DNA from: an uncultured Bacteroidales bacterium | GTDB lineage: Bacteria; Bacteroidota; Bacteroidia; Bacteroidales; VadinHA17 | DNA: 64,000 bases | Reading direction: 5' to 3' | Assembly: GCA_963789985.1 (NCBI GenBank) | Contig: CAWBNA010000019.1 | Location: 400,464-464,463 of the forward strand | In this document: positions 1 to 64,000 of the stretch, in pieces | Layout of the letters: every line of letters starts with the position of its first letter | Position numbering within the stretch: the first letter of the stretch is position 1 | Made by a program: the position numbers and the translations under genes | Notes under the pieces: model-generated | Seen by the model: only the letters and a program-made list of their open reading frames with translations | Told to the model about the DNA's origin: nothing | The model's database searches: none

Positions 1-185
1 CTCCATAAGGTCAGAATTCTCCTGGAACCCACTGAACCTTCCTCATTTAACATAACTTTAACTTTTCTTAACGCATTATTATAACTAGACCGGCTTTTTT
101 TGTGTGGCTTTTTCTAACCAAAGAGGAGATTGTAAACTATTAAAATTAAACAAAAAATTATATTTGCTACTTAAAATTTTAAGCT

Positions 186-1181
186 ATGGAGCAAACTGCT
201 GATATAAGAATACTTAATGAAAAAATTGAGAAAGAAAGCTCTTTTGTCGATATCGTCAGAATGGAAATGAACAAAGTTATAGTAGGGCAGAAACATCTGA
301 CTGATTCCCTGCTGATCGGCCTTCTGGCTAACGGGCACATCCTTCTTGAAGGGGTACCCGGATTGGCAAAAACTCTTGCAATAAAATCACTTGCATCAAT
401 TATTGATGCAAAATTCAGCCGGATACAGTTTACGCCGGACCTTCTCCCAGCTGACCTCATAGGCACTTTGATCTATAGTCAAAAAAAAGAAGAATTCGTT
501 GTTAAAAAAGGGCCGGTTTTTGCAAATTTCATTCTTGCTGATGAGATAAACAGATCACCTGCAAAAGTTCAAAGCGCATTGCTTGAGGCCATGCAGGAGC
601 GTCAGATCACAATCGGGGAATCGACATTCATTCTGGACGAACCATTCATGGTTCTTGCAACACAGAACCCTATTGAACAGGAAGGTACATATCCGCTTCC
701 TGAGGCACAGATCGACAGATTCATGCTGAAAGTAATAATTGACTATCCGTCGATGGATGAAGAAAAACTTATAGTCAGGGAAAACCTGGCTAAGGATTTT
801 CCAAAGGCAAACAGAGTAATCAAAACAGATGACATTATAAGAGCACGGAGTATTGTCAGAGAAGTTTATATGGACGAAAAAATTGAAAATTATATACTTA
901 ATATCGTTTTTGCCAGCCGTAATCCGGAAAAATACGGACTTCCTTCATTTACTCCGATGATTTCTTACGGTGCTTCACCAAGAGCTTCAATATACCTCGC
1001 GATTACTGCCAAAGCCTATGCATTTATCAGACGGAGAGGCTATGTTATCCCTGAAGACGTCAGGGCTGTGTGCATCGATGTGATGCGCCACAGGATCGGA
1101 CTGACTTATGAAGCTGAAGCCGAGAATGTCAATCAGGACAAGATAATTTCAGAGATACTTAATGTTGTTGAGGTGCCCTGA
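186..1181 (+). CDS. MoxR-family AAA+ ATPase
   Basis: 331-aa ORF. Walker A-like GVPGLAKT and Walker B ILADEINR. First gene of the moxR-DUF58-bat order typical of Bacteroidota. Confidence 0.9.
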   Translation: MEQTADIRILNEKIEKESSFVDIVRMEMNKVIVGQKHLTDSLLIGLLANGHILLEGVPGLAKTLAIKSLASIIDAKFSRIQFTPDLLPADLIGTLIYSQKKEEFVVKKGPVFANFILADEINRSPAKVQSALLEAMQERQITIGESTFILDEPFMVLATQNPIEQEGTYPLPEAQIDRFMLKVIIDYPSMDEEKLIVRENLAKDFPKANRVIKTDDIIRARSIVREVYMDEKIENYILNIVFASRNPEKYGLPSFTPMISYGASPRASIYLAITAKAYAFIRRRGYVIPEDVRAVCIDVMRHRIGLTYEAEAENVNQDKIISEILNVVEVP

Positions 1182-1254
1182 TGAAACTGGAGACCGGAAT
1201 TTGTCTGGTGTGCCCGCAGGAGAACGAAGAGCGTGACTATTAAGTTTTCGCAAG

Positions 1255-2118
1255 GTGGAAGCAGTAGAGCTATTAAAAAAAGTAAGAAGGATTGAGATCA
1301 AAACCCGTGGGCTTACCCGGCATATTTTTGCCGGGGAGTATCACAGTGCGTTCAAGGGCCGAGGCATTGCTTTCAGTGAAGTCAGGGAATACCAGTACGG
1401 AGATGATATCAGAAGCATCGACTGGAACGTGACTGCCCGTTTTAACCATCCTTACATAAAGGTTTATGAGGAAGAAAGGGAACTTACGGTAATGCTCCTC
1501 GTCGATGTAAGCGGATCCGGGAACTTTGGAACTGCTGTAAGCTTCAAGAGGGATATCATGACCGAAGTTGCTGCAGTGCTCTCGTTCTCGGCTATATACA
1601 ACAATGACAAGATCGGAGTAATCTTCTTTTCAGATGCTGTTGAAAAATTTATTCCGCCGAAAAAAGGCAGGAAACATATACTTAGAATCATAAGGGAACT
1701 TCTTGATTTTAAGCCTGCAAGCAACAAGACCAGCCTTAGCGAACCTTTGCGGTTCCTTACAAATGCCATAAAGAAAAGATGCATCGCATTCATCATTTCT
1801 GATTTTCTTGCCCCTGATTTTGAGGAAGCTCTGAAAATAGCTTCAAACAAGCACGACATAGTAGCACTTAAGGTGTTTGATCCGATGGAAAAGGCTATCC
1901 CGGATATCGGCTTTATCAAAATATTAGATAATGAAAGCGGAAGGGAAGAATGGATAGATACATCCTCGCGCCATAACAGGGATGCCTATGCAGAGTGGTG
2001 GAATCAGCATGTAGCGAATATCAGCAGTATTTTCAGAAAATGCGGAGTTGATTATACCGAATTATGTACGAGTGAGGATTATGTGAAACCACTCATGAAA
2101 TTGTTTGAGAACAGGTAA
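1255..2118 (+). CDS. DUF58 protein (VWA-like partner of MoxR)
   Basis: 287 aa with an apparent GTG start. Motif DDIRSIDWNVTAR and VWA-like LLVDVSGS. Lies directly after MoxR. Confidence 0.85.
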   Translation: MEAVELLKKVRRIEIKTRGLTRHIFAGEYHSAFKGRGIAFSEVREYQYGDDIRSIDWNVTARFNHPYIKVYEEERELTVMLLVDVSGSGNFGTAVSFKRDIMTEVAAVLSFSAIYNNDKIGVIFFSDAVEKFIPPKKGRKHILRIIRELLDFKPASNKTSLSEPLRFLTNAIKKRCIAFIISDFLAPDFEEALKIASNKHDIVALKVFDPMEKAIPDIGFIKILDNESGREEWIDTSSRHNRDAYAEWWNQHVANISSIFRKCGVDYTELCTSEDYVKPLMKLFENR

Positions 2119-2122
2119 TGCG

Positions 2123-3106
2123 ATGAAGAAATTAATAATCCCTGTAATATTCCTTTTGTTAATATACCCTGTGACGGCAAGCGGTCAGGATATAACTGTG
2201 TCGGCTTCATTCGACACTTCCAGGATCTTTATAGGCGATCAGATTAATTTTTCAGTCTCGATAAATCAGCCAGATGGCATGAGGCTGGAATTTCCATTAT
2301 TCACGGACACGCTTGTTAAAAACATTGATATCCTTTCCGGTCCGAGGACCGACAGCGCAAAAATTTCATCGGGACGGATAAAAATAACTGAAAAATATCT
2401 TGTCACATCATTTGATTCGGGCACTTACAGGGTTGATCCTGTTTTTATTGAACTGAAAGATGCCAGGGGAGTCAAAAGGTTTTATTCCGACTATTCATAC
2501 CTTAAAGTGCTGCGGACCCAGGCAGCGCCTTCCGATACATCAATGAAAATCTTTGATATAGTTAAACCCTACAAGGCTCCTTTGACTCTCGGAGAGATTA
2601 TGCCATACATACTTGCAGCCCTTATAGCAGGTGCACTTATATGGTTCACGATACGGTTCTTAAAAAAATTCAAAAAAGAAAAAAAGATCTCATCCGAACC
2701 TGTTATAAAAGAACCTGCTCATGTTATAGCGTTCAGGGAACTGGGCCTTCTGAAAACCGAAAACCTTTGGCAGAGAGACGAAACCAAGAGATATTATACG
2801 AGGCTTACAGAGATACTGAGGCAGTACCTCGAGAACAGGTTTGGCGTGTACTCACTTGAGCTGACAACTTCAGAGACGCTTGATACTCTGGTCAGAACAG
2901 GATTTAAGAAAGACGAGTCATATAGCAGGCTTAAATCGGTGCTAACAGAGGCAGATCTTGTAAAATTTGCAAAATATAAACCTGAACCTGCTGAAAATGA
3001 AACCAGTTTCAATAATGCGTGGGAATTTGTTTCAGCCACCAGGCTTGATGAACCCATTGCAGACACAGTTGAAGGGAACGATAAAAAAAGTGAGGAAGGT
3101 GTATGA
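2123..3106 (+). CDS. Bat-operon membrane protein (BatD-like N-terminal domain, one TM, cytoplasmic tail)
   Basis: ATG at 2123 (MKKLIIPVIFLL signal) is preferred over the track start at 2105. The N-terminus ITVSASFDTSRIFIGDQINFSV parallels the BatD N-terminus ISVTADYPEVVKSGQQFNITW. Central TM is IMPYILAALIAGALIWFTI. Confidence 0.6.
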   Translation: MKKLIIPVIFLLLIYPVTASGQDITVSASFDTSRIFIGDQINFSVSINQPDGMRLEFPLFTDTLVKNIDILSGPRTDSAKISSGRIKITEKYLVTSFDSGTYRVDPVFIELKDARGVKRFYSDYSYLKVLRTQAAPSDTSMKIFDIVKPYKAPLTLGEIMPYILAALIAGALIWFTIRFLKKFKKEKKISSEPVIKEPAHVIAFRELGLLKTENLWQRDETKRYYTRLTEILRQYLENRFGVYSLELTTSETLDTLVRTGFKKDESYSRLKSVLTEADLVKFAKYKPEPAENETSFNNAWEFVSATRLDEPIADTVEGNDKKSEEGV

Positions 3107-4095
3107 ACAGAATAACTTTTGCTGATCCGCTTTTTTTATATCTTCTGCTGGTTGTACCGGCGATGATAGTTTTTTACATCCTGAAACAGAGAAAAACTTC
3201 TGCTTCTTTCAATGTGCCTGGTCTCCAGCCTTTTGAAAAAACGGAACCTACCTTCAGGATCTACCTGAAGCATATATTTTTCGGCTTGAGAACCCTTGCA
3301 ATGGCTCTTCTGATTTTCATCCTTGCAAGGCCTCAGTCGGTAAGCAGCTACCAGGATGTTTCAACTGAAGGCATCGATATAGTCCTTGCCATTGATATAT
3401 CTGGCAGCATGCTGTCACGCGACTTTAAACCCGACAGACTTGAAGCATCAAAAAATGTTGCAACGGAATTTATTTCAGGACGTCCCTATGACCGGATCGG
3501 CCTTGTTGTTTTCAGCGGAGAGAGTTTTACACAATGCCCACTGACGACCGATCATGCGGTGCTGATTAATTTGCTGAGGGAGATCCACAGCGGAATGATT
3601 GAAGATGGAACAGCAATCGGTATGGGCCTTGCAAATGCAGTGAACAGGATAAAGGATTCACAGGGCAAGAGCAAGGTTATAATTCTGCTTACAGATGGCG
3701 TAAACAACATGGGTGAAATTGCTCCTGCCACAGCTGCAGGGATCGCAAAAACTTTCGGGATAAGAGTTTATACAATAGGAGTTGGCACGCAGGGCACTGC
3801 GCCCTACCCGGTTCAGACGCCTTTTGGAATACAGTACCAGGATATACCTGTCGAGATTGATGAAGGGTTACTTAAGGATATCGCTCAGACTACCGGAGGG
3901 AAATATTTCAGGGCTACCGACAACGACAAGCTTACGCAGGTCTATAAAGAGATTGACCAGATGGAAAAGTCTAAAATTGCTGTCAGGCAATTCAGCACAA
4001 GGGAAGAAAAATATCTGATCCCGGCTGTTATGGCTTTTTGCCTGATTGCAATCGAATTACTTTTAAGAAATACGATTTTCAGGAACATTACCTAA
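3103..4095 (+). CDS. batA: VWA-domain aerotolerance protein BatA
   Basis: 330 aa with N- and C-terminal TM segments and MIDAS motif DISGSM. ATGA start/stop overlap with the upstream gene. Confidence 0.85.
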   Translation: MNRITFADPLFLYLLLVVPAMIVFYILKQRKTSASFNVPGLQPFEKTEPTFRIYLKHIFFGLRTLAMALLIFILARPQSVSSYQDVSTEGIDIVLAIDISGSMLSRDFKPDRLEASKNVATEFISGRPYDRIGLVVFSGESFTQCPLTTDHAVLINLLREIHSGMIEDGTAIGMGLANAVNRIKDSQGKSKVIILLTDGVNNMGEIAPATAAGIAKTFGIRVYTIGVGTQGTAPYPVQTPFGIQYQDIPVEIDEGLLKDIAQTTGGKYFRATDNDKLTQVYKEIDQMEKSKIAVRQFSTREEKYLIPAVMAFCLIAIELLLRNTIFRNIT

Positions 4096-4109
4096 ATAAA
4101 CAGAGCACA

Positions 4110-5150
4110 ATGCAGCTTTTCAGATTTGCAAATCCAGAGTACTTATACCTGTTGCTTCTGCTTCCGGTAATGATCGCATTATTCATCATCAATGAGCACA
4201 GGAAAAGAAAATCAATCAGGAAAATTGGCGACCCTGCATTAGTTGAAAGATTGTTGCCTGAAATGTCAAAATCACGGCCAATAATCAAGTTCCTGCTCCT
4301 TTTGGTGGTTTTCTCTTCAGCACTGATAATGCTGGCAAGACCCCAGTTCGGAGCTAAAATGGAAGAGGTGAAGAAACGGGGTGTAGAAGTCATCATTGCA
4401 CTTGACGTCAGTAATTCAATGCTTGCTGAAGACATCCAGCCCAACAGGCTCACAAGGGCAAAACAGGCGATATCAAGGGTTGTTGACAATCTTGATAATG
4501 ATAAAATCGGGTTGATAGTCTTTGCAGGAGATGCATATACCCAGATACCAATAACAACCGATTATATTTCCGCAAAGATGTTCCTGTCAACGATCAGTCC
4601 GGACATAGTGCCCAAACAGGGAACCGCAATAGGAGCAGCAATAGACCTGGGAAGAAAATCTTTCAGTCCCGGCGAGGGAAAAAGCAAGACAATGATTATT
4701 ATAACCGATGGGGAGAATCATGAGGATAACCCGGTTACTTCTGCAGAACAGGCATCAAAGGAAGGCATTGTGATAAATACTATTGGAATAGGATCAACCG
4801 AAGGAGTTCCTATCCCGTTAATGACCGGCAACAGGCGGGATTACCTCAAAGACAGGGACGGGAACACAGTGGTAACAAAGCTTGACGAGGATATCCTTAA
4901 GAAAATTGCCGCCGCTACCGGAGGTATATATGTGAGGGCCAGCAATTCAAACATTGGATTGGAGCAAATTTTTAGCAACATCCGGAAAATGAAGAAAGAT
5001 GAACTTGAAAGCAAAGTGTTCACCGAATACAATGATAAGTTCCAGATTTTTGCAGGAATATGCCTGATCTTTCTGATTGCCGAATTCCTGTTAATGGACA
5101 GGAAGAACAGGAAGCTTGCGAACATACGGCTGTTTAAGTTTAAGGTCTGA
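4110..5150 (+). CDS. batB: VWA-domain aerotolerance protein BatB
   Basis: Start moved to ATG 4110 (MQLFRFANPEYLYLLLL, parallel to the BatA N-terminus). MIDAS motif DVSNSM and a C-terminal TM. Confidence 0.85.
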   Translation: MQLFRFANPEYLYLLLLLPVMIALFIINEHRKRKSIRKIGDPALVERLLPEMSKSRPIIKFLLLLVVFSSALIMLARPQFGAKMEEVKKRGVEVIIALDVSNSMLAEDIQPNRLTRAKQAISRVVDNLDNDKIGLIVFAGDAYTQIPITTDYISAKMFLSTISPDIVPKQGTAIGAAIDLGRKSFSPGEGKSKTMIIITDGENHEDNPVTSAEQASKEGIVINTIGIGSTEGVPIPLMTGNRRDYLKDRDGNTVVTKLDEDILKKIAAATGGIYVRASNSNIGLEQIFSNIRKMKKDELESKVFTEYNDKFQIFAGICLIFLIAEFLLMDRKNRKLANIRLFKFKV

Positions 5151-5166
5151 TTTGCATTTAAAGAAG

Positions 5167-5907
5167 ATGAAAACTTTTAAAAAAATAAATACAGCAACCC
5201 GTAAAGAGATCCTTCTGATGCTTTTTATGATTTATGGTTCTCTTCCAATCCTGAATGCTCAAAGCGAAAAGAAACATGTACGGGAAGGTAATCGCGAATA
5301 TGAAAAGAATAAATACCCCAAATCGGAGATTTTGTACAGAAAAGCAGTGGACAACAACAAATCTTACCCTGACGCAGTTTTCAATATCGGAGATGCACTT
5401 TACAAACAAAAAAAGTACGACGAGGCCGGTAAAGAGTTTACTGATAATTCTTCAATGAACGATAACAAGCAAAAGAAAGCTGCGGCATTTTACAACCTTG
5501 GCAACTCTCTTCTCTTGTCAAACAAGGTTAAGGAGAGCATTGATGCGTACAAGAATTCCCTGAAGCTTAAACCCGATAACAAGGAGGCAAAATATAACCT
5601 TGCATATGCCCAGGACCTGCTGAAACTGCTGCAGCAGCAGCAACAGCAGAACAATGACAATAACAAGGATAAAGACAAGAAGGATCAGAAAAAAGATCAG
5701 AAGCAGAACGACAAAAAGGATCAGAATAACCAGAACCCTCAGAACAACAGCCAGGACAAGCAGCAACAGCAGCAGGAGCAGGGCATATCAAAGGAAGATG
5801 CCGAAAGACTTCTGAATTCTATTGCCAACGATGAGAAAAATGTCCAGGAAAAGGTTAAACTTGCAAAGGCATCAAAGGAGAAAATCAGGACTTTGAAAAA
5901 CTGGTAA
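5167..5907 (+). CDS. batC: TPR-repeat protein BatC with Q/K/D/N-rich tail
   Basis: Start moved to ATG 5167 (MKTFKK... signal). TPR-like segments (FYNLGNSLLLSNK, AKYNLAYAQ) followed by a low-complexity QQQQQQNNDNNKDKDKKDQKK tract. Confidence 0.75.
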   Translation: MKTFKKINTATRKEILLMLFMIYGSLPILNAQSEKKHVREGNREYEKNKYPKSEILYRKAVDNNKSYPDAVFNIGDALYKQKKYDEAGKEFTDNSSMNDNKQKKAAAFYNLGNSLLLSNKVKESIDAYKNSLKLKPDNKEAKYNLAYAQDLLKLLQQQQQQNNDNNKDKDKKDQKKDQKQNDKKDQNNQNPQNNSQDKQQQQQEQGISKEDAERLLNSIANDEKNVQEKVKLAKASKEKIRTLKNW

Positions 5908-5917
5908 TGACAGTAAG

Positions 5918-7738
5918 ATGAGATTACGGAGGAACATATTGATTTTGATGGCAGCCGCTGCACCTTTGCTGGCAATGGGACAGGATATTTCTGTTACCGC
6001 TGATTATCCGGAGGTTGTAAAATCCGGACAACAATTCAATATTACGTGGACCATTAATTCAGATGAAGGTCAGTTTTCGGCTCCTTCCTTTGAGGGTTTC
6101 TACAAGCTTGCCGGCCCGCAGACATCTTACAGCTCAAGCACACAGATTATAAATGGAAAAATTTCAAGATCAACCTCCTACTCATATTCCTATTATCTTC
6201 AGGCTATAAAAGAGGGCAGGTTTGTGATCCCGCCTGCTACACTCACTTTAAAGAATAAGACTTACAAGTCTGATTCCCTGAGAATTGAGGTGATAGGGAG
6301 TGGCGCATCGCAACAGGCAAATCTCCCTTCAGGAAACTCAGGGCGAACTGAAAACGAGCAGGTTGAGGAATCCGGAAACGATTTGTTCATTACTCTTTCA
6401 TTTGACCGTAAAGAAGTTTATCTCGGCGAACATATTCTGGCCACTGTCAAGATCTACACAAAAGTCGATATCTCAGGGATCAACGAGATCAAATACCCTG
6501 CTTTTGATGGATTCCTGAAAACTGACCTCAATACTCCGCCCCTTACATCACTGAGGCGTGAGAATGTTAATGGGACCATTTACGGGACCGGTGTTGTTCA
6601 GCAATTCCTTCTTTATCCACAGGTTACCGGCGAAATTGCTATTGATCCGGTACAGATATCCGTGATGGTTCAGCAGAAATCCGGCCGGTCTGACCCATTC
6701 TTCGGTGATTTCTTTTCGACTTATACAACGGTCCCCAAAGCGGCCCTGAGCAAAGCTCTTAAGGTGAAGGTTGATCCTCTGCCCGGTGCAAAACCGGACG
6801 ATTTCTCAGGAATAGTGGGCAAGGCTTCAATTTCAGCTACTCTCAGTAAAGATTCAGTGAACGTTAATGACGCTGTAAGTCTGAAGTTTGTAATCTCAGG
6901 GACCGGAAACCTTAAGCTGGCAAATGCCCCTGCAATTAAAATGCCTGCTGATGTAGAAATTTATGACCCGAAAATATCCGACGATCTTAGAAACGGAACG
7001 GACGGCACAACCGGACAGAAAGTTTTTGAATACCTTATGATCCCAAGACATTATGGCGAATTTAAGGTTCCGGCTGTAAGTTTTTCATACTTCAATGTTT
7101 CAACAAAAAGATATGAGAAACTGACGACCAAAGAACTTGCTTTTTATGCAAGAAAAGGAAATGAAAAAAATACCGGAATTACAGTCTATGGAGGCGTTTC
7201 AAAGGAAGATGTAAAGTATCTGGGGAAAGATATCAGGTTTATAAAATCCTCTCCGGGACAACTTTATAAATCAGGAAACCTCTTTTCTTCAAAACGTTCC
7301 TTCTACAGTATTTATGTACTGGCAATTATCCTGTTTCTTGCAATTTTGTTTGCCAGGCGCGAACACATCAGGAGAAATGCTGATATTTCAAGCGTGAAGA
7401 ACCGTAAGGCTGCAAAAGTTGCCGGAAAGAGGCTTAAAGAAGCTTCATATTGCCTCAGGGAAGGAGCAACCGACAAATTTTATGAAGAGATATTGAAGGC
7501 TGTCTGGGGTTATCTCAGCGACAAGCTCAATATACCGGTTTCAGACCTTACAAGGGCAAATGCCGTTAATTCGCTTACTGAAAAGGGCATTGGCGAAGAA
7601 GAGATCAATAACCTTAATTCAATACTCGATAAATGTGAGTATGTGAGATTTGCTCCATCTTCCTCCGGAACAGAAGCTTCGAAAATATTTAATGACACAT
7701 CCGGATTTATAAGTACAGTTGAAAACTCAATAAGCTGA
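5918..7738 (+). CDS. batD: BatD-like oxygen-tolerance protein
   Basis: 606 aa with a signal peptide and a late TM (FYSIYVLAIILFLAILFA). The call rests on architecture and its position after batC. Confidence 0.75.
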   Translation: MRLRRNILILMAAAAPLLAMGQDISVTADYPEVVKSGQQFNITWTINSDEGQFSAPSFEGFYKLAGPQTSYSSSTQIINGKISRSTSYSYSYYLQAIKEGRFVIPPATLTLKNKTYKSDSLRIEVIGSGASQQANLPSGNSGRTENEQVEESGNDLFITLSFDRKEVYLGEHILATVKIYTKVDISGINEIKYPAFDGFLKTDLNTPPLTSLRRENVNGTIYGTGVVQQFLLYPQVTGEIAIDPVQISVMVQQKSGRSDPFFGDFFSTYTTVPKAALSKALKVKVDPLPGAKPDDFSGIVGKASISATLSKDSVNVNDAVSLKFVISGTGNLKLANAPAIKMPADVEIYDPKISDDLRNGTDGTTGQKVFEYLMIPRHYGEFKVPAVSFSYFNVSTKRYEKLTTKELAFYARKGNEKNTGITVYGGVSKEDVKYLGKDIRFIKSSPGQLYKSGNLFSSKRSFYSIYVLAIILFLAILFARREHIRRNADISSVKNRKAAKVAGKRLKEASYCLREGATDKFYEEILKAVWGYLSDKLNIPVSDLTRANAVNSLTEKGIGEEEINNLNSILDKCEYVRFAPSSSGTEASKIFNDTSGFISTVENSIS

Positions 7739-7741
7739 CAG

Positions 7742-8512
7742 ATGAGATTTTCAGGGAAAAACATATTGATCATTATCTTTTTATTAATCTCTTCAACAGG
7801 GGCATTTCCTCAGGGACTTAATAAGCAGAAATTCCAGAAAGGAGTCGAGTATTACACAACATCGAAGTACAAGGAAGCACTTGATGAATGGCTTGATATT
7901 TACAAGACAGGTTACCGGTCGGCACAATTGAGCTATAATATCGGCAATGCTTATTTTAAGCTTAATAACATACCCGGTTCCATTCTTTTTTATGAAAGGG
8001 CGCGCCTGCTTAAACCAGCCGACGACAATATCAATTATAACCTTCAGATTGCGAGATCACTTGTAGTTGATAAGTTCCAGGGGATTCCTGAACTCTTTTT
8101 TGTACGATGGTACGATTTTCTTGCACTTATGCTGTCATCAAACAGATGGGCAGTGATAAGCATTGTTACATTCATCCTGTTTCTTGCGCTTCTTTCACTT
8201 TACATTTATTCATCAAAATACAGGCTGAAAGTCATTGGATTCTGGAGCGCTGTAATCCTTCTTATCATATCGGCTTCATCACTTACCCTTACAATCAGAA
8301 ATAAATCACTTGTTTACGACAGCCATAAAGCTATAATATTTGCGCCTTCCGTCAATGGAAAAAGCTCACCTGACAATAGCGGAACCGACCTTTTTGTTCT
8401 TCATGAAGGATCGAAGGTCAGCGTTGAGGATGAAGTGAGCGAATGGTACGAAATAAGATTGTCGGACGGCAACAAGGGATGGGTTCCTGCTTCCAGCCTG
8501 AGCATTATTTGA
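7742..8512 (+). CDS. batE: TPR + SH3b membrane protein BatE
   Basis: 256 aa with a TPR segment (YNIGNAYFKLNN), TM helices and a C-terminal SH3b-like EWYEIRLSDGNKGWV. Last gene of the bat series. Confidence 0.7.
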   Translation: MRFSGKNILIIIFLLISSTGAFPQGLNKQKFQKGVEYYTTSKYKEALDEWLDIYKTGYRSAQLSYNIGNAYFKLNNIPGSILFYERARLLKPADDNINYNLQIARSLVVDKFQGIPELFFVRWYDFLALMLSSNRWAVISIVTFILFLALLSLYIYSSKYRLKVIGFWSAVILLIISASSLTLTIRNKSLVYDSHKAIIFAPSVNGKSSPDNSGTDLFVLHEGSKVSVEDEVSEWYEIRLSDGNKGWVPASSLSII

Positions 8513-8544
8513 AGGTGATACCTAAATCATAATATACCGCCATA

Positions 8545-9711
8545 ATGAAAAGGAAAACCGTAAATAGTTGCCGGACTCCTGTTTACAGGGATGCAGGTTT
8601 CGAGTTGTACGATGCGGATACCACAAAGAATGCATTTCTGAAAGAGACTGAAAATGAAAGGGAACCTGATCTTTATATTTATTCAAGATACAGAAACCCG
8701 ACAGTTGAATCAGCTGAAGACGAAATAATGAGCATTGAAAAAAGCGCCTGGGCCCTTCTCACCCAGTCGGGGATGTCTGCAATCGACACTGCAGTTTCGA
8801 TCTTCCAAAATGGCAGAGATTCAAAGCCGTGGCTGTTTTTCAGTGAGATTTATGGCGGCACAATTTCATTTACCGCCTCAGTTCTTGTTAAAAGGAGGGG
8901 CATTGATGTCCGAAGCTTTCAGCCAGTGAATGAGAAATATGACCCTGACGGGTTTGAAAGTTTGCTTCAGGCAGTTAATCCTGAAATTGTCTATGTGGAA
9001 ACGATCTCGAATCCGATGCTTATCGTAACTGGTCTTGAGCGTGTGATCAGAGCCGCCCATAATGCAGGATCAAAAGTAATAATAGATAACACCTTTGCTA
9101 CTCCTGTTCTCTGTAGACCGCTTGAACTTGGAGCCGATCTGGTGATACACAGTGCAACAAAGTACTTTTCGGGTCATGGAAATATTACGGCAGGAGTGAT
9201 CTGCGGGAATGACAGGAATATTATGAAAGATGCCGTAGAATACAGGAAATTAGTGGGTCATATGCTTTCGCCCGATGATGCATACAGGCTGACAACACAG
9301 ATCCGGACGTTTGAATTAAGGTTCATGCAGCAATGTTCAAATGCATCAAGGCTGGCCATAGCACTTGAAAAGCTTCCCAACATAAGAAAAGTATGGTATC
9401 CGGGACTGGCGGGGCATGCCACACATGAAGAAGCCGTAAAGCTTTTTGGCAACAAGGGCTTCGGGGGAATGATAACATTTGATATTAATGGTAAATCAAT
9501 GGAGGATAAGAAGGGGAAGCGGGATAAGTTTATCAGATCAGTCAGTGAAAAGATAAAACTGATACCATCGCTTGGTGATTCCAGATCAATCCTGATGCCT
9601 GTTGAATCAGTATGGGGATCCAAATACCCTGAACCGGGAATGATAAGGCTATCCGTTGGCTTCGAAAACTATGACGATCTGGAATCAACAGTTTTGAGCG
9701 CCTTGATATAG
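8545..9711 (+). CDS. Cys/Met-metabolism PLP-dependent enzyme (cystathionine gamma-synthase/lyase family)
   Basis: 388 aa with the PLP-lysine motif HSATKYFSGHG. Length and layout are typical of trans-sulfuration family enzymes. Confidence 0.8.
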   Translation: MKRKTVNSCRTPVYRDAGFELYDADTTKNAFLKETENEREPDLYIYSRYRNPTVESAEDEIMSIEKSAWALLTQSGMSAIDTAVSIFQNGRDSKPWLFFSEIYGGTISFTASVLVKRRGIDVRSFQPVNEKYDPDGFESLLQAVNPEIVYVETISNPMLIVTGLERVIRAAHNAGSKVIIDNTFATPVLCRPLELGADLVIHSATKYFSGHGNITAGVICGNDRNIMKDAVEYRKLVGHMLSPDDAYRLTTQIRTFELRFMQQCSNASRLAIALEKLPNIRKVWYPGLAGHATHEEAVKLFGNKGFGGMITFDINGKSMEDKKGKRDKFIRSVSEKIKLIPSLGDSRSILMPVESVWGSKYPEPGMIRLSVGFENYDDLESTVLSALI

Positions 9712-9733
9712 GATTATTATTTATCGGAGATTC

Positions 9734-10399
9734 CTACGCCCAGTCGATTGGTGCAATCCCGTTACTGATAAGGTATTCGTTGCATCTGCTGAAATGCCTG
9801 TTCCCAAAGAACCCCTTTGCCGCTGAAAGCGGCGATGGATGAACTGATTCCAGCACAAGATTCATGGACCTGTCGATCGATTCACCTTTTTTCTGCGCGT
9901 ATGCCCCCCAGAGGAAATAGACAATATTCTTTTTCTCCTCATTAAGCACCTTTATGACATAGTCGGTAAATTCCTCCCATCCTTTTTTCTGATGTGAGCC
10001 CGCCTGGTGTGCCCTCACCGTAAGGGTGGCATTAAGCAGGAGCACTCCCTGGTTTGCCCACCGTGTCAGGTCACCTGATCTTTTTACCCTTATTCCAAGG
10101 TCGGATTCTATTTCTTTGAAAATGTTTATAAGGCTTGGCGGGAATTCAATGCCGTCCTTGACTGAAAAGCATAAACCGTGAGCCTGTCCCGGTTCATGGT
10201 ACGGGTCCTGCCCAAGTATCACAGCCTTCACCTTTTCAAGAGGGCAAAGGTTAAAAGCATTGAATATCAGCGATCCCGGAGGGTATATTGTTGTACTGTG
10301 ATATTCTTCCTTTACAAAGCCGGTCAGCCTGATAAAATAGTCCTGCTCAAATTCACCGCCAAGTTTCTGCTTCCAGCTTGATTCAATTTTTACATCCAT
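9734..10399 (-). CDS. ung: uracil-DNA glycosylase (family 1)
   Basis: 221 aa with catalytic motifs GQDPYH and HPSPLS. Confidence 0.95.
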   Translation of the reverse strand: MDVKIESSWKQKLGGEFEQDYFIRLTGFVKEEYHSTTIYPPGSLIFNAFNLCPLEKVKAVILGQDPYHEPGQAHGLCFSVKDGIEFPPSLINIFKEIESDLGIRVKRSGDLTRWANQGVLLLNATLTVRAHQAGSHQKKGWEEFTDYVIKVLNEEKKNIVYFLWGAYAQKKGESIDRSMNLVLESVHPSPLSAAKGFFGNRHFSRCNEYLISNGIAPIDWA

Positions 10400-10445
10400 T
10401 TCTGCTTTGTGTTCCCGCTAAATTAATAATTTTAAACGGATTCCT

Positions 10446-10484
10446 GAAAGAAAATGGACTGGCGCCAAACAAACGCCAGTCCAT
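10446..10484 (-). terminator. strong hairpin plus T-rich tail 55 nt upstream of the ung start (terminator or attenuator-like)
   Basis: Perfect 11-bp stem ATGGACTGGCG/CGCCAGTCCAT (10454-10464 / 10474-10484) with a 9-nt loop. On the minus strand it is followed by TTTCTTTC. Confidence 0.5.
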
Positions 10485-10738
10485 ACACTACCAATTACCC
10501 GCACAACCTAAAACTAAATCTATTGAATATTTAAACTGTTTGTAGTTTCTTAATAATTTAGCAGTAAATATCTCAGCAAGAAAAAAACATAAAATCAAAT
10601 TAGTAATTTAATGGCTATGTTTTATCAAATTTATATAATAAGAATGGAAAAAATTAATGTTTTGAAACAATTTTTGAGAAAATTGTTAATAAGTTTTTAT
10701 TCAATCACTTTAACTGATTTAATGACTTTTCAATATTT

Positions 10739-11194
10739 ATGGTCATGGCCAAGGAAATAGAGCGCAAGTTTCTCGTAAAAGGAGAATTCAGGAATCTTTC
10801 AGGGAAAAAGGTAAATATAATACAGGCATATCTGTCTACTGATCCTGAAAGGATCGTTAGGTTAAGGATCGCAGGCGACAGGGCATTTCTTACATTAAAA
10901 AGTTTTGCAACCGGGAAAAAGATATCAAGAAATGAATGGGAGATAGAAATTCCCGTAAAGATGGCTGAAGAGATAATTGATATTTGTGTTCCGGGCAGAG
11001 TAAACAAAACACGATATTATATCCCTTTCGGAATTCATGTTTTTGAGGTTGATGAATTTCACGGTAAGAATGAAGGCCTGGTGGTTGCCGAAATTGAACT
11101 GTCAGATGAAAATGAAGTATTCGAGAAACCTGAATGGCTGGGGGAGGAGGTAACTGGAAGGCCTGAATATCAGAACTCAAACCTGATAAAATAG
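10739..11194 (+). CDS. CYTH-domain protein (triphosphate tunnel metalloenzyme)
   Basis: 151 aa with the N-terminal ExExK signature EIERKFLV. Confidence 0.8.
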   Translation: MVMAKEIERKFLVKGEFRNLSGKKVNIIQAYLSTDPERIVRLRIAGDRAFLTLKSFATGKKISRNEWEIEIPVKMAEEIIDICVPGRVNKTRYYIPFGIHVFEVDEFHGKNEGLVVAEIELSDENEVFEKPEWLGEEVTGRPEYQNSNLIK

Positions 11195-11298
11195 CCCTAT
11201 TTCAGAAACACAAAACAGACATTAATGACCAGATATAAAAGATCAAATAAATATGATTGGCGCCAGGCAGGAGAAAGAGGCATGTCCTGATATCAGGA

Positions 11299-11778
11299 TC
11301 AGAGGACTTTGGAATAGATTTGTTTCGGATCACCGGGCGCATAGAAATCCCTGAGGCTTGCGGCCAGCTGGTATCCGTTTTTCCTGTAGAAGGTTTCAGT
11401 TGGTCCGTAAAGCGGCCTTCCTGAGGTCTCTATCCAGAGTATCCCGCCACCCATCTCCCTTACATCATCCTCAACTGCCTTAAGAATGATAGAACCCAGC
11501 TTTTTGTTTCGTGAGTTATCATGCACTGCGATCCAGTAAAGTTCCCATGAATGAGTTGAAAATTCATTCTTTCCGTAGTTGGCAAATGCGACAAGACCAT
11601 CTTCATCTTCGGCTTTCATCCAATAATACCCGCTTTTTTCAACACCCCTGGTCAATGTTTCATCAGCCAGCTCAAGAGCTGTATCTATCTCAAAATCATA
11701 GAAAAAATCTGTCGATCTTAATATTTCCTCTATGAATTTCCGGTCTTCAGGTTTTATGCCTTTTGAAATCTTTGCCAT
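11299..11778 (-). CDS. GNAT-family N-acetyltransferase
   Basis: 159 aa with acetyl-CoA loop-like SRNKKLGSIILKAV. Last gene of the kamA operon. Confidence 0.75.
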   Translation of the reverse strand: MAKISKGIKPEDRKFIEEILRSTDFFYDFEIDTALELADETLTRGVEKSGYYWMKAEDEDGLVAFANYGKNEFSTHSWELYWIAVHDNSRNKKLGSIILKAVEDDVREMGGGILWIETSGRPLYGPTETFYRKNGYQLAASLRDFYAPGDPKQIYSKVL

Positions 11779-11784
11779 GCAGAA

Positions 11785-12753
11785 TCAGTTTAAATCGTCA
11801 ATAATACGCTCAAGAACCTTTGTAAAAGGAATACCGGCTTCCATAATGGCTGCCACAAGTCCGCTGTCAGGTGAAAGGCATGGGTTTGCATTGACTTCAA
11901 TGACATAAGGGGCATTTTTTTTATCAACCCTCATGTCCACTCTGGCATAACCTTTAAGACCGAAAACTTGCCAGCATTTCAGTGCCATATCTTTTATTTT
12001 TCCGGCAAGGACAAGGTTGAGCTTCTCATGCGGAAATTCCCTTTTTGTATTTTCATATTCAAAGCTCTCTTCCACCCATTTTGCCTTGAAATCCACGATT
12101 TTAGGCTTGTCTTTATCAAAATTATGGAATACCATTTCAGCCGGAGGCATCACTTCAGGCCCGTTTTCTCCTTTCAGAACGCTGATATTAAATTCCCTTC
12201 CGTCGATATAATCCTGGATGATCCAGTGAGAATCGTCAAAATCCTTGAAATGCAGTTCATAGCCAGGTTCAAATGTAAAGACCGATTCTCCCGTAATTCC
12301 CAAAGATCCGTCTTCCCATATTGGTTTTATTATATACCTGTTTCCCGGTTTTAAAAGTTTATACTGTGAAGGCAAAAGAGAGTTGGGAGTGGGTATTCCC
12401 TCCTCATGAAGGATTTTATTCGTGAGTGCCTTGCTGGTCGTTATGAACATTGCCTCGAGAGGATTTCCCGAGTAAGGAATAGAATACATATTCAGAAGTG
12501 CAGGGATGAAATAGCAAAGCTCTCCTTTATTGTTTATCGACTCGACAAGGTTAAAAACAAAATCAGGTCTGAGTTCTGCAACTTCTGAAATCTCATTCAT
12601 GAAATCAGAAGTGATCCCTTTTCTGAATGTCACTATTCCGAGTTCATTGAGATTGGTTTCGATATATTCAACCTGGACCAGAACATCAAGTTCATCAGGT
12701 AATGCACCTTCGCGTGGTAGGTTGTACAGTATGCAACAATTTCTTTTACTCAT
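11785..12753 (-). CDS. ATP-grasp ligase, D-Ala-D-Ala-ligase-like (copy 2)
   Basis: 322 aa with ATP-grasp C-terminal motifs (GYARVDMRVD, YVIEVNANP). 4-nt overlap with the upstream ATP-grasp gene. Confidence 0.75.
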   Translation of the reverse strand: MSKRNCCILYNLPREGALPDELDVLVQVEYIETNLNELGIVTFRKGITSDFMNEISEVAELRPDFVFNLVESINNKGELCYFIPALLNMYSIPYSGNPLEAMFITTSKALTNKILHEEGIPTPNSLLPSQYKLLKPGNRYIIKPIWEDGSLGITGESVFTFEPGYELHFKDFDDSHWIIQDYIDGREFNISVLKGENGPEVMPPAEMVFHNFDKDKPKIVDFKAKWVEESFEYENTKREFPHEKLNLVLAGKIKDMALKCWQVFGLKGYARVDMRVDKKNAPYVIEVNANPCLSPDSGLVAAIMEAGIPFTKVLERIIDDLN

Positions 12754-13724
12754 ATTTCAAGATGATGTCTTTTAAGCGCAGATTTCATAATCATTTCCAG
12801 CAATTCCTGGTATTCTATACCTGTTATTCTGGAGAGGATAGGAAGGTCTGAATCGATAGGGTGCAGTCCTGCAAGCGGATTTATCTCAATCAGGCAGATC
12901 CTGCCGTTACGGTCAGTTTTGAGGTCGATTCTTCCGGCATCCATGCCTCCGAGCGCTTTCCAGGCTTTCAGTGCAACTGTTTGACATTCGGATGTATATT
13001 GGGCTTCCATCGGCTTATACTTGCAGTAAACCTGGTAATTCTCTTTCAGTTCCAGGGAATAAGGCAAATTATCCCGGCACTCAATTTCCATTCCACCGAT
13101 TGCCACTGATTCATCGCCTGAACCAATTACGCCGACAGTAAACTCTCTTCCGGGCAGATATTCTTCGACAAGGGCAGGCTGATTGAATCTTGAAAATATC
13201 CATTCAGACATTTCCTTCAGTTCAGTCCGGGAATGAACAAGGCTTTTTTCCGTAATACCTTTTCCTGTTCCTTCAGAGACCGGCTTTATGAAAAGAGGAT
13301 AATGAAGGTCGCATTTGTCAACGTCACCGGGAGATGAAATAAGCATTCCCGGACTTAAAGGTATTCCGGAGGATGATAATACAAGACGGGTAAGGTGCTT
13401 GTTCAGTGATATACCCAGTACCACTGGTCCGCTGAAAACGTAAGGTATCCTGTATTGGTCAAGAATGGCGGGAACTACCGATTCTCTTCCGTCGCCATAA
13501 AGCCCTTCGGCAATGTTAAAGACCAAATCCCATCTCTTCCCTGAACCAAGGGCTTCAATGAGCTGAAAGCAGTTGCCGATTGATTCGGTTTCGAAGCCCA
13601 TTTTATGAAGAGCATCTCCAATGGCATCAACAGTTCCCTGTTTGTCAAATTCAGCGGTATCCTCCATAGAATAACCGCGATCAAGATACCATGACCGCAA
13701 GTCAAACGTCAATCCGATCTTCAT
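12750..13724 (-). CDS. ATP-grasp ligase, D-Ala-D-Ala-ligase-like (copy 1)
   Basis: 324 aa with motifs LFIKPVSEGTGKGI, EEYLPGREFTVGV and GRIDLKTD...LIEINPLAG. Confidence 0.75.
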   Translation of the reverse strand: MKIGLTFDLRSWYLDRGYSMEDTAEFDKQGTVDAIGDALHKMGFETESIGNCFQLIEALGSGKRWDLVFNIAEGLYGDGRESVVPAILDQYRIPYVFSGPVVLGISLNKHLTRLVLSSSGIPLSPGMLISSPGDVDKCDLHYPLFIKPVSEGTGKGITEKSLVHSRTELKEMSEWIFSRFNQPALVEEYLPGREFTVGVIGSGDESVAIGGMEIECRDNLPYSLELKENYQVYCKYKPMEAQYTSECQTVALKAWKALGGMDAGRIDLKTDRNGRICLIEINPLAGLHPIDSDLPILSRITGIEYQELLEMIMKSALKRHHLEI

Positions 13725-13734
13725 TTATACGAGT

Positions 13735-14976
13735 CTATTTCTCAGGATATTCACACCTGACACCCTTATAGTTACGCAGTACAATATGTTCATCGTTATG
13801 CTCCACCACATAGTTTGGAAGAAGTGGAATTTTACCTCCTCCGCCGGGAGCATCTATAACGAATGTCGGGACTGCATAACCGCTTGTGTAGCCCCTGAGT
13901 CCATGCATGATCTCAAGACCCTTTTTTACAGTGGTTCTGAAATGTCCCGATCCGGGAATCAGGTCACACTGATAAAGATAATAGGGCCTGACCCTTATCA
14001 TTAAGAGTTTGTGCATAAGTTCCGTCATGACCGGAACATTATCGTTTATTCCTTTCAGCAAAACAGTCTGACTGCCAAGCGGAAAACCACCATCAGCCAG
14101 TTTATTGCATGCTTTTGCACATTCTTCGGTTATCTCAAACGGATGGGAAAAATGAAGGCTCAGGAAAAGCGGGTGATACTTCTTAAGGATATTGATCAGC
14201 TTGTCTGTAATACGCATCGGTAATACCACCGGTACTCTTGTTCCGATACGTATGATCTCGACATGCTTAATGCTTCTGATATTATAAAGAATATAATCAA
14301 GTGTTTCATCTGTTAGTGTGAGAGGATCACCGCCGCTAATAAGAACATCCCTCACTTCCTTATGAGCTGCGATATATTCGAATGCTTTTTCGAAATCCTG
14401 CCTTCCAAGCTTGTCGAGCTTGCCTACCGAATGTGAACGTGTACAATACCTGCAGTAATTCGAGCAAACCTGTGTAACCGTGAAAAGAACCCTGTCGGGA
14501 TATCTGTGAACAATGCCCTTTACAGGAGATGATTCCTTCTCATGCAGGGGGTCTGAATGCTCACTGACCGACACAAGCAATTCCTCGACAACAGGAATCA
14601 CATTCCGGCGCAGAGGATGCCCCGGTCTCGTATTATATATCAGTGATGCAAAATAAGGAGTAATCCTCATAGGAAGCCGGCCTTTAAGGTTATTAATGGC
14701 CATAATCTCCTTTTCGGACAATTTCATGATTTTCTTCAGATCATCAATGCTTGTGAAAGCATTTCTAAGCTGCCATTTCCAATCATTCCAGGATTCTACC
14801 GTTGTTAGGGGAAAGAAGCGGCGCATGAACTCCGCGCTTCTGTTGCTAACTAACTGATTTGGGATTACGTTTTGCGAAAAAATCGTGGTTTCCGCGCCAG
14901 GCTCTTCATCAGAAGAGCAACCCACGAGGCGGCCCTCAACGTGAAGGGCTGCGACCTCATTATTGTTAGCATTCAT
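13735..14976 (-). CDS. kamA: lysine 2,3-aminomutase (KamA-family radical SAM/PLP enzyme)
   Basis: 413 aa with radical-SAM motif CSNYCRYCTR, plus WNDWKWQLRN and ISGGDPL motifs characteristic of KamA. Confidence 0.9.
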   Translation of the reverse strand: MNANNNEVAALHVEGRLVGCSSDEEPGAETTIFSQNVIPNQLVSNRSAEFMRRFFPLTTVESWNDWKWQLRNAFTSIDDLKKIMKLSEKEIMAINNLKGRLPMRITPYFASLIYNTRPGHPLRRNVIPVVEELLVSVSEHSDPLHEKESSPVKGIVHRYPDRVLFTVTQVCSNYCRYCTRSHSVGKLDKLGRQDFEKAFEYIAAHKEVRDVLISGGDPLTLTDETLDYILYNIRSIKHVEIIRIGTRVPVVLPMRITDKLINILKKYHPLFLSLHFSHPFEITEECAKACNKLADGGFPLGSQTVLLKGINDNVPVMTELMHKLLMIRVRPYYLYQCDLIPGSGHFRTTVKKGLEIMHGLRGYTSGYAVPTFVIDAPGGGGKIPLLPNYVVEHNDEHIVLRNYKGVRCEYPEK

Positions 14977-15620
14977 AACTGTCGATGAAAATTTTCACCT
15001 TTTTGCTTGATTTTCTAGTTTTAAATCGTTATTAGTTTAAAAATAATCCGACGAAAATATATATTCTGTAAATACATTGTATCATTCGCCCCATATAAAT
15101 ATTAACATGAATTTTATTTTATTAACAATTTTTTATTTAAATTTTTAAAAATAAAATCATATCGTATTGTTAGTCAATATATTAATCATGAACCGACTCA
15201 TGCGATGGCCTTCCTGGAAAACGATATTTTTTTTGCAATTCCTCATGACCGGATTTTAAATTATTATTTGTATAAGTCATCATGATCATCACCCATTTAT
15301 TAAAATTTAAAATTGAATGTTATCAATAATTATGCCAAAATACAACGACATTCTTTTCATATGCTTTTTCATGATCATGTCTTTAATTCCTCAGTCCAAA
15401 AAAATTTGCATTATAACGAACCAATATTGCTTTAATTATTCAGAGTAAGAAAAATCATTGTTTTTATCTGTGTAAATGACAACGAACATCCTGTTTTGTT
15501 CATTTAAGCAGATATGTGAAAAAAGGATAATAAAGTTAAAATGCTTATAATGAGCTATTAATGGCTTAGACTGCCTTTACTCCTGAAAGCTGAGATTCAG
15601 GGAAGCTGAAAAGCAGGATT

Positions 15621-16046
15621 TCAGTCTTTTTTTTCATCCGGGCTTTTCCTTAAAATCTTTTTCCAGCCCTTCCTTCGCTTCTCCTCAAGCCGCCCGGCTT
15701 TTGATTTTTCAGTTGGCTTTGTTGGAATGCGCTCACTCTTTTCTGCAAGCGACTCGGATAGTATCGAAAGCATTTTTTTTGTTGCTTTGTCCCTGTTCTT
15801 TATCTGCGACCGTTCTGATTGTGAAGTGACGACCAGTTCGCCGGAACTATTTATTTTCCTCCTTATGTTCTTAAGGATCAACTCCTTTTCATATTCTGTA
15901 AGAACAGATGATTGCACGATGTTAAACCGTATTTCCACCCTTGTATTTACTTTGTTCACGTTTTGCCCGCCCGGACCGCTGCTTCGGGATGCTGAAAAGC
16001 CTAATTCATTCTCAATGCCTCGTTCAAGAAGTGTTTCGGGATCCAT
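15621..16046 (-). CDS. arfB: alternative ribosome-rescue factor ArfB (peptidyl-tRNA hydrolase)
   Basis: 141 aa with GGQ motif GPGGQNVNKV and a basic C-terminal tail KAGRLEEKRRKGWKKILRK. Confidence 0.85.
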   Translation of the reverse strand: MDPETLLERGIENELGFSASRSSGPGGQNVNKVNTRVEIRFNIVQSSVLTEYEKELILKNIRRKINSSGELVVTSQSERSQIKNRDKATKKMLSILSESLAEKSERIPTKPTEKSKAGRLEEKRRKGWKKILRKSPDEKKD

Positions 16047-16146
16047 TGATTGAAATTTGTTTTAATTTTCTAAGGCAATCAGTTCACTCAAAAGATTGTC
16101 ATTTAACCAAAGTAACATAATTTTGTGGAACATTAAAAAAACCAAT

Positions 16147-16893
16147 ATGAATACTTCAGTTAAAAATCAATTCACTGCGCAGTGGAAAAAGTATTTCAAC
16201 AATTCGGAGCTTCCTATCACATTTTATTACACCAATGAGCCGGTAAATGCCGAAATAGTCAAACCTTCCGGTAAATGGAACTGTATTATATGCCAGCTTG
16301 CCAAAGTTAGGAGCGGCAAATCCCTGGCATTCAGCAAAGAATCTGTTACATGCGCAGGAGGAAAGCGTTTCCTTGGATTCACGGATAAAATAAGGCCAAA
16401 TTTTGAATATTTCCTCTCATGCGGAATAGAAAACAGGATGGAAGGAGAAAGATACATCAGGACACCTGAAATGGTAAAGGAGCTGATGAAGAACCAGAAG
16501 CATCCTGCCATTAACGGCAAATACATCGTTTTTAAAAGATGGGATAATCTTGAGGAACAGGACAACCCGGATGTGGTGATCTTCTTCTGCACACCTGATG
16601 TCCTTTCAGGCCTGTTTACCCTGTCAAATTTTGACCAGGTTGAGCCAAACAGCTCCTTTACTCCGTTCGGGTCGGGATGCAGTTCGACAATTCATTACCC
16701 TTACCTCGAAAAAGATTCTGAAAGGCCCCGTGCGGTGATAGGTATGTTTGACCCTTCAGCCAGAAAATGTGTTCCTGAGGAAGTACTTACATTTTCAGTG
16801 CCAATGAAGAAATTCCTTCAGATGGTCAGCTACATGGATGAGAGCTTCCTCATTACAGAATCATGGCGCCAAATAAAGGACAGAATCAGATAG
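16147..16893 (+). CDS. DUF169-like protein
   Basis: Start moved to ATG 16147. The family call comes from remembered similarity (FFCTPDVLSGLFTL region) and was not verified. Confidence 0.45.
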   Translation: MNTSVKNQFTAQWKKYFNNSELPITFYYTNEPVNAEIVKPSGKWNCIICQLAKVRSGKSLAFSKESVTCAGGKRFLGFTDKIRPNFEYFLSCGIENRMEGERYIRTPEMVKELMKNQKHPAINGKYIVFKRWDNLEEQDNPDVVIFFCTPDVLSGLFTLSNFDQVEPNSSFTPFGSGCSSTIHYPYLEKDSERPRAVIGMFDPSARKCVPEEVLTFSVPMKKFLQMVSYMDESFLITESWRQIKDRIR

Positions 16894-16896
16894 CTG

Positions 16897-19668
16897 TCAT
16901 TTACCGGCCTGTTCCTGAAACTCATATATATAATCACCCGACCCTTTACGGAACCCGGTACTTACCGGTAATTCATTCTCCCGGTCATTTCTTAATTCCC
17001 TGACCGTCACCAGCTCATCTTTGCGCGGGTTGAGAGGGGACCCGTTTTCAGTAACCTTTGAAAAATCATCAACGGGGAGTATCACTGTTGCAACCGTATT
17101 GACAGGGATACTTACCTTAACGACTATCTTCCCGTCCTTTCTTTCCCATCCCGATGAAATGGTGCCGTAAGGGCTGTCAAAAGAGGCTTTGGAATATTCA
17201 AGTTTTTTGGTAATCTGAGGATTGATCCTGAATTGCCTGTAACCGGGCTCCATGACTTCAATTCCTGCCGAAGACCTGTACATCCAGTCACCAATTGCCC
17301 CGTAAGCGTAATGGTTGAACGAGTTCATTCCTGAATCCTGGAATGTGCTGTCGGGCTTTTCACCGTCCCACCTTTCCCATATTGTTGTGGCACCCATTCT
17401 GACGGGATAAAGCCACGAGGGATATGTTTCCTGAAGCAGCAGGTCATATGCAACTTCAGAATATCCTTCCCTGGAAAGTACATGGCACAGGAAGGGAGTA
17501 CCGAGGAACCCGGTGGAAAGGTGGTTTCCCCTGCTCTTTATGTCTTCCACAAGATATTTTGCTGCCTTTTCTCTCAGATCATCAGGAAGAAGTTTGAATT
17601 GCAAGGCAAGTACGTAGGATGTCTGTGAATTTGTTCCTACTCTTCCGGCAGGTGTAACATATTCATTAATAAATACTTTCTTTATTTTTTCAAAAAGATC
17701 TGAATAAAACCTGGCATCGTCTGCTTTCCCGAGTTCCTTTGCTGCATCTGCCAGAATACTGGTGGAATAGGCAAAAAATGCCGTTGCGATGAAATCGTGT
17801 TCAGTATAGCCGTCCGGTTCGGTATGCTTATCTACAGGCGGGTGATAAAACAGCCAGTCACCATACTTGCTTCCACCTTTCCAGATATAGCTGTCACCTG
17901 CTTTTTTCCTGATATATTCAACCCATGCCTTCATGCCGGGATACTGGTTCTCCAGCAGTTTTTTGTCGCCATAAACCTGGTATATAGTCCATGGCACAAT
18001 AACTGCGACATCGCCCCATCCTGCTGACGGTACGGTAGTTGTTGAACCCTGTTTGTCAAGGATATCGGGAATGACATCGGGAACTTCACCGCCTGGTTTC
18101 TGATCAGCAGAGATATCCTTCAGCCATTTTGTAAAAAATGCTGAAACATCAAAATTAAATGCTGCTGTTCTGCTGAAGGCCTGTGCATCACCAGTCCACC
18201 CCAGACGTTCATCCCTTTGCGGACAGTCAGTTGGAACATCCACAAAGTTTCCCTTCTGGCCCCATTGAATATTATGCTGCAACCGGTTCAGAAGTGGATT
18301 TGAACATTCGAAGCTGCCGGTGACTTCCATATCAGAATGAACAACTATTCCCGTTATGTTATCCGCCGTCAGTTCTCCAGGAAAACCTTTGATTTCCACG
18401 TATCTGAAACCCATGAATGTAAACCGGGGCTCATATACCTCTTCCCCTGTGCCTGCAAGGGTATAGGTAAGCTGAGCTTTGGCTGAACGCAGGTTCTCAG
18501 TATAGAACTCTCCATACTTATCCAGCACTTCTGCATGGCGAATTGTAACGACTGTTCCTTTTGGCCCTGAGACCTTCAACCTGATCCATCCGACCATATT
18601 CTGGCCCAGATCAGCAACCAGGCTTCCCTTGAGAGTCCTGAAAATCCTCACTGGCTTTATTTCCTGAATCCTGCGCACTGCGGGTCCCTCCGTCGATATC
18701 AGGTTATCAAAGGAATAATTGCCTGTCCTGACATTTTTCCAGCCTGCATCGTTGAAACCGTTCAAATCCCATCCGGTAAGCTTTTTTGTAGCATCAAAGG
18801 TTTCACCGTTGTAGATATCGTTCATCCTTATAGCCCCGTCATTAATTCCTTTCCAGGTTTCATCGGTGGTAATCAGCGACTCGCTTCCGTCAGTATACCT
18901 GATTCTCATTTGCATGAGCAATCCAAGCCTCTTTCCATAAATGGCCCAGTTGTTGCCCCATGCAAGTGTGCCTCTGTACCATCCGTCACCAAGTACAGCT
19001 CCGACTGTGTTCGTTCCTTTTGTAAGCATCTGAGTGACATCAAATACTTGATACTGAAGCCTTTTAAGATAGGAAGTCCAGCCCGGTGTAAATACCTGGT
19101 CACCAACCTTCTTACCATTTATATGCAACTCATAGAAACCATGTGAAGTGACATACACCCTGGCCGATGCTATGCCTTTTGTAAGAGTGAATTCCTTTCT
19201 GAAATGTGGAGAAGGTGAGTAACGCATAGTATCTCCTTCAAGTTCAATCCATCCGGCTTTCCACCCTGAATGATCCAGAAGTCCTGTTTCCCAGTATGCA
19301 GTCCCGCTCCATTTTGATTCTTTTCCCCTGTTGTCCCATACTTTTACCTGCCAGTAATATCTCTGGCAAGGTTTCAGGGGTGAACCATTATAATCCACGA
19401 GGATTGACCGATTGGATATGACTTTCCCTGATTGCCAGACCATTCCTGAAGATGAGAATTTCGGATCAGCTGATACCTTTACGGAATATGCTTTCTGCAT
19501 TACATTTGATCCTGCAGCCTTAATTTTCCATGAAAGCCTGGGCTGCAGAGCATCGATTCCCAAAGGATTGCTTTTATGTTCGCATGTCAGATCATAAACC
19601 GACAGATCCTGAGAAAAAGAATATGTCGTAAAAAGCATAACTGCAATTATCAATTTAAGTGATTTCAT
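16897..19668 (-). CDS. alpha-L-rhamnosidase (GH78)
   Basis: 923 aa with a signal peptide and the catalytic-domain motif DCPQRDERLGWTGD typical of GH78. Confidence 0.9.
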   Translation of the reverse strand: MKSLKLIIAVMLFTTYSFSQDLSVYDLTCEHKSNPLGIDALQPRLSWKIKAAGSNVMQKAYSVKVSADPKFSSSGMVWQSGKVISNRSILVDYNGSPLKPCQRYYWQVKVWDNRGKESKWSGTAYWETGLLDHSGWKAGWIELEGDTMRYSPSPHFRKEFTLTKGIASARVYVTSHGFYELHINGKKVGDQVFTPGWTSYLKRLQYQVFDVTQMLTKGTNTVGAVLGDGWYRGTLAWGNNWAIYGKRLGLLMQMRIRYTDGSESLITTDETWKGINDGAIRMNDIYNGETFDATKKLTGWDLNGFNDAGWKNVRTGNYSFDNLISTEGPAVRRIQEIKPVRIFRTLKGSLVADLGQNMVGWIRLKVSGPKGTVVTIRHAEVLDKYGEFYTENLRSAKAQLTYTLAGTGEEVYEPRFTFMGFRYVEIKGFPGELTADNITGIVVHSDMEVTGSFECSNPLLNRLQHNIQWGQKGNFVDVPTDCPQRDERLGWTGDAQAFSRTAAFNFDVSAFFTKWLKDISADQKPGGEVPDVIPDILDKQGSTTTVPSAGWGDVAVIVPWTIYQVYGDKKLLENQYPGMKAWVEYIRKKAGDSYIWKGGSKYGDWLFYHPPVDKHTEPDGYTEHDFIATAFFAYSTSILADAAKELGKADDARFYSDLFEKIKKVFINEYVTPAGRVGTNSQTSYVLALQFKLLPDDLREKAAKYLVEDIKSRGNHLSTGFLGTPFLCHVLSREGYSEVAYDLLLQETYPSWLYPVRMGATTIWERWDGEKPDSTFQDSGMNSFNHYAYGAIGDWMYRSSAGIEVMEPGYRQFRINPQITKKLEYSKASFDSPYGTISSGWERKDGKIVVKVSIPVNTVATVILPVDDFSKVTENGSPLNPRKDELVTVRELRNDRENELPVSTGFRKGSGDYIYEFQEQAGK

Positions 19669-19766
19669 GTGTAAATAATTTTAATTTTAATGGTCACATG
19701 GAACCCACATGTTTGGAGAGGTATTTACATTTTTGTTTGTGTCTGGATAGAATGTGGGTTTCATAT
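19662..19766 (-). repeat. ~100-nt conserved leader element, copy A (upstream of GH78 gene)
   Basis: About 8 mismatches per 100 nt against 58386-58490 by eye. Contains an 11-bp inverted repeat (19700-19710 / 19752-19762, one G-T pair). Confidence 0.85.
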
Positions 19767-19782
19767 TATGAATTTTAGGTGC

Positions 19783-19817
19783 GATAAAATTGAATTTGAA
19801 ATTTATCCAATTTTATC
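19783..19817. promoter_or_regulatory. 10-bp perfect inverted repeat in the divergent GH78/rhaT control region (candidate operator)
   Basis: GATAAAATTG (19783-19792) and CAATTTTATC (19808-19817), separated by 15 nt. Confidence 0.35.
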
Positions 19818-19888
19818 TGATTTGGGAAAAGTAAAATGACTAATTTTATAATCTTTGTTTAAAATTGGAAGTTTTGACATCTCAGTAA

Positions 19889-20917
19889 ATGAACCCGGTT
19901 GCAGGAATTTTCTTAATTGCGCTTGGAAGTATAGGAGCAGCGAGTTTTTATGTTCCCCTGAGAAAGGTCAGGGAATGGGCCTGGGAATCATATTGGCTGG
20001 CACAGGGAGTTGCAGCATGGCTCATAGCTCCCTGGTTGTTTGCATTGATTTTCGTTCCGCATGGAGAGTTAATACCAATAATTAATGAATCATCGTCATC
20101 GGCAAAATTGATGGCAGTGTTCTTTGGAGTGCTCTGGGGCTTTGGCGGCCTGACTTTCGGACTGAGCATGAGGTACCTGGGTGTAGCACTGGGGCAAAGC
20201 ATTGCCCTCGGATTATGTGCTGCATTCGGAACCATAATACCTGCAGCAGTATCGGGGCAGAGTCTTTTTTCATCACGGGCAGGGATACTTACAATAATAG
20301 GCGTGGCCCTCACAGTGGCAGGCATTGCCATTATAGGATATGCCGGAGCTCTGAAAAGCAAAGGGCTGAACGAAGAGGAAAAAAAAGCAGCTGTAAAGGA
20401 GTTTGCATTGAAGAAAGGATTGCTGATTGCAATTTTCGCGGGTATAATGAGTGCCTGCTTCAATTTCGGATATCAGGTCGGCAAACCAATTGAGAACATA
20501 GCACTTGCCCACGGAACAAACCCTTTGTTCCAGAAAAATCCCACTTTGATTTTCATACTGTTCGGCGGTTTTCTTACAAATCTTGTCTATTGCGGATACC
20601 TTAACATCAGGAACAAAACCTGGAAAGACTATATCTCGGTTTCAGGAAAAACTATGCTCAATAATCTGTGTTTCTCATTTCTTGCAGGATTCCTCTGGTT
20701 CCTTCAGTTTCATTTCTTCGGAATGGGTTCCAGCAAGCTTCCGGCCGGAATGGCGGTATTCGGATGGAGCATACTTATGGCCCTTAACATTGCCATAAGC
20801 AATATCTGGGGTATAATACTCAAAGAATGGAAAGGTGCTGATGCCAGAACAATTGTTGTTCTGATCAGCGGGATTGTCATTCTTATCCTGTCGGCCTTTG
20901 TTGTGAAATTAACCTGA
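19889..20917 (+). CDS. rhaT: L-rhamnose:H+ symporter
   Basis: 342 aa and polytopic. The N-terminus GSIGAASFYVPLRKVREWAWESYW closely parallels E. coli RhaT. Confidence 0.9.
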   Translation: MNPVAGIFLIALGSIGAASFYVPLRKVREWAWESYWLAQGVAAWLIAPWLFALIFVPHGELIPIINESSSSAKLMAVFFGVLWGFGGLTFGLSMRYLGVALGQSIALGLCAAFGTIIPAAVSGQSLFSSRAGILTIIGVALTVAGIAIIGYAGALKSKGLNEEEKKAAVKEFALKKGLLIAIFAGIMSACFNFGYQVGKPIENIALAHGTNPLFQKNPTLIFILFGGFLTNLVYCGYLNIRNKTWKDYISVSGKTMLNNLCFSFLAGFLWFLQFHFFGMGSSKLPAGMAVFGWSILMALNIAISNIWGIILKEWKGADARTIVVLISGIVILILSAFVVKLT

Positions 20918-20926
20918 ATTTTAATT

Positions 20927-21241
20927 ATGAAAAGATCCGGCTTCAAGATGAAACTTTACCCTGGTTTCCGGGAAGAGTACAGGAAAAGACACACCGAAAT
21001 CTGGCCCGAGCTTGTTGCATTACTGAAAAACGAAGGAATAAGTAACTATTCTATATTCATCGATAATGAAACTAATACCTTGTTCGGGTACCAGGAACAA
21101 TCAGGTGAAAATTCCTCCCAGGATCTCGGACAATCTGAAATAGTCAAGAAATGGTGGAAGTATATGGCAGACATAATGGAAACAAACCCTGATAATTCGC
21201 CTGTTACAATCGCACTTGAAGAGGTTTTTTATTTGGAATAA
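20927..21241 (+). CDS. rhaM: L-rhamnose mutarotase
   Basis: 104 aa. KMKLYPGFREEYRKRHTEIWPEL matches the RhaM N-terminal signature. Confidence 0.9.
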   Translation: MKRSGFKMKLYPGFREEYRKRHTEIWPELVALLKNEGISNYSIFIDNETNTLFGYQEQSGENSSQDLGQSEIVKKWWKYMADIMETNPDNSPVTIALEEVFYLE

Positions 21242-21271
21242 ATTATATAAAATATTGCCGGCTAAAACTGC

Positions 21272-21297
21272 AAAATCAAAATTATTTACACATGAAA
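21272..21297 (+). promoter_or_regulatory. 26-nt start-proximal motif AAAATCAAAATTATTTACACATGAAA shared with leader copies A and B
   Basis: Exact 26/26 match to the reverse complement of 58387-58412, and 25/26 to the copy A equivalent. Includes the rhaA ATG. Confidence 0.7.
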
Positions 21298-22557
21298 AAA
21301 GAAAATGTGAAAAAAGCTTATCAGTTTGCAAAAGAACAATATGCAGAACTTGGAATTGATACTGACAAAGTGTTAACTGAATTGGATAAGCTGGTTATAA
21401 GCCTCCATTGCTGGCAGACTGATGACGTTGGAGGTTTTGAGAGAGAAGGGGCGGAACTTGGCGGAGGGGGCATACAAGCTACCGGTAATTTTCCGGGGAA
21501 AGCCCGCAATATAGGACAGATGAGGGATGACCTGGATAAAGTGATGTCGCTTGTTCCCGGGAAGCAGCGAATCAACCTGCATGCCATTTACGGAGAGTTC
21601 GGCGGCGAAAAGATCGATCGCAACCGGATTGAAATCAAGCATTATCAGGGATGGATCGACTGGGCCAGAAAAAGAGGGATAGGGTTAGATTTTAATTGCA
21701 CATGCTTTTCTCATCCGTTTGCTGATGACGGATTCACACTTTCAAGTAAAAACCCGAAAACCAGGAAATTCTGGATCGAGCATACAAAACGCTGCCGCGC
21801 GATTGCTGCGGAAATGGGAAAGCAGCTGGGAACGCCTTCAGTTCATAACATCTGGATCCCGGACGGTTCAAAGGATATTCCGGTCGATCGTTTCGCCCTG
21901 CGCAAGATTCTTAAAAAATCACTCGACGAAATCTTCTCTGTAAAATACCCGAAGAAATATCTCAAGGACTCAGTTGAAAGCAAGTTATTTGGCATAGGAT
22001 CCGAATCGATGGTTGTAGGTTCTTTCGATTTTTACCTTGGATATGCAATCAAGAACAAGACAATGATAACACTCGACAACGGGCATTTCCACCCGACAGA
22101 ACAGGTTGGGGACAAGATCTCATCAATTCTTCTCTTTGTGGATGAAATCCTTCTGCACCTGACAAGAGGAGTAAGATGGGACAGCGACCATGTGCTGACC
22201 CTGAATGATGAACTATTGCTGATTGCAGAGGAAATTGTCCGTTCAAACTCCCTTCCCAAAGTAAATATCGGACTTGATTATTTCGATGCAAGTCTCAACA
22301 GGATAGGAGCTTATGTTATTGGAATCAGGGCGGCACAGACAGCTTTCATGTATGCAATGCTTGAACCGCAGAAAGCGCTTGTCAGATTTGAAGAGGAAGG
22401 GAAGAACTTTGAAAGGTTGTCATTTCTTGAATTGATGAAAACAAAACCTTTCGGAGCTGTTTACGATTATTATTGTATGATCAATGATACACCTTCAGGC
22501 CAGGATTATATTGAGGAAATTGGCAAATATGAAAAGAAGGTTTTAATGAAAAGATAA
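21292..22557 (+). CDS. rhaA: L-rhamnose isomerase
   Basis: 421 aa with the SLHCWQTDDVGGFE motif. Length and context match RhaA. Confidence 0.9.
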   Translation: MKKENVKKAYQFAKEQYAELGIDTDKVLTELDKLVISLHCWQTDDVGGFEREGAELGGGGIQATGNFPGKARNIGQMRDDLDKVMSLVPGKQRINLHAIYGEFGGEKIDRNRIEIKHYQGWIDWARKRGIGLDFNCTCFSHPFADDGFTLSSKNPKTRKFWIEHTKRCRAIAAEMGKQLGTPSVHNIWIPDGSKDIPVDRFALRKILKKSLDEIFSVKYPKKYLKDSVESKLFGIGSESMVVGSFDFYLGYAIKNKTMITLDNGHFHPTEQVGDKISSILLFVDEILLHLTRGVRWDSDHVLTLNDELLLIAEEIVRSNSLPKVNIGLDYFDASLNRIGAYVIGIRAAQTAFMYAMLEPQKALVRFEEEGKNFERLSFLELMKTKPFGAVYDYYCMINDTPSGQDYIEEIGKYEKKVLMKR

Positions 22558-22596
22558 TTGTGAAATTTTCATTCATCATATTTTGAGAGAATTAAA

Positions 22597-23964
22597 ATGA
22601 AGGAAAAAGTTATAGCAGTATTTGATATCGGGAAGACCAACAAAAAGCTGATCATTTTTGACTATAACCTGAGGCAAATCATGGATGAGGAGAGAAGATT
22701 TACAGAAAGCGTTGATGATGATGGATTTGAATGCGATAATATAGAGATGATCGAAGAATGGCTCACTGATTCCATAATACGGTTGCTGCATTCCGACAGA
22801 TTTGATCTGACAGCGATTAATTTTGCAACATATGGCGCAACCATTGCCTATCTGGGATCTGACGGGAAAAGGATCACCCCTGTATATAACTATCTCAAAC
22901 CGATTGATGACTTGATCCCGGAAAGAATATACAGGAGATACGGGGGACAGGACGAATTTTGCAGAAGGACAGCTTCACCTGCACTGGGGATGCTTAATTC
23001 CGGAATGCAGATAATCTGGCTAAAGACAACAAAACCGCAGGTCTTTTCCAGGGTAAAGCATATTCTTCATTTTCCGCAGTACTTTTCATACCTTGTCACA
23101 GGGAAGACCTATTCGGAACACACTTCAATAGGCTGCCATACAGCACTTTGGGATTTTGATGAGATGACCTACCATCCCTGGGTCAGGGATCATTGCGTGG
23201 AACTTCCGGAACCAGTTCCGGTAAGTACAATTAATGAAGTTGAAGTTGAGGGTAAAAAGATCAAGGTCGGCATCGGGATACATGACAGCTCTTCTTCACT
23301 TGCACCCTACTTTGCAAGCAACAGAGGAAAATTCCTTCTTATTTCAACCGGGACATGGTGCATTAATATGAACCCTTTCAACTCTGAAAAACTTACCGTG
23401 GATCAGCTCGACAGGGATTGCCTGTGCTATATGAGCGTAACAAGCAAACCGGTGAAATCCTCGAGAATATTCATAGGCCAACTTCATGAGACAGGTTTGA
23501 AGATGCTGAATGAGCACTTCAGGACTACCGATGATTTTTACAGAAACGTGTATTTTGACCAGGATCTTTACATTATGCTGAAATCAAGATATAGCGGCGA
23601 CAGAAGAGCTTTCTTCACAAGCGGACCCGGATCGAGGGAATTCAGGGAAAGAATTGACCTGTTTGATTTCAAATCATTTGATGAAGCTTATCATCAGCTT
23701 ATGAGCGAGCTTACTGATCTGACAATAGAATCAATAAGGCTTATTATTCCTCAGAATGATGACACTGAAAATATGTATATTACCGGAGGCTTTGCAAAGA
23801 ACAACATATTCCTTAGGCTGATGGCAAAAGCATTTCCTGAAAAGAAAGTTTATACGTCATTAATAAATGATGCATCAGCTCTCGGAGCAGCCCTGGCCAT
23901 TTATAATCCGGTAACCGGCAAACAGATTGAACCGGAACTCGGACTTACCGAATGTGCATATTAA
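22597..23964 (+). CDS. rhaB: FGGY-family sugar kinase, probable rhamnulokinase
   Basis: 455 aa with an FGGY-like N-terminus AVFDIGKTNKK and C-terminal ITGGFAKN. Function is assigned mainly from its position after rhaA. Confidence 0.65.
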   Translation: MKEKVIAVFDIGKTNKKLIIFDYNLRQIMDEERRFTESVDDDGFECDNIEMIEEWLTDSIIRLLHSDRFDLTAINFATYGATIAYLGSDGKRITPVYNYLKPIDDLIPERIYRRYGGQDEFCRRTASPALGMLNSGMQIIWLKTTKPQVFSRVKHILHFPQYFSYLVTGKTYSEHTSIGCHTALWDFDEMTYHPWVRDHCVELPEPVPVSTINEVEVEGKKIKVGIGIHDSSSSLAPYFASNRGKFLLISTGTWCINMNPFNSEKLTVDQLDRDCLCYMSVTSKPVKSSRIFIGQLHETGLKMLNEHFRTTDDFYRNVYFDQDLYIMLKSRYSGDRRAFFTSGPGSREFRERIDLFDFKSFDEAYHQLMSELTDLTIESIRLIIPQNDDTENMYITGGFAKNNIFLRLMAKAFPEKKVYTSLINDASALGAALAIYNPVTGKQIEPELGLTECAY

Positions 23965-25907
23965 TTCGTAAAGAAAAAGATCATTAATGTCCCTGCAGTC
24001 ATAAGGAAAAAAGCTAAAGGAAGACTCAGCAGAAATTTCTTAAGGGGCTTTGCCTGATATCCATTCCAGGTTCTTCCAATGTTCCTGAGACTTAAATAAA
24101 GTCCGGTAAGTACAAGTACTGCCTGGAACCATGGTATCAACTGAGGAAAAAGCTGATGCCATGGAATATTTGCAGTCCCGAAGAAATCCCAGCCCCAACC
24201 GAAAGGATCAGAGACCGACTGGATTATGAATGTCACATTTACAAAGAACATAGGGATCACAAAAGCGATCCATAGCATGAGTCCCAATGGCAGGAGAGAT
24301 CCTGAGTAGCCCAGGAATATGTATCCTGGTTTTAAATCTGCTTTTGAAATTCGCTTGCCCAGTATTGCAAGAAGATAAATAATTCCGGGAATTACTGCAA
24401 GAACAATAAACCATAGGGAGGCTGAGTAAATGCCGAACAGTCCCCAGTTATGCTTATCCATAATGTTCACGTAATCACGCACTGAAGGCCACGGACCAAG
24501 ATAAAGTATGCTGTATATAATTGATATGGTAAATATTGCTGTCACCAGCCATGCCTCGCTTAAAGAACGGGTCCCTGTTTCAGAGGCAAAAGGTCTTTTG
24601 TAAAGTGAAACGTTGTTATATGTGCAGCTCCTGAAGCACTCAAGGCACAATCCGCAATCAGTGTTCTCCTTGATCCTGCCCACATTAAGTCCGTAAGGGC
24701 AGGCCCACCCATTGATATTTCCGTTCTGACAATAATGGGGTTTGCACTGGTCGCATACTTCCTGGGATCCGCTCCTTAACGCAAGCGGATTCATTCTTGC
24801 AAAAGGGTTTACAAAAACACTTACCGGGCATACGTACCTGCAGAATGCCCTTAGCTCCCAGAAGATCCCCATTATGGCAGGTACAACTATAAGAATAAGA
24901 ACCGCTGTTCCTGAAAGTTTAGGCACTGCAACAAGCGTTGTCGAAAAAGTTGCAAAAACCATAAAGCAGAACAACTTAAGCCATTCATTATTAAGCTTTT
25001 CAGGCCATTTATTGAAGAAGCCGGAGAACCTGTTGTTGTAATCGCCTCTTTTCCCTTTCAGCGGGTTGAAAATTGATCTCCGCTGGATAAGATCTCCGAA
25101 TAAAGGAAGAGGGCATATCGTACACCATATTCTTCCAAAGAAAGGTGTAAGAAGGGCCACAAGAACAAAGAGCCACACCGACCACATCATCAGGACACCC
25201 AGGTTCCTTCCCGACATCTTGGTTCCAAAGAGTGAAGTAAGTATCACAATATAGATAAGCACCATCATCAGAATTGTTATAAAAATCTGGACTCCTCTGT
25301 TTAGTATGACCTTTCTGAGGAATCCACTGCCGAGCTTCAGCTCCCTGTATTTTTCTTCCGGCTGGCCCGATTGTTTATTCCTGCCGAAGAACCCGAGCAA
25401 CCAGATCAGGATTATTCCAGCTATAGATCCAAGACTCATACAAAGCAGGGTATTTGGCAATATAACAAGCTTCCCCTGCTCAAATGCATGCATGGGTCCG
25501 CACCATACATGGCAGCGGTAATTGCTTTTGGAAACAAGTATATTTGCAATTCCTGAATGTTTCGCAGTCAGTACAACTTCTTTGGTTATTTCCGGCTTTA
25601 TTGTCGGATCGCTGGGTCTGAAAACGGCTACTTCATCACGGGCAGGAGTTACCTTTACATCAATGTCGAATTCCTCGAGAAAGAAGGAATGACCTGTATC
25701 ATTGGTTGAAAAAGTCAAATGAAGCCTGTCTCCCCGGTTGCACCTTATGACATATGGAGTCTTGCCATAACGGAAACTGGTGATGTGTATATACCTGTCG
25801 GAAGGTTTTTTTATAAAGAGCTGACATACGACTGCCGGTATCAGGCTGAAAGCTAATATTATCAGGATTTTATCAACGTTTTTCCTTATCTGATCCATCA
25901 ATCTCAA
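23961..25907 (-). CDS. fusion membrane protein: N-terminal cupredoxin-like domain + NapH/NosR-type polyferredoxin
   Basis: 648 aa. Residues ~40-150 look cupredoxin-like (NDTGHSFF ... YRCHVWCGPMHAFEQGKLVILP). Downstream are GRIWCTICP and AFCRYVCP membrane motifs, Cys clusters CDQCKPHYC and CGLCLECFRSC, and multiple TM helices. Confidence 0.65.
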   Translation of the reverse strand: MRLMDQIRKNVDKILIILAFSLIPAVVCQLFIKKPSDRYIHITSFRYGKTPYVIRCNRGDRLHLTFSTNDTGHSFFLEEFDIDVKVTPARDEVAVFRPSDPTIKPEITKEVVLTAKHSGIANILVSKSNYRCHVWCGPMHAFEQGKLVILPNTLLCMSLGSIAGIILIWLLGFFGRNKQSGQPEEKYRELKLGSGFLRKVILNRGVQIFITILMMVLIYIVILTSLFGTKMSGRNLGVLMMWSVWLFVLVALLTPFFGRIWCTICPLPLFGDLIQRRSIFNPLKGKRGDYNNRFSGFFNKWPEKLNNEWLKLFCFMVFATFSTTLVAVPKLSGTAVLILIVVPAIMGIFWELRAFCRYVCPVSVFVNPFARMNPLALRSGSQEVCDQCKPHYCQNGNINGWACPYGLNVGRIKENTDCGLCLECFRSCTYNNVSLYKRPFASETGTRSLSEAWLVTAIFTISIIYSILYLGPWPSVRDYVNIMDKHNWGLFGIYSASLWFIVLAVIPGIIYLLAILGKRISKADLKPGYIFLGYSGSLLPLGLMLWIAFVIPMFFVNVTFIIQSVSDPFGWGWDFFGTANIPWHQLFPQLIPWFQAVLVLTGLYLSLRNIGRTWNGYQAKPLKKFLLSLPLAFFLMTAGTLMIFFFTN

Positions 25908-26038
25908 ATCTTCCTGGTTGGTGCAAATGTTTTTAGGATTTCAATAATAGTTATTAAATTCCGGAAAAACATAGGTAATTCTCATTTTAGGATTTGTTTT
26001 AAAATATATCTTCGTCCGTAAATTCATTTCAATCTTCA

Positions 26039-27436
26039 GTGATGGGAAAAAACTCAAAATCAAAAAGCGGAAAAAACCTCAGAACTGTGATTGCAGTTAT
26101 TTTTGTATTGGCAATTATTGCGGGCATCCCATATTTTTTATTAAGCTATCAGGCAAAGCATCTGGGCATTAAAAGAGGTGAGGTGATTAACAGGGTGTTA
26201 TATAAATCGGGAAACAAGACTATAAAAACTAACGCATCGGCCGGGAATGAGCAGGGAAAGGATGTTGATTTCCTGTCTCCACGGCAGATTGGCCATGGTT
26301 TCACAGAACCCCCGCAGATATCGAATATCGAGGCTGTCGATCTGGATAAGGACGGCCTTCTTGACTTGATCGTCTGCGACTGCAGGAGCAATTCGGTAAA
26401 CTGGATACGGCAATACCCTAAGGGAGTATTCACTGAGACAACTCTTGCATCTGATCTGATAGCACCTGCTCATGCCCAGATCATTGATTTTGACAATGAC
26501 GGTGATAATGATATTATGGTGGCTGTTCTGGGTATGCTTTTTCCGAACAATGATAAGATAGGGTCAGTGGTAATTCTGGAGAACGACGGAACAAACCATT
26601 TTATTAAACACGTGGTTGCAGACAAAATAGCACGGGTTTCAGATGTGAGAGCAGGGGATCTTGACGGTGACGGTGATATGGATCTTGCAGTTGCAGAATT
26701 CGGATATGATGACGGAGAAACGAGATGGATGGAAAACCTTGGTAACTGGAAATTTAAGAGTCATATACTTCAGAGCCTTTCAGGACCCATTAATGTTGAA
26801 ATAGTTGATATTGACAATGATAATGATCTTGATATAGTTTCACTTGTGAGTCAGGAATGGGAAGAAATATACTGTTTCGTAAATGACGGCAAAGGAAATT
26901 TTCAGCCAAAATTGCTTTTTGGCTCAAGCAATGAGGATTTCGGATCAAGCGGCATTTACATTACCGACCTTAACAAGGATGGATATCAGGATATACTTTA
27001 TACAAATGGTGATGCTTTCGATTATATTCCTCCACGCGGACGGCCCTGGCACGGAGTGCAATGGCTCGAGAATAAAGGGAACCTGAATTTTGTCTACCAC
27101 AGGATCTGCAATTTCATGGGAGCATATAATGTGCGACCATGTGATATTGACAATGACGGGGATATCGATCTTTTCGTGGTAAGCGGATTCAACAAGTGGG
27201 AAGATCCCAATGCCCAGAGTTTCATCTGGCTTGAAAATGACGGTAAAATGAATTTTACGATGCACAATATTGCAAGCAACCCGACGCATCTTCTGACTCT
27301 CGCACTCGGTGACTTCAATGGCGACGGATTAATGGATATGGTAACCGGCGGAATGCATACTTACCCGCCATATGACCGGATGGGCAGGATAACCCTGTGG
27401 ACCAATAACGGGAAATTATCAGAGGGGAAACATTGA
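26039..27436 (+). CDS. FG-GAP/VCBS-repeat beta-propeller protein, N-terminally anchored
   Basis: 465 aa with an N-terminal TM. Seven Ca-binding-like repeats: DLDKDGLLD, DFDNDGDND, DLDGDGDMD, DIDNDNDLD, DLNKDGYQD, DIDNDGDID, DFNGDGLMD. Confidence 0.8.
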   Translation: MMGKNSKSKSGKNLRTVIAVIFVLAIIAGIPYFLLSYQAKHLGIKRGEVINRVLYKSGNKTIKTNASAGNEQGKDVDFLSPRQIGHGFTEPPQISNIEAVDLDKDGLLDLIVCDCRSNSVNWIRQYPKGVFTETTLASDLIAPAHAQIIDFDNDGDNDIMVAVLGMLFPNNDKIGSVVILENDGTNHFIKHVVADKIARVSDVRAGDLDGDGDMDLAVAEFGYDDGETRWMENLGNWKFKSHILQSLSGPINVEIVDIDNDNDLDIVSLVSQEWEEIYCFVNDGKGNFQPKLLFGSSNEDFGSSGIYITDLNKDGYQDILYTNGDAFDYIPPRGRPWHGVQWLENKGNLNFVYHRICNFMGAYNVRPCDIDNDGDIDLFVVSGFNKWEDPNAQSFIWLENDGKMNFTMHNIASNPTHLLTLALGDFNGDGLMDMVTGGMHTYPPYDRMGRITLWTNNGKLSEGKH

Positions 27437-27654
27437 TAATCCAGGCATCTATGAATGTTATAGTACTATGTATAACATAGTATTATTAAATAAAAAATAC
27501 CGGAAGAAAGTCGGAACAGCAATTTGCGCCCGGTAATTAACGTTGTTGGTATGTATTATTGGATTGTTAAGAAATCACTGCAATCTTTTCAATTGATTAA
27601 ATAATTTTAACCGAACCAAAGAGATCATTAATATAAATTTAAACTAACCCAAGT

Positions 27655-28062
27655 ATGAAAAGCATAAAATGTTTATTGCCGGTGATTCTCATATTCTTTC
27701 TGAATATTCCGCTGAATGCGCAAAAGCCCGATTCAACGATAAAAGTCAAGAGCATGGTCGTATACCAGGAAAAATATGAGTCCGTGTCACCCAAAAAGTA
27801 CAAGGAGTCGGAGCAGAATTTTGACATAAAAGGAAATCTGATCGAGGATATTTCTTATAAACAGGGTAAAATATCCAGGCATTTCCGTTATGAGTATAAC
27901 TCTGACAACGACAAGATCAAGGAGGAAAAGCTTGATGCTTCCGGAAAAGTGGTAGAGACTTCAGAGTACAAATATGCAAATGGTCTCAGAATAGAAAAGA
28001 CAGTCTATAATGCTGATAAAAAGATCAAATCGAAAAAGACTTACCTCTATTCCATCTATTAG
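27655..28062 (+). CDS. small secreted hypothetical protein
   Basis: 135 aa with a signal peptide (LNIPLNAQ) and repetitive K/Y-rich beta-like segments. No family recognised. Confidence 0.5.
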   Translation: MKSIKCLLPVILIFFLNIPLNAQKPDSTIKVKSMVVYQEKYESVSPKKYKESEQNFDIKGNLIEDISYKQGKISRHFRYEYNSDNDKIKEEKLDASGKVVETSEYKYANGLRIEKTVYNADKKIKSKKTYLYSIY

Positions 28063-28065
28063 CGT

Positions 28066-28848
28066 ATGAATATCAAGCTTATAAATGACCTGTTGTACGT
28101 GTTTTCTCCCATAAACCTCGATGAGCTTGATAAAGTCAGCTTTATGGATCGTATTGACACAAAATACGTTTTCTCGGCCACGAGGCTTCCTGATTTATTG
28201 AAAATACTGAAGGAAGAGTACCGGATACTGGATATAAATGGAGAAAGGATCTTTGCTTACAGTACGATCTATTTTGACACACCTGACCACCAGTTTTACT
28301 TTGAGCATGTAAAAGGTAAGCAGGAAAGGAATAAGCTGAGGTTCAGACATTATGAAATATCAGGAGCTACTTTCCTTGAGATAAAGAAGAGAACACGAAA
28401 GAACCGGACAGTCAAATGGAGGATAACACATGATCCTGACAACAATTTATCTGATGAAAATGCTCAGAAATTTATCAATGAACACCTTGATTGTGACCCC
28501 AATGATCTGTCGCCTGTCATGGAAAACAATTTTAACAGAATGACCTTTGCTGGTATAAATGCTCCTGAACGTGTAACAATAGACGTAAATTTGTCATTTC
28601 TTACACCTGACGGCGCAAAAGCTAAAATCGACGCGGCTGTGATTGCTGAACTTAAGAGTTCCGAAGTAGCTGCAAGATCTCTTTTTTTCAAAATAATGAA
28701 ACAGCTTTCATTCCACCCGACAGGATTCAGCAAGTATTGCGTGGGGAATGCCATTCTTGTTGATCTGCCTAATAAAAATATTCTAAAACAAAATTTACTG
28801 TTACTAAATAAGATTGAAAATGAATACAAACATTTTGGCGCTGCCTGA
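28066..28848 (+). CDS. VTC-domain (polyphosphate-polymerase-like, CYTH superfamily) protein
   Basis: 260 aa. The call rests on remembered family features (FMDRIDTKYVF, RFRHYE, EIKKRT) and pairing with a DUF4956-like gene. Not verified by search. Confidence 0.55.
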   Translation: MNIKLINDLLYVFSPINLDELDKVSFMDRIDTKYVFSATRLPDLLKILKEEYRILDINGERIFAYSTIYFDTPDHQFYFEHVKGKQERNKLRFRHYEISGATFLEIKKRTRKNRTVKWRITHDPDNNLSDENAQKFINEHLDCDPNDLSPVMENNFNRMTFAGINAPERVTIDVNLSFLTPDGAKAKIDAAVIAELKSSEVAARSLFFKIMKQLSFHPTGFSKYCVGNAILVDLPNKNILKQNLLLLNKIENEYKHFGAA

Positions 28849-29524
28849 TGATATAAGTATTGCAGGACTCGACCTGATTGATCCGCCAGGATTCCTGGCA
28901 TTTGTACTGCGATTTGCACTGAATTTTACGGTAATAATGATTCTCGTACGCTGGTTATATTACTCTACGACCAAACGGAAAGATTATCTTTTTACCTATA
29001 TACTGATATCCACGCTTGTCTTTTTGCTCTGCTATCTGCTTGAAAGCGTAAAACTTCAGATCGGTTTTGCACTCGGGCTCTTTGCAATTTTCGGGATCAT
29101 ACGATACAGGACCAACGCGATTCCGATAAAGGAGATGACCTATCTTTTCCTCATCATAGGTGTCTCCGTAATCAATGCCCTCACCAGTGACAAAACAAGC
29201 GTTGTCGATCTTCTTTTTACCAACTTCACAATAATATTCATAACATTCGGACTTGAAAAGCTTTGGTTGCTGAAGAATGAATCATCAAAGCAGGTGCTTT
29301 ATGAGAAGATCGAATTAATCAAGGACGGAAGGTACGATGAACTTGTCAGGGATCTTCAGGAAAGGACAGGCATCAGTAAAATTAACAGGGTAGAGGTTGG
29401 AAAGATCAATTTCCTGAGGGATACATGTGATTTGACTGTTTATTATTTTGAAAAAAAAGGTAAGGAGTACCATTCAGAAGAGAACACGGAAAGCAATAAC
29501 AACAATGACGACGACGACGATTAG
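28814..29524 (+). CDS. DUF4956-like membrane protein with poly-N/D tail
   Basis: 236 aa with several TM helices and a C-terminus ending NNNNDDDDD. Usual partner of bacterial VTC-domain genes. Confidence 0.5.
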   Translation: MKMNTNILALPDDISIAGLDLIDPPGFLAFVLRFALNFTVIMILVRWLYYSTTKRKDYLFTYILISTLVFLLCYLLESVKLQIGFALGLFAIFGIIRYRTNAIPIKEMTYLFLIIGVSVINALTSDKTSVVDLLFTNFTIIFITFGLEKLWLLKNESSKQVLYEKIELIKDGRYDELVRDLQERTGISKINRVEVGKINFLRDTCDLTVYYFEKKGKEYHSEENTESNNNNDDDDD

Positions 29525-29580
29525 GAAAACAGTTCTGGCAATCCCCTGGCTTATATCGTGATGAAGGTTTGAATTTCTAA

Positions 29581-29601
29581 ATTTGATTCAGCAAATCAAA
29601 T
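29581..29601. promoter_or_regulatory. 8-bp inverted repeat just upstream of propeller paralog P1
   Basis: ATTTGATT cagca AATCAAAT, ending 17 nt before ATG 29618. Confidence 0.25.
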
Positions 29602-29617
29602 ATTTACACTATTTTAT

Positions 29618-30976
29618 ATGAAGACGAATTATTACATCCCATTGGCATTCCTGTGTATTTTCTGCCTGGAACCTTACCTTATTGCTCAGGTCAGCCCTCA
29701 GAGGCAATGGACCGGGTATCGAGGCTGCCTGTCATCCGGAGTTCTTGATAATGCTGATTTGCCGGCTACCTTCAGCTTTGAAAAGATGGAAAATATAAAG
29801 TGGAAGATCAGCATACCTGGAATGGGTATTTCGAGCCCTGTGATCTGGGGCAATAAACTTTTTCTTACATCAGCGATAAGTGATGCCGACAAAGCAGGAT
29901 TCAAGCCCGGCCTGTATGGTGATGTCAGGTCCGTAAACGACTCTTCTGTTCATGAATGGAAAGTATTTTGCATTAATAAAAATAACGGCAGAGTGATATG
30001 GGAAAAAACGGCATACAGGGGTGTCCCAAAGATCAAAAGACATCCCAAGTCGACCCACGCAAACACTTCAGTTGCAGTTGACGGAGAGCATGTTGTGGTG
30101 TTTTTCGGATCAGAGGGACTCTACTGCTATGATTTTGACGGACAACTCCTCTGGCAGAAAAATTTCGGGGTGCTCAAAGCTGCATTTTTCATGATGAAAG
30201 ATGCGGAGTGGGAGTTTGCCAGCTCACCAATAATATATGACGGGAAACTGATAATCCAATGCGATGTCCTGGAAAACTCTTTCCTCGCAGCTTTTGATGT
30301 CAATACCGGGAACGAACTCTGGAGGAGTGTAAGAGACGACTATCCCGCATGGAGCACTCCCAATATCTATAAGAACAAAGATAAGGCTTATGTTGTCGTA
30401 AACGGGTTCAGACACATGGGCGGATATGATCTTCTTACCGGCAAGGAGATCTGGAGAATGTCGGGAGGAGGAGACATCCCTATCCCCACACCGGTAATCG
30501 GAGATGACCTTATCTATTTTAACAGTGCTCACGGGAAATTCTCCCCCATAATTGCTGTAAGGAAAGATGCATCGGGCGACATAACACTGCCAGACAAGGA
30601 AACATCAGGTCAGTTTGTGCAATGGAGCAAACCAAGAGGAGGCTCCTACATGCATACATTACTTTTGTACCGTAACAGGCTTTACAATGTAAACTGGAAC
30701 GGAATGATCAACTGCATCGATCCATCCTCAGGCAGGGAAATATTCAATGCAAAACTTGGTAAATCGTCAAGCTTTATTGCCTCTCCTGTTGCTTCAGACG
30801 GAAGAATATTCATTGTCGATGAAACGGGAACCGTTTACATCATTCAGGATGGAGATGCCTTCAGGGAACTTGCCGAAATTCCGATGGATGAGATCTGCAT
30901 GACCGCACCTGCAATAACCGACGGTCTGATCTTCTTCAGAACACAGAACCACCTTTATGCAGTAGGTAAGAAATAA
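29618..30976 (+). CDS. PQQ/BamB-like beta-propeller repeat protein (paralog P1), secreted
   Basis: 452 aa with a signal peptide, post-signal QWTGYRG motif and repeated xxGxxxW blade motifs (NNGRVIWEKT, TGNELWRS, TGKEIWRM). Confidence 0.8.
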   Translation: MKTNYYIPLAFLCIFCLEPYLIAQVSPQRQWTGYRGCLSSGVLDNADLPATFSFEKMENIKWKISIPGMGISSPVIWGNKLFLTSAISDADKAGFKPGLYGDVRSVNDSSVHEWKVFCINKNNGRVIWEKTAYRGVPKIKRHPKSTHANTSVAVDGEHVVVFFGSEGLYCYDFDGQLLWQKNFGVLKAAFFMMKDAEWEFASSPIIYDGKLIIQCDVLENSFLAAFDVNTGNELWRSVRDDYPAWSTPNIYKNKDKAYVVVNGFRHMGGYDLLTGKEIWRMSGGGDIPIPTPVIGDDLIYFNSAHGKFSPIIAVRKDASGDITLPDKETSGQFVQWSKPRGGSYMHTLLLYRNRLYNVNWNGMINCIDPSSGREIFNAKLGKSSSFIASPVASDGRIFIVDETGTVYIIQDGDAFRELAEIPMDEICMTAPAITDGLIFFRTQNHLYAVGKK

Positions 30977-30989
30977 GTTCCGGCCATAC

Positions 30990-33900
30990 TTATTCTCTCC
31001 TTATCCCGGCTATTATATCATCCTTTTTTATAGCCCGTACCGAAAAGACCAATGATGTGATGCCTGTAGTTATAATGAGGATCATCATTATTACAATTGT
31101 TCTCCAAGGTATCGCGTTTCCATTCATCATTGACGGTCTGGTGGCAATCAGAGCTGAAACAAGTCCAGCCGCTGTTCCTGACATCAGTATCATGGCATGC
31201 TCGCCAAGAACAATTCTTCTGATCGTTCTCAGAGAGAATCCTGCAGCCATCATCAGTCCGAAATCGCGCTTTCTCTGGTTAAAATTCCTGATAAGGATGA
31301 ATCCCAGCCCGGCGACACCCAGTATCAGGCCAATCGCTCCAAGAACCGTGAAAACAGACAGATAGGTATTTGTAACGACAAAAAAAGAAGCAAGCCTGTC
31401 GGCAGCAGGCTCAAAATGAGCTCCAAAATCCGATAGTCTCTCCGTCAGGGCATTCTTATAAATTTCTGCCATTTTCGGGTTTCCGTCAACCAGGAAAATC
31501 TGACTTCCGGCGACTGAAGGAAAATATTTAATGAAGTTTTTATTGCCTATTATAACATATCCCTGGAATACAGATGATCTCAATCCGGCGCAGATTATTA
31601 CGTTAAGCATCTGTCCGCTTTCACTTCTTATTTTCAGTGTATCACCCGGCTTGATTTTCAGGCCATACTGAAGCACAGTCTGGTCGGCTATTCCGTAAAT
31701 AGTGCCTTCTCCCGGAGAATAATCCAGTGTTGACCAGGGGTTTGTTTTCTTTATGCCCTCCATTTCAGAAGCAAAAGAAAATGAACCTTTACTTATGAAG
31801 TGCTCAGGATCGACCCCGAGAAGGGGAGGAGTTGTAATATGATTAAGGTTAAGGCAACTTGCATCATTACCTGAAGTTTTCCTTGCCTGCACAAGTGAAA
31901 GATCTTTCAGTTCCTGGTCATCCAGGCCATATTCATTTCTGCCTTCTGAACTGTTAAGATCGTCCCTTTCCGGCAGGGACGATTCTCCCCAGAGAAGAAA
32001 TCCGCCGGTGCCACCTGAAGGCTGAAGCATGCTGTTGGTTAAATTCATCCTGTTAACACCGGTTATGATCACGGCAAAGAGCCCGGCAGCAAGAAAAATG
32101 ACCGGAGCGACAGCCTGGGAAGGATAAAAGGAGAAATAACAGCCTGATATCTGTTTTGCCTTTCTGAAACTGAAAATTCCTGTTCTTTGATTACCGATAA
32201 AATATTGCCTGGTCAGAAGGATCATTGTTGAAAAAACAAATATTCCGGCACAAAATGAAAGCAATGTTGAATTGCGGGTAAGAATAAATGACAGTACTGT
32301 CGATAAAAGAGTAAGAGCAGCAAAAACAATCAGGAAAATAAGATTCTTCCCGGCTGAAGGCTTTTCTGTTTTACCTGTTTCGGGCTTGTTCAGATATTTC
32401 AAAAACCGGCCCGACTTTATTATCAGTATTAAAAATATTATAATGAAAGAAATTGCAAATCCTGTCAGAAGTGACCACGGGTCAAACTCTGAAACCAGGG
32501 TGTTTGTCTGCACAGCACCATGCCATACTGAATTAAGAGCTTTGATTGTCAGGGCATTAAAAATTCCTCCCGCAAAGGTTCCCGTTATGGTTCCGCAGAA
32601 CGCGATCATTGCTGTTTCGTAAATAAGTATTTTTTTGATCTTACGGTTTGCAAATCCAAGGGAAAAGAGAGTATTGACCTGTTCTTTTTTTGATTCAAAA
32701 AAGGTCGATACAACAAGAATGAGGAGGATCAGGGATGAGAGTAGAATGAAGAAGCCAAGGCCCAGAAAAAGTGTGCTGAAATCAACACTTTCATTTGCCG
32801 CTTTTTCCAATTCTGCCGGAAGATCCATAATTGTAAAGCCTGCCTTTTCAGGGTCAATGGATCGGGTAAGTTTTGCAAGTATCTCATTTTTACTCACATC
32901 ACTGCTGAAACGGACTGAGGTAACCGGACCAAAATTATTTCCCCATAATTCCCTGCCTTTTTCGTAGTTTATGAAAGCCTTTGGGGTACCGCCGGACTTT
33001 TTCCAGTATTCCTCATCCTTCGGCCGGATCCTGTCGAAATGGATAGTGGTGCCGGCATCCCAGCTTGTACATGATTTCCTTCCTGCAATTCCTGGAAATT
33101 CAGGCATCAGCAGCGAATCAGACCAGATGCCTTCCATTGGTACCACCTTACTGACAATAAAATTCATATTCTCTTCCCTGAGGTGATTCATCGGATCAGG
33201 GGAATACCATGTAATGTTTATGGTGTCGCCTTCCCGTGCAGACAGGTCATCAGCAATCCATCTGTTTATTACAATTCCGTTATCAGCCGGAATGCCTTTA
33301 TACAACAAAGGGTCAAGAGCAGAAATAAAAGAATAAGGCGTCATCTTTTTATCATGGGAAAAGCTGTTGGCCAGGTAAGTTAATACAGGATGTGGTTGCA
33401 ACCCGAGCTTTGCTATTTCATCGACCTGAACTTTGTCGATAAATATTCTGTCAGAAATAAGTTCATACCCTTTTGTTTCCGGAATAAAACGCAGTGAAAG
33501 TCCTATATCTCCAGGTTTCAGCTCTTCCCGAAGGCTCTTGTAAATGTACGGTACTGAAATTCCTTTCCTGTTTTTAAACAGCAGCCTGTTGACCTTTGGG
33601 ATACTATCCTGTTTGTCTGTCAGATCCTGACGGCGGACAAAAATATTCAGCGGAGTTATCTGACTGATACCCAGAGAAAAATTGCCCGACCTTCCGGAAG
33701 ACATAATTGCTCCGGTTTTAAATACCACTGATTCAGTAGTACCATTTGCCGGAGAGAAAGGGGCATCTGCGGGAATGTCACTCAGGGCATTGAACCGGAT
33801 TATCAGGTCAGTTCCCACATTCAGCCCAAGGTAAGCAGCAAGTCGTTCATTAACTGCAACTTCACCTTTTTTGATATTCATACCTTCAATTCCCTGAAAT

Positions 33901-34259
33901 GAAAAGAAGTTATTATCCACTGCATAGATTTTCAATATGGGAGATGTCTGCCCTGTTGTAAAATTCTGGCAATAACCCTCTGTTTCAAGGACTCCGGCGC
34001 ATTTAATGCCGGTCCTTGATTCCATCCTTCCTGAAAGCGAAGGATCAAAATAACGAATTCCTGAACTGACAACGATCCCCGTATTTCCTGTTTTTTCCGA
34101 GGAGGTTTTTTTCAGGCTGCTCCTGACCGATTTGCCGGTCATTAACGATCCTGTTATTACAGCAGTGAGAATAATTATTATGATGATCTGATAAGCAGCA
34201 CCTTTCAGATTGTGCGATATTGACCTTATGGTTATATGGAAAAGCGACAGCTTCATCAT
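30990..34259 (-). CDS. very large FtsX-family ABC permease (two FtsX modules)
   Basis: 1089 aa with TM clusters at the N-terminus, middle and C-terminus separated by large extracytoplasmic domains. Adjacent to a MacB/LolD-type ATPase. Confidence 0.8.
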   Translation of the reverse strand: MMKLSLFHITIRSISHNLKGAAYQIIIIIILTAVITGSLMTGKSVRSSLKKTSSEKTGNTGIVVSSGIRYFDPSLSGRMESRTGIKCAGVLETEGYCQNFTTGQTSPILKIYAVDNNFFSFQGIEGMNIKKGEVAVNERLAAYLGLNVGTDLIIRFNALSDIPADAPFSPANGTTESVVFKTGAIMSSGRSGNFSLGISQITPLNIFVRRQDLTDKQDSIPKVNRLLFKNRKGISVPYIYKSLREELKPGDIGLSLRFIPETKGYELISDRIFIDKVQVDEIAKLGLQPHPVLTYLANSFSHDKKMTPYSFISALDPLLYKGIPADNGIVINRWIADDLSAREGDTINITWYSPDPMNHLREENMNFIVSKVVPMEGIWSDSLLMPEFPGIAGRKSCTSWDAGTTIHFDRIRPKDEEYWKKSGGTPKAFINYEKGRELWGNNFGPVTSVRFSSDVSKNEILAKLTRSIDPEKAGFTIMDLPAELEKAANESVDFSTLFLGLGFFILLSSLILLILVVSTFFESKKEQVNTLFSLGFANRKIKKILIYETAMIAFCGTITGTFAGGIFNALTIKALNSVWHGAVQTNTLVSEFDPWSLLTGFAISFIIIFLILIIKSGRFLKYLNKPETGKTEKPSAGKNLIFLIVFAALTLLSTVLSFILTRNSTLLSFCAGIFVFSTMILLTRQYFIGNQRTGIFSFRKAKQISGCYFSFYPSQAVAPVIFLAAGLFAVIITGVNRMNLTNSMLQPSGGTGGFLLWGESSLPERDDLNSSEGRNEYGLDDQELKDLSLVQARKTSGNDASCLNLNHITTPPLLGVDPEHFISKGSFSFASEMEGIKKTNPWSTLDYSPGEGTIYGIADQTVLQYGLKIKPGDTLKIRSESGQMLNVIICAGLRSSVFQGYVIIGNKNFIKYFPSVAGSQIFLVDGNPKMAEIYKNALTERLSDFGAHFEPAADRLASFFVVTNTYLSVFTVLGAIGLILGVAGLGFILIRNFNQRKRDFGLMMAAGFSLRTIRRIVLGEHAMILMSGTAAGLVSALIATRPSMMNGNAIPWRTIVIMMILIITTGITSLVFSVRAIKKDDIIAGIRRE

Positions 34260-34268
34260 CGCAGGTTT

Positions 34269-34946
34269 TTACAGCTTTTTCCCCGGAAATAGTTTCCCTT
34301 CTGAAAGGGTCAGCTGAACTCCCATTTTATTTGCAAGATCCTTTGAATGTGTTGCAAGGAGAAGAGTGATCCCGTAGTCTTTGTTCATCCGGACAAGAAG
34401 ATCTCCAAGAGCGTTGGTGTTCTTTTCATCAAGCGATCCTGTAGGTTCGTCTGCCAGCAGGAGAGAAGGCTTGTTTGCAAGGGCCCTGACAAGTGTGGCG
34501 CGCTGAGCCTCGCCTCCCGAAATCTGAAGGGGATATTTATCTGCCAGTCCTGAAATACCAGTCGTTTCCATCAGCTTCAATGAATCATTGACCTTTTGCC
34601 TGAACTCGGAATCTGGCGTTTTTGATGCAATAAGAGGAAGTATTATATTTTCCCTGACGGTAAGATAAGGAAGAAGAAGATGATCCTGGAATACGAAGCC
34701 GATGTTTTTGTTCCTGTAGCGGGCTGATTCATCAGAGTCATAATTAAGGATTGAGACACCCCTGAACAGTACATCACCGCTGTCGGGCCTGTCGAGCAAC
34801 CCTATAATATTCAAAAGGGTTGTTTTTCCTGAACCCGACGGACCTGACACTGAAACCGAATCACCTTCATTAAGAGTAAGGTTAAGATCACTCAGAACAA
34901 TACCTCTCTGGTGATAAGATTTTGACACATTATTTAACTGTAACAT
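34269..34946 (-). CDS. ABC transporter ATP-binding protein (LolD/MacB type)
   Basis: Start moved to ATG 34946 (MLQLNNVSKSY). Walker A GPSGSGKTT, signature ISGGEAQR, Walker B LLLADEPT. Confidence 0.9.
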   Translation of the reverse strand: MLQLNNVSKSYHQRGIVLSDLNLTLNEGDSVSVSGPSGSGKTTLLNIIGLLDRPDSGDVLFRGVSILNYDSDESARYRNKNIGFVFQDHLLLPYLTVRENIILPLIASKTPDSEFRQKVNDSLKLMETTGISGLADKYPLQISGGEAQRATLVRALANKPSLLLADEPTGSLDEKNTNALGDLLVRMNKDYGITLLLATHSKDLANKMGVQLTLSEGKLFPGKKL

Positions 34947-36237
34947 TTTCAGCAGTTTTTGAATACAAACCGGCAAGTCCCTCCGACATCCTTTCAAGCG
35001 ACATTTTCTGCCTGACATTTTTCTTGCCTCTGATACTGAGCTGTAAAAGTAACTCTTTATTTGTTAATACTTTATGAAGGCGTGAAGCAAGCTCAGATAC
35101 CGTATCAGGTGAATAGGTTACCCCTCCTCCTGTTTTTTCAACAATTTCAGGGAACGACCCTGTTGCGGGCTGGACGACGGGAACGCCTGCACTGTTGGCT
35201 TCCAGAAGATACAATCCGTACCCGTCATACTTGTGCACCGGAACGCTGATTAAATCGACATTGCGGAAAAATTCCATCTTTCCGTCTCCCTGGAATTCCG
35301 GATATATTTTTACGCTTTTGGCTATCCCGGCTTCCCTGAGCTTTCTCAGCTGAGCTGAAACAAATGTCCTGTCAGTTCCGGTAAAACCGCCGCATATATT
35401 CAGCTTAAGGTCCGGAATCAGACCATTCCTTTTCAGCTCAATAAATGCATCCACAAGCTTGTCAAATCCGTTATTGTAGTTAACCCGGCTGAAGTATCCG
35501 ATCGCGGGTGATCGTGGAACTGAATCAGGCTCAATATCAAATTCAGGATCATATCCCAGCGGAACAACCATGATATTTTCACCGCTGATCCCGGTTTTGC
35601 TCATGAAGAGATCCTTGTAATAATTGCTTGGCGTGACGAACATATCGACATGAACAGCTTCACGCGAAATCATTTTCCAGGCATTTGAGCGGAAAGGTTC
35701 CGCCATCTCATCTATCCAGTCATCCTCATTAAGCAGGGAGCAGACAACCTTTACATCAATCCTCTTCTTAAGCTGCCGGGCCAGACCAAGAATAAGTGCA
35801 TTTGAAAGATGAATAATATCAGGCTTACCATCGTTAAGGAGGTATTTTACAAGCCTGTCGACCTCTGCCTTTCTGAACGCATTGTCGCCCTCTATCATGC
35901 TGATTGTAAGCTCTTCATATCCTTCAGGATTTGTAGTACCCGCCTGCTTTGCAGCAAACTTCAGTAACAGCGGGGAATTGAAAAACTTATCAAAAACTGC
36001 AGGCATGTTATTCAGAAATCCAACCTTTTCTCTCAGGTACATTGAAATTGCACCGAAAAAAACGTTCCTGTCAAAGTTGTTACCTGCCGTGGTTTTATCG
36101 GGAGGAAGGTAAAGCGGTATTGCCCTGGCGGTCATCCCAGGGACCTTGCGGATAGCTCTTATATAGATCATATCACGGTAACAGTTCCCGCAATAAAATG
36201 AGCCTCCTGATCCTGTAATAAGATATACTATTTTCAT
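34930..36237 (-). CDS. glycosyltransferase family 4-like protein with N-terminal CxxC
   Basis: Start moved to ATG 36237 (MKIVYLITGSGGSFYCGNCYRD). The C-terminal half is GT-B/GT4-like (GLYLLEANSAGVPVVQPATGSFPEIV). The upstream part of the track ORF is a translated repeat. Confidence 0.7.
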   Translation of the reverse strand: MKIVYLITGSGGSFYCGNCYRDMIYIRAIRKVPGMTARAIPLYLPPDKTTAGNNFDRNVFFGAISMYLREKVGFLNNMPAVFDKFFNSPLLLKFAAKQAGTTNPEGYEELTISMIEGDNAFRKAEVDRLVKYLLNDGKPDIIHLSNALILGLARQLKKRIDVKVVCSLLNEDDWIDEMAEPFRSNAWKMISREAVHVDMFVTPSNYYKDLFMSKTGISGENIMVVPLGYDPEFDIEPDSVPRSPAIGYFSRVNYNNGFDKLVDAFIELKRNGLIPDLKLNICGGFTGTDRTFVSAQLRKLREAGIAKSVKIYPEFQGDGKMEFFRNVDLISVPVHKYDGYGLYLLEANSAGVPVVQPATGSFPEIVEKTGGGVTYSPDTVSELASRLHKVLTNKELLLQLSIRGKKNVRQKMSLERMSEGLAGLYSKTAENVTVK

Positions 36238-36407
36238 CCTGACTTTTTTCTCTGTGTCACCCTGTGACTTCTCTGTGGATCTCTGTGTAACAATAAAAAG
36301 TACACACTGATCCTGTAATAACATATATTATATTCATTTTGACATTTTTCTCTGTGTCACTCTGTGACTTCTCTGTGGATCTCTGTGTAACAAAAAACGT
36401 ACACAGA
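36208..36407. repeat. 100-bp tandem duplication (2 units, roughly 11 mismatches per 100 by eye) carrying phased CACAGAG heptads and a duplicated gene start
   Basis: Unit 1 is 36208-36307 and unit 2 is 36308-36407. Each has four CTCTGTG/CCCTGTG heptads at 10-11 bp spacing (36250, 36260, 36271, 36281 and 36350, 36360, 36371, 36381). Each also has a copy of the glycosyltransferase start (MKIVYLITGS versus MNIIYVITGS). Confidence 0.9.
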
Positions 36408-36410
36408 GGA

Positions 36411-37529
36411 TTATTTTTTTCCGAATGCAAGCAGCCTTCCGTCTTCAGTCAGAAAATAAAACCTGTCCCTGGTCACCGCCGGGGAGCTGTTCACTGGGGT
36501 GCCTGCATTAAAGCTCCATATTTTCTTTCCATCCTGTAAATTAAGGATATAAATATGCCCGTCGGCACTGCCAAAGATAACCTTCCCTGGTGTGATCACG
36601 GCAGAACCATTAATTTTTCCGTTTGTTCTGAATTTCCATTTTAACTTGCCGGTAGCCAGATCATAACAATACATATACTTATTCTCATTACCCACGACCA
36701 CCATGTTTTTCCCAACCGCCGGTACGCCAAGGATTGAGCCGGATGTAGCATTTGCCGGCACGTTCCAGACCATCTTCCCTGTCAGCATGTCAATGCAATA
36801 CAGGTTTCCGTCATAGTCCCCAAAGCAGGCTTTCCCGCCAGAAAGGGCAGGAGAGGAGGCAATATAAACACCTACCTGGATCGTGTCCTTCTGCCTGCCG
36901 GAATAGGCGTCTACTATTCTTAAAACGCCATCACATCCTCCAAAGACAATATCATTATTTGCAACAGCAGGTGTTCCATTGATATAATTTTCAGTTTCAA
37001 CCTTCCATAGGAGTCTTCCGCTCGATGGGTCAACCGAATGGAGGAAATAATCGTAACTGCCGATTATTATTCCCGATTTTTTTCCTATCGTCCACGAATT
37101 TGCTGATCCGACAATCTGATTATCAGTCATGTATTTCCAGGCCAGTTTTCCGGTGTTTTTGTCAATTGCCTGCAGCGATCCGTCATTGAACCCGACTATT
37201 ACCCTGTTGCCATAAACAAGAGGAGGAGATTCAGCTGCAGTTCCGCCTTCATACTGCCATCTTATTTTTCCGTTTATTCCGACGGCAATAACTGAACCTT
37301 TATCATTTCCGAAAATTATCAAACCGGAACTGATGACAGGCGAAGATTCTGTCTTGCTTCCTGTTGGCAGACTCCAGATCAGGGAAGGTGATGACGGCAG
37401 TTCCATGGTTGTGAATCCCGACAGGTCGGGTTTCCCCCTGAACACAGGCCATTCCTGATCAGTAGTCTGTGAAAATGCAGATATGGAAATTACAACCATG
37501 ATCAATATCAGCCTGATACGCTTTCTCAT
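36411..37529 (-). CDS. PQQ/BamB-like beta-propeller repeat protein (paralog P2), secreted
   Basis: 372 aa with a signal peptide, then EWPVFRG. Blade motifs TGKLAWKY, SGRLLWKV, TGKMVWNV, TGKLKWKF. ATGA overlap with the upstream Fe-S gene. Confidence 0.8.
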   Translation of the reverse strand: MRKRIRLILIMVVISISAFSQTTDQEWPVFRGKPDLSGFTTMELPSSPSLIWSLPTGSKTESSPVISSGLIIFGNDKGSVIAVGINGKIRWQYEGGTAAESPPLVYGNRVIVGFNDGSLQAIDKNTGKLAWKYMTDNQIVGSANSWTIGKKSGIIIGSYDYFLHSVDPSSGRLLWKVETENYINGTPAVANNDIVFGGCDGVLRIVDAYSGRQKDTIQVGVYIASSPALSGGKACFGDYDGNLYCIDMLTGKMVWNVPANATSGSILGVPAVGKNMVVVGNENKYMYCYDLATGKLKWKFRTNGKINGSAVITPGKVIFGSADGHIYILNLQDGKKIWSFNAGTPVNSSPAVTRDRFYFLTEDGRLLAFGKK

Positions 37530-38593
37530 TTCCCTCTGATTTTATCAAAGTGACCCAGCGCTCCTGTCGGGCAGATATCCACGCATATATCAGCAGAAGC
37601 AGTCAGAATATCTTCAAAATCTTCCGTAAGAGGTTCAGATATCATCGAAACGAATCCCCTGTTTATGAAGCAGAGAGAAGGCTCATCCTTCTTATCGCCG
37701 CAAACCCGGACACATAGTCCGCATTTTATGCATTTGGCATTTTCAAATATAAGTCCGGTCTTCCGGCTGATCTTTTTAAAGACAGGGGCGCTGACAAATT
37801 TCCCCTTTGGATCGCTCAGTTCATATTTCCCTGCCAGTTCCCTCAGCCGGCAATTCTCGGCAGCCCTGCAGTCGCAATGCATGCAGCTTCCGGCTTCAGA
37901 GGCTGCGGACGAAAAGCTGTTTATCTCCCTGTGACGGATTATATTGTCTTTACACTCCTTCAGCCACTCCCTCTGCTCGCTTTCATCAAGACGTCCGATC
38001 CGTGAAGAAAACTTTTTACGCACATCTGCGGGCACATGATATTTTGAAATTCTGTTTCCATCGTCAGGATTTATATTTCGGTAAAGAAACATCCTGATAT
38101 TCCTGATTGAAACCGGAGAGTCAATTTTCTTCCTCCGGCAGGCATTTTCGCAGAAAGCCCGGCAATTAACACACTTAAGCTCATTTCCATTAATTTCTGA
38201 ATGAAGAAGCTCAGCAGCATCGTCTGTCCTGCCTGCAATCAGCAATCTGTTCATCAATGGTATATTATAACCCTCCGGACATACAATCCTGCATTGCGCC
38301 TCGCATTCAGCCCTGTGTTCCGAAAGAAGGAGCATAACTGCCTTCTTTCTCATGCTGATCACTTCTTCCCCCGAAGCGTCAATATCCATCCCCTCCTGGA
38401 CAAGAGCCGAGCACGATGGAATAAAGCTGTTTTTTCCCCTGTCTTTCACCATGCAGACCATGCAGGAGGAATAATGTGGCAAACCATCGTGGTGGCAAAG
38501 AACAGGAATCTCTATTCCCGCCTTCACTGCCGAATTGAGTATTGTCTGACCTTCTTCTGCCTCAATCCCGATATTATCTATCCTTATCTTCAT
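37526..38593 (-). CDS. 2Fe-2S/4Fe-4S iron-sulfur protein resembling the N-terminal ferredoxin part of HydA/NuoG, without a catalytic domain
   Basis: 355 aa. N-terminal plant-type 2Fe-2S fold (EIPVLCHHDGLPHYSSCMVCMV), His/Cys cluster EHRAECEAQCRIVCP, then CVNCRAFCENAC, CMHCDCRAAENC and CIKCGLCVRVC. No H-cluster or molybdopterin motifs. Confidence 0.7.
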   Translation of the reverse strand: MKIRIDNIGIEAEEGQTILNSAVKAGIEIPVLCHHDGLPHYSSCMVCMVKDRGKNSFIPSCSALVQEGMDIDASGEEVISMRKKAVMLLLSEHRAECEAQCRIVCPEGYNIPLMNRLLIAGRTDDAAELLHSEINGNELKCVNCRAFCENACRRKKIDSPVSIRNIRMFLYRNINPDDGNRISKYHVPADVRKKFSSRIGRLDESEQREWLKECKDNIIRHREINSFSSAASEAGSCMHCDCRAAENCRLRELAGKYELSDPKGKFVSAPVFKKISRKTGLIFENAKCIKCGLCVRVCGDKKDEPSLCFINRGFVSMISEPLTEDFEDILTASADICVDICPTGALGHFDKIRGK

Positions 38594-41009
38594 CTTTAAA
38601 ATTCACTGTTTCAACAGCTTTTTCCGGACATACCACCCTGCAGTTGTAGCATTTTGTGCAGAGATCCTGATCGATCTCATGCTTCTCATATGGTCTGAAT
38701 GCGATTGCATTAACCGGGCATTCCTGGGAGCATTTTGTACATCCGGTGCATTTATCTGTAATTCTGTATCTTATAAGGTCCCTGCATCTCTTTGCAGGAC
38801 ACACTCCTCCAGCGTGGGCTTCATACTCCTCCCTGAAGTATTTCAACCCTGTAAGAACCGGATTGGGCGCTGTTTTCCCAAGTCCGCACAGACTGCCGTT
38901 CTTTACCTGTATGCAAAGCCGTTCAAGATCATCAATTTCACCGGGCATTGCCTTTCCCTGACTGAGCCGTGTCACTATGTCAAGCATCAGCTTTGTCCCG
39001 ACCCTGCAGAAGGTGCATTTTCCGCAAGACTGTTTATGAGTAAACTCAAGGAAGTACTTTGCCATGTCGACCATGCAGTCAGTATCATCGAGAACCACCA
39101 TGCCACCTGAGCCCATCATGGCGCCCATTCTTGTAAGCTCTTCATAATCGACAGGAGTGTCAGAGAGCGCTGAAGGGATACATCCTCCCGAAGGGCCTCC
39201 TATCTGCACTGCTTTAAATGACCTTCCGGGAGCAACTCCGCAGCCTGTCTTTTCAACTATATCTTTTATTGTCGTACCCATAGGCACCTCAATGAGTCCT
39301 CCTTTCAACACTTTGCCTGCCAGGGCGAATACTTTTGTGCCCTTGCTTTTTTCTGTACCGATTGCACTGAAAGCCTTTGCTCCGTTATTAATAATCCACG
39401 GCACAAGTGCAAGCGTTTCAACATTATTTACAAGAGTCGGGTGATCTTTATAGCCCTTAACGGCAGGGTAGGGAGGCCTCAGATGCGGAGTTCCCCTTTT
39501 TCCTTCAAGTGAGGCAATAAGTGCCGTCTCCTCACCGCATACAAAGGCGCCTGCTCCCTCAAAAACCTCGATATCAAAAGAAAATCCTGAACCAAGTATG
39601 TCCATTCCTGTAACCCTTTTTTCCAGGCATAATCTGAGTGCATTCCTGATCCTTGAAACTGCAAGGGGATATTCGGCTCTTATATAGAAAATGCCTTTGC
39701 CGGCACCGGTGGCATATCCGGCAATAAGCATTCCTTCAATTACCCTGAATGGAAATGATTCCAGAATCATCCTGTCCATAAAAGCTCCCGGGTCGCCTTC
39801 GTCACCATTACAGACAACATATTTCGGTTTACCTTCAGATCCGGATGATATTTCCCATTTCCTGCCGGTTGGAAATCCGGCACCGCCACGGCCCCTTAAG
39901 CCGCTTTCTTTTATTGACTCAATTACCGACGTGCGGGATAAATCAAGCACCTTCTTCAATGCTTTGAATCCGTCCAGAAGCTCATATTCAACGAATGAAT
40001 CAGGCGACATAATGCCGCTGTTAAGTGTTGCAATATGTATCTGAGCGCTAAGGAAATTATTTAAATTTTGTTCCCTGACCCCTTCCGGCAGATTCACGGG
40101 ACTGTAAAGCATGTCATCCGACAGGAAAGTGTCGGCAAAATTATTCAGTCTGAACTGAAATCTTTTGCTCAAAGATGCCGGCTTTAAATGTTTAAGCAAT
40201 ATCTCTTCAACCTGGTCCTTTCTGACATTTGTATATCTTGAAACGCCATTGTGCGGGTCAACAATCTCAAGAAGCGGAGTCTGACTGCAAACGCCGACGC
40301 ATCCAACCGGTTTAACCCTGATGTTCAGATCATAATATTCCCTGATATCATTAAGCGTTGCCAGTATCTCCCTGCTTCCTCCGGCAACACAACATGATCC
40401 AAGACCTATACGTACTTCAGCATCAAAATCATCCCTGCCGTCGTGTTTTATTTCTTCCTGATGTTTGGCATGCGTACTAAGGAAATTATTTACGATCTCA
40501 TTGACCTGTGTTGGTTTTACATGTCCGTAAGTCTTTCCGTCGATCTGAACCACGGGTGCAAGAGTGCAGCAGCCCAGACATGCCACTTCCTCAATTGAGA
40601 AAAGATTATCAGGTGAACTGTTACGTTCACCGGTGATCCCCAGATCTCTTTTAAAAGCTTCTGATATAAGCTGAGAACCCTTTACGTGGCATGCTGTACC
40701 GGCACATATTTTTATTGTATGAAGTCCTGATGGAATGTGTCTGAACTGGGAATAGAAAGTGGAAACTCCCGATATCTGACCAGGCGTGACTTCAGAAATC
40801 CTGCATATATGCTTCAGGGCTTCCGAAGGCAGGTAATTAAGTCTTTTCTGGACTTCCTGCAGCATCAGGATCACTTTGTCGCTGCATGTGCCTGTCTCCT
40901 TAATAACAGACTCCACAACTGACCTGATTTCATCGTCAGTAAGAACGTCACTGCCACAAGTGCAGGTTTTAATATCTTTTTTTTCTTTTTTCAAATAGCT
41001 GAAATGCAA
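38574..41009 (-). CDS. NuoE + thioredoxin-like 2Fe-2S + NuoF + 2x[4Fe-4S] fusion flavoprotein (HndABC/HydB-like NAD(P)H module)
   Basis: 811 aa. NuoE-like CAGTACHVKG...ACLGCCTLAP, a second 2Fe-2S-like GLGSCCVAGG...GCVGVCSQTP, NuoF motifs GRGGAGFPTGRKW, VVCNGDEGDPGAFMDR and SCGKCTFCR, and C-terminal CTGCTKCSQECP and CTKCYNCRVVCP. Confidence 0.85.
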   Translation of the reverse strand: MHFSYLKKEKKDIKTCTCGSDVLTDDEIRSVVESVIKETGTCSDKVILMLQEVQKRLNYLPSEALKHICRISEVTPGQISGVSTFYSQFRHIPSGLHTIKICAGTACHVKGSQLISEAFKRDLGITGERNSSPDNLFSIEEVACLGCCTLAPVVQIDGKTYGHVKPTQVNEIVNNFLSTHAKHQEEIKHDGRDDFDAEVRIGLGSCCVAGGSREILATLNDIREYYDLNIRVKPVGCVGVCSQTPLLEIVDPHNGVSRYTNVRKDQVEEILLKHLKPASLSKRFQFRLNNFADTFLSDDMLYSPVNLPEGVREQNLNNFLSAQIHIATLNSGIMSPDSFVEYELLDGFKALKKVLDLSRTSVIESIKESGLRGRGGAGFPTGRKWEISSGSEGKPKYVVCNGDEGDPGAFMDRMILESFPFRVIEGMLIAGYATGAGKGIFYIRAEYPLAVSRIRNALRLCLEKRVTGMDILGSGFSFDIEVFEGAGAFVCGEETALIASLEGKRGTPHLRPPYPAVKGYKDHPTLVNNVETLALVPWIINNGAKAFSAIGTEKSKGTKVFALAGKVLKGGLIEVPMGTTIKDIVEKTGCGVAPGRSFKAVQIGGPSGGCIPSALSDTPVDYEELTRMGAMMGSGGMVVLDDTDCMVDMAKYFLEFTHKQSCGKCTFCRVGTKLMLDIVTRLSQGKAMPGEIDDLERLCIQVKNGSLCGLGKTAPNPVLTGLKYFREEYEAHAGGVCPAKRCRDLIRYRITDKCTGCTKCSQECPVNAIAFRPYEKHEIDQDLCTKCYNCRVVCPEKAVETVNFKDEDKDR

Positions 41010-42712
41010 TAAAGGTTATTTCTTCCTCTTATATAAATGTTCTTGTCCGAAAAGGCAGGAGTACAGTCAGCGGGCTCACCTAAAGGAGATTCAGATACAA
41101 GTTTGAATTCAGGCCCTGCATTTACAATATGCATCACACCGCTTCGGTCGAGCATCCACACTTTATTATCTGCAATAACAGGCGATGCATAAAACTGATC
41201 CGTAAAGTAGTGTGTCCAGAGTGTATCGCCCTTCTGTGAATTATAACAAGCCACATCCCCGGTGCCCGTGCAAAGGAACAGGTAATTGTCGGTTGCAACC
41301 GGACTGGAAACATCTGGTGTGAAAGTATTATCCTGCCATACTATTGAAGGACCAGGACCGGGTTTTACTGCTGCCAGGCGTGAATAATCAGTAACTGCAT
41401 AAACCAGGCTGCTGTTGACCGCAAGAGATGGGGCAACATCCCCTGTCAGTACCTCTATCGACCAGAGAGCTTTACCGGTACGCGGATCAAATGAAGTGAC
41501 TTCAGGATTACCGTTAATAATCACCTGCGGCACCCCATTGAAATTTGCCAGCACAGGCGATGCCCAGGTCGCTTTTCCACTCCTTGGCGTTTCCCATTTC
41601 AATTCCCCTGAGTCTGTATCAAAGCCCATCATTGAAATCTTTTCAGTAGCATCGAATTTGACAATCAGTAATCCTTCAAAAATTACAAGTGAACAGGAAT
41701 ACCCATAAGCGTTTTTCGGAATCCCTATGTTTTTTGCCCATTTTTTATTCCCGTCCATACTTAAGCATATCAGGTTTCCGTTCGCAAAGATGGCGCATAT
41801 GGATTTTCCGTCTGTGGCGGCTGAAGGTACAGCAATGCCTGCATCGCTGCTGGTTTCCGGAGGCACTGAAGGCTCTCCCGTGATGCCTGAGGCGGACGAA
41901 CTCCATTCTATCTTTCCTGAATTTTTATCTATGCAATAGACCTCACATGATTTACCATCCGAGCCTGTCACGAAAAGTTTGTCGCCCCATATAACCGGGG
42001 AGCTTTTACCATTTTTGGGAATCTGAATCTTCCATTTGATGTTTTTGCCATTTTCACCGTTCCATTCGGTAGGGAACCCTGAACCTCCCGCGATTGCCCT
42101 GCCGTCCTGGCCTCTGAAAAACGGATAGTTTACAGGATCAGGTTTGTAGGTGTCGGCTTTTGAAGCAAGATTTTTCTTTTTTCCTGTTTTCTTCTCAATC
42201 TTTTCTTCAGCTCTTACCGTGTTTCTGCCTGAAAGGTCGGGAAGGTTGTTCCTCAGAACAAACGAGGTGATTATGCCACCTACGGTCAGTACAGCTACTG
42301 ATCCTGCCAGATATCTTGCATATTTTGCATTTGTATTCACCTGGTCCTGATGCTCACCCGGAACTGATGGAATTGTCCTTTCACTTCCTGCAATTATTCT
42401 CTGACATAAAATAAAGATTGCAGCTCCGGCCAGCAACAGGTACGAACCGGTTTCAACCTGCCGCCTTGATGAAAAGTATGCCTTCCTTGCCATAAGGTCG
42501 AGCGCTCTTATCTGTTCAGCCCTGGCAGTATTTTCAACATCCTTGTCATATTCTTCTTTAATAGTTACAATTGCCTGATTATCCAGCGGATCCATGGTTT
42601 TTAACTGAATCAGACTGTAAAACATAGTTAAGGCAACGACCAGTGTAAATACACCTGCACCTATACTGATTCCTCTGATTGTCTTAATATCTTCTTCGTC
42701 AGGCTTTTTCAT
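40991..42712 (-). CDS. membrane-anchored PQQ/BamB-like beta-propeller protein (paralog P3)
   Basis: 573 aa with three predicted N-terminal TM helices, then NYPFFRG and propeller blades (SGKIEWSS, SGELKWET, TGKALWSI, KGDTLWTH). Overlaps both neighbouring genes. Confidence 0.75.
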   Translation of the reverse strand: MKKPDEEDIKTIRGISIGAGVFTLVVALTMFYSLIQLKTMDPLDNQAIVTIKEEYDKDVENTARAEQIRALDLMARKAYFSSRRQVETGSYLLLAGAAIFILCQRIIAGSERTIPSVPGEHQDQVNTNAKYARYLAGSVAVLTVGGIITSFVLRNNLPDLSGRNTVRAEEKIEKKTGKKKNLASKADTYKPDPVNYPFFRGQDGRAIAGGSGFPTEWNGENGKNIKWKIQIPKNGKSSPVIWGDKLFVTGSDGKSCEVYCIDKNSGKIEWSSSASGITGEPSVPPETSSDAGIAVPSAATDGKSICAIFANGNLICLSMDGNKKWAKNIGIPKNAYGYSCSLVIFEGLLIVKFDATEKISMMGFDTDSGELKWETPRSGKATWASPVLANFNGVPQVIINGNPEVTSFDPRTGKALWSIEVLTGDVAPSLAVNSSLVYAVTDYSRLAAVKPGPGPSIVWQDNTFTPDVSSPVATDNYLFLCTGTGDVACYNSQKGDTLWTHYFTDQFYASPVIADNKVWMLDRSGVMHIVNAGPEFKLVSESPLGEPADCTPAFSDKNIYIRGRNNLYCISAI

Positions 42713-43985
42713 CAGCAGTATTATTATTTATGTGCACCGGGCAATACCGGAAACATCGTCCGCAACTGTAGCATTTGCCTTTATGCGGCACATAACCGGT
42801 TCTCCTTGACCTGGTGGTAAGAGAAACGAGGCTGAGTCCGAACGAAAGTCCGAGGAAAAGCCCGACCCATAAAGATCCGTTCCTGAACCGTCCGGCTATT
42901 TTCAGCTCTTCTTCAAACAATTCCTTTTCGGTCTTTCCTGCTTCCCTGAAAGCCACAGCGGCCTTTGAAACAGCGGGAATGCCTTTTTCCTTTTCTGCCC
43001 TGATCTCCCTTGCCAGCTGAACTTTGCTGTTAAGCCCTGAAAGGGCAGGAGCGAGGTTCCTGAACAGGATTGCTCCTCCGGCAGCGAACAGAGGTATAAA
43101 CAGGATATATATGATAAATCTCCTTCTTTCCATGCGAGGTTCTCCGGAAGGACGGGAAACGTCGGATGGTAATATTGCATCATAAGGGCATACATCTTCA
43201 CAGAGACGGCAGTTTGTACATTCTGCGGGAGTAATTGTAAGATGCCTTGAAGAGAACCGTGAAAATATATTAAGAAGGACACCGTACGGACAGAAGTATC
43301 TGCAATACGGCCTGTTTATGAATATGCCTGCCACAAGCAGCAATGAGCCGAATATTATCATTGTATAAGGCGCATCGAGGCGGAAAATACCCACAAAAGG
43401 ATCGTACCTGCAGATCAGAAACTGGCTCCCGGTAGCTGCCGAAAGCACAGACAGACCAAGATAGACAAACGGGACAGAGATCATTACCGATTCGACAGCT
43501 TTGGGCAGCTTCACAGGACGAAAGCCTGTAAGCTCCTGGATTGCACCGAACGGACAAACCCCGGCACAGAAGACCCTGCCGAATGCCAGAGCAAATATTA
43601 ATGGTATGATAAAAAACAAAAGCGCAGTAAGCGGAATGGCATAATTCTTATTGAACAGCGCAAGGGCGACATTCTGGAGTGATCCGACTGAACAGATACA
43701 TCCTTCCCTGTAAAACCCGAAATATGCGAGCGAGAATACAGAAAGCCAGACAATCCCTTCCCTTGAACGTTTTTTCAGCGCTAACCATGATGCAAGCGAT
43801 AACGCGCCAACGAGAACTGCCAGGTCGATATAATTCCACACCGGGGATCTCTGGAGAGGCAGCTGGTGGTCGGGATAGACATAGCCTGACTCAAATTCCG
43901 GACGCGGAAACCGGTCCTGCGCCACGAGGACTGCATGCCATCCGATCAGCAGGAAAATCAAAATATATGGTAGTTTTTTCTTCAC
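42699..43985 (-). CDS. NapH/MauN-type integral membrane 4Fe-4S protein
   Basis: 428 aa. Two CX3CP motifs (GRVFCAGVCPFG, RPYCRYFCPYG), two ferredoxin motifs (CTNCRLCEDVCP, CYSCGRCFRYCP) and multiple TM helices. Confidence 0.8.
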   Translation of the reverse strand: MKKKLPYILIFLLIGWHAVLVAQDRFPRPEFESGYVYPDHQLPLQRSPVWNYIDLAVLVGALSLASWLALKKRSREGIVWLSVFSLAYFGFYREGCICSVGSLQNVALALFNKNYAIPLTALLFFIIPLIFALAFGRVFCAGVCPFGAIQELTGFRPVKLPKAVESVMISVPFVYLGLSVLSAATGSQFLICRYDPFVGIFRLDAPYTMIIFGSLLLVAGIFINRPYCRYFCPYGVLLNIFSRFSSRHLTITPAECTNCRLCEDVCPYDAILPSDVSRPSGEPRMERRRFIIYILFIPLFAAGGAILFRNLAPALSGLNSKVQLAREIRAEKEKGIPAVSKAAVAFREAGKTEKELFEEELKIAGRFRNGSLWVGLFLGLSFGLSLVSLTTRSRRTGYVPHKGKCYSCGRCFRYCPVHINNNTADEKA

Positions 43986-43994
43986 TCTGTTTTT

Positions 43995-44148
43995 TAATTA
44001 ACCCACCCCTGACCCCTTCAGGGAGGGGAACTTTATGATAATGCTTTTGCTTTTTACTTTTGCCTTTTGTCTTTTGTCTTTAATTAACCCACCCCTGACC
44101 CCTCCCAGGAGGGGATCATCAGGTTTTTACTTTTATCTTTTGTCTTTA
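43995..44148. repeat. composite intergenic element, two tandem copies (TTAATTAACCCACCCCT + GC hairpin + CTTTTG-periodic T-rich tract)
   Basis: Copy 1 is 43995-44080 and copy 2 is 44081-44148. Both begin TTAATTAACCCACCCCTGACCCC and end in (C)TTTTG repeats. Confidence 0.9.
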
Positions 44149-44696
44149 GGCAAATACTGCATCTTATATGGCACCCTGGATATAGCTTCTGACGGGCAGT
44201 TCCTTGCTATCGCGCATTCATTGCAACGAACACAAAGACCCTGGTTTATCTGCAGATAAAGAGATCCGTTGCCGAAATCATTGCATCCCTTGACACATTT
44301 TCCGCATGCGTCGCACAGCTTCTCATTTATTGTATATTCAAAATAGGGTTCTTCCACAAATTTCCTTGTTATAGCTCCCGTGGGACACATCTGGTTTTCG
44401 GCCCCGGTACTGATAGTCGTAACGCCCTGCCTTAGGAATCCGCCGCACAGATCGCAGTATCCGCACATCACAAAAGCGTGGACACACTTTACAGCTGATG
44501 GTGTCAGCACACACTTTGTCTTACATTGCCCGCACTGCGTACACTTATGAGGATCGATCTGCCATACATTTCCTGACGCAGATACTTTCCCCGACAGGAA
44601 TATTGGTACTGCTATGACAGGAGCTGCGATAAGAATCCTTCCTGCATTGCGTACAAAATCCCGTCGTGACTGATATTTGTTTTTATCTTCCTTCAT
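44133..44696 (-). CDS. Tat-exported polyferredoxin (NapG-like)
   Basis: 187 aa with twin-arginine signal SRRDFVRNAG followed by a hydrophobic stretch. Cys clusters CTQCGQCKTKC, CGYCDLCGG, CDACGKCVKGC and CVRCNECAIARNCP. Confidence 0.8.
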   Translation of the reverse strand: MKEDKNKYQSRRDFVRNAGRILIAAPVIAVPIFLSGKVSASGNVWQIDPHKCTQCGQCKTKCVLTPSAVKCVHAFVMCGYCDLCGGFLRQGVTTISTGAENQMCPTGAITRKFVEEPYFEYTINEKLCDACGKCVKGCNDFGNGSLYLQINQGLCVRCNECAIARNCPSEAISRVPYKMQYLPKDKR

Positions 44697-44708
44697 AGAG
44701 AAATCAGT

Positions 44709-44909
44709 TTAATACTTGCTGCAGTCAATTCTCCCTCTGCAAATGCCATTACCAGGACATGTCGAACAGTCTTTCGTCGCAACAACCCTGTTGCCAAGAA
44801 AATATGCAACAAATGCCAGCAAACCCAGCAATCCGGCCTGAACCGATTTTACAATGAAGCTTTTTCTGTCGATCTGCATAGGATTAATTTTAAAATTATT
44901 TTTTCCCAT
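44709..44909 (-). CDS. small single-TM protein with C-terminal 4-Cys motif
   Basis: 66 aa with a possible Tat-like RK motif (DRKSFIVKS), a TM (AGLLGLLAFVAYFL) and the tail CSTCPGNGICRGRIDCSKY. It sits 12 nt upstream of the Tat ferredoxin gene. Confidence 0.45.
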   Translation of the reverse strand: MGKNNFKINPMQIDRKSFIVKSVQAGLLGLLAFVAYFLGNRVVATKDCSTCPGNGICRGRIDCSKY

Positions 44910-44987
44910 TTCTTGCCATAGTTTTCAGAAATCCAAATCCTTTTAGGTTAAAATGCACAATTTGAAAAGTCTCTGATGCGAGTGTGT

Positions 44988-45905
44988 TCATAATTTTCTT
45001 TTAAATAAATAAAGTGTCGAATCAGCGCTGTTTATGGCATAAATTGTTTTGCCATCAGCTGAAGCGACATCCAGCGGTACGGAAGGAACAAAATTATTAT
45101 TTGACGAAACGAATTCAATAAATTCTCCTTCAGGCCCCAGGATTTTTATCCTGTTCAAACCTTTCTCTGCAGTCACAATACCCTGCGGTATAAGTGCAAA
45201 ATGCGCAGGATTGCAGCAACCGCAGAACTTGCCCGGCGCTGTTCCCGGTTCACCGAATTCGGCAATCTTTTTCCCGTCCGTCGTCCATTTCTCGATCCTG
45301 TGATTCCCTGTATTTGCAATGAAAAGAGTCGAACCGGAAAGAGCGACATCAAAATAAGGGCTGGGTATCAGGAATTTCTCATCAGACTGTCCTATCATGG
45401 TCTTCAGTTCCCCGTTCTTTTTCAGCAAGAAGACCTTTTTGCTTCCTGCATCAGCAAATGCAATAACATCTTTCCCGGCCGTAACGGAAGTAATGAGGCT
45501 ATTATCTTCATATGGTCCCCATTCGGCAATTAATTTTCCTCCTGTTGAAGCAAGCAGAATCGTTCCGGCAGTCGAGGCGAAGATTGTATCGCCTGAAACA
45601 GCAAGTGATGTAATCTTCGAATCTGTTTTAAGGTTCCATTTTTCACTAAGGTCAGTGTTGAGCGACCTTATAAATGAATTGCCTGCCAGAAAAACAGTTC
45701 CATCGTCTGAAACAGCTACAGAAGAAGTTTTTCCTCCCGTCAAATCTATTTTTCTGACAACTTCCCATCTGTCATAATAAGAAGTTTCCTGTGAAGCTGC
45801 TTGTTCACTTTTTTTGATTTTTATATTTGATGCATCATAAATGATATATCCCATAAATGCCAGGATAATCAATAATGCAAGGAAAGCTGTAAGTTTCTTA
45901 TTCAT
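44988..45905 (-). CDS. NHL-repeat six-bladed beta-propeller protein, N-terminally anchored
   Basis: Start moved to ATG 45905 (MNKKLTAFLALLIIL), giving an ATGA overlap with the upstream gene. NHL-like repeats (LFIANTGNHRIEKW, AEKGLNRIKILGPEG). Unusual Cys cluster KFCGCCNP. Confidence 0.7.
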   Translation of the reverse strand: MNKKLTAFLALLIILAFMGYIIYDASNIKIKKSEQAASQETSYYDRWEVVRKIDLTGGKTSSVAVSDDGTVFLAGNSFIRSLNTDLSEKWNLKTDSKITSLAVSGDTIFASTAGTILLASTGGKLIAEWGPYEDNSLITSVTAGKDVIAFADAGSKKVFLLKKNGELKTMIGQSDEKFLIPSPYFDVALSGSTLFIANTGNHRIEKWTTDGKKIAEFGEPGTAPGKFCGCCNPAHFALIPQGIVTAEKGLNRIKILGPEGEFIEFVSSNNNFVPSVPLDVASADGKTIYAINSADSTLYLFKRKL

Positions 45906-47368
45906 TGGTTTTGTTTTTTTCCTATGAAAAGGCAAAGCAAATTTCTTGAATCCCTCATAACAAGGTAGTTGCCTGCTAATGCCATCGGTCCCCAGGCCTC
46001 AACCCCTTTAATTATCCTGTGCTGTGTGATCAGTGAAGCCTGTGATCCGTCAATCCTGAACAAATATAAATTTGCATTATCATCCAGCAAAAGCAATTTG
46101 TCATCTTTCATTATATAAGGTCCCAGACCTCTTCCGAATCTCATGTCCTTTCCGCTGCTCCAGAGAGGCTTTTTCAGGTCCGACCTGTTGTAGCAGACAA
46201 GTTGCTTCTTCAGCGGCCCTGCATTCTCAGGCATTACTGTCCATATAAAATCGCCCTTCGGTATAGGGGTCTGCTGGTCGCTTGAAATTCCCTCCATTGG
46301 CTTGTGTGATTCCAGAAGGGTTGCTGAATAAGCTGATCCGTTCAGGCTGATCCTTATTCTGGCGCCTCCTGCGCCGTAACTTCCAAATACCGCGATCTCA
46401 TTATTGCCAAGGTAAACAGGTGATGCGGCTGTAGTTGCCGGGTTCCATTCTTTTGTTTTCCAAAGCAGCTTTCCTGTGTCGTCACCATCAGCGGCCACGC
46501 CAACAACTCCTCCAATGGCATTATAAACGTACATTCTCCTTCCATGTATTTCCATTGGTATAATTGATCCATGCGACATTCTCAAAGAATCAGGATTAGG
46601 GGTCTTCCATATTACCTTCCCGTCAGAGCATCTGACGCCAATCATAAGCGCTTTCCCTCCGGGCGCAAGTACCGCTACATCATTGTCAATAAGCGGACAT
46701 TGACCCGTATAAAAATCCGGAGTGATTCTCCCTTTTATTTTACCTGCAATTCCAAACTCCTTCTCCATATCGATCCTCCAAAGGAGGTTTCCATTAAGCG
46801 GATCAAGACACATTACATGCGATCTTGGGCCAATTGAGACAAGATACTTATCAGTCACTGCCGGTATTGTTCTTGAGTATCCATGGTTACGCTTGAGATC
46901 AACGTTGTACCACCTTCTCCAGAGTTCCAGCCCTGACTTGAGTGAAAAGCAGCGCAGCATGTCGGCTTTCTTTCTTTCATTGTAATCCATTAGATAAACC
47001 CTTCCATTCAGCACTGCCGGACCCGCATAACCTTCACCGAGCGTTACTTTCCACATAACAGGAGTACCGGCTGTATCCCAGGATTCTGCAATTTCAAAAG
47101 TGTCTTTACTGATGTTATCAAAATCACTTCCCCTGAATCTTGGCCAGCTTCCGGGGACCAATCCATCAAATGCAGCCAGAGTGTCAAAAAACTCACCAAT
47201 AATTACACTGTCAGTCCTTGGCACAGTTTTAGGACGGTTATCCATGCCGGGAACGCGCAGAACGATATCAGCGGGATAATGATTACCGGCAAACCACCAG
47301 ATCAGGGCCCCTGATAAAAGAACGGCAGTGATGCCTGTGAACAGTGTATTATTTTTCTTAAGTGTCAT
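45902..47368 (-). CDS. PQQ/BamB-like beta-propeller repeat protein (paralog P4), N-terminally anchored
   Basis: 488 aa with an N-terminal TM, then SWPRFRG. Blade motifs SGLELWRR, NGNLLWRI, DGKVIWKT, TGKLLWKT. Confidence 0.8.
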   Translation of the reverse strand: MTLKKNNTLFTGITAVLLSGALIWWFAGNHYPADIVLRVPGMDNRPKTVPRTDSVIIGEFFDTLAAFDGLVPGSWPRFRGSDFDNISKDTFEIAESWDTAGTPVMWKVTLGEGYAGPAVLNGRVYLMDYNERKKADMLRCFSLKSGLELWRRWYNVDLKRNHGYSRTIPAVTDKYLVSIGPRSHVMCLDPLNGNLLWRIDMEKEFGIAGKIKGRITPDFYTGQCPLIDNDVAVLAPGGKALMIGVRCSDGKVIWKTPNPDSLRMSHGSIIPMEIHGRRMYVYNAIGGVVGVAADGDDTGKLLWKTKEWNPATTAASPVYLGNNEIAVFGSYGAGGARIRISLNGSAYSATLLESHKPMEGISSDQQTPIPKGDFIWTVMPENAGPLKKQLVCYNRSDLKKPLWSSGKDMRFGRGLGPYIMKDDKLLLLDDNANLYLFRIDGSQASLITQHRIIKGVEAWGPMALAGNYLVMRDSRNLLCLFIGKKQNQ

Positions 47369-47498
47369 ACACCATCAGAAATCTCTATATCGTTTTTACC
47401 ATTAAATGGTTATCGAACAGATGGAAATACAATTCTTTTCGAAACCTGCCGAACGGTGTTCATTCGCACGGGCCTTGAGGCAAAAAATGTCACAGGAA

Positions 47499-48806
47499 TC
47501 ACCTGGCAACTCTGACACACTTTAACTGGTTTTGATCCCTGATAAGGAGCTTACCGTCCGCAAGCGCAAGGGGTGCCCAGTTTTGAGTCGAAAATCTTGG
47601 ATCTGCACCTGATGCTACAACAAGCAACTTTGCTGATGCAATGGGCTTAAAGGCTGATGGATCGGGCTCAATAAGGTACAAATTGTTACTGCCGTCGGTG
47701 CTGATCAGCAACCCATCGGCGAGAACCGAGCCACCCTTATCAAATAACGGAGATCTCCCTGTTTTCCATTTAATCTGGCCGTCAATACTCATACAAACCA
47801 GGCCGTCTTTTCTTTCGTTGGTTGTATATTGAGCATAAAAATAGCCGTTATAAAGAACCGGAGGTTGTGTATGCGCACCAAAATCAGCATTTTTATAAAG
47901 TTCTGTAACACCGTAGCTGCCATCCGCTTTTCTTTCAACCTTTATCATTGCAGCTCCGGCCTGGTATCCGCCTGTAAGCAGAACCCTGCCTTCACCGGCA
48001 TCAACTGCACTTGGCACCGGAATACGACATTGCCAGTTCGTATATTCCCAAAGGATCTTACCCGTAAGCGGATCAATTCCAACGACCTTACCTCCAGTGC
48101 CATTTTGTCCGAAGCCACCACCTTCTGAAGCGGTTATCATAACAATGTGATCCTTTCCGCCAACTTTTACAAACGACGGGCTGACATATCCTACAGGACC
48201 AAGAGCCGGAGTTTTCCATTTCACATTGCCGGTAAGTTTTTCATAAGCTACAACTCCCGCCTGTGGCGTCTGTGAAGCCAGAATGACCAGATCGCCATAA
48301 ACCAAAGGACACTGGGTAATTGCCCATCTCGGAATTTCACCACCGCCGAAATCAGTCCAGACGTTCTTTTTCCAGATTGGCTTGTGCGTGTTGATATCTA
48401 TACAATAAAGGTTTCCGTAAGGACCGCATGAATAAATCCGGTTACCGTCCAATGCCGGTACGCTTCGCGAGCCGGGAAACTGAACAGACCCTGGAGCATC
48501 ATAGCTGAACTTCCAAAGTTCTTTACCATTTGAAAGGTCAAAACATCTCATAATATCGCCAGCCTGGTCATTTCTGTCCAGTAAATAAACCTTACCGTCT
48601 TTGATAACAGGTCCGCCAAAACCGATTCCCACATTAGCCGTCCATAAAACTTCCGGACCCTGCTGAGGCCAGGAACGCATAATACCTTTCTGGTCCGACG
48701 CACTATTTCTGTTGGGTCCAAGATACTGGGGCCAGTCTTGGGAGTAGACATTTGTAATTCCAACTAATAAAACAGCCATCAAAACATACATCTTACTCTG
48801 TTTCAT
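47499..48806 (-). CDS. PQQ/BamB-like beta-propeller repeat protein (paralog P5), secreted
   Basis: 435 aa with a signal peptide, then DWPQYLG. DIMRCFDLSNGKELWKF parallels P4 DMLRCFSLKSGLELWRR. Further blades TGNVKWKT, TGKILWEY, DGQIKWKT. Confidence 0.8.
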   Translation of the reverse strand: MKQSKMYVLMAVLLVGITNVYSQDWPQYLGPNRNSASDQKGIMRSWPQQGPEVLWTANVGIGFGGPVIKDGKVYLLDRNDQAGDIMRCFDLSNGKELWKFSYDAPGSVQFPGSRSVPALDGNRIYSCGPYGNLYCIDINTHKPIWKKNVWTDFGGGEIPRWAITQCPLVYGDLVILASQTPQAGVVAYEKLTGNVKWKTPALGPVGYVSPSFVKVGGKDHIVMITASEGGGFGQNGTGGKVVGIDPLTGKILWEYTNWQCRIPVPSAVDAGEGRVLLTGGYQAGAAMIKVERKADGSYGVTELYKNADFGAHTQPPVLYNGYFYAQYTTNERKDGLVCMSIDGQIKWKTGRSPLFDKGGSVLADGLLISTDGSNNLYLIEPDPSAFKPIASAKLLVVASGADPRFSTQNWAPLALADGKLLIRDQNQLKCVRVAR

Positions 48807-48936
48807 TTTAATTACTCTTTGACTTTATTAATAACTAATATTAAATAAATTACAATGATCATTATCTTTTTATTTCTTTCCTTGTGTCTGCCAGCAATTC
48901 GTATAACTCTGACAAAAATAAAACTTATTCTGAATG

Positions 48937-49614
48937 CTAGTTTTTAATACGTCCGTTTTCTATTGTAATAACCCTGTCAGCGAAAGAATCCGGAACAGCG
49001 CCATGAGTTGCGACAATTACTGTCACTTTCTTCTCTTTCCTCAAATGTCTGAGATACCCAAGAATTTCTGAGGCAGTTTCATCATCCACCGAACCGGTCG
49101 GCTCATCAGCAAGAATGAGCGATGGTTGTTTGACAAGTGTTCTGATTATTGCCACTTTTTGCTGCTGACCTGCACTGAGTTCTTCCGGAAGAAGGTGTAA
49201 CTTATCCATTAACTGAAATTGTTCAAAATATGGCATAACCAGGTTCCTTATCTCATTCTGCGCAAGACCCTTAGGTGCCAGAGCTACTTCAATGTTCTCA
49301 AATATGGTGTAGGTAGGAAGAAGATTGAAACTTTGAAAGATTATCCCGATCTGATTCAACAACAGGTTGCTTAATGACCTGTTGTCAAGTTCATTGATCA
49401 TCTTATCTTCAATCCTTATAGTGCCCGATGTAGGTTTAATAAGTCCGTCAATAAGGTTTAACAGGGTGGATTTTCCTGCACCGGATCTGCCCTTCAGAAT
49501 TACCATTTCATCGTGTTGCACCTGCAGATCTATATCTGTAACTGCATTTATCGTATGTCCTTTGCTTTTGTATTGTTTGCTGATGGAGATGCATTCTATA
49601 AATGAATTGTTCAT
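48937..49614 (-). CDS. ABC transporter ATP-binding protein
   Basis: 225 aa with Walker A GRSGAGKST, signature LSAGQQQKV and Walker B LILADEPT. Confidence 0.9.
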   Translation of the reverse strand: MNNSFIECISISKQYKSKGHTINAVTDIDLQVQHDEMVILKGRSGAGKSTLLNLIDGLIKPTSGTIRIEDKMINELDNRSLSNLLLNQIGIIFQSFNLLPTYTIFENIEVALAPKGLAQNEIRNLVMPYFEQFQLMDKLHLLPEELSAGQQQKVAIIRTLVKQPSLILADEPTGSVDDETASEILGYLRHLRKEKKVTVIVATHGAVPDSFADRVITIENGRIKN

Positions 49615-49633
49615 TGTTGCAGTTTTGATTGGT

Positions 49634-50824
49634 TTACAAATAATTCTTCATAATATCCCCTGCTTTTGTACGATAGATTTTTATTATTGGGAAAATACCG
49701 GCAATGAGAGCTCCCAATAAGGATAAGCAGTACAATAGCGGTATACCTGCGTATCGAAACCTGAACTCAATATATTGAAACAAAGGAATATTAATATTTT
49801 TCAAAACCCCGATTACTCCGATCCCCATCAATAATCCGATGGTAACTCCAATTATTGACTGAATAAACGAAACCATAAGAATATGTGTACTGAGATCGAA
49901 GTCTGACCAACCAAGCGACTTTAATATTCCGATTTCCCTGAACCTCTCCATCAGAGCTGTAAGTTGTGTTTTGGCAGAAAAAAGAACCAGGAAAATAAAT
50001 ATCAGGATCGTAAGTCCCAGAGTCGATTTATCTATCATCGCCATTACCTTATATGCAGGTTGGTAGCAGTTGTAGCTTGAAACAGCGAATTTATACATCA
50101 TATTTCTGATACGTTCCATTACTTTATCCTGCAACCTGGAGTCAGCTACTTCAACCAGGATAATATTCATATCATAACTGGGAGAAATGCATTGAAGTTG
50201 GTCTCTCAGGATTGACCTTACAAATTCAATGGGGGCATAAAAATCAGCTTTGACCGGCTTGATCCCTGAATTTACGATGCCTGCCAGAACCATCCTGCCT
50301 CCGAATACATCCAGCGTATCTCCGAGGGAAAGATTATGCGCTACTGCAAAAGACTGTTCTGCGACAAGTTCATCAGAGTTGGCTGAAAGAAATTTACCTG
50401 CAATCAGATTTGTACGGGCACAAACATTATTTTTGGTTGCAATACTTGTGGTATCAATCCCACTTATGGAAATATCCGACCGAAATCTTTCATTATATAT
50501 TTTATAGAGCAGGCAGGGCGCTGCATCCTTTATACCCTCAACATTCTTTACTGTTCTGAGCAGATCATTGTCCAGCATCATTGTCTTGACACCTTCAGCA
50601 TAAACAGTACCATTTGCCTTACTGCCGGAACAGCAGGCTGAATCGGTTGGAATATATACAATAAAATGAGTTCCTGTACTTTGCAATATTCCAAATGAAT
50701 CTTTCCTGTTTGATCCGTTTATGCATAATATTATCAGGATAAAAACAGCAGCGACGGCATATCCGGTTATGCTGAAGATGGTTCTCCAGTAATGCCGGAG
50801 AAGCTCTTTAAAAATATATTTCAT
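49634..50824 (-). CDS. FtsX-family ABC permease
   Basis: 396 aa with an N-terminal TM, a large extracytoplasmic domain and three C-terminal TM helices. Directly upstream of its ATPase. Confidence 0.8.
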   Translation of the reverse strand: MKYIFKELLRHYWRTIFSITGYAVAAVFILIILCINGSNRKDSFGILQSTGTHFIVYIPTDSACCSGSKANGTVYAEGVKTMMLDNDLLRTVKNVEGIKDAAPCLLYKIYNERFRSDISISGIDTTSIATKNNVCARTNLIAGKFLSANSDELVAEQSFAVAHNLSLGDTLDVFGGRMVLAGIVNSGIKPVKADFYAPIEFVRSILRDQLQCISPSYDMNIILVEVADSRLQDKVMERIRNMMYKFAVSSYNCYQPAYKVMAMIDKSTLGLTILIFIFLVLFSAKTQLTALMERFREIGILKSLGWSDFDLSTHILMVSFIQSIIGVTIGLLMGIGVIGVLKNINIPLFQYIEFRFRYAGIPLLYCLSLLGALIAGIFPIIKIYRTKAGDIMKNYL

Positions 50825-50994
50825 TCGTAAAACCTTGTTAAAGCCTGGCGCAATTTAAAGAAAAAACAGGAAAAATTTTCCCATGATTTATTGATTAAAA
50901 TTTCCAGCTTATTTTGGTAAGAAATACCCGCGGTGCTCCGGCACCTCATTCAGGTCATTCCACCCGATGACAATTATATCATCTGCATGCTCCT

Positions 50995-52341
50995 TCAGTT
51001 TCCGTATAACCTTTCGCCGAGAGCTGCCCTTAATCTGTAAATGCTTGCAGCATAATCTATTCTGGCATTTAGCAGCATAAGCCTGCTTTCGGAAACAGCG
51101 GTATTGGAATCAAGAAGCTCCAGATTGGTTATTGCTCCTGCCCTGAAACTTGTTTCAGCGAGTGAATAAGCCTTAAGCGCCTGTTCAAGCTGAAGAGTGA
51201 ACTGTGACACTTTCTGATAGGCTGATTCCAGGTACGACTCAGCTGCAATGACTTCAGAAGTAATGTTTCTCCTGGTATTTTCAGTTTCATAATTTGCACT
51301 GCTGATCGCTGATTTTGCCTGCATCAGGTTGTACCTGGTTTTCATTCCGTCAAAGATCGGAACAGAAATGCCAACACCTACTGTATAATCAGCTTTTATA
51401 ACATTCAGGTCAGGAATATAACCATTCTTTGCTCCGCCTGATGCAAAAAGGCTTATGAGAGGCCTGTTGAGCGACCTTATCAGGTCGTACTTTAATCCTG
51501 CAAGGGAAGCTTTTCCTTTTTCTATAAGCATCTCATCACGGTTGCGCAGTGCATAGATCAGCAATGAGTCCTTGTTTTCAACCGGCAATGTGATACTTAA
51601 TTCTTCTTTTACAACTGGTTTCAGGTTATCCTTCCCAAGAAGAGAACTGAGATATGACTGCTGGATTTCAAGAGAAGAGAGGAGATCGACTTTCTGACTC
51701 TCAGCAGTAGATATTCTAACTTCTGTAGTAAGTATTTGGTAATCAGTCGCTGATCCGGTTGCTTTCATTGTTTTGATATAATCAAGATGCGCCCCAAGGG
51801 TGGAAAGCTGTTCATTCTTGATAATGACTGCCTCCTGCAGAAATGCAATTGTATAAAAGCTGTTTATTGCAGCGAGTGACATCTTTTGCTTAACCTGTTC
51901 AAGAGCCTTTTCACCGATAGTCTTGCTTTCCTGCTCAACATCCACGCTTTGACGTGTTCTTCCAAAATCATAGATGACCTGACTATAATTGACGGAACCT
52001 GTATAATTATTTTGAGGATAAAGCTGGAATGAGCCCAGAGTAGGAATCGTCAGTTTCACAACGGGTCCCATATTGACATAACTTGCGGTGGCATCGACCT
52101 GAGGATAATAACCTGTTTTTGCCAGACCGATACGTGCATCTGCATTTTTCAAAGCTTCTTCAGCATCCTTGACAGTGGGATGGTTCTTCACGATCTCTTC
52201 GATTATTGCACTCAATGAAAGAGAATCATTTACAGACGCTTGTGAAGAAAAATTATTTGCCTGTCCAGGCGCATCAGGGCTGATCAAAATGGAAGCAACA
52301 GTAAAAGGAATTGCCGCAAAAGTTTTAATTATATTATTCAT
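50995..52341 (-). CDS. TolC-family outer membrane efflux protein
   Basis: 448 aa with a signal peptide and a two-repeat coiled-coil/beta-barrel pattern. 8-nt overlap with the upstream MFS gene. Confidence 0.8.
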   Translation of the reverse strand: MNNIIKTFAAIPFTVASILISPDAPGQANNFSSQASVNDSLSLSAIIEEIVKNHPTVKDAEEALKNADARIGLAKTGYYPQVDATASYVNMGPVVKLTIPTLGSFQLYPQNNYTGSVNYSQVIYDFGRTRQSVDVEQESKTIGEKALEQVKQKMSLAAINSFYTIAFLQEAVIIKNEQLSTLGAHLDYIKTMKATGSATDYQILTTEVRISTAESQKVDLLSSLEIQQSYLSSLLGKDNLKPVVKEELSITLPVENKDSLLIYALRNRDEMLIEKGKASLAGLKYDLIRSLNRPLISLFASGGAKNGYIPDLNVIKADYTVGVGISVPIFDGMKTRYNLMQAKSAISSANYETENTRRNITSEVIAAESYLESAYQKVSQFTLQLEQALKAYSLAETSFRAGAITNLELLDSNTAVSESRLMLLNARIDYAASIYRLRAALGERLYGN

Positions 52342-53956
52342 GAATAGGAATTTTTTCAGTTTTAGATTTTCTTGTGTGCATAAAGATAATGGGGATGCCT
52401 CCCAGAAGCGTTATAATGCCGGATATTAGAAAGTCATCATTTATGCCTTCAATGTAAGCCTGTTTGTTCACGTTTGTCATTATTGTGATCTGAGAATATT
52501 CAGCAGTGCCTGAAGGTGATACTCCTGCATCGTGCAGCATATAAAATTTTATTTTGCCTGCAGTTTGCCGATAGGTTTGTGATGTCGATTCAAGTGCTGA
52601 TCCAAATTGCTGAGCATGGTATATGGACCTGGTAGTAAGCATCGTTGCCAGGATGGCAACCCCCAGGCTTCCGCCAAGCTGGCGTATCGAGTTTGAAATA
52701 CCAGATGCCTGGGCCATTTTTTCACGGGATATTTCAAGAAGTGATACTGTGTTAAGCGCAGTGAAGGTGAAACCCATTCCAAATCCCCTGACATACAGTG
52801 AGATCATAATAGATTTCATTTCACTTAAATAGGAAAGTTTTGAATTAAGGTAAAAACTGAATGCCATCAGGAAAATACCAATGATAATCGGTAACTTCGG
52901 ATTTATCTTGTCGGATATTCTTCCTGAAATCGGGGCAATAACTCCCTGAATTATCCCGACCGGAAGAAATACTGACCCTGCCTGAAGTGCCGTGTAACCC
53001 ATTGAATTCTGGAGATAAACAGGAAGGAGAAAAGTGCTCCCGAACATTCCCAGGCTGAAAAATACCATTAAGATCTGAGCAAGTCCGAAGTTATGATTTC
53101 CAAGAAGCCTCAGGTCAATAATAGGATCTTTTACAGTAAACTCAACTGTAATAAATACGGCAAGGGCAACAATTGAAATGGCTGCACATAAAAGAATATA
53201 AGGCGCATGCCATCCTGCAGAATTTGTAGCGGCAGTGGTTTCGGAAAGCGCATAGAGAGTAAGCGGAAGAAAAACTGTAACTGAGATAAACCCAACGGGA
53301 TCAAACTTCCTTTTGACAGGATTCTTGTATTCCGACTGGATTATTATGGTAAAGATCATGGCAAGAATTCCTATGGGGATATTAATTCCGAATATCCATT
53401 GCCAGCTGAAATTGTCTATTATGAATCCTCCGATTGTCGGTCCGAACGACACCGACGCGGCTGCCGCAATGCCCCAGAATCCAAGCGCAAGTCCCCTCTG
53501 TCTGACAGGAAATTCCCTTGATATTATTGCCATTCCCAGGGGCTGAAGTGTCCCTGCACCCATTCCCTGGATTATCCTCGCCGCAATAAGCGCGTTCTCA
53601 TTGGGTGACAGACCGCAAAGCAAGGAACCTGAAGTAAAAAGAAGCAACCCCAGAAAGTACATCCTTTTGTAACCAAACTTGTCAGCAAGCCAGCCTGAAG
53701 TGGGCAGCATGACTGCCATTGCAAGCATATAGGCTGTCACTATCCATTGAACCTTATCAAGACCTATGCCGAATGAAGCCATTATCTTGGGAAGAGAAGT
53801 GTTCACGACGGTACCATCAAGAACAGCCATAAATGTTCCGAACATGACATTGCCAAGCAGCAGCCATTTATATCTCCTGTTCCTGGGATTAAAAGCCGAA
53901 TCTGGTTTCCTCACCAGTTTACGAATCCGATGAGACGGCGTCCTGTTTCTCTCCAT
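52334..53956 (-). CDS. MFS efflux transporter, DHA2 (EmrB/QacA) family
   Basis: 540 aa with about 14 TM segments and the motif LPTSGWLADKFGYKR. Confidence 0.85.
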   Translation of the reverse strand: MERNRTPSHRIRKLVRKPDSAFNPRNRRYKWLLLGNVMFGTFMAVLDGTVVNTSLPKIMASFGIGLDKVQWIVTAYMLAMAVMLPTSGWLADKFGYKRMYFLGLLLFTSGSLLCGLSPNENALIAARIIQGMGAGTLQPLGMAIISREFPVRQRGLALGFWGIAAAASVSFGPTIGGFIIDNFSWQWIFGINIPIGILAMIFTIIIQSEYKNPVKRKFDPVGFISVTVFLPLTLYALSETTAATNSAGWHAPYILLCAAISIVALAVFITVEFTVKDPIIDLRLLGNHNFGLAQILMVFFSLGMFGSTFLLPVYLQNSMGYTALQAGSVFLPVGIIQGVIAPISGRISDKINPKLPIIIGIFLMAFSFYLNSKLSYLSEMKSIMISLYVRGFGMGFTFTALNTVSLLEISREKMAQASGISNSIRQLGGSLGVAILATMLTTRSIYHAQQFGSALESTSQTYRQTAGKIKFYMLHDAGVSPSGTAEYSQITIMTNVNKQAYIEGINDDFLISGIITLLGGIPIIFMHTRKSKTEKIPIHE

Positions 53957-53958
53957 AA

Positions 53959-54966
53959 TTATTTTCTCGTGATCTTTACAACTGCCGACATTCCGGACAG
54001 AATATTGAAAGAGGCTATATCCTTTCCGTTATCAGCACTGTCAATTGATATCCTGATAGGTATCCTCTGAGTAACTTTGGTGAAATTGCCTGAAGCATTA
54101 TTTGCAGGTATCAGTGAAAAAACTGATGCCGTGCTTGACCCAATAAGATACACTTTACCATAAAACCTCACATGTGGAAAAGCATCAATTGAAAACTTTG
54201 CTTTCTGGCCATCACGTATTTTTCCTATTTTGGTTTCCTCCAGATATGCCGATATCCATTTTTCCCTGTCATTTGTTACCGTGAAGACCGATTGACCTGG
54301 CTGAATAACATCCCCGGGAAGAAGCCATCTTTTGGAAATAACTCCGTCAGAAGGGGAATAAAGGTTTACATTTTTTAACTGGGTTATAAGCACCTTTATC
54401 TGTGCGTCTGCCGTTTCGGCAGCAGCAGCAGCTGACTTTATAAGTGCTTTCGAAACTAAAAGAAGCGATTTTGAAGCATCCACCTGTGCTGAAGAGGCCT
54501 CATAGGTTTTTTTGATATGGTCGAACTGCTCCTGAGTGATCACACCACCATCGAGCTGCTTTTGAGCTCTTTCAAGATCTTCTTTTGCCCTTTCGTAATT
54601 AATCTCCACAACTTTAAGGCTCTGCTGATCTGAAGCAAACTTCGTATCTGACTGCCTGATATTTGTAAGAGCCTGTTCCTTCAATGCTATTGCCTGGTTT
54701 TTTTGTGCAACAAGATCAGAACTGTCAAGCACTGCCAGAAGTTTTCCTCTGGTAACCCTGTCGCCTTCATCAGCATAAACAGATATTATCCTGCCGAGTA
54801 TTTTTGAACTCACGGTTATATTATCTGCATCGACATGTGCATCATCTGTTGATATGTAGATTGAATAATCCCTGTACCAATACCATGCTCCGGCTAAAAC
54901 GGCGACTATTACCAGACCTAAAGGAATATAGACCTTTAACTTTCTTTTTGCGGAATCCTGTTTCAT
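53959..54966 (-). CDS. HlyD/EmrA-family membrane fusion protein
   Basis: 335 aa with an N-terminal TM, a long coiled-coil and C-terminal beta domains. Adjacent to the MFS pump. Confidence 0.85.
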   Translation of the reverse strand: MKQDSAKRKLKVYIPLGLVIVAVLAGAWYWYRDYSIYISTDDAHVDADNITVSSKILGRIISVYADEGDRVTRGKLLAVLDSSDLVAQKNQAIALKEQALTNIRQSDTKFASDQQSLKVVEINYERAKEDLERAQKQLDGGVITQEQFDHIKKTYEASSAQVDASKSLLLVSKALIKSAAAAAETADAQIKVLITQLKNVNLYSPSDGVISKRWLLPGDVIQPGQSVFTVTNDREKWISAYLEETKIGKIRDGQKAKFSIDAFPHVRFYGKVYLIGSSTASVFSLIPANNASGNFTKVTQRIPIRISIDSADNGKDIASFNILSGMSAVVKITRK

Positions 54967-54999
54967 CTGTAAATCTTAATTTATCTTTTTGTTATAAAG

Positions 55000-55617
55000 C
55001 TATTTGTAAATCAAACCATTAATAAATATTCCTGTAATATCATTTACTTTTTCCGACAGCATTTTAAATTCATCTTCATCGATTACAAGCAAATCCTTGT
55101 CAGTCATGAAAGTGCTTCTCAGTCCCCTTAAGAGATCAAGAAAAAGCGTGGCAACCCTGTAAGTATCATCAATTGCAAAAAGATCCTCATTCTTACCTTT
55201 TTCAAGAATTTTCATCACAAGATTTTTTTCCTCCTCACGGAAATTAATGAGGGAGTCTGCAATAACCGGCTTTAAGTCTGACAGTGATGCCTGTCTGATT
55301 CTGCTTAAATTTAAAAGCTGCCTGAAATAGGAGAGTCTCGTCATGGCATATTTTCTAAGGCATTCAGCAGGGTCAGTTATACTTGCAATTCTTTCTTCAA
55401 GTATCCTTAGAAATTCTTCCTGCTCCCTTGAAATAACACTGTTGTACAGACTTTCTTTATCCGGGAAGTAATAATAAAGGGAGGCCTTTGAAATATGAAG
55501 ATCGCCGGCTATTTCCCTCATAGTGGTCTTTTCAACCCCGTAAAGTCCAAACCGTTTGCGTGCGGCCTTAATTATTAATTCAGCTTTGTCTTCCCTCGAC
55601 TTTTCCCGGATTTTCAT
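55000..55617 (-). CDS. TetR/AcrR-family transcriptional regulator
   Basis: Start moved to ATG 55617 (MKIREKSRED). HTH region GVEKTTMREIAGDLHISKASLYYYF. Confidence 0.85.
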   Translation of the reverse strand: MKIREKSREDKAELIIKAARKRFGLYGVEKTTMREIAGDLHISKASLYYYFPDKESLYNSVISREQEEFLRILEERIASITDPAECLRKYAMTRLSYFRQLLNLSRIRQASLSDLKPVIADSLINFREEEKNLVMKILEKGKNEDLFAIDDTYRVATLFLDLLRGLRSTFMTDKDLLVIDEDEFKMLSEKVNDITGIFINGLIYK

Positions 55618-55656
55618 CCTGTTAAAAATTTTTAGCTGCAAAAATAACAAACAAGC

Positions 55657-55679
55657 TGACCAAATTGTTAAAATGGTCA
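55657..55679. promoter_or_regulatory. candidate TetR operator palindrome upstream of the tetR-emrA-emrB-tolC operon
   Basis: TGACCAAATTGTTAAAATGGTCA. The 6-bp arms TGACCA/TGGTCA are separated by 11 nt. It lies 40-62 nt upstream of the proposed tetR ATG. Confidence 0.35.
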
Positions 55680-55976
55680 ATTATTTTTAACATTTTTTAG
55701 ATATCACTATCTGTTTCGCTTAACAATATGCAATAAATTGAGATATGACATATTAGTGTCCATGTCGTACAGACAGTTAATTTTAATGATATTTTTCATA
55801 TTAATATTTTGTGTTTTATATGCCGTTTCACTAATATATTTTAAATATTTTATCATTTTTTATAATAATATGTACTTAAATCCTTAACTTTTTTTAATGA
55901 TTTGTTTTTTGTAATTAATTTATTTTTATTTTTGCTGACCAGTTTTTCAGAAAGAATTTTAAAAACTGATTTGATA

Positions 55977-57644
55977 ATGTGCGGAATAATTGGAGTATTC
56001 GACCTTAAAGTAAATCAAGGGGAACTAAGAACAACAGTTCTGAAAATGTCAAAAAAGGTCAGGCACCGGGGACCTGACTGGTCAGGAATATTTTTTTGCG
56101 AGAAGGCGATCCTTGCTCATGAAAGGCTTTCAATAGTTGACCCTCAGTCGGGCAAGCAGCCTCTCTACAGCAGGGACGGGAATCTGATCCTTGCAGTAAA
56201 CGGGGAAATATACAATCACCAGAGTATAAGAAAGCGTTATGAAAAGAGTTATGAGTTTCTGACTCATTCAGACTGCGAGGTCATTCTCCCTCTTTTTCGC
56301 GACAAGGGTCCGGCGTTTCTAGAAGAAATGAACGGTATATTTGCATTTGCTCTTTATGACAAGGAAAAAAACGAGTACTTCATTGCCCGGGATCACATAG
56401 GCATCATTCCCCTCTACATGGGATGGGACCAATTTGGTAACTTTTATGTTGCTTCCGAGCTCAAAGCCCTTGAAGGTGTATGCAATAAAATTCAGGAGTT
56501 CCTGCCCGGCCACTATCTCTATAGCAAAGAAGGGGTGATGAAACAATGGTACACGCGCGACTGGATGAATTATGAAGCTGTTGAAAACAACGCAACTTCA
56601 ATAACCGCCCTGCGTGAAGCCCTTGAAGCCGCTGTTCACAGACAACTGATGTCCGATGTGCCATATGGGGTCCTTTTATCAGGGGGGCTTGATTCTTCAG
56701 TTGTTTCAGCAATTGCCAAAAAGTTTGCCCCGAGAAGGATTGAATCGGGCGACAAGACCGAAGCCTGGTGGCCGCAACTTCATTCATTTGCAGTCGGACT
56801 TGCAGGATCACCTGATCTGGCTGCTGCCAGGAAAGTAGCAAGCCACATAGGCACTGTCCACCACGAAATAAATTTCACTGTCGAAGAAGGACTCGATGCA
56901 ATACGTGACGTAATCTATCATATCGAGACCTATGATGTAACAACGGTCAGGGCATCCACTCCAATGTATCTCATGGCCAGGGTAATAAAATCAATGGGAG
57001 TGAAGATGGTACTTTCGGGCGAAGGAGCCGATGAAATATTCGGCGGATATCTCTATTTCCACAAAGCTCCCGATCCCAGGGCTTTTCATGAAGAAACTGT
57101 CAGAAAAATAAGCAAGCTTCACCTGTACGACTGCCTGAGGGCAAACAAGTCACTTGCCGCCTGGGGTGTGGAAGGGCGTGTGCCGTTCCTTGACAAGGAA
57201 TTCATGGATGTGGCAATGCGGCTTAATCCCAAAGACAAGATGATAACAAAGGACCGTATTGAAAAGTGGATCCTCAGGAAAGCATTTGAGGATTACCTTC
57301 CTTCCAGTGTCGCATGGAGACAAAAGGAACAGTTTTCAGACGGTGTCGGATACAACTGGATAGATACACTAAAGGCTTTCACATCCAGAGAGGTGTCAGA
57401 TGAACAGCTGAAAAATGCGAAATACCGGTACGCAATCAATCCGCCTATGTCGAAGGAAGAATACTTCTACAGAACCATTTTCAACGAACATTTCCCGTCA
57501 GATTCGGCAGCAATGTGCGTTCCTTCGGTTCCTTCGGTGGCGTGCAGCACCGCTGAAGCACTTGCATGGGATGCATCATTCAGAAATATGATAGATCCGT
57601 CAGGCAGAGCAGTAAAAAGCGTTCATATCGATTCCTACAAATAA
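55977..57644 (+). CDS. asnB: asparagine synthase (glutamine-hydrolysing)
   Basis: Start moved to ATG 55977, giving the N-terminal nucleophile MCGIIG. PP-loop motif LLSGGLDSS. Confidence 0.92.
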   Translation: MCGIIGVFDLKVNQGELRTTVLKMSKKVRHRGPDWSGIFFCEKAILAHERLSIVDPQSGKQPLYSRDGNLILAVNGEIYNHQSIRKRYEKSYEFLTHSDCEVILPLFRDKGPAFLEEMNGIFAFALYDKEKNEYFIARDHIGIIPLYMGWDQFGNFYVASELKALEGVCNKIQEFLPGHYLYSKEGVMKQWYTRDWMNYEAVENNATSITALREALEAAVHRQLMSDVPYGVLLSGGLDSSVVSAIAKKFAPRRIESGDKTEAWWPQLHSFAVGLAGSPDLAAARKVASHIGTVHHEINFTVEEGLDAIRDVIYHIETYDVTTVRASTPMYLMARVIKSMGVKMVLSGEGADEIFGGYLYFHKAPDPRAFHEETVRKISKLHLYDCLRANKSLAAWGVEGRVPFLDKEFMDVAMRLNPKDKMITKDRIEKWILRKAFEDYLPSSVAWRQKEQFSDGVGYNWIDTLKAFTSREVSDEQLKNAKYRYAINPPMSKEEYFYRTIFNEHFPSDSAAMCVPSVPSVACSTAEALAWDASFRNMIDPSGRAVKSVHIDSYK

Positions 57645-57658
57645 CAACTCAGGTCATC

Positions 57659-57755
57659 TAATTAACCCACCCCTTCCCGATAGCTATCGGGACCCTCCTA
57701 GAAGGGGATCTCTGTACCCAGGCCTTTTTACTTTTGTCTTTTGCCTTTTGTCTTT
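57659..57755. repeat. third copy of the composite element, with a nested 16-bp perfect palindrome
   Basis: TAATTAACCCACCCCTTC ... GAAGGGG ... TTTTTACTTTTGTCTTTTGCCTTTTGTCTTT. The inserted CCCGATAGCTATCGGG lies at 57676-57691. The copy lies between the convergent asnB and DUF4097 genes. Confidence 0.9.
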
Positions 57756-58392
57756 ATTCAGATTTTCTGAAGAATATATCTCCGCTGATCGTTGCAAGTT
57801 TTATTAACGGGCCGCCATTGTTAAGCTTCTCCCTGAAATCTGAAGAATGTCCTGAAGGCATTGAGTTTGATGATAGTGTATGATTTGTAAAAACACTCCC
57901 TTTGATTGTTGAAAACTCCAGGTCGGCATTTTCTGAACCCGGAACTGCAAGATCGATGAAACCACTTATTGTGTTTACTTTCATTGCCGAAGTCTTACCC
58001 TCAATTGTTATATCCCCGTTAATTGTTTCTACTGAAAATTCAGTTTCAGCAGGTATATAAATTTCCCATCTTATATCGGATTTGGTGCAGCAGTTATTCT
58101 TTTTATCCTGCTTATAGTCTTTTTTAAAGCCAGCTCTTATCTCAGCAGTTTTTCCTGATTCCCCGAACGAGATCTGATATGCATCATTATCCTTATTTTC
58201 ATTTATGTTAACTGATGCAATGGCGTAAATCTCATTCTTGTTCCATGTCCGGATAGTTATTGAGTCAGCTATCTGAATATTCATCTCAATTGATTCCTTT
58301 CCGGAGAAGTCAATGTGCTTTTCGGTTGTTACCTGGGCATTTGCTGAAGCAAGGCACAGCCAGGTTGCAAAGAAAATTGCAATACATTTCAT
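57754..58392 (-). CDS. DUF4097-like putative adhesin/beta-helix protein
   Basis: 212 aa with a signal peptide and repeated SG.I motifs (INGDITIEG, ISGFIDL, IKGSVF, ISGDIFF). Confidence 0.6.
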   Translation of the reverse strand: MKCIAIFFATWLCLASANAQVTTEKHIDFSGKESIEMNIQIADSITIRTWNKNEIYAIASVNINENKDNDAYQISFGESGKTAEIRAGFKKDYKQDKKNNCCTKSDIRWEIYIPAETEFSVETINGDITIEGKTSAMKVNTISGFIDLAVPGSENADLEFSTIKGSVFTNHTLSSNSMPSGHSSDFREKLNNGGPLIKLATISGDIFFRKSE

Positions 58393-58490
58393 GTGTAAAT
58401 AATTTTGATTTTAACGGTCACATGGAACCCACATGTTTGGAGAGACATTTACATTCTTGTTTGTGTTTGGATAACATGTGGGTTTCATAA
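58386..58490 (-). repeat. ~100-nt conserved leader element, copy B (upstream of DUF4097 gene)
   Basis: Same element abutting start codon 58392. Inverted-repeat arms at 58424-58434 and 58476-58486. Confidence 0.85.
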
Positions 58491-58539
58491 TTAAGATTTA
58501 AATTGTTATTAATTCAAATTAAGCAGGGAAGGAAGGGAA

Positions 58540-59316
58540 TCAGTTACCCTTCCTGATGTAAACATTACCGCTGACCGTCGAAATACTGACTTTTGGCCCT
58601 CCACCATTAAGTAAATAGGTAAGCTCATTCCCGACCACCTTTTTCATATTATCCTTTGCCTCGGTAAAATCGAAATCGGAATAAAAGGATCCGCCAACCG
58701 TCCTGAGTTCGAGGCTTGCTGCAGTTTTTGCAGGAAGTGTAATGTCGATTTCGCCGCTTATTGCATTTATTGATACTGGTTTGTCAGGTATGCCGCTGAA
58801 AGTAATATTTACGTTTCCGCTGATTGTTGAAAGAACAAGGGGACCTGTAACATTTTTAAGATCAATTCCCTGGCAAGTCTTAACATCAATTTCATTCTTC
58901 ATGCCTGCAACAGAAATACTGCTTGCCCTCTCGCAGCCGCTCTCAATTTCAAGGGCCAGGTTATCCGGTACCTTTATTTTATAGTCGGCACTTTTTGTGA
59001 TCGGAAGCATACAGGTGACCGAAATTTCGTTACCGTTTTTCTCCACATCGAGCCCCAGCCCGGAATTATCATTACCGCCGGGGTAAATAGGCCTTAATCC
59101 CTTAGCTCTCTCTGGCGGTGTAAAGTCACCATTTGGGGATGTGATTATGATTTCGTTCCCGCTGTATCCTTCAATGGGCAGATCATGGGTGAAATTTTTC
59201 AGAATGAGCTTGCTGTCCTTTGTGTTCTGAACGGTCAGCTTGTATTCCTGACCCGCTGCTATTCCTGCCGAAAGCAGGAAACCCAAAACCAACATGTTTA
59301 TTTTAATCGCTTTCAT
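58540..59316 (-). CDS. DUF4097-like putative adhesin/beta-helix protein
   Basis: Start moved to ATG 59316 (MKAIKINMLVLGF). Repeated ISGNVNI, ISGEIDI and VSGNVYI motifs. Confidence 0.6.
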   Translation of the reverse strand: MKAIKINMLVLGFLLSAGIAAGQEYKLTVQNTKDSKLILKNFTHDLPIEGYSGNEIIITSPNGDFTPPERAKGLRPIYPGGNDNSGLGLDVEKNGNEISVTCMLPITKSADYKIKVPDNLALEIESGCERASSISVAGMKNEIDVKTCQGIDLKNVTGPLVLSTISGNVNITFSGIPDKPVSINAISGEIDITLPAKTAASLELRTVGGSFYSDFDFTEAKDNMKKVVGNELTYLLNGGGPKVSISTVSGNVYIRKGN

Positions 59317-59400
59317 AACTTCATTTTTTTTTGTTTTATAACTTTCCAGGCAAACCCGGTATTCACCTGAACTATTTATTATTGAATTCAATTTCTATAT

Positions 59401-60198
59401 TCATATAAGCTGTTTAACACCGCTCTCGGCAACTGATTTTACTTCTTTCAAAGTCCGGTCGTCTGATATGATCTTCCGGATGGGTTCAACAGCACTCTTT
59501 TCCCTTAATTCAACAAGAATATTTATCAGTGTGACCTGCAGGATTGGATCAGTCTGACCGGGCAATGATTTTACAAGCGAGTCGCGGACATATTGCCTGT
59601 CAGTATATTTTTCGAGGGCATAAGCTGCTGCCATCCTCACGTTTACATTCTTATCGCCGTTAAGTGTCACAAGCAGTGCATTAATAACATTTTCATCAGG
59701 CTTGTCCATTTCATCTGCATAATTGACTGCCTGGATCCTGTAGCTCGACGATCCGTCTTTCAGCATTGTGAACATGGCTGTTTTGCGCAGTGCATTTACT
59801 TCTGACTTCAGCTGGCTGAGCTCCTTCTCCTGTCCCGAACCTGAAATACCTGAATAGATGAGTACGCCAAGGAAAGATCCTGTGATCAATATGGCAATTG
59901 CAGCTGCGATCCTAAAGATTGTACGATCGTACCAGAGTAGCCTCTCGGGTTTTACATCCATGCTGCCAGCCTTTCTGATCTCATTGTGAAGCATGTGATA
60001 AAAATTGATGTGCATTGAATCATCAGGAGTCTCCATTTCCTTCGACGAAATGAGTTGCATAATATGCTGCATTTCCATCATCTCATCAAGGCATCTCTCA
60101 CATGTTTCAAGATGCTTCTCAATTTCAGCCTTTTTATCACTTTCCAGCTTATTGTCAAGGTAATCGATCATTAAGCTCTCTGCTTCTTCACATTTCAT
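59401..60198 (-). CDS. anti-sigma factor (zf-HC2) with TM and extracytoplasmic HEAT-like repeats
   Basis: 265 aa with an N-terminal zinc-finger pattern MKCEEAE...HLETCERC, a central TM IAAAIAILITGSFLGVLIY and a C-terminal helical-repeat region (VRMAAAYALEKY). Confidence 0.7.
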   Translation of the reverse strand: MKCEEAESLMIDYLDNKLESDKKAEIEKHLETCERCLDEMMEMQHIMQLISSKEMETPDDSMHINFYHMLHNEIRKAGSMDVKPERLLWYDRTIFRIAAAIAILITGSFLGVLIYSGISGSGQEKELSQLKSEVNALRKTAMFTMLKDGSSSYRIQAVNYADEMDKPDENVINALLVTLNGDKNVNVRMAAAYALEKYTDRQYVRDSLVKSLPGQTDPILQVTLINILVELREKSAVEPIRKIISDDRTLKEVKSVAESGVKQLI

Positions 60199-60209
60199 AT
60201 CTGTTTCTT

Positions 60210-60752
60210 TTAAATCTGTTTCGCAAAAATAAATCTCAGCTGCCTTATTGCCCTGAAAGTTGACACTTTCACAGCTGTAACAGATTGCCCGGTTATTGCA
60301 GCTATTTCAATGTATTTCAAACCCTGGTAACGGCTGAGTACAATTATTTCCCTTTGTGCCTCATTAAGCTCCATAAGTGCACGGTCGAGTTTTTCATAAT
60401 CCTCTTCAGGATAATTTTCAGGTTCCTCAGGTACTTCGGCATGATAATATTCAGTCTGCGAAAAGAGATCATCATTTTTTTTCTGCTGAATACGGTAATC
60501 AGTGTGAATGTTCCTTGCAATCTGGTATATCCATGATTTAACTGAATTCCCGGCTTTATAGGATTGTCTGTACTTGATCATCCTATAAAACAGGTTTTGT
60601 GTAAGATCCTGGCTGATATCCCTTGTAAGCCCCATCTTCAGAAAGAAATTGAAGAGCCTTACATTGTATCTTTCAAAAATAACCGACATCCTGGCAAGGT
60701 TACCGTCTCTTATCTCAGTCATAATTGTTTCGTCGGGAATATTTTCCGTCAT
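60210..60752 (-). CDS. ECF-type RNA polymerase sigma-70 factor
   Basis: Start moved to ATG 60752 (MTENIPDE). Region 2 (SWIYQIARNIHTDY) and region 4 (VLSRYQGLKYIEIAAITGQSVTAVKVSTFRA). Confidence 0.85.
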   Translation of the reverse strand: MTENIPDETIMTEIRDGNLARMSVIFERYNVRLFNFFLKMGLTRDISQDLTQNLFYRMIKYRQSYKAGNSVKSWIYQIARNIHTDYRIQQKKNDDLFSQTEYYHAEVPEEPENYPEEDYEKLDRALMELNEAQREIIVLSRYQGLKYIEIAAITGQSVTAVKVSTFRAIRQLRFIFAKQI

Positions 60753-61037
60753 TTTTCTCCGGTTTCTGTAATGATTACCTGTAAAGTTAAAAATGGTTAC
60801 AGAAAAAATCCGAAGAAATGTAATATTTATCGGTATTCTCAAACAACTTTACCCGAAACAGACTATTTTTATTTTTATTTCTCATTTTTTATGATAACCG
60901 GAGTCATAAAGAAAAACCTAATCCCTTCTGAAGATTTCATATTCGGATTTGCTTACCTGCATGGACTGATCAATAAAAGATTCTGAACAATAATATGTTA
61001 TCATTTAAAACAAAATCATCAAAAATATTCTAAAAAC

Positions 61038-63302
61038 ATGAAAAGAACCGGGTCAGTTTTAATTGTCCTGCTGATTATTCTTGCCAATTTTCTCAAGGCA
61101 CAGGAAGAGCCTGATAAAAAATTACTTACAGTCGACAGGATTTATAATTCGGATGAGTTTACACCTGAAAGGCAGAAGCCCATTCAGTGGATCGAAAACG
61201 GGTCGGCTTATGTGACTGAAGAGCCGTCATCATCTGTAATGGGCGCCATGGAACTGGTCAGGTATTCTGTTGAACCATATACAAGAAAGATTTTTATCCC
61301 GGCTGAAGCATTGCTGATCAATGGCAAACAGATCGACGTTGAAAGTTTTTCATTATCTCCCGACGGCTCAAAAGTTCTCATATTTACAAACTCAAGCCGC
61401 GTGTGGCGGACAAATACAAAAGGCGACTACTGGGTTTATGACCTTGCCGCTAAAACATTGAGACAGATCGGAAAACAGTTCAAACCATCTTCCCTTATGT
61501 TCGCAAAATTCCAGCCGGGAAATAAATATGTCGCTTACGTTCACGACTTCAATATTTATACAGAGGATTTTGAATCAGGTGCTGTTAAAAAATTAACAGA
61601 AGACGGCAACGGAAAAATAATCAACGGAACATTCGACTGGGTTTATGAGGAAGAGTTCGGCAAAAGGGACGGGTTCTCCTGGAGCCCTGATGGTACTAAA
61701 ATAGCATTCTGGCAGCTAGATGCATCAATGATCGGCACATTCTACATGATAAATAATACGGATTCAGTCTATTCAAAAATAATCCCCATCCAATATCCTA
61801 AAGTAGGACAGGAGCCTTCAGCAGCAAAGGTCGGGATCATTAACATATCAGATGGCCATATCCGCTGGATCAGTCTGGAAGGGGGCGAAAAAGAGAACTA
61901 TATACCTGGAATGCAGTGGGTTGATGCCGACTTTCTCCTTATCCAGCAAATAAACCGCAAGCAGAATCAGCTTACTGTCTGGACGTACAAGCCAGCAACG
62001 GATCTTCTTGACAAAAGATACGTGGAAAAAGATGATACATGGGTCGATATTCTTTATCCTGACATTGTTTCAAGCCCATGGGCCGACGACGATCTCTTGA
62101 TCACTGATGCCGGAAAAGCATTTTTAAGAATGACTGAAAATGACGGATGGCGTCATGTTTATAAGATAAATATTGAAACGGGAGAGAAGGCTCTTCTTAC
62201 TCCCGGAAACTTTGATGTAGCAGCCATCGTCAACGCCTCAAAAAATGATCTTTATTTTATTGCTTCGCCGACTAACAGCACACAGAGATATCTGTACAGA
62301 ACCGACCTGAAAGGAAAGGGGAATGTCAGGCGCGTGACTCCCGACGGATATCCCGGCGTAAACAGTTATGATATCTCACCCGACTGCCAGTATGCCGTCC
62401 ATACCCACAGAAGTGCAACTATTCCTCTTACTTCAAGACTTGTAAAGCTTCCCGATCACCGGACGCTGAAAATGCTTGTTGAAAATCTTGCATACAGGGA
62501 GAAACTGTCATTGTTGTCGCTTCCCGAGATCAGGTTCCTGAAAGTGAAAACCGCCGATAGCGTTGAGATGGATGTACGTATGATAATGCCTGTAAATTTT
62601 GATCAGGCTAAGAAATATCCGGTGTTGTTCCATGTTTACGGGGAACCATGGGATCAAATGGCAACCGATTCTCCTGTCGGCCTGTTCAACATAATGCTTG
62701 CACAGAAAGGATATGTGGTTGTTGACATGGACAACCGCGGCACACCCTGCCTTAAGGGAAGTGAATGGCGCCACTGCATATACAGGAAAATAGGATTGAT
62801 CAATGCCAGGGATCAGGCAATGGCCGCAAACGAATTGCTGAAGCTCGGTTATATTGATAAAGACAGAACTGCTGTCTGGGGTTGGAGTGGAGGAGGTTCA
62901 ATGACCCTGAACCTGATGTTCCAGTATCCGGATATTTACAAGACAGGCATGGCAGTAGCGCCAGTTTCAAATCAGCTGCTCTACGACAATGTTTACCAGG
63001 AACGTTACATGGGACTGCCCCAGGAAAATATGGAAGATTTTATAAAGGGGTCACCTGTCACCTATGCAAAAAATCTAAAGGGAAATCTGCTTATTGTCCA
63101 CGGCACAGGCGATGACAATGTTCATTTCCAGAACACTGAAGTTGTTGTGAACGAATTGATCAGACAGAACAAGCAGTTCAGCCTCATGATATACCCCAAC
63201 AGGTCGCACGGCATTTATGAGGGAGAAAATACCACAAGGCACCTTTATACGCTTCTCCTGGAATTTCTGTTGAAGAATACACCTCCCGGGCAGTCAAAAT
63301 AA
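61038..63302 (+). CDS. dipeptidyl-peptidase IV (S9B serine peptidase)
   Basis: 754 aa with a signal peptide, an N-terminal DPPIV propeller (FDWVYEEEF) and a catalytic serine motif GWSGGGSM, with later GTGDDNVHF and RSHG. Confidence 0.9.
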   Translation: MKRTGSVLIVLLIILANFLKAQEEPDKKLLTVDRIYNSDEFTPERQKPIQWIENGSAYVTEEPSSSVMGAMELVRYSVEPYTRKIFIPAEALLINGKQIDVESFSLSPDGSKVLIFTNSSRVWRTNTKGDYWVYDLAAKTLRQIGKQFKPSSLMFAKFQPGNKYVAYVHDFNIYTEDFESGAVKKLTEDGNGKIINGTFDWVYEEEFGKRDGFSWSPDGTKIAFWQLDASMIGTFYMINNTDSVYSKIIPIQYPKVGQEPSAAKVGIINISDGHIRWISLEGGEKENYIPGMQWVDADFLLIQQINRKQNQLTVWTYKPATDLLDKRYVEKDDTWVDILYPDIVSSPWADDDLLITDAGKAFLRMTENDGWRHVYKINIETGEKALLTPGNFDVAAIVNASKNDLYFIASPTNSTQRYLYRTDLKGKGNVRRVTPDGYPGVNSYDISPDCQYAVHTHRSATIPLTSRLVKLPDHRTLKMLVENLAYREKLSLLSLPEIRFLKVKTADSVEMDVRMIMPVNFDQAKKYPVLFHVYGEPWDQMATDSPVGLFNIMLAQKGYVVVDMDNRGTPCLKGSEWRHCIYRKIGLINARDQAMAANELLKLGYIDKDRTAVWGWSGGGSMTLNLMFQYPDIYKTGMAVAPVSNQLLYDNVYQERYMGLPQENMEDFIKGSPVTYAKNLKGNLLIVHGTGDDNVHFQNTEVVVNELIRQNKQFSLMIYPNRSHGIYEGENTTRHLYTLLLEFLLKNTPPGQSK

Positions 63303-63378
63303 TCCTGTAGCCGGGCATTTGTTCCCGTTTTAGTGAATTGAACTGAATTAAACATAACAATAAACGTAATGAAGAATT

Positions 63379-64000
63379 ATGCTTAAAAAGATCCTGCCTG
63401 TAATCATTCTGCTTATGCTGACGTACTGTTTTGCCCTGCCGCAAAATGTAACCATAAATAAAGCGAAATTGACTTCCGCGATCGAACAGCTCGCAGTTAA
63501 ATATAAAATCCCGGATTATTCAGTTGGTATTATTTACGGTGACAGCCTGTGCTTCTCAATAAACAGGAACAAGGAGAATGAGGGTAAAAACTACCTCATA
63601 GGATCATGTTCAAAATCCCTTACCGCACTTGCAGTTTTAAAGCTGGCCAGGTATGATAAAATAGTTTTGGACAAACCGATAAGGGAATATCTTCCGTGGT
63701 TTGAGATGAAAAATAAGTCGTACACCGACAGTGTCACTGTGCGGCGCCTTCTTAATCATAAAAGTGGTTTTGAGAGGCAGTATGGTTTTTTTGATCCCGG
63801 CGTAAAGGATGCGGCCGGTTATGAGAAAAAGTTGGCAGAATACATTAAAGGAATAAAGGTGCGATTTGCACCGGGTTCAGCATTTCTTTACAGCAATCTC
63901 AACTATGTTCTTCTGGGAATAATAATCAGGAAGGTCACCGGAATGGCATACTCTGATTATATGGCCGAAACAATTTTGCCCGCTGCCGGTATGAAGAACA
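63379..64000 (+). CDS. beta-lactamase-family serine hydrolase (5' part, runs off the window)
   Basis: Not in the ORF track because it is open-ended. My translation from ATG 63379 gives MLKKILPVIILLMLTYCFALPQN..., followed by the SxxK motif IGSCSKSLTA. Confidence 0.7.
   Translation, partial: MLKKILPVIILLMLTYCFALPQNVTINKAKLTSAIEQLAVKYKIPDYSVGIIYGDSLCFSINRNKENEGKNYLIGSCSKSLTALAVLKLARYDKIVLDKPIREYLPWFEMKNKSYTDSVTVRRLLNHKSGFERQYGFFDPGVKDAAGYEKKLAEYIKGIKVRFAPGSAFLYSNLNYVLLGIIIRKVTGMAYSDYMAETILPAAGMKN

Follow-up and report, generated by a model that had tools for sequence, protein, structure and literature searches.

A 64,000-nucleotide stretch of DNA from an uncultured Bacteroidales bacterium (hereafter, the window) encodes five β-propellers of the PQQ_2 family, P1 to P5, each carrying an export signal or a membrane anchor, set among genes for iron–sulfur proteins and two propellers of other kinds. 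The locus raises the question of what so many propellers do together, and whether they arose there by recent duplication. A preliminary description had read them as one paralogous family that expanded locally and diversified around a single function, and not as a housekeeping BamB. Judged by phylogeny, gene order and family-level scores, P1–P5 are instead ancient, separately kept parts of one previously undescribed gene cluster; recent local expansion is ruled out for the five, and a housekeeping BamB for each of them. The cluster appears to move electrons from NADH to proteins beyond the inner membrane, and the propellers are most likely the periplasmic working end of this heme-free NADH-to-periplasm Fe–S chain, with P4 and an NHL-like propeller as the candidate active centre. 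Taken whole, mechanistic steps included, we regard distinct propeller subunits of such a redox cluster as the best explanation and a reasonably probable one.

All five propeller reading frames lie where the preliminary description had placed them; P1 is on the plus strand and P2–P5 are on the minus strand. The features discussed here are the following.

26039–27436, plus strand: FG-GAP/VCBS-type propeller with an N-terminal transmembrane anchor.
29618–30976, plus strand: P1, an exported PQQ_2 propeller, convergent with FtsX2 and downstream of orf135-VTC-DUF4956.
30990–36324, minus strand: a GT4 glycosyltransferase, an ABC ATPase and a permease with two FtsX parts (FtsX2, 1089 aa), which together close the operon at its conserved 3′ side.
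36411–37529, minus strand: P2, a soluble, exported, regular PQQ_2 propeller of the eight-blade type.
37526–38593, minus strand: NuoG′, a NuoG-N-terminal/HoxU-like Fe–S protein without a catalytic domain.
38574–41009, minus strand: NuoEF, a NuoE–NuoF fusion flavoprotein with C-terminal 2x[4Fe-4S], a cytoplasmic NADH module.
40991–42712, minus strand: P3, three transmembrane helices followed by a PQQ_2 propeller.
42699–43985, minus strand: NapH-like polyferredoxin (PF12801), two CX3CP and two 4Fe-4S motifs.
44133–44696, minus strand: Tat ferredoxin (NapG-like), twin-arginine RRDF, Fer4 matches and 17 conserved Cys.
44709–44909, minus strand: small Cys4 protein, a membrane protein of 66 aa whose tail carries four Cys, between the NHL-like and Tat ferredoxin genes.
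44988–45935, minus strand: NHL-like protein, a six-bladed propeller with a single transmembrane anchor and an invariant vicinal C240-C241 in CGCCNPAH.
45902–47368, minus strand: P4, an eight-bladed PQQ_2 propeller with a single transmembrane anchor, the most conserved of the propellers.
47499–48806, minus strand: P5, an exported PQQ_2 propeller of a variable upstream clade.

The operon is held together by gene order as well as by overlap. Gene order was compared in 80 Bacteroidales loci, and all 38 full-length loci share the colinear order P4, NHL-like, Tat ferredoxin, NapH-like, P3, NuoEF, NuoG′, P2, GT4, ABC and FtsX2, an order also preserved in 12 loci of other families, where P4 is 41–49% identical. 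These genes and that of the small Cys4 protein, whose equivalent position is filled by a gene of 59–71 aa in loci L001, L002 and L112, make up a core set that is colinear throughout the order and reappears, with some of its genes fused, in one or more other phyla. A single P4 copy was counted in 50 of 301 genomes of the order, representing 41 of 208 genera; about 17% of the order's genomes carry the operon. Coding overlaps of 4–34 nt join P4 to the NHL-like gene (34 nt) and link NapH-like, P3, NuoEF, NuoG′ and P2 in succession, P3 sharing 14 nt with NapH-like and 19 nt with NuoEF and the start of P2 overlapping the stop of NuoG′ (ATGA); these start/stop overlaps support a functional link between the propellers and the Fe–S genes. 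P2 is present in 35 of the 38 full loci, and GT4, the ABC ATPase and FtsX2 in 35–37 of them, the latter three being retained even in the distant loci L098–L108, L109 and L110. By mean column identity, P4 (71%) ranks on a par with the Tat ferredoxin, NapH-like and NuoEF proteins and above P3, P2 and the NHL-like protein. P3 orthologs, 57–79% identical, occur in at least 164 species-level genomes, their N-terminal membrane domain being strongly conserved.

The flanking propellers are more loosely attached. P1 is, on the distribution of its orthologs, a frequent satellite of the cluster: orthologs of 64–74% identity are found in 15 of 25 operon genomes and adjoin the operon in 13; P1 is tandemly duplicated in three, and one more has a pseudogene remnant. 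The block orf135-VTC-DUF4956-P1 recurs in 7 of 13 genomes. The tree and the neighbouring genes make P5 part of a younger, dispersing clade, sister to that of P4 (support 96%); just 7 of 38 loci have a true P5 ortholog upstream of P4, and paralogs at 78% and 64% identity sit elsewhere in the genome among unrelated neighbours. An accessory ABC225/FtsX396 pair (48937–50824) accompanies P5, and the trio P5-FtsX396-ABC225 recurs in locus L056. The FG-GAP protein matches PF13517 (FG-GAP_3) at E 2e-41 over six stretches and has repeated units with DxDxDG calcium-type loops, six such motifs and one DIDNDND variant agreeing with the seven repeats counted earlier. Its listing with the other propellers of the region holds as to neighbourhood but not as to kinship: the fold is unrelated, and the ortholog present in 9 of 25 operon genomes is operon-adjacent in only two, a pattern that marks it as a separate module, a neighbour and not an operon member. 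In locus L091 the FG-GAP ortholog adjoins a 648-aa cupredoxin–polyferredoxin partner.

At the membrane, the 428-aa NapH-like protein (C140/C144-P, C228/C232-P and two CxxCxxCxxxC motifs, with conserved cysteines) and the 187-aa Tat ferredoxin (cysteines 97–100% conserved among 69 orthologs) form a pair of the NapGH/NosGH/MauMN type, namely, a Tat-exported poly-[4Fe-4S] ferredoxin and a membrane protein with two CX3CP and two ferredoxin motifs. By its score against TIGR02163 (59.7 bits, the cut-off being 213), the membrane protein is NapH-like and not NapH. To our knowledge, a transmembrane electron route has not been established for any member of the heme-free NapH-like family. Such proteins are repeatedly paired with the propeller oxidoreductases NosZ, NirS and ExaA, and their role as electron conduits has been called putative (PMC8238504).

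P4 is a candidate for the active or ligand-binding subunit. Its AF2 model (pLDDT 88) comprises a transmembrane helix at residues 5–27 and eight blades; by fold it comes closest to tetrathionate hydrolase (6l8a/7cqy) and next to BamB, and a sequence search against the PDB found no match. H162, M186, C224, C247, M264 and H266 are invariant throughout the order. Among 87 P4 representatives of a wider set, the histidines H266 and H162 persist in 93% and 87%, respectively, while outside the order C224 is kept in 78% and H184 in 63%, neither therefore being universal. The invariant His and Met residues are missing from P5, and a strand map of the model places the P4-specific ones at or near the top-face loops.

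The second candidate, the 315-aa NHL-like protein, is modelled with one transmembrane helix and 24 strands forming six blades (pLDDT 90.4), so that the NHL propeller recognised earlier stands, its CGCCNP cluster being residues 238–243. The window protein has no match to Pfam NHL (PF01436) at E<0.01, a faint match being recorded for the fusion P0148 only. A profile of 64 NHL-like sequences nonetheless reaches solved NHL domains in the PDB at E 7e-21, and Foldseek aligns the model best with the NHL domains of TRIM2, Thin and Brat (TM-score 0.77, rmsd about 3.2 Å). C240, C241, P243, E257, K258 and R262 are invariant throughout the order.

Natural fusions point to one physical assembly that would hold both the propellers and the NapH-like protein. 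Four representative clusters consist of P4–NHL fusion proteins, and one of the four has a member named as Planctomycetota; NapH-like and P3 form a single 980-aa protein in L109, on a contig of 70% GC, adjoining a P4–NHL fusion, the Tat ferredoxin and ABC-FtsX2; and P3–P4 fusions are found too. Other features of the fusions complicate the picture. L109 has no adjacent NuoEF module, and NADH may thus not be the donor in every case. In two fusion clusters (P0143, P0144) a transmembrane helix is retained between P4 and NHL, so that the two domains would face opposite sides of the membrane, which counts against the proposed reading.

In the mechanism that we propose, the NuoEF/NuoG′-like module would oxidise cytoplasmic NADH and deliver electrons to the clusters that the NapH-like protein has on the cytoplasmic side; P3 would be joined physically to this protein by its own conserved three-helix membrane domain. 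The exported four-cluster ferredoxin would receive them next, and the membrane-tethered P4 and NHL-like pair would be the site that binds, and probably reduces, a periplasmic or membrane-bound substrate. Candidate residues are His162, Cys224 and His266, putatively at the mouth of the P4 channel, together with Met186 and Met264, and the vicinal Cys240-Cys241 of the NHL-like protein. P2, P1 and the variable upstream propellers, P5 included, would be soluble accessory binding or scaffold modules, while GT4 and ABC-FtsX2 would work on the same putative envelope molecule. In its most specific form, which we offer tentatively, P4 and the NHL-like protein may constitute a previously unrecognised propeller-based periplasmic reductase with a putative metal site of His, Cys and Met residues where the P4 channel opens and, in NHL, a vicinal disulfide that would be redox-active, free of heme, Mo, PQQ and flavin, ending a heme-free NADH-to-periplasm Fe–S chain in which P3 is built onto the NapH-like subunit. 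If true, the whole would amount to an envelope redox machine of a new kind, which about one in five Bacteroidales genera, and other phyla too, would possess.

A serious if lesser possibility is that the propellers are non-catalytic, BamB-like binding or scaffold modules that pass a lipid or glycolipid of the envelope to the MacB-type ABC-FtsX2 extruder, redox chemistry being left to the Fe–S proteins alone or only modifying that lipid, which may be a polyprenoid that products of nearby genes synthesise or glycosylate. GT4 and ABC-FtsX2 are conserved in the operon as much as the propellers are, and the scaffold protein BamB is among the closest folds. A P3–P4 fusion behind a BlaR1/M56 sensor, with no Fe–S genes near, indicates ligand sensing and thus that such propellers can act purely as ligand sensors. 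Terpenoid chemistry is suggested by L112, where P4 is fused to a squalene-hopene-cyclase (SHC)-like domain and has genes for a polyprenyl synthase and a radical SAM protein next to it, and by the 6 of 80 Bacteroidales loci in which an SHC-like gene precedes the operon; however, a search of the window's own genome found no SHC-like gene, so terpenoids cannot be the general substrate. The conservation of P4 and its specific set of His, Met and Cys residues, moreover, resemble an active site more than a docking surface, and a chain dedicated to carrying electrons from NADH to the periplasm, with an exported ferredoxin of four clusters, must have something to accept them. For these reasons we prefer propellers that are subunits of the redox chain itself.

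Measured against family thresholds, the propellers are neither BamB nor PQQ quinoproteins. All five exceed the PF13360 (PQQ_2) gathering cut-off of 27.6 bits (P1 68.6, P2 138.9, P3 89.0, P4 57.0 and P5 78.8), and the eight blades of the P4 model, with BamB among its top fold matches, place it in the same structural type as BamB. Against the BamB equivalog models (TIGR03300/NF008351), P2 scores best at 147.9 bits and the others at most 69, compared with a TIGR03300 cut-off of 285.2, and no stretch of the whole genome exceeds the equivalog cut-off. The lipobox pattern [LVIMF][ASTVIGL][GAS]C is absent from the first 45 residues of P1–P5; the signal peptide or anchor noted earlier on each was confirmed as Sec-type in P1, P2 and P5, one transmembrane helix in P4 and three in P3. 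It is accordingly very improbable that P2 is a functional BamB analogue for outer-membrane protein assembly, merely located in the operon, even though it has the top BamB-model score and is regular, soluble, exported and of the eight-blade type. Its 139 bits on PF13360 and 176 on PF13570 go with designed "Cake" propellers and 3hxj as closest solved relatives, BamB following only at 1e-13 to 1e-15. The P2 gene starts within the stop codon of a gene for a cytoplasmic Fe–S protein, and its orthologs travel with an operon of such restricted distribution, a poor fit to a housekeeping role.

Recent local expansion of one family around a single function is scarcely tenable. In its favour, 19.2 kb of a 5.1-Mb genome hold 5 of its 11 PQQ_2 genes (rough chance probability ~1e-6), and the similarities behind the idea are real: the N-terminal motifs (QWTGYRG, EWPVFRG, NYPFFRG, SWPRFRG and DWPQYLG) share one alignment column, the G...W blade motif recurs 4–7 times per protein compared with about once in shuffled sequences, and the adjacent P4 and P5 align over DMLRCFSL... 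and DIMRCFDL..., with 27% identity over 428 residues (E 3e-42). That value, however, is the ceiling of pairwise identity among the five, and the WPxFRG strand is also carried by five of the genome's six other PQQ_2 paralogs (the sixth, C10:142587, has a degenerate form only), which makes it a family signature and not one specific to the cluster. Each of P1, P2, P3 and P4 falls in its own clade with 100% SH-aLRT support and orthologs from many Bacteroidales families. These order-wide clades, with fixed slots in a colinear operon, indicate that the duplications are older than the order and that the copies have been kept as distinct subunits; duplicates of recent origin occur solely in the P5 clade, and these are scattered over the genome and not local. 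Tree and synteny thus contradict both the expansion and the diversification proposed at first, while the same proposal was right that none of the five is the BamB ortholog and that the paralogs are clustered, not scattered, in related genomes.

A quinoprotein reading gains from the vicinal Cys pair of methanol dehydrogenase, a feature that the NHL-like protein shares, and loses from the thermodynamically unfavourable reduction of NAD+ by a quinoprotein. Despite ExaA–NapH-like pairings in other bacteria (PMC8238504) and weak matches to PQQ dehydrogenase models, it is barely credible that the propellers are dehydrogenases with PQQ or another quinone cofactor whose oxidation of a periplasmic substrate would feed electrons inward to NAD+, as P1–P5 reach at most 82 bits on models with cut-offs of 480 (TIGR03075) and 833 (TIGR03074). 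PqqC was not matched in the 99.6% complete genome, but the model used matched nothing in the control genomes either.

Several parts of the cluster resemble known systems. BamB (YfgL) of E. coli shares the Pfam family PQQ_2 and the eight-bladed fold, and its chains match the P4 model at a TM-score of about 0.7. Unlike the BamB lipoprotein, the window propellers occur as multiple distinct copies inside an Fe–S redox operon, far below the equivalog cut-offs, and three propellers are held in the inner membrane by transmembrane helices. TetH (Af-Tth) of Acidithiobacillus ferrooxidans (6L8A/7CQY), the best structural match of P4 (E 2e-18), is a cofactor-less eight-bladed PQQ_2-like periplasmic enzyme, and therefore a PQQ_2-like fold can be catalytic without PQQ. 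P4 stands at 14–16% identity to it and a TM-score of about 0.55–0.63, and has the Fe–S partners that TetH lacks.

TRIM2, Brat and Thin share the six-bladed NHL fold of the window protein, which differs in being anchored and exported; the invariant vicinal Cys-Cys-x-Pro is a motif read within the window family. On the cytoplasmic side, the 811-aa NuoE–NuoF protein with its C-terminal 2x[4Fe-4S] and the 355-aa NuoG-N-like protein match the domain make-up of Bfu-type modules (HydABC, NfnABC/Stn), but they are coupled here to membrane and periplasmic proteins and not to a hydrogenase, formate dehydrogenase or GltD catalytic partner.

MauMN and NosGH each combine a NapH-family membrane polyferredoxin with an exported ferredoxin. 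A NapH-family polyferredoxin is encoded with an extracytoplasmic β-propeller enzyme, as here, in NosZ-NosGH/NosR, NirS, ExaA (PMC8238504) and MauB-MauMN, and the NosGH, NapGH and MauMN cases share the exported ferredoxin too. The present cluster, by contrast, bears no Cu, heme d1, PQQ or TTQ signature, no FMN-binding domain and no ApbE; its donor is a NuoEF/NuoG′-type NADH flavoprotein and not quinol, and where those systems have one propeller it has four to eight different ones.

The propellers P1 to P5 lie in a gene set spanning window positions 23,961 to 50,824, in DNA of about 42% GC from contig C19, which belongs to a 5.1-Mb genome that is 99.6% complete and whose nearest relatives are, without exception, MAGs of uncultured Bacteroidales. 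The cluster is bordered by rhamnose genes on one side and by a TetR-HlyD-MFS-OEP efflux set (50995-55680) on the other.

Gene map of the cluster and its flank (window positions; the last 15 genes are in 5′ to 3′ order)
23961-25907, minus strand: 648-aa cupredoxin-polyferredoxin
26039-27436, plus strand: FG-GAP propeller
27655-28062, plus strand: orf135
28066-28848, plus strand: VTC
28814-29524, plus strand: DUF4956
29618-30976, plus strand: P1
minus strand: FtsX396
minus strand: ABC225
minus strand: P5
minus strand: P4
minus strand: NHL-like propeller
minus strand: 66-aa Cys4 membrane protein
minus strand: Tat-exported ferredoxin (TatFd)
minus strand: NapH-like polyferredoxin
minus strand: P3
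minus strand: NuoE-NuoF fusion (NuoEF)
minus strand: NuoG-N-like Fe-S protein (NuoG′)
minus strand: P2
minus strand: GT4 glycosyltransferase
minus strand: ABC ATPase
minus strand: 1089-aa double-FtsX permease (FtsX2)

Overlaps of 4-34 nt, a signature of translational coupling, join the genes from the NapH-like protein through P2, as well as P4 and the NHL-like gene. Between P2 and GT4 lies a 100-bp tandem duplication (36207-36405; 2.0 copies, 91% match). Since the longest GT4 open reading frame (464 aa) begins within this duplication and GT4 orthologs measure about 431 aa, the true start is probably farther downstream. Positions 186-8512 hold a complete Bat aerotolerance-type operon (MoxR, DUF58, BatA, BatB, TPR, BatD, TPR/SH3), which is some 16 kb away on the upstream side of the cluster.

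Each of the elements that the preliminary description had listed proved to be present. All five of P1 to P5 pass the PQQ_2 model PF13360; their N-terminal heptapeptides fall in one alignment column, and each protein carries 4-7 G...W blade motifs, where about one would be expected by chance. P1, P2 and P5 bear Sec signal peptides, P4 a single transmembrane helix and P3 three such helices, and no lipobox was found in the five N-termini. The 315-aa NHL-like protein is not recognised by the Pfam NHL model, but a profile of 64 orthologs matches solved NHL domains (E 7e-21), and its AF2 model (pLDDT 90.4), consisting of one transmembrane helix and six four-stranded blades, superposes on the NHL domains of TRIM2, Thin and Brat with a TM score of 0.77, which bears out the six-bladed NHL fold. 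In the FG-GAP protein, the Pfam FG-GAP_3 model matches six stretches, and the DxDxDG loops number six or seven. Five of the genome's 11 PQQ_2 genes sit inside 19 kb, far above chance.

In keeping with the earlier proposal, none of these propellers is a BamB. The NCBIfam BamB equivalog cut-off is unmet by all five (the highest score, for P2, is 148 bits against 285), and nothing reaches it anywhere in the genome. PQQ-dehydrogenase models score P1 to P5 at no more than 82 bits against 480; a search of the genome for pqqC gave no match, though its control search gave none either. The source databases nevertheless label the proteins "outer membrane protein assembly factor BamB", which is wrong for this lineage and conceals a large conserved system.

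How the propellers came to stand side by side is a separate matter. Pairwise BLAST finds P1 closest to P3 (26% identity, E 4e-48) and P4 to P5 (27%, E 3e-42); P5 is about 22% identical to P1 and to P3, and P2 is only weakly related to all others. The six further PQQ_2 paralogs of the genome fall into the same subfamilies, and five of them carry the N-terminal WPxFRG strand (degenerate in the sixth, C10:142587), which makes that motif a family feature. Their neighbours are unrelated (among them a fucosidase, an esterase, AhpC, and MsrA/MsrB with an aldo-keto reductase) and share no gene family with the cluster; the system is thus present only once in this genome. A maximum-likelihood tree was built from 103 propellers, comprising the 11 of this genome, orthologs from eight near and seven distant loci, and P1 orthologs of 13 further genomes. 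P1, P2, P3 and P4 each form one clade with 100% SH-aLRT support, on stem branches of 0.7-1.9 substitutions per site. The P2, P3 and P4 clades, those whose sequences could be placed in families, each mix several families of the order, so that the duplications giving rise to P1 to P4 should predate its radiation. P5, its 78% and 64% identical paralogs and a small number of upstream genes make up a clade whose sister is P4 (96% support), and the variable propellers that precede P4 in other genomes form a third. The only young clade is that of P5, whose recent copies lie scattered through the genome instead of side by side. The low identities, the P1 to P4 ortholog clades and this dispersal contradict the local paralog expansion that had been suggested.

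What relatives share is an ordered gene set. At least 164 species-level genomes have an ortholog of P3, with an identity of 57-79% that extends to the membrane domain, and the order P4-NHL-TatFd-NapH-P3-NuoEF-NuoG′-P2-GT4-ABC-FtsX2 is unchanged in 80 fetched loci, as far as their contigs reach. All 38 loci with full flanks are colinear, any given core gene being found in 34-38 of them. The same order recurs in 12 loci of other families, at identities of 41-49% for P4, 34-43% for P3 and 27-36% for the NHL-like protein. Among 301 genomes sampled evenly over the order, P4 is present, in single copy, in 50 (41 of 208 genera). Carriers of the system are abundant uncultured Bacteroidales of soils, fens, sediments and digesters.

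The periphery is more fluid. One to three additional subfamily-B propellers usually precede P4; here P5 takes their place, and the nearest relative of those upstream genes lies on a different contig. This gene, C10:142587-143975, is the genome's sole member of the clade usually directly upstream of P4, and it stands in a same-strand string (C10:141727-146649) of an exported MsrA-like protein, an exported MsrB (SelR), an aldo-keto reductase, the propeller and a TPR protein, which hints at a tie to periplasmic oxidative-damage repair. P1 has orthologs in 15 of 25 operon genomes, 13 of them adjoining the FtsX2 end; it is tandemly duplicated in three operon genomes, and a pseudogene is all that is left of it in another. 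As in the window, orf135-VTC-DUF4956 often precedes P1 elsewhere. Both this polyphosphate-type set (27655-29524) and the efflux set recur beside the operon or P1 in varying arrangements (for example in loci L079 and L083), which could mean a functional link or no more than common descent. The FG-GAP propeller was discarded as a member, having an ortholog in only 9 of the 25 operon genomes and adjoining in only two; it is part of a separate two-gene module with the 648-aa protein, and the pair stays together in locus L091. The preliminary interpretation stands in that the propellers are not BamB, are clustered and belong to one system, and falls as to local expansion and FG-GAP membership.

Natural fusions tie several of these subunits together. 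A P4 search over 1.84 billion representative proteins returned 243 P4-family clusters at E≤1e-30, among them P4-NHL fusions (P0127, P0143, P0144 and P0148, the P0144 cluster including a member annotated as Planctomycetota), a P3-P4 fusion (P0153) and one protein (P0233) in which a cleavable signal peptide precedes a subfamily-B propeller joined to NHL. In L109, a contig of 70% GC, ABC-FtsX2 lies upstream of a P4-NHL fusion and TatFd downstream. After TatFd comes one 980-aa protein, in which residues 10-400 align with the NapH-like protein and 404-971 with full-length P3; the junction joins the cytoplasmic C-terminus of NapH to the cytoplasmic N-terminus of P3, as fits the predicted topologies. 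No NuoEF adjoins this assembly. Locus L110, from a different lineage, contains the entire operon with a P4-NHL fusion. P0127, P0148 and P0233 have no helix between propeller and NHL domain; P0143 and P0144 retain a hydrophobic one, which together with the N-terminal anchor predicts their two domains on opposite sides of the membrane, a topological puzzle. In L111 (9624-13618), a BlaI-like repressor gene precedes that of a BlaR1/M56 protein of 1205 aa, in which a P3-like and a P4-like propeller form the sensor part; Fe-S genes are absent nearby, and the propeller pair appears to be reused as a signal receptor. Just upstream of the L109 assembly (1447-3951), an 834-aa protein with a copper-binding MopE domain and NosD-like beta-helix matches is a possible hint of copper handling.

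P4 is the leading candidate for an active centre. Its conservation equals that of the Fe-S proteins and exceeds that of P3, P2 and the NHL-like protein. C140, H162, M186, C187, C224, C247, M264 and H266 are invariant across the order and H184 is 97% conserved; C140, C187 and C224 are common to P4 and P5, and the histidines, M186/M264 and C247 are specific to P4. Of 87 wider representatives, 93% keep H266, 87% H162, 78% C224 and 77% M264. The AF2 model (pLDDT 88) has eight blades, in which H162, C224 and H266 precede the innermost strand of blades II, III and IV by 2-4 residues. This strand map would put them where the central channel opens, which is where propeller enzymes usually have their active site. 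The top fold match is tetrathionate hydrolase; a PDB sequence search with P4 found nothing. A NosZ-like CuZ site was rejected, there being only two or three conserved histidines, no nos accessory genes and no NosZ Pfam match. In the NHL-like protein, a vicinal C240-C241 pair, P243, E257, K258 and R262 are kept in all orthologs examined within the order, and the C-C-N-P and E-K-G...R-[VI]-K motifs persist in the fusions from other lineages. P3 retains several cysteines and an acidic set, and P2 only C199.

A conserved, coupled and partly fused gene set and its predicted topologies form the observed part of the mechanism that we propose; from these we infer the remainder and, with it, the function of the cluster. 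Electrons from NADH would enter the Fe-S chain of NuoEF/NuoG′ and pass to the cytoplasmic clusters of the NapH-like protein, which would dock to P3, and thence through the exported ferredoxin to P4/NHL, the putative site that binds, and probably reduces, a substrate in the periplasm or membrane. The variable upstream propellers, along with P1 and P2, may serve as soluble accessory binders, and GT4 and ABC-FtsX2 may work on the same envelope molecule. NapH-like conduits are repeatedly partnered with the propeller oxidoreductases NosZ, NirS and ExaA (PMC8238504), so that a propeller as the terminal enzyme is the most parsimonious interpretation. Pointing away from this path are the Fe-S-free BlaR1/M56-P3-P4 fusion, the L109 assembly lacking NuoEF, the P0143/P0144 helix, and squalene-hopene-cyclase-like and polyprenyl links in some lineages. 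These last comprise polyprenyl synthase, prenyltransferase-like, radical SAM and squalene-hopene-cyclase-like genes upstream of the operon (L112:4346-16266 and the upstream regions of L020, L016, L017 and L001), the cyclase-like domain being fused to P4 in L112. A terpenoid lipid as the general substrate was downgraded: the cyclase-like gene is absent from the window's own genome.

If the proposed electron path is true, anaerobes possess a cytochrome- and quinone-independent route for low-potential electrons beyond the cytoplasm, and the path offers an entry point into the question of how electrons pass through the membrane in NapH/NosR-type proteins. With four to eight different propellers recognised as fixed subunits, some naturally fused together and to the NapH-like protein, the question shifts from a vague paralog expansion to a defined multi-subunit biochemical target, with H162, C224 and H266 of P4 and C240-C241 of the NHL-like protein as candidates for mutation. 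The system is widespread and undescribed, with defined subunits and candidate residues; full-text literature searches brought up the general NapH-like framework (PMC8238504) but no account of the cluster itself. It is a variation on the theme of a NapH-like conduit serving an extracytoplasmic propeller enzyme. Tetrathionate hydrolase offers a parallel as a PQQ_2-like, cofactor-less protein and the closest fold to P4, albeit with no relative of P4 at the sequence level in the PDB. Unlike the known NapH-like conduit systems, the cluster has multiple, non-interchangeable propellers, lacks a recognisable cofactor signature, employs an NADH flavoprotein as donor and adds a GT4/MacB-type partner.

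Follow-up and report, generated by a model that had tools for sequence, protein, structure and literature searches.

The 64,000-nucleotide stretch of Bacteroidales DNA analysed here (the window) contains a conserved cluster of 14 genes at positions 29618-48806. We propose, with moderate confidence, that the ten genes at 36411-48806 form the core of a three-compartment electron-transfer system that serves fermentative anaerobes as a periplasmic electron sink. NADH, probably together with reduced ferredoxin, would be oxidised in the cytoplasm by a flavoprotein core of the Bfu family. The electrons would then pass through a remnant of a BfuA protein to the cytoplasmic clusters of a NapH-like membrane protein, cross the membrane to a periplasmic polyferredoxin, and be consumed at two propeller proteins, P4 and NHL. 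Propellers of variable copy number may bind or present the substrate, and a GT4 glycosyltransferase, an ABC ATPase and a duplicated FtsX permease would constitute an accessory module for maturation or export. That electrons flow from cytoplasm to periplasm is only inferred. The substrate is unknown; for the acceptor, our weakly based guess is a soluble compound containing sulfur, a disulfide or a metal(loid). The features counting for the sink are synteny, gene overlaps from NapH-like through P2, fusions of NapH-like protein with propeller P3, the Bfu alignments, the Tat signal and conserved cysteines of the polyferredoxin, the constraint on P4, the invariant NHL motif, the lack of a known catalytic subunit, and the anaerobic host lineages. 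No published description of such a cluster was found.

Extent and conservation of the cluster

The preliminary description listed ten co-directional minus-strand genes from 48806 down to 36411, and all ten open reading frames are present at these positions. It also reported overlaps between the genes from NapH-like through P2, which were recomputed as -14 (NapH/P3), -19 (P3/NuoEF), -20 (NuoEF/HoxU) and -4 nt (HoxU/P2). A separate ATGA overlap at 45902/45905, between P4 and NHL, depends on the start of the latter: it is 4 nt with ATG at 45905, which is the likely start and the one in the public gene call (305 aa), and 34 nt with a TTG start. The only real gaps are P5/P4 (130 nt), NHL/small 4-Cys protein (78 nt), small 4-Cys protein/polyferredoxin (12 nt) and polyferredoxin/NapH-like (147 nt). 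The end at 36411, however, was placed too early. The unit extends to 29618, because the genes for the GT4 glycosyltransferase, the LolD-like ATPase, the FtsX permease and the convergent propeller P1 (29618-36324) are co-conserved with the other ten.

The order P5(n)-P4-NHL-small 4-Cys protein-polyferredoxin-NapH-like-P3-NuoEF-HoxU-P2 recurs in 81 loci of other genomes and persists at identities as low as about 45%. Carriers include the cultured Marinifilum, Draconibacterium and Labilibaculum, as well as KSB1 and Phycisphaerae. Judging by record names, the host lineages are digester, sediment and Marinilabiliales anaerobes. Among the loci with enough flank, the NapH-like gene is adjoined by P5 in 58 of 60, P4 in 64 of 65, NHL in 69 of 71, the polyferredoxin in 74 of 75, P3 in 68 of 70, NuoEF in 53 of 57, HoxU in 49 of 56, P2 in 51 of 56, the glycosyltransferase in 38 of 53 and the ATPase in 39 of 53. 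This arrangement is far beyond chance. Many anaerobic Bacteroidota and members of two other phyla carry the gene cluster in conserved form, and the neighbourhood check suggested earlier shows tight co-conservation of propeller and Fe-S genes in Bacteroidota, KSB1 and Phycisphaerae. The same gene set was found on one Phycisphaerae contig and one high-GC contig. In the high-GC locus (L086) the Fe-S, Bfu, ABC, FtsX and P2 genes are present but P4 and NHL do not adjoin them, which counts against the sink model.

The absence of a usual catalytic partner, remarked upon before, extends to the relatives: none of the 84 related loci contains NapA, NosZ, formate dehydrogenase, hydrogenase or a c-type cytochrome, or any ORF with at least two CxxCH motifs, and a motif scan of the ten proteins at 36411-48806 likewise found no CxxCH. 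A distant partner elsewhere in the genome is not formally excluded.

Cytoplasmic flavoprotein module

The 811-aa product of the gene at 38574-41009 (minus strand) had been described as a NuoE-NuoF fusion of diaphorase type. The domains were confirmed: 2Fe-2S_thioredx (NuoE domain at residues 33-175), Complex1_51K, NADH_4Fe-4S and two Fer4, corresponding to NuoE, an extra 2Fe-2S cluster, NuoF with FMN, and a C-terminal 2x[4Fe-4S] region. The plain diaphorase was not, since residues 198-798 give full-length alignments with StnB (8oh5_B, 673 bits) and NfnB (9n5u_B, 670 bits), compared to about 335 bits with Nqo1. The cluster cysteines line up with StnB and NfnB in these alignments, and the extra 2Fe-2S cluster, CPAKxC and the cysteines of the C-terminal dicluster are kept; all bifurcation-specific clusters are retained, and the core comprises FMN and six Fe-S sites. 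These features match the definition of the Bfu family (PMC9304861). On sequence grounds we assign the protein as a BfuC-BfuB fusion, a bifurcating core of the HydBC/StnAB/NfnBC type, which is reactive with NADH and probably with ferredoxin too.

The next protein (355 aa, 37526-38593, minus strand), here called BfuA-like or HoxU, has the 2Fe-2S and 4Fe-4S content ascribed to it earlier, and its identity can be refined. It matches Fer2_4 and a HydA/NuoG-type Fe-S region, with a GltD-type 2x[4Fe-4S] part, and has no FAD, NADP(H) or catalytic domain. Among solved structures, its closest relatives are the N-terminal parts of 9bov_A, StnC (8oh5_C) and NfnA (9n5u_A). Most orthologues are about 520 aa long and retain an FAD Rossmann domain; these long forms align to StnC residues 5-287 and 443-671, skipping the NADP(H) domain at 288-442. 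The window protein is interpreted from these alignments as a truncated StnC/NfnA N-terminus without the NADP(H) site, which has been lost here but is present in the Stn and Nfn relatives. The third substrate therefore cannot be NADP+.

One possibility is a soluble Nfn/Stn-type transhydrogenase whose genes, the Bfu genes, merely sit inside a propeller cluster. StnABC and NfnABC are indeed the closest solved relatives, and Nfn-type BfuB has been reported in Bacteroidetes by Schut et al. However, the NADP(H)-binding domain is absent from all forms of the BfuA-like protein examined, and from the window form the FAD domain as well; moreover, the Bfu genes overlap P3 upstream and P2 downstream, and their position is kept across phyla. 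We regard this explanation as highly improbable.

Bfu enzymes are reversible, and several bifurcate with a mid-potential third substrate (PMC9304861). Together with the retention of every bifurcation-specific cluster, this admits the opposite direction, in which a donor in the periplasm gives up electrons at the propellers; these electrons pass the polyferredoxin and then the NapH-like protein on their way in to the Bfu core, which bifurcates them to NAD+ and ferredoxin. However, this would require a periplasmic donor near -400 mV, and the known enzymes acting on such donors (H2, formate, CO) depend on cofactor domains for Ni, Fe, Mo or W, none of which occurs here. The hosts, as inferred from lineage names, are mainly fermenters with surplus reductant. 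Inward flow is thus considered unlikely. A further observation concerns four related loci, all from one sublineage, that lack the Bfu flavoprotein genes altogether. Because of them the flavoprotein module is an optional input, and the system can do without NADH. Their existence counts against the sink as formulated, but a quinol-fed reductive path accommodates them more easily than inward flow does.

Membrane and periplasmic iron-sulfur proteins

The NapH/NosR-superfamily membrane protein (428 aa, 42699-43985, minus strand) has 15 cysteines and about seven hydrophobic segments. It carries two CX3CP motifs, GCxC, two CxxCxxCxxxCP motifs split by a transmembrane hairpin, and a conserved N-terminal RFPxPEFxSGY; the domain matches are two Fer4_5 and one Fer4. 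Scores against the family models are 59.7 bits for NapH/MauN (cut-off 213) and 54 for NosR (cut-off 1000). The family, in which cysteines are invariant, comprises 402 clusters at 50% identity (E<1e-30). An AF2 model (pLDDT 85) has no PDB neighbour at E<=0.001, and there is no solved homologue. To our knowledge, the electron path across the membrane has not been established for any NapH-type protein, a weak point of the sink model.

The periplasmic polyferredoxin (187 aa, 44133-44696, minus strand) has the Tat signal SRRDFV and, at 56-60% identity, is better conserved than any other member of the set. Sixteen of its 17 cysteines, as well as H73, are conserved, which would be enough for four 4Fe-4S clusters. 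It scores 9.9 bits against the MauM/NapG model, the cut-off being 178.85. The NapG/NapH likeness proposed initially holds for the Cys motifs and the Tat signal and fails at the level of family scores, and the two names are best taken to denote a resemblance in architecture only.

The CX3CP and 4Fe-4S motifs with a Tat polyferredoxin do reproduce the NapGH layout, JGI pipelines label homologues as 'NosR/NirI family', and with locus data only, a reductase gene elsewhere in the genome cannot be excluded. The pair could then be an ordinary NapGH/NosGH-type quinol dehydrogenase serving NapA, NosZ or another reductase, with the propellers as unrelated neighbours. However, both proteins fall far under the NapH, NapG and NosR thresholds, the membrane protein is marked by an N-terminal motif specific to its family and by a transmembrane hairpin extension at the C-terminus, and nap or nos genes occur in none of the 84 loci. 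A covalent propeller fusion in other genomes also speaks against it, and little room is left for this reading. About ten representatives of the NapH-like family are about 1000 aa long; the four checked with Pfam (P0136, P0145, P0177, P0259) are NapH-like+P3 fusions, one of them from Phycisphaerae, and two of the four were confirmed in loci L085 and L086. P3 (40991-42712, minus strand; PQQ_2, 89 bits), a propeller with a three-helix membrane anchor, is coupled to the NapH-like protein, the two being one polypeptide in these fusions. The earlier suggestion that the propellers belong to an electron path between cytoplasm and periplasm gains support from both the fusions and the co-conservation.

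The small single-TM 4-Cys protein (66 aa, 44709-44909, minus strand) gave no family match in domain and profile searches. In most related loci an ORF of 55-80 aa with a TM segment and four cysteines lies between the NHL and polyferredoxin genes; in distant loci this ORF opens with RRxFL, a twin-arginine-like motif, and its cysteines are spaced C-x5-C-x2-C-x6-C.

Propellers and the envelope module

A profile search bore out the PQQ-type propellers, finding PQQ_2 in P5, P4, P3 and P2. P4 (45902-47368, minus strand), with an N-terminal membrane anchor, is the most conserved propeller (41-46% identity to distant orthologues) and is more tightly constrained than any other periplasmic protein that lacks Fe-S motifs. 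At least 90% conservation among 70 orthologues is seen at 112 positions, including K159-R-N-H162, Q223-C224-P, M264-S-H266, C140, C187 and C392, and the invariant His, Cys and Met residues are located just before the inner strands of blades. The neighbouring NHL/PQQ-hybrid propeller (44988-45935, minus strand), also membrane-anchored, matches NHL domains of known structure (Thin, 70 bits; TRIM71, 52 bits) and weakly ScyF, although Pfam NHL gave no support to its original naming. Its C240, C241, N242 and P243 are conserved in at least 90% of 71 orthologues, forming a vicinal Cys pair, G-C-C-N-P; the Phycisphaerae homologue has FPGCCNPV, and GCCNP is invariant across phyla. The invariant P4 residues and the NHL Cys pair resemble a reaction site of the metal or thiol type. 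P4 is only a candidate for the reaction site: there is no cofactor or experimental evidence for any propeller, and spatial clustering of the residues has not been shown. The nearest folds to the AF2 model of P4 (pLDDT 78, pTM 0.80) are BamB, a scaffold, and tetrathionate hydrolase, which is cofactor-less, both at about 14% identity; this counts against the sink.

Three further propellers, P5, P2 and P1, are secreted. P5 (47499-48806, minus strand; PQQ_2, 78.8 bits) is an eight-blade-type BamB-like protein with a signal peptide, paralogous to P4 (141 bits). It occurs in 1-5 tandem copies in related loci, has only 28 positions conserved at 90% or more, and is about 28% identical to the Marinifilum orthologue. 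P2 (36411-37529, minus strand; Beta-prop_ACSF4, 176 bits; PQQ_2, 139 bits), BamB-like with a signal peptide, is translationally coupled through ATGA to the BfuA-like gene; in L047 a TM linker joins it to the BfuA-like protein within a single ORF, and in L004 it shares an ORF with the glycosyltransferase. The P3-like P1 (29618-30976, plus strand; PQQ_2, 68.6 bits; 151 bits to P3) is convergent with the FtsX gene, a position kept in L020, L023, L026 and L089, the last with two copies.

The GT4-family glycosyltransferase gene (34930-36324, minus strand; Glycos_transf_1 and Glyco_transf_4), whose probable start is MKIVY at about 36237, encodes a conserved N-terminal CxxC (C45, C48). It follows P2 in the 38 loci counted above and is present in the Phycisphaerae cluster. 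The LolD/FtsE/YbbA-like ABC ATPase (34269-35018, minus strand) scores 202 bits against the LolD model, below threshold, and also occurs in the Phycisphaerae locus and L086. The 1089-aa permease (30990-34259, minus strand) has two FtsX domains, two large periplasmic domains, and weak ADOP and YbbP matches. In every locus that extends far enough (L021, L023, L026, L089), the ABC gene is followed by an orthologue of about 1085-1095 aa; the Phycisphaerae and L086 versions have 987 and 1183 aa.

The co-conservation of these three genes with the Fe-S genes across phyla could point to an envelope-maintenance machine: a MacB/LolCDE-like ABC-FtsX system, GT4 and BamB-like propellers would act in envelope biogenesis or export, and the Fe-S and Bfu proteins would only supply periplasmic reductant for thiol or metal upkeep, as DsbD, CcoG and MsrPQ do, with no catabolic substrate. 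This agrees with BamB as the best structural match of the propellers, the NHL Cys pair and small 4-Cys protein, the dispensability of the Bfu module in one sublineage, and a glutathione-peroxidase gene that follows the Phycisphaerae cluster. However, a six-cluster bifurcating-type flavoprotein and a four-cluster periplasmic ferredoxin are heavy machinery for housekeeping. Nothing with a thioredoxin fold or resembling DsbD or Msr came up in domain and profile searches, the ABC system has no conserved membrane-fusion or outer-membrane partner in the loci examined, and none of the propellers has a lipobox. We consider envelope maintenance possible but doubtful, and retain the electron sink as the preferred reading. 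In turn, a simple reductase does not explain why a MacB-type ABC system and a glycosyltransferase are so strongly co-conserved, which counts against the sink.

A tandem duplication of 100 nt (36191-36390; two copies, 87% identical) spans the glycosyltransferase leader and first codons. Its core 16-mer occurs twice in the window, with 0.05 expected, and the duplication was found only in close relatives.

Gene order and its conservation

The preliminary description listed ten co-directional ORFs on the minus strand (36411-48806), and all of them were found exactly as given: the PQQ_2/BamB-like propellers P5 and P4, a membrane-anchored propeller with vicinal cysteines (NHL), a 66-aa four-cysteine protein, a Tat-exported polyferredoxin, a NapH-like membrane protein, propeller P3, an 811-aa NuoEF protein, a 355-aa BfuA-like Fe-S protein (labelled HoxU), and propeller P2. 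The claimed overlaps from the NapH-like gene to P2 are reproduced by gap arithmetic (-14, -19, -20 and -4 nt). The P4/NHL overlap is also real, and takes the form ATGA when NHL starts at the ATG at 45905, the start in the public gene call. The domain assignments were recovered by profile search: PQQ_2 in P5, P4, P3 and P2; two Fer4_5 domains and 4Fe-4S motifs in the 428-aa membrane protein; NuoE, NuoF and a dicluster region in the 811-aa protein; Fer2_4 and a HydA/NuoG-type Fe-S region in the 355-aa protein. An Rfam search of the window gave no match. A scan of the window for sigma-70 promoters and terminators produced counts close to the shuffled expectation and carries no information; Bacteroidota promoters are expected to depart from the sigma-70 type.

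At 50% identity, and counting only matches with E<1e-30, the family of the NapH-like protein falls into 402 clusters; when a single genome per species was scanned, at least 577 relatives came up. The best 80 of these at least 577 relatives all belong to Bacteroidota except one, from a KSB1 MAG. The window proteins were mapped onto all ORFs of these loci. The order P5 (one to five copies)-P4-NHL-polyferredoxin-NapH-like-P3-NuoEF-HoxU-P2-GT-ABC, where GT is a GT4 glycosyltransferase and ABC a LolD-like ATPase, is retained down to about 45% identity. Counting only loci with enough flanking sequence, the NapG-like polyferredoxin is present in 74/75 loci, P4 in 64/65, NHL in 69/71, P3 in 68/70, P5 in 58/60, NuoEF in 53/57, P2 in 51/56, the BfuA-like protein in 49/56, ABC in 39/53, and GT in 38/53. 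Identity of the window proteins to distant orthologues ranges from 56-60% (polyferredoxin) and 53-55% (NuoEF) through 45-50% (NapH-like), 47% (ABC), 41-46% (P4), 42-46% (BfuA-like) and 41-42% (GT) to about 36% (P2, P3) and 25-33% (P5, NHL).

The small four-cysteine protein is not confined to close relatives: most loci have an ORF of 55-80 aa at the same position, which in distant loci has a twin-arginine-like RRxFL start, a transmembrane segment and the pattern C-x5-C-x2-C-x6-C. In loci that reach far enough, the ABC gene is followed by a duplicated FtsX permease of about 1090 aa and then by one or two convergent P3-like propellers. Their counterparts in the window are the permease at 30990-34259 and the convergent propeller P1 at 29618-30976.

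About 10 of the top 150 representatives of the NapH-like family are about 1000 aa long, and all four of those checked against Pfam are fusions of the NapH-like protein with P3. One of the four comes from Phycisphaerae. The Phycisphaerae contig encodes P4, an NHL-like protein with FPGCCNPV, the polyferredoxin, the fusion protein, NuoEF and a 512-aa BfuA-like protein, and further GT, ABC, a 987-aa FtsX permease and two more propellers. A contig of 61% GC encodes the polyferredoxin, the fusion, NuoEF, the BfuA-like protein, ABC, an 1183-aa FtsX permease and P2, with no adjacent P4 or NHL. Across phyla, the Fe-S genes thus stay together with the propellers, with the ABC/FtsX pair and, in most cases, with GT.

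The cytoplasmic Bfu module

Residues 198-798 of the 811-aa protein give full-length alignments to StnB (673 bits) and NfnB (670 bits), as against about 335 bits for Nqo1. The extra N-terminal 2Fe-2S cluster, the CPAKxC site and the cysteines of the C-terminal 2x[4Fe-4S] are kept, and the cluster cysteines align; Nqo1, which is non-bifurcating, lacks the Bfu extensions. A NuoE/2Fe-2S_thioredx domain was found by profile search at residues 33-175. According to Schut et al. (2022), BfuB carries the FMN/NADH site and clusters B1-B5, among them the 2Fe-2S at the N-terminus and the 2x[4Fe-4S] at the C-terminus, while BfuC carries a 2Fe-2S cluster; the extra 2Fe-2S, CPAKxC and the C-terminal dicluster define the bifurcating BfuBC core and are absent from non-bifurcating homologues (PMC9304861). 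The 811-aa protein is a member of the Bfu family; that it bifurcates electrons would be an inference from sequence alone.

The 355-aa protein is similar to the N-terminal parts of StnC, NfnA and 9bov_A. Its orthologues are mostly about 520 aa long and have a GltD-type FAD domain; they align to StnC 5-287 and 443-671, skipping the NADP(H) domain at 288-442. The BfuA-like proteins also lack the catalytic C-terminal half. In the window protein no Rossmann domain at all was found by profile search, the FAD domain being lost too. The defining feature of an Nfn-Bfu/Stn transhydrogenase, a BfuA with both GltD-type FAD and NADP(H) domains, is missing. The Stn/Nfn match together with the missing NADP(H) domain implies that the module derives from Stn/Nfn-type Bfu enzymes and is unable to use NADP+.

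One alternative is that these genes encode a soluble transhydrogenase that merely lies adjacent to the rest. The window module indeed has in common with StnABC (8oh5) and NfnABC (9n5u) the BfuC and FMN-containing BfuB parts, and its partner protein has the 2Fe-2S, GltD-type diclusters and HydA-type Fe-S region of BfuA. Unlike in these enzymes, however, BfuC and BfuB are fused, and where these enzymes have a soluble catalytic domain the module has a membrane Fe-S protein and a periplasmic chain as its partner. The only evident partner of the module is the NapH-like protein, and we consider an adjacent transhydrogenase very improbable.

The membrane-bound Bfu types predicted by Schut et al. are the Mbh-type and the Nuo-type only, from which the window type differs; 17 BfuB clades had no assigned function, and none of the host genera of our loci is named in the supplement (PMC9304861).

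Four loci (L020, L021, L023, L026) lack both Bfu genes, NuoEF and BfuA-like, and keep everything else, with P2 directly after P3. This means that the input is dispensable or has been replaced in that lineage. Quinol is a possible replacement, by inference only.

Membrane and periplasmic components

The NapG/NapH-like label of the preliminary description stands as a resemblance in layout only and does not hold as a family assignment. The NapH-like protein scores below the cut-offs of NapH/MauN (TIGR02163, 59.7 against 213.05), NapH (NF007013, 50.1 against 234) and NosR (NF046105, 54 against 1000), and the polyferredoxin is far below those of MauM/NapG (TIGR00397, 9.9 against 178.85; NF007012, 11.3 against 269), sharing with them only the Tat signal and the four-cluster cysteine pattern. 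Membership of the NapH-like protein in the NapH/NosR superfamily, defined by two CX3CP motifs in Fer4_5 segments and two CxxCxxCxxxCP motifs, is satisfied (Fer4_5 twice, 59.5 bits against 22). C140/C144/P145, C228/C232/P233, C256-C266 and C405-C415 do not vary among 29 diverse sequences. Its structure model (pLDDT 85) had no PDB neighbour at E<=0.001 in a structure search.

NapGH, NosGH and MauMN have the same two-protein layout, with a Tat signal, four-cluster-type cysteines, two CX3CP and two 4Fe-4S motifs, and their partners are periplasmic, as in the window cluster. NosZ and the heavy chain of methylamine dehydrogenase are beta-propellers, as are the partners in the window. The analogy with MauMN and methylamine dehydrogenase was dropped because no MauA-like or MauB-like match was found. 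The cluster might still be an ordinary NapGH or NosGH pair feeding a distant reductase, for which the shared layout speaks. In contrast to these systems, however, the window NapH-like protein has an extra N-terminal motif and a C-terminal transmembrane hairpin, it is fused or coupled to a propeller, an NADH/ferredoxin input module is present, and there is no NapA, NosZ or MauAB in the cluster. We give this explanation hardly any credence.

The preliminary description saw no terminal enzyme of a known kind, and the related loci agree. The 249 unassigned ORFs neighbouring these loci were clustered; the recurrent groups inspected comprised asparagine synthase, arylsulfatases and LytS/LytTR pairs, and among the genes inserted singly were small selfish ORFs, restriction-type enzymes, a TonB receptor and glycogen phosphorylase. 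The neighbouring ORFs of the 84 related loci yielded no NosZ, no molybdopterin enzyme, no formate dehydrogenase and no hydrogenase, a result that covers the loci only and not whole genomes. The claimed absence of CxxCH from the ten core proteins was reproduced by motif scan, and holds for all 13 proteins of the window that were scanned, from P5 to FtsX; in the 84 loci, no ORF carries more than one CxxCH motif.

Positions conserved at 90% or more number 112 in P4 and 28 in its paralogue P5. Among those of P4 are KRNH162, QC224P, MSH266, C140, C187 and C392, which stand directly before the xSP inner-strand motifs of successive blades. From general propeller geometry, without coordinates, we infer that they line the rim of the central channel. 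In NHL, the motif GCCNP is invariant, Phycisphaerae included.

The P4 structure model (pLDDT 78), for which all input sequences were at least 63% identical, resembles BamB and tetrathionate hydrolase no more than generically (about 14% identity). Both are PQQ_2-type eight-bladed propellers that contain no PQQ, and no better match to P4 and P5 was obtained in fold or sequence. Unlike them, P4 has its own invariant set of polar, cysteine and histidine residues and no lipoprotein signal; no lipobox cysteine was found in any propeller N-terminus. None of the propellers reaches the cut-off of the BamB model TIGR03300 (P2 best, 147.9 against 285.2). The structure searches with P4 and the NapH-like protein gave no functional lead, and PDB sequence searches with P5, the NapH-like protein, NHL and FtsX returned only generic or very weak matches. 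NHL itself has no Pfam NHL match at E<=0.01 and scores 27.6 against 350 with the ScyF NHL model; in phmmer its residues 140-290 match the solved NHL domains of Thin (70 bits) and TRIM71 (52 bits), and its N-terminal half matches PQQ-like designed propellers.

PQQ quinoprotein chemistry was rejected on score thresholds: with the PQQ-dependent dehydrogenase models TIGR03075/TIGR03074, P2 is best at 82 against 480, followed by P5 (50) and P3 (44), and P4 has no match. A NosZ-like copper site was rejected for P5 and P2, which have three and two histidines, respectively. P4 has seven histidines, of which two are conserved, far too few for a copper cluster.

Profile searches found two FtsX domains in the permease and ABC_tran in the ATPase, whose nearest models are LolD, FtsE and YbbA, with no score reaching the threshold. 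A MacB-type (type VII) system is defined by an FtsX permease with a periplasmic domain and a LolD/MacB-like ATPase, to which tripartite pumps add an adaptor and a duct. There was no match to MacB_PCD, and no adaptor or outer-membrane duct is conserved with the cluster. The nos cluster combines the NosZ propeller, electron input by NosGH/NosR and the NosDFY ABC system for cofactor assembly. A periplasmic propeller, membrane Fe-S input and a co-conserved ABC system are thus common to both, which we take as a lead only. The window ABC system differs in being of an FtsX/MacB-like type and not an ABC-2 NosFY with NosD, and the window cluster contains neither a cupredoxin domain nor a copper chaperone. 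Another possibility is that the cluster is a machine for the upkeep of the envelope or of its redox state, with the ABC/FtsX-GT-propeller part at its centre. That part is retained in the four loci without Bfu genes, and across phyla the Fe-S genes travel with it. We think this explanation unlikely.

The reading we prefer, with about an even chance of being right, is that the cluster is a periplasmic electron sink. The Bfu core would oxidise NADH, and probably reduced ferredoxin too, and P4/NHL would be the site at which the electrons are consumed. The reverse, bifurcating direction would suit the cluster-binding sites kept in the 811-aa protein, from which bifurcation is only inferred; we regard it as quite unlikely. 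Going beyond the electron sink, we suggest only tentatively a new respiratory or electron-sink complex, in which an Fe-S path free of haem and independent of quinone would link a Bfu module to a new class of propeller enzymes (P4 and NHL) with an unseen metal or thiol centre, assembled with the help of ABC/FtsX-GT and reducing a soluble environmental acceptor. That the terminal chemistry is categorically new is a real possibility, though we lean against it.

The Bfu core, the NapH/NosR superfamily protein, the Tat polyferredoxin and the MacB-like ABC system are of known kinds, and the novelty lies in their combination: a membrane and periplasmic Fe-S chain as the third partner of a Bfu core, propellers that show no recognisable cofactor motif standing in for the terminal enzyme, and a dedicated ABC/FtsX-GT module. 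No published description of the system was found in the open-access literature (searched for PQQ, propeller, NapH, NosR, NuoF, polyferredoxin and the genus names). If the electron-sink model is right, the module represents a new partner class for Bfu bifurcating enzymes; as far as the searches run can tell, no Bfu core connected to the periplasm has been described before. The system could also give a catalytic role to the very large, almost uncharacterised family of PQQ_2/BamB-like propellers. If the tentative reading of a new complex with a new class of propeller enzymes holds, it would be a major unrecognised route of NADH/ferredoxin electron disposal in fermentative Bacteroidota, KSB1 and Phycisphaerae of sediments and digesters. 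The NapH-like family is abundant, and it occurs in anaerobes that dominate polysaccharide breakdown in digesters and sediments. Since the system occurs in cultured strains (Marinifilum fragile, Marinifilum flexuosum, Draconibacterium orientale, Labilibaculum sp. K2S, Gaoshiqia sediminis, Ancylomarina sp.), the question is directly testable.

Neighbouring genes and local rearrangements

In eight loci (L055, L063, L067, L072, L059, L048, L060, L083) the operon contains insertions: small four-helix-bundle or GxxExxY-type ORFs between the Bfu genes, and elsewhere a 1190-aa restriction-modification-like protein, an McrB-like ATPase, a TonB receptor or glycogen phosphorylase. The operon tolerates interruptions at gene boundaries. 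In L008, L015, L016, L082 and L083, including the KSB1 locus, a LytS-type histidine kinase and a LytTR response regulator recur upstream, among the P5 copies, and may regulate the system in some lineages. Rikenellaceae-type loci (L005, L011, L014, L018, L021, L023, L026) carry an asparagine synthase gene and an array of arylsulfatase genes, two or three in number, upstream on the opposite strand.

Joined ORFs were observed in two loci. In L047 (15423-18263) a single 946-aa ORF consists of the BfuA-like protein, a linker, a transmembrane helix and P2, and in L004 (16424-18943) an 839-aa ORF consists of P2, a hydrophobic linker and GT. Both are topologically coherent, and may be either real fusions tethering cytoplasm and periplasm or the result of lost stop codons in MAG assemblies.

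Directly upstream of the cluster, on the same strand, the window encodes a TetR regulator, an HlyD-type adaptor, an MFS transporter, an outer-membrane factor, a 396-aa FtsX protein and an ABC ATPase (48937-55680). For want of conservation with the unit, these efflux genes were excluded from it. L089 has a similar TetR-adaptor-MFS-OMF set on the opposite flank of its cluster. Beyond P1, the window contains a VTC-domain and DUF4956 pair (28066-29524), an FG-GAP repeat protein (26039-27436), a 648-aa ORF without a Pfam family (23961-25907) and rhamnose-utilisation genes (rhamnosidase, RhaA and FGGY kinase; 16897-23964). Rhamnose-utilisation genes also adjoin GT-ABC-FtsX in L088 (13504-20420), where a transposase separates GT-ABC-FtsX from an unrelated MacB-type set. 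This locus, with GT-ABC-FtsX alone beside a transposase, was taken as a rearrangement, and nothing was concluded from it.

Finally, the region 36191-36390 contains a 100-nt tandem duplication, whose two copies are 87% identical and repeat the GT leader and approximately the first 12 codons. The core of the duplication, CACAGAGAAGTCACAG, is confined to the close relatives L001 and L004, apart from a single copy located elsewhere in L020, and could be a small repeat, either mobile or regulatory.
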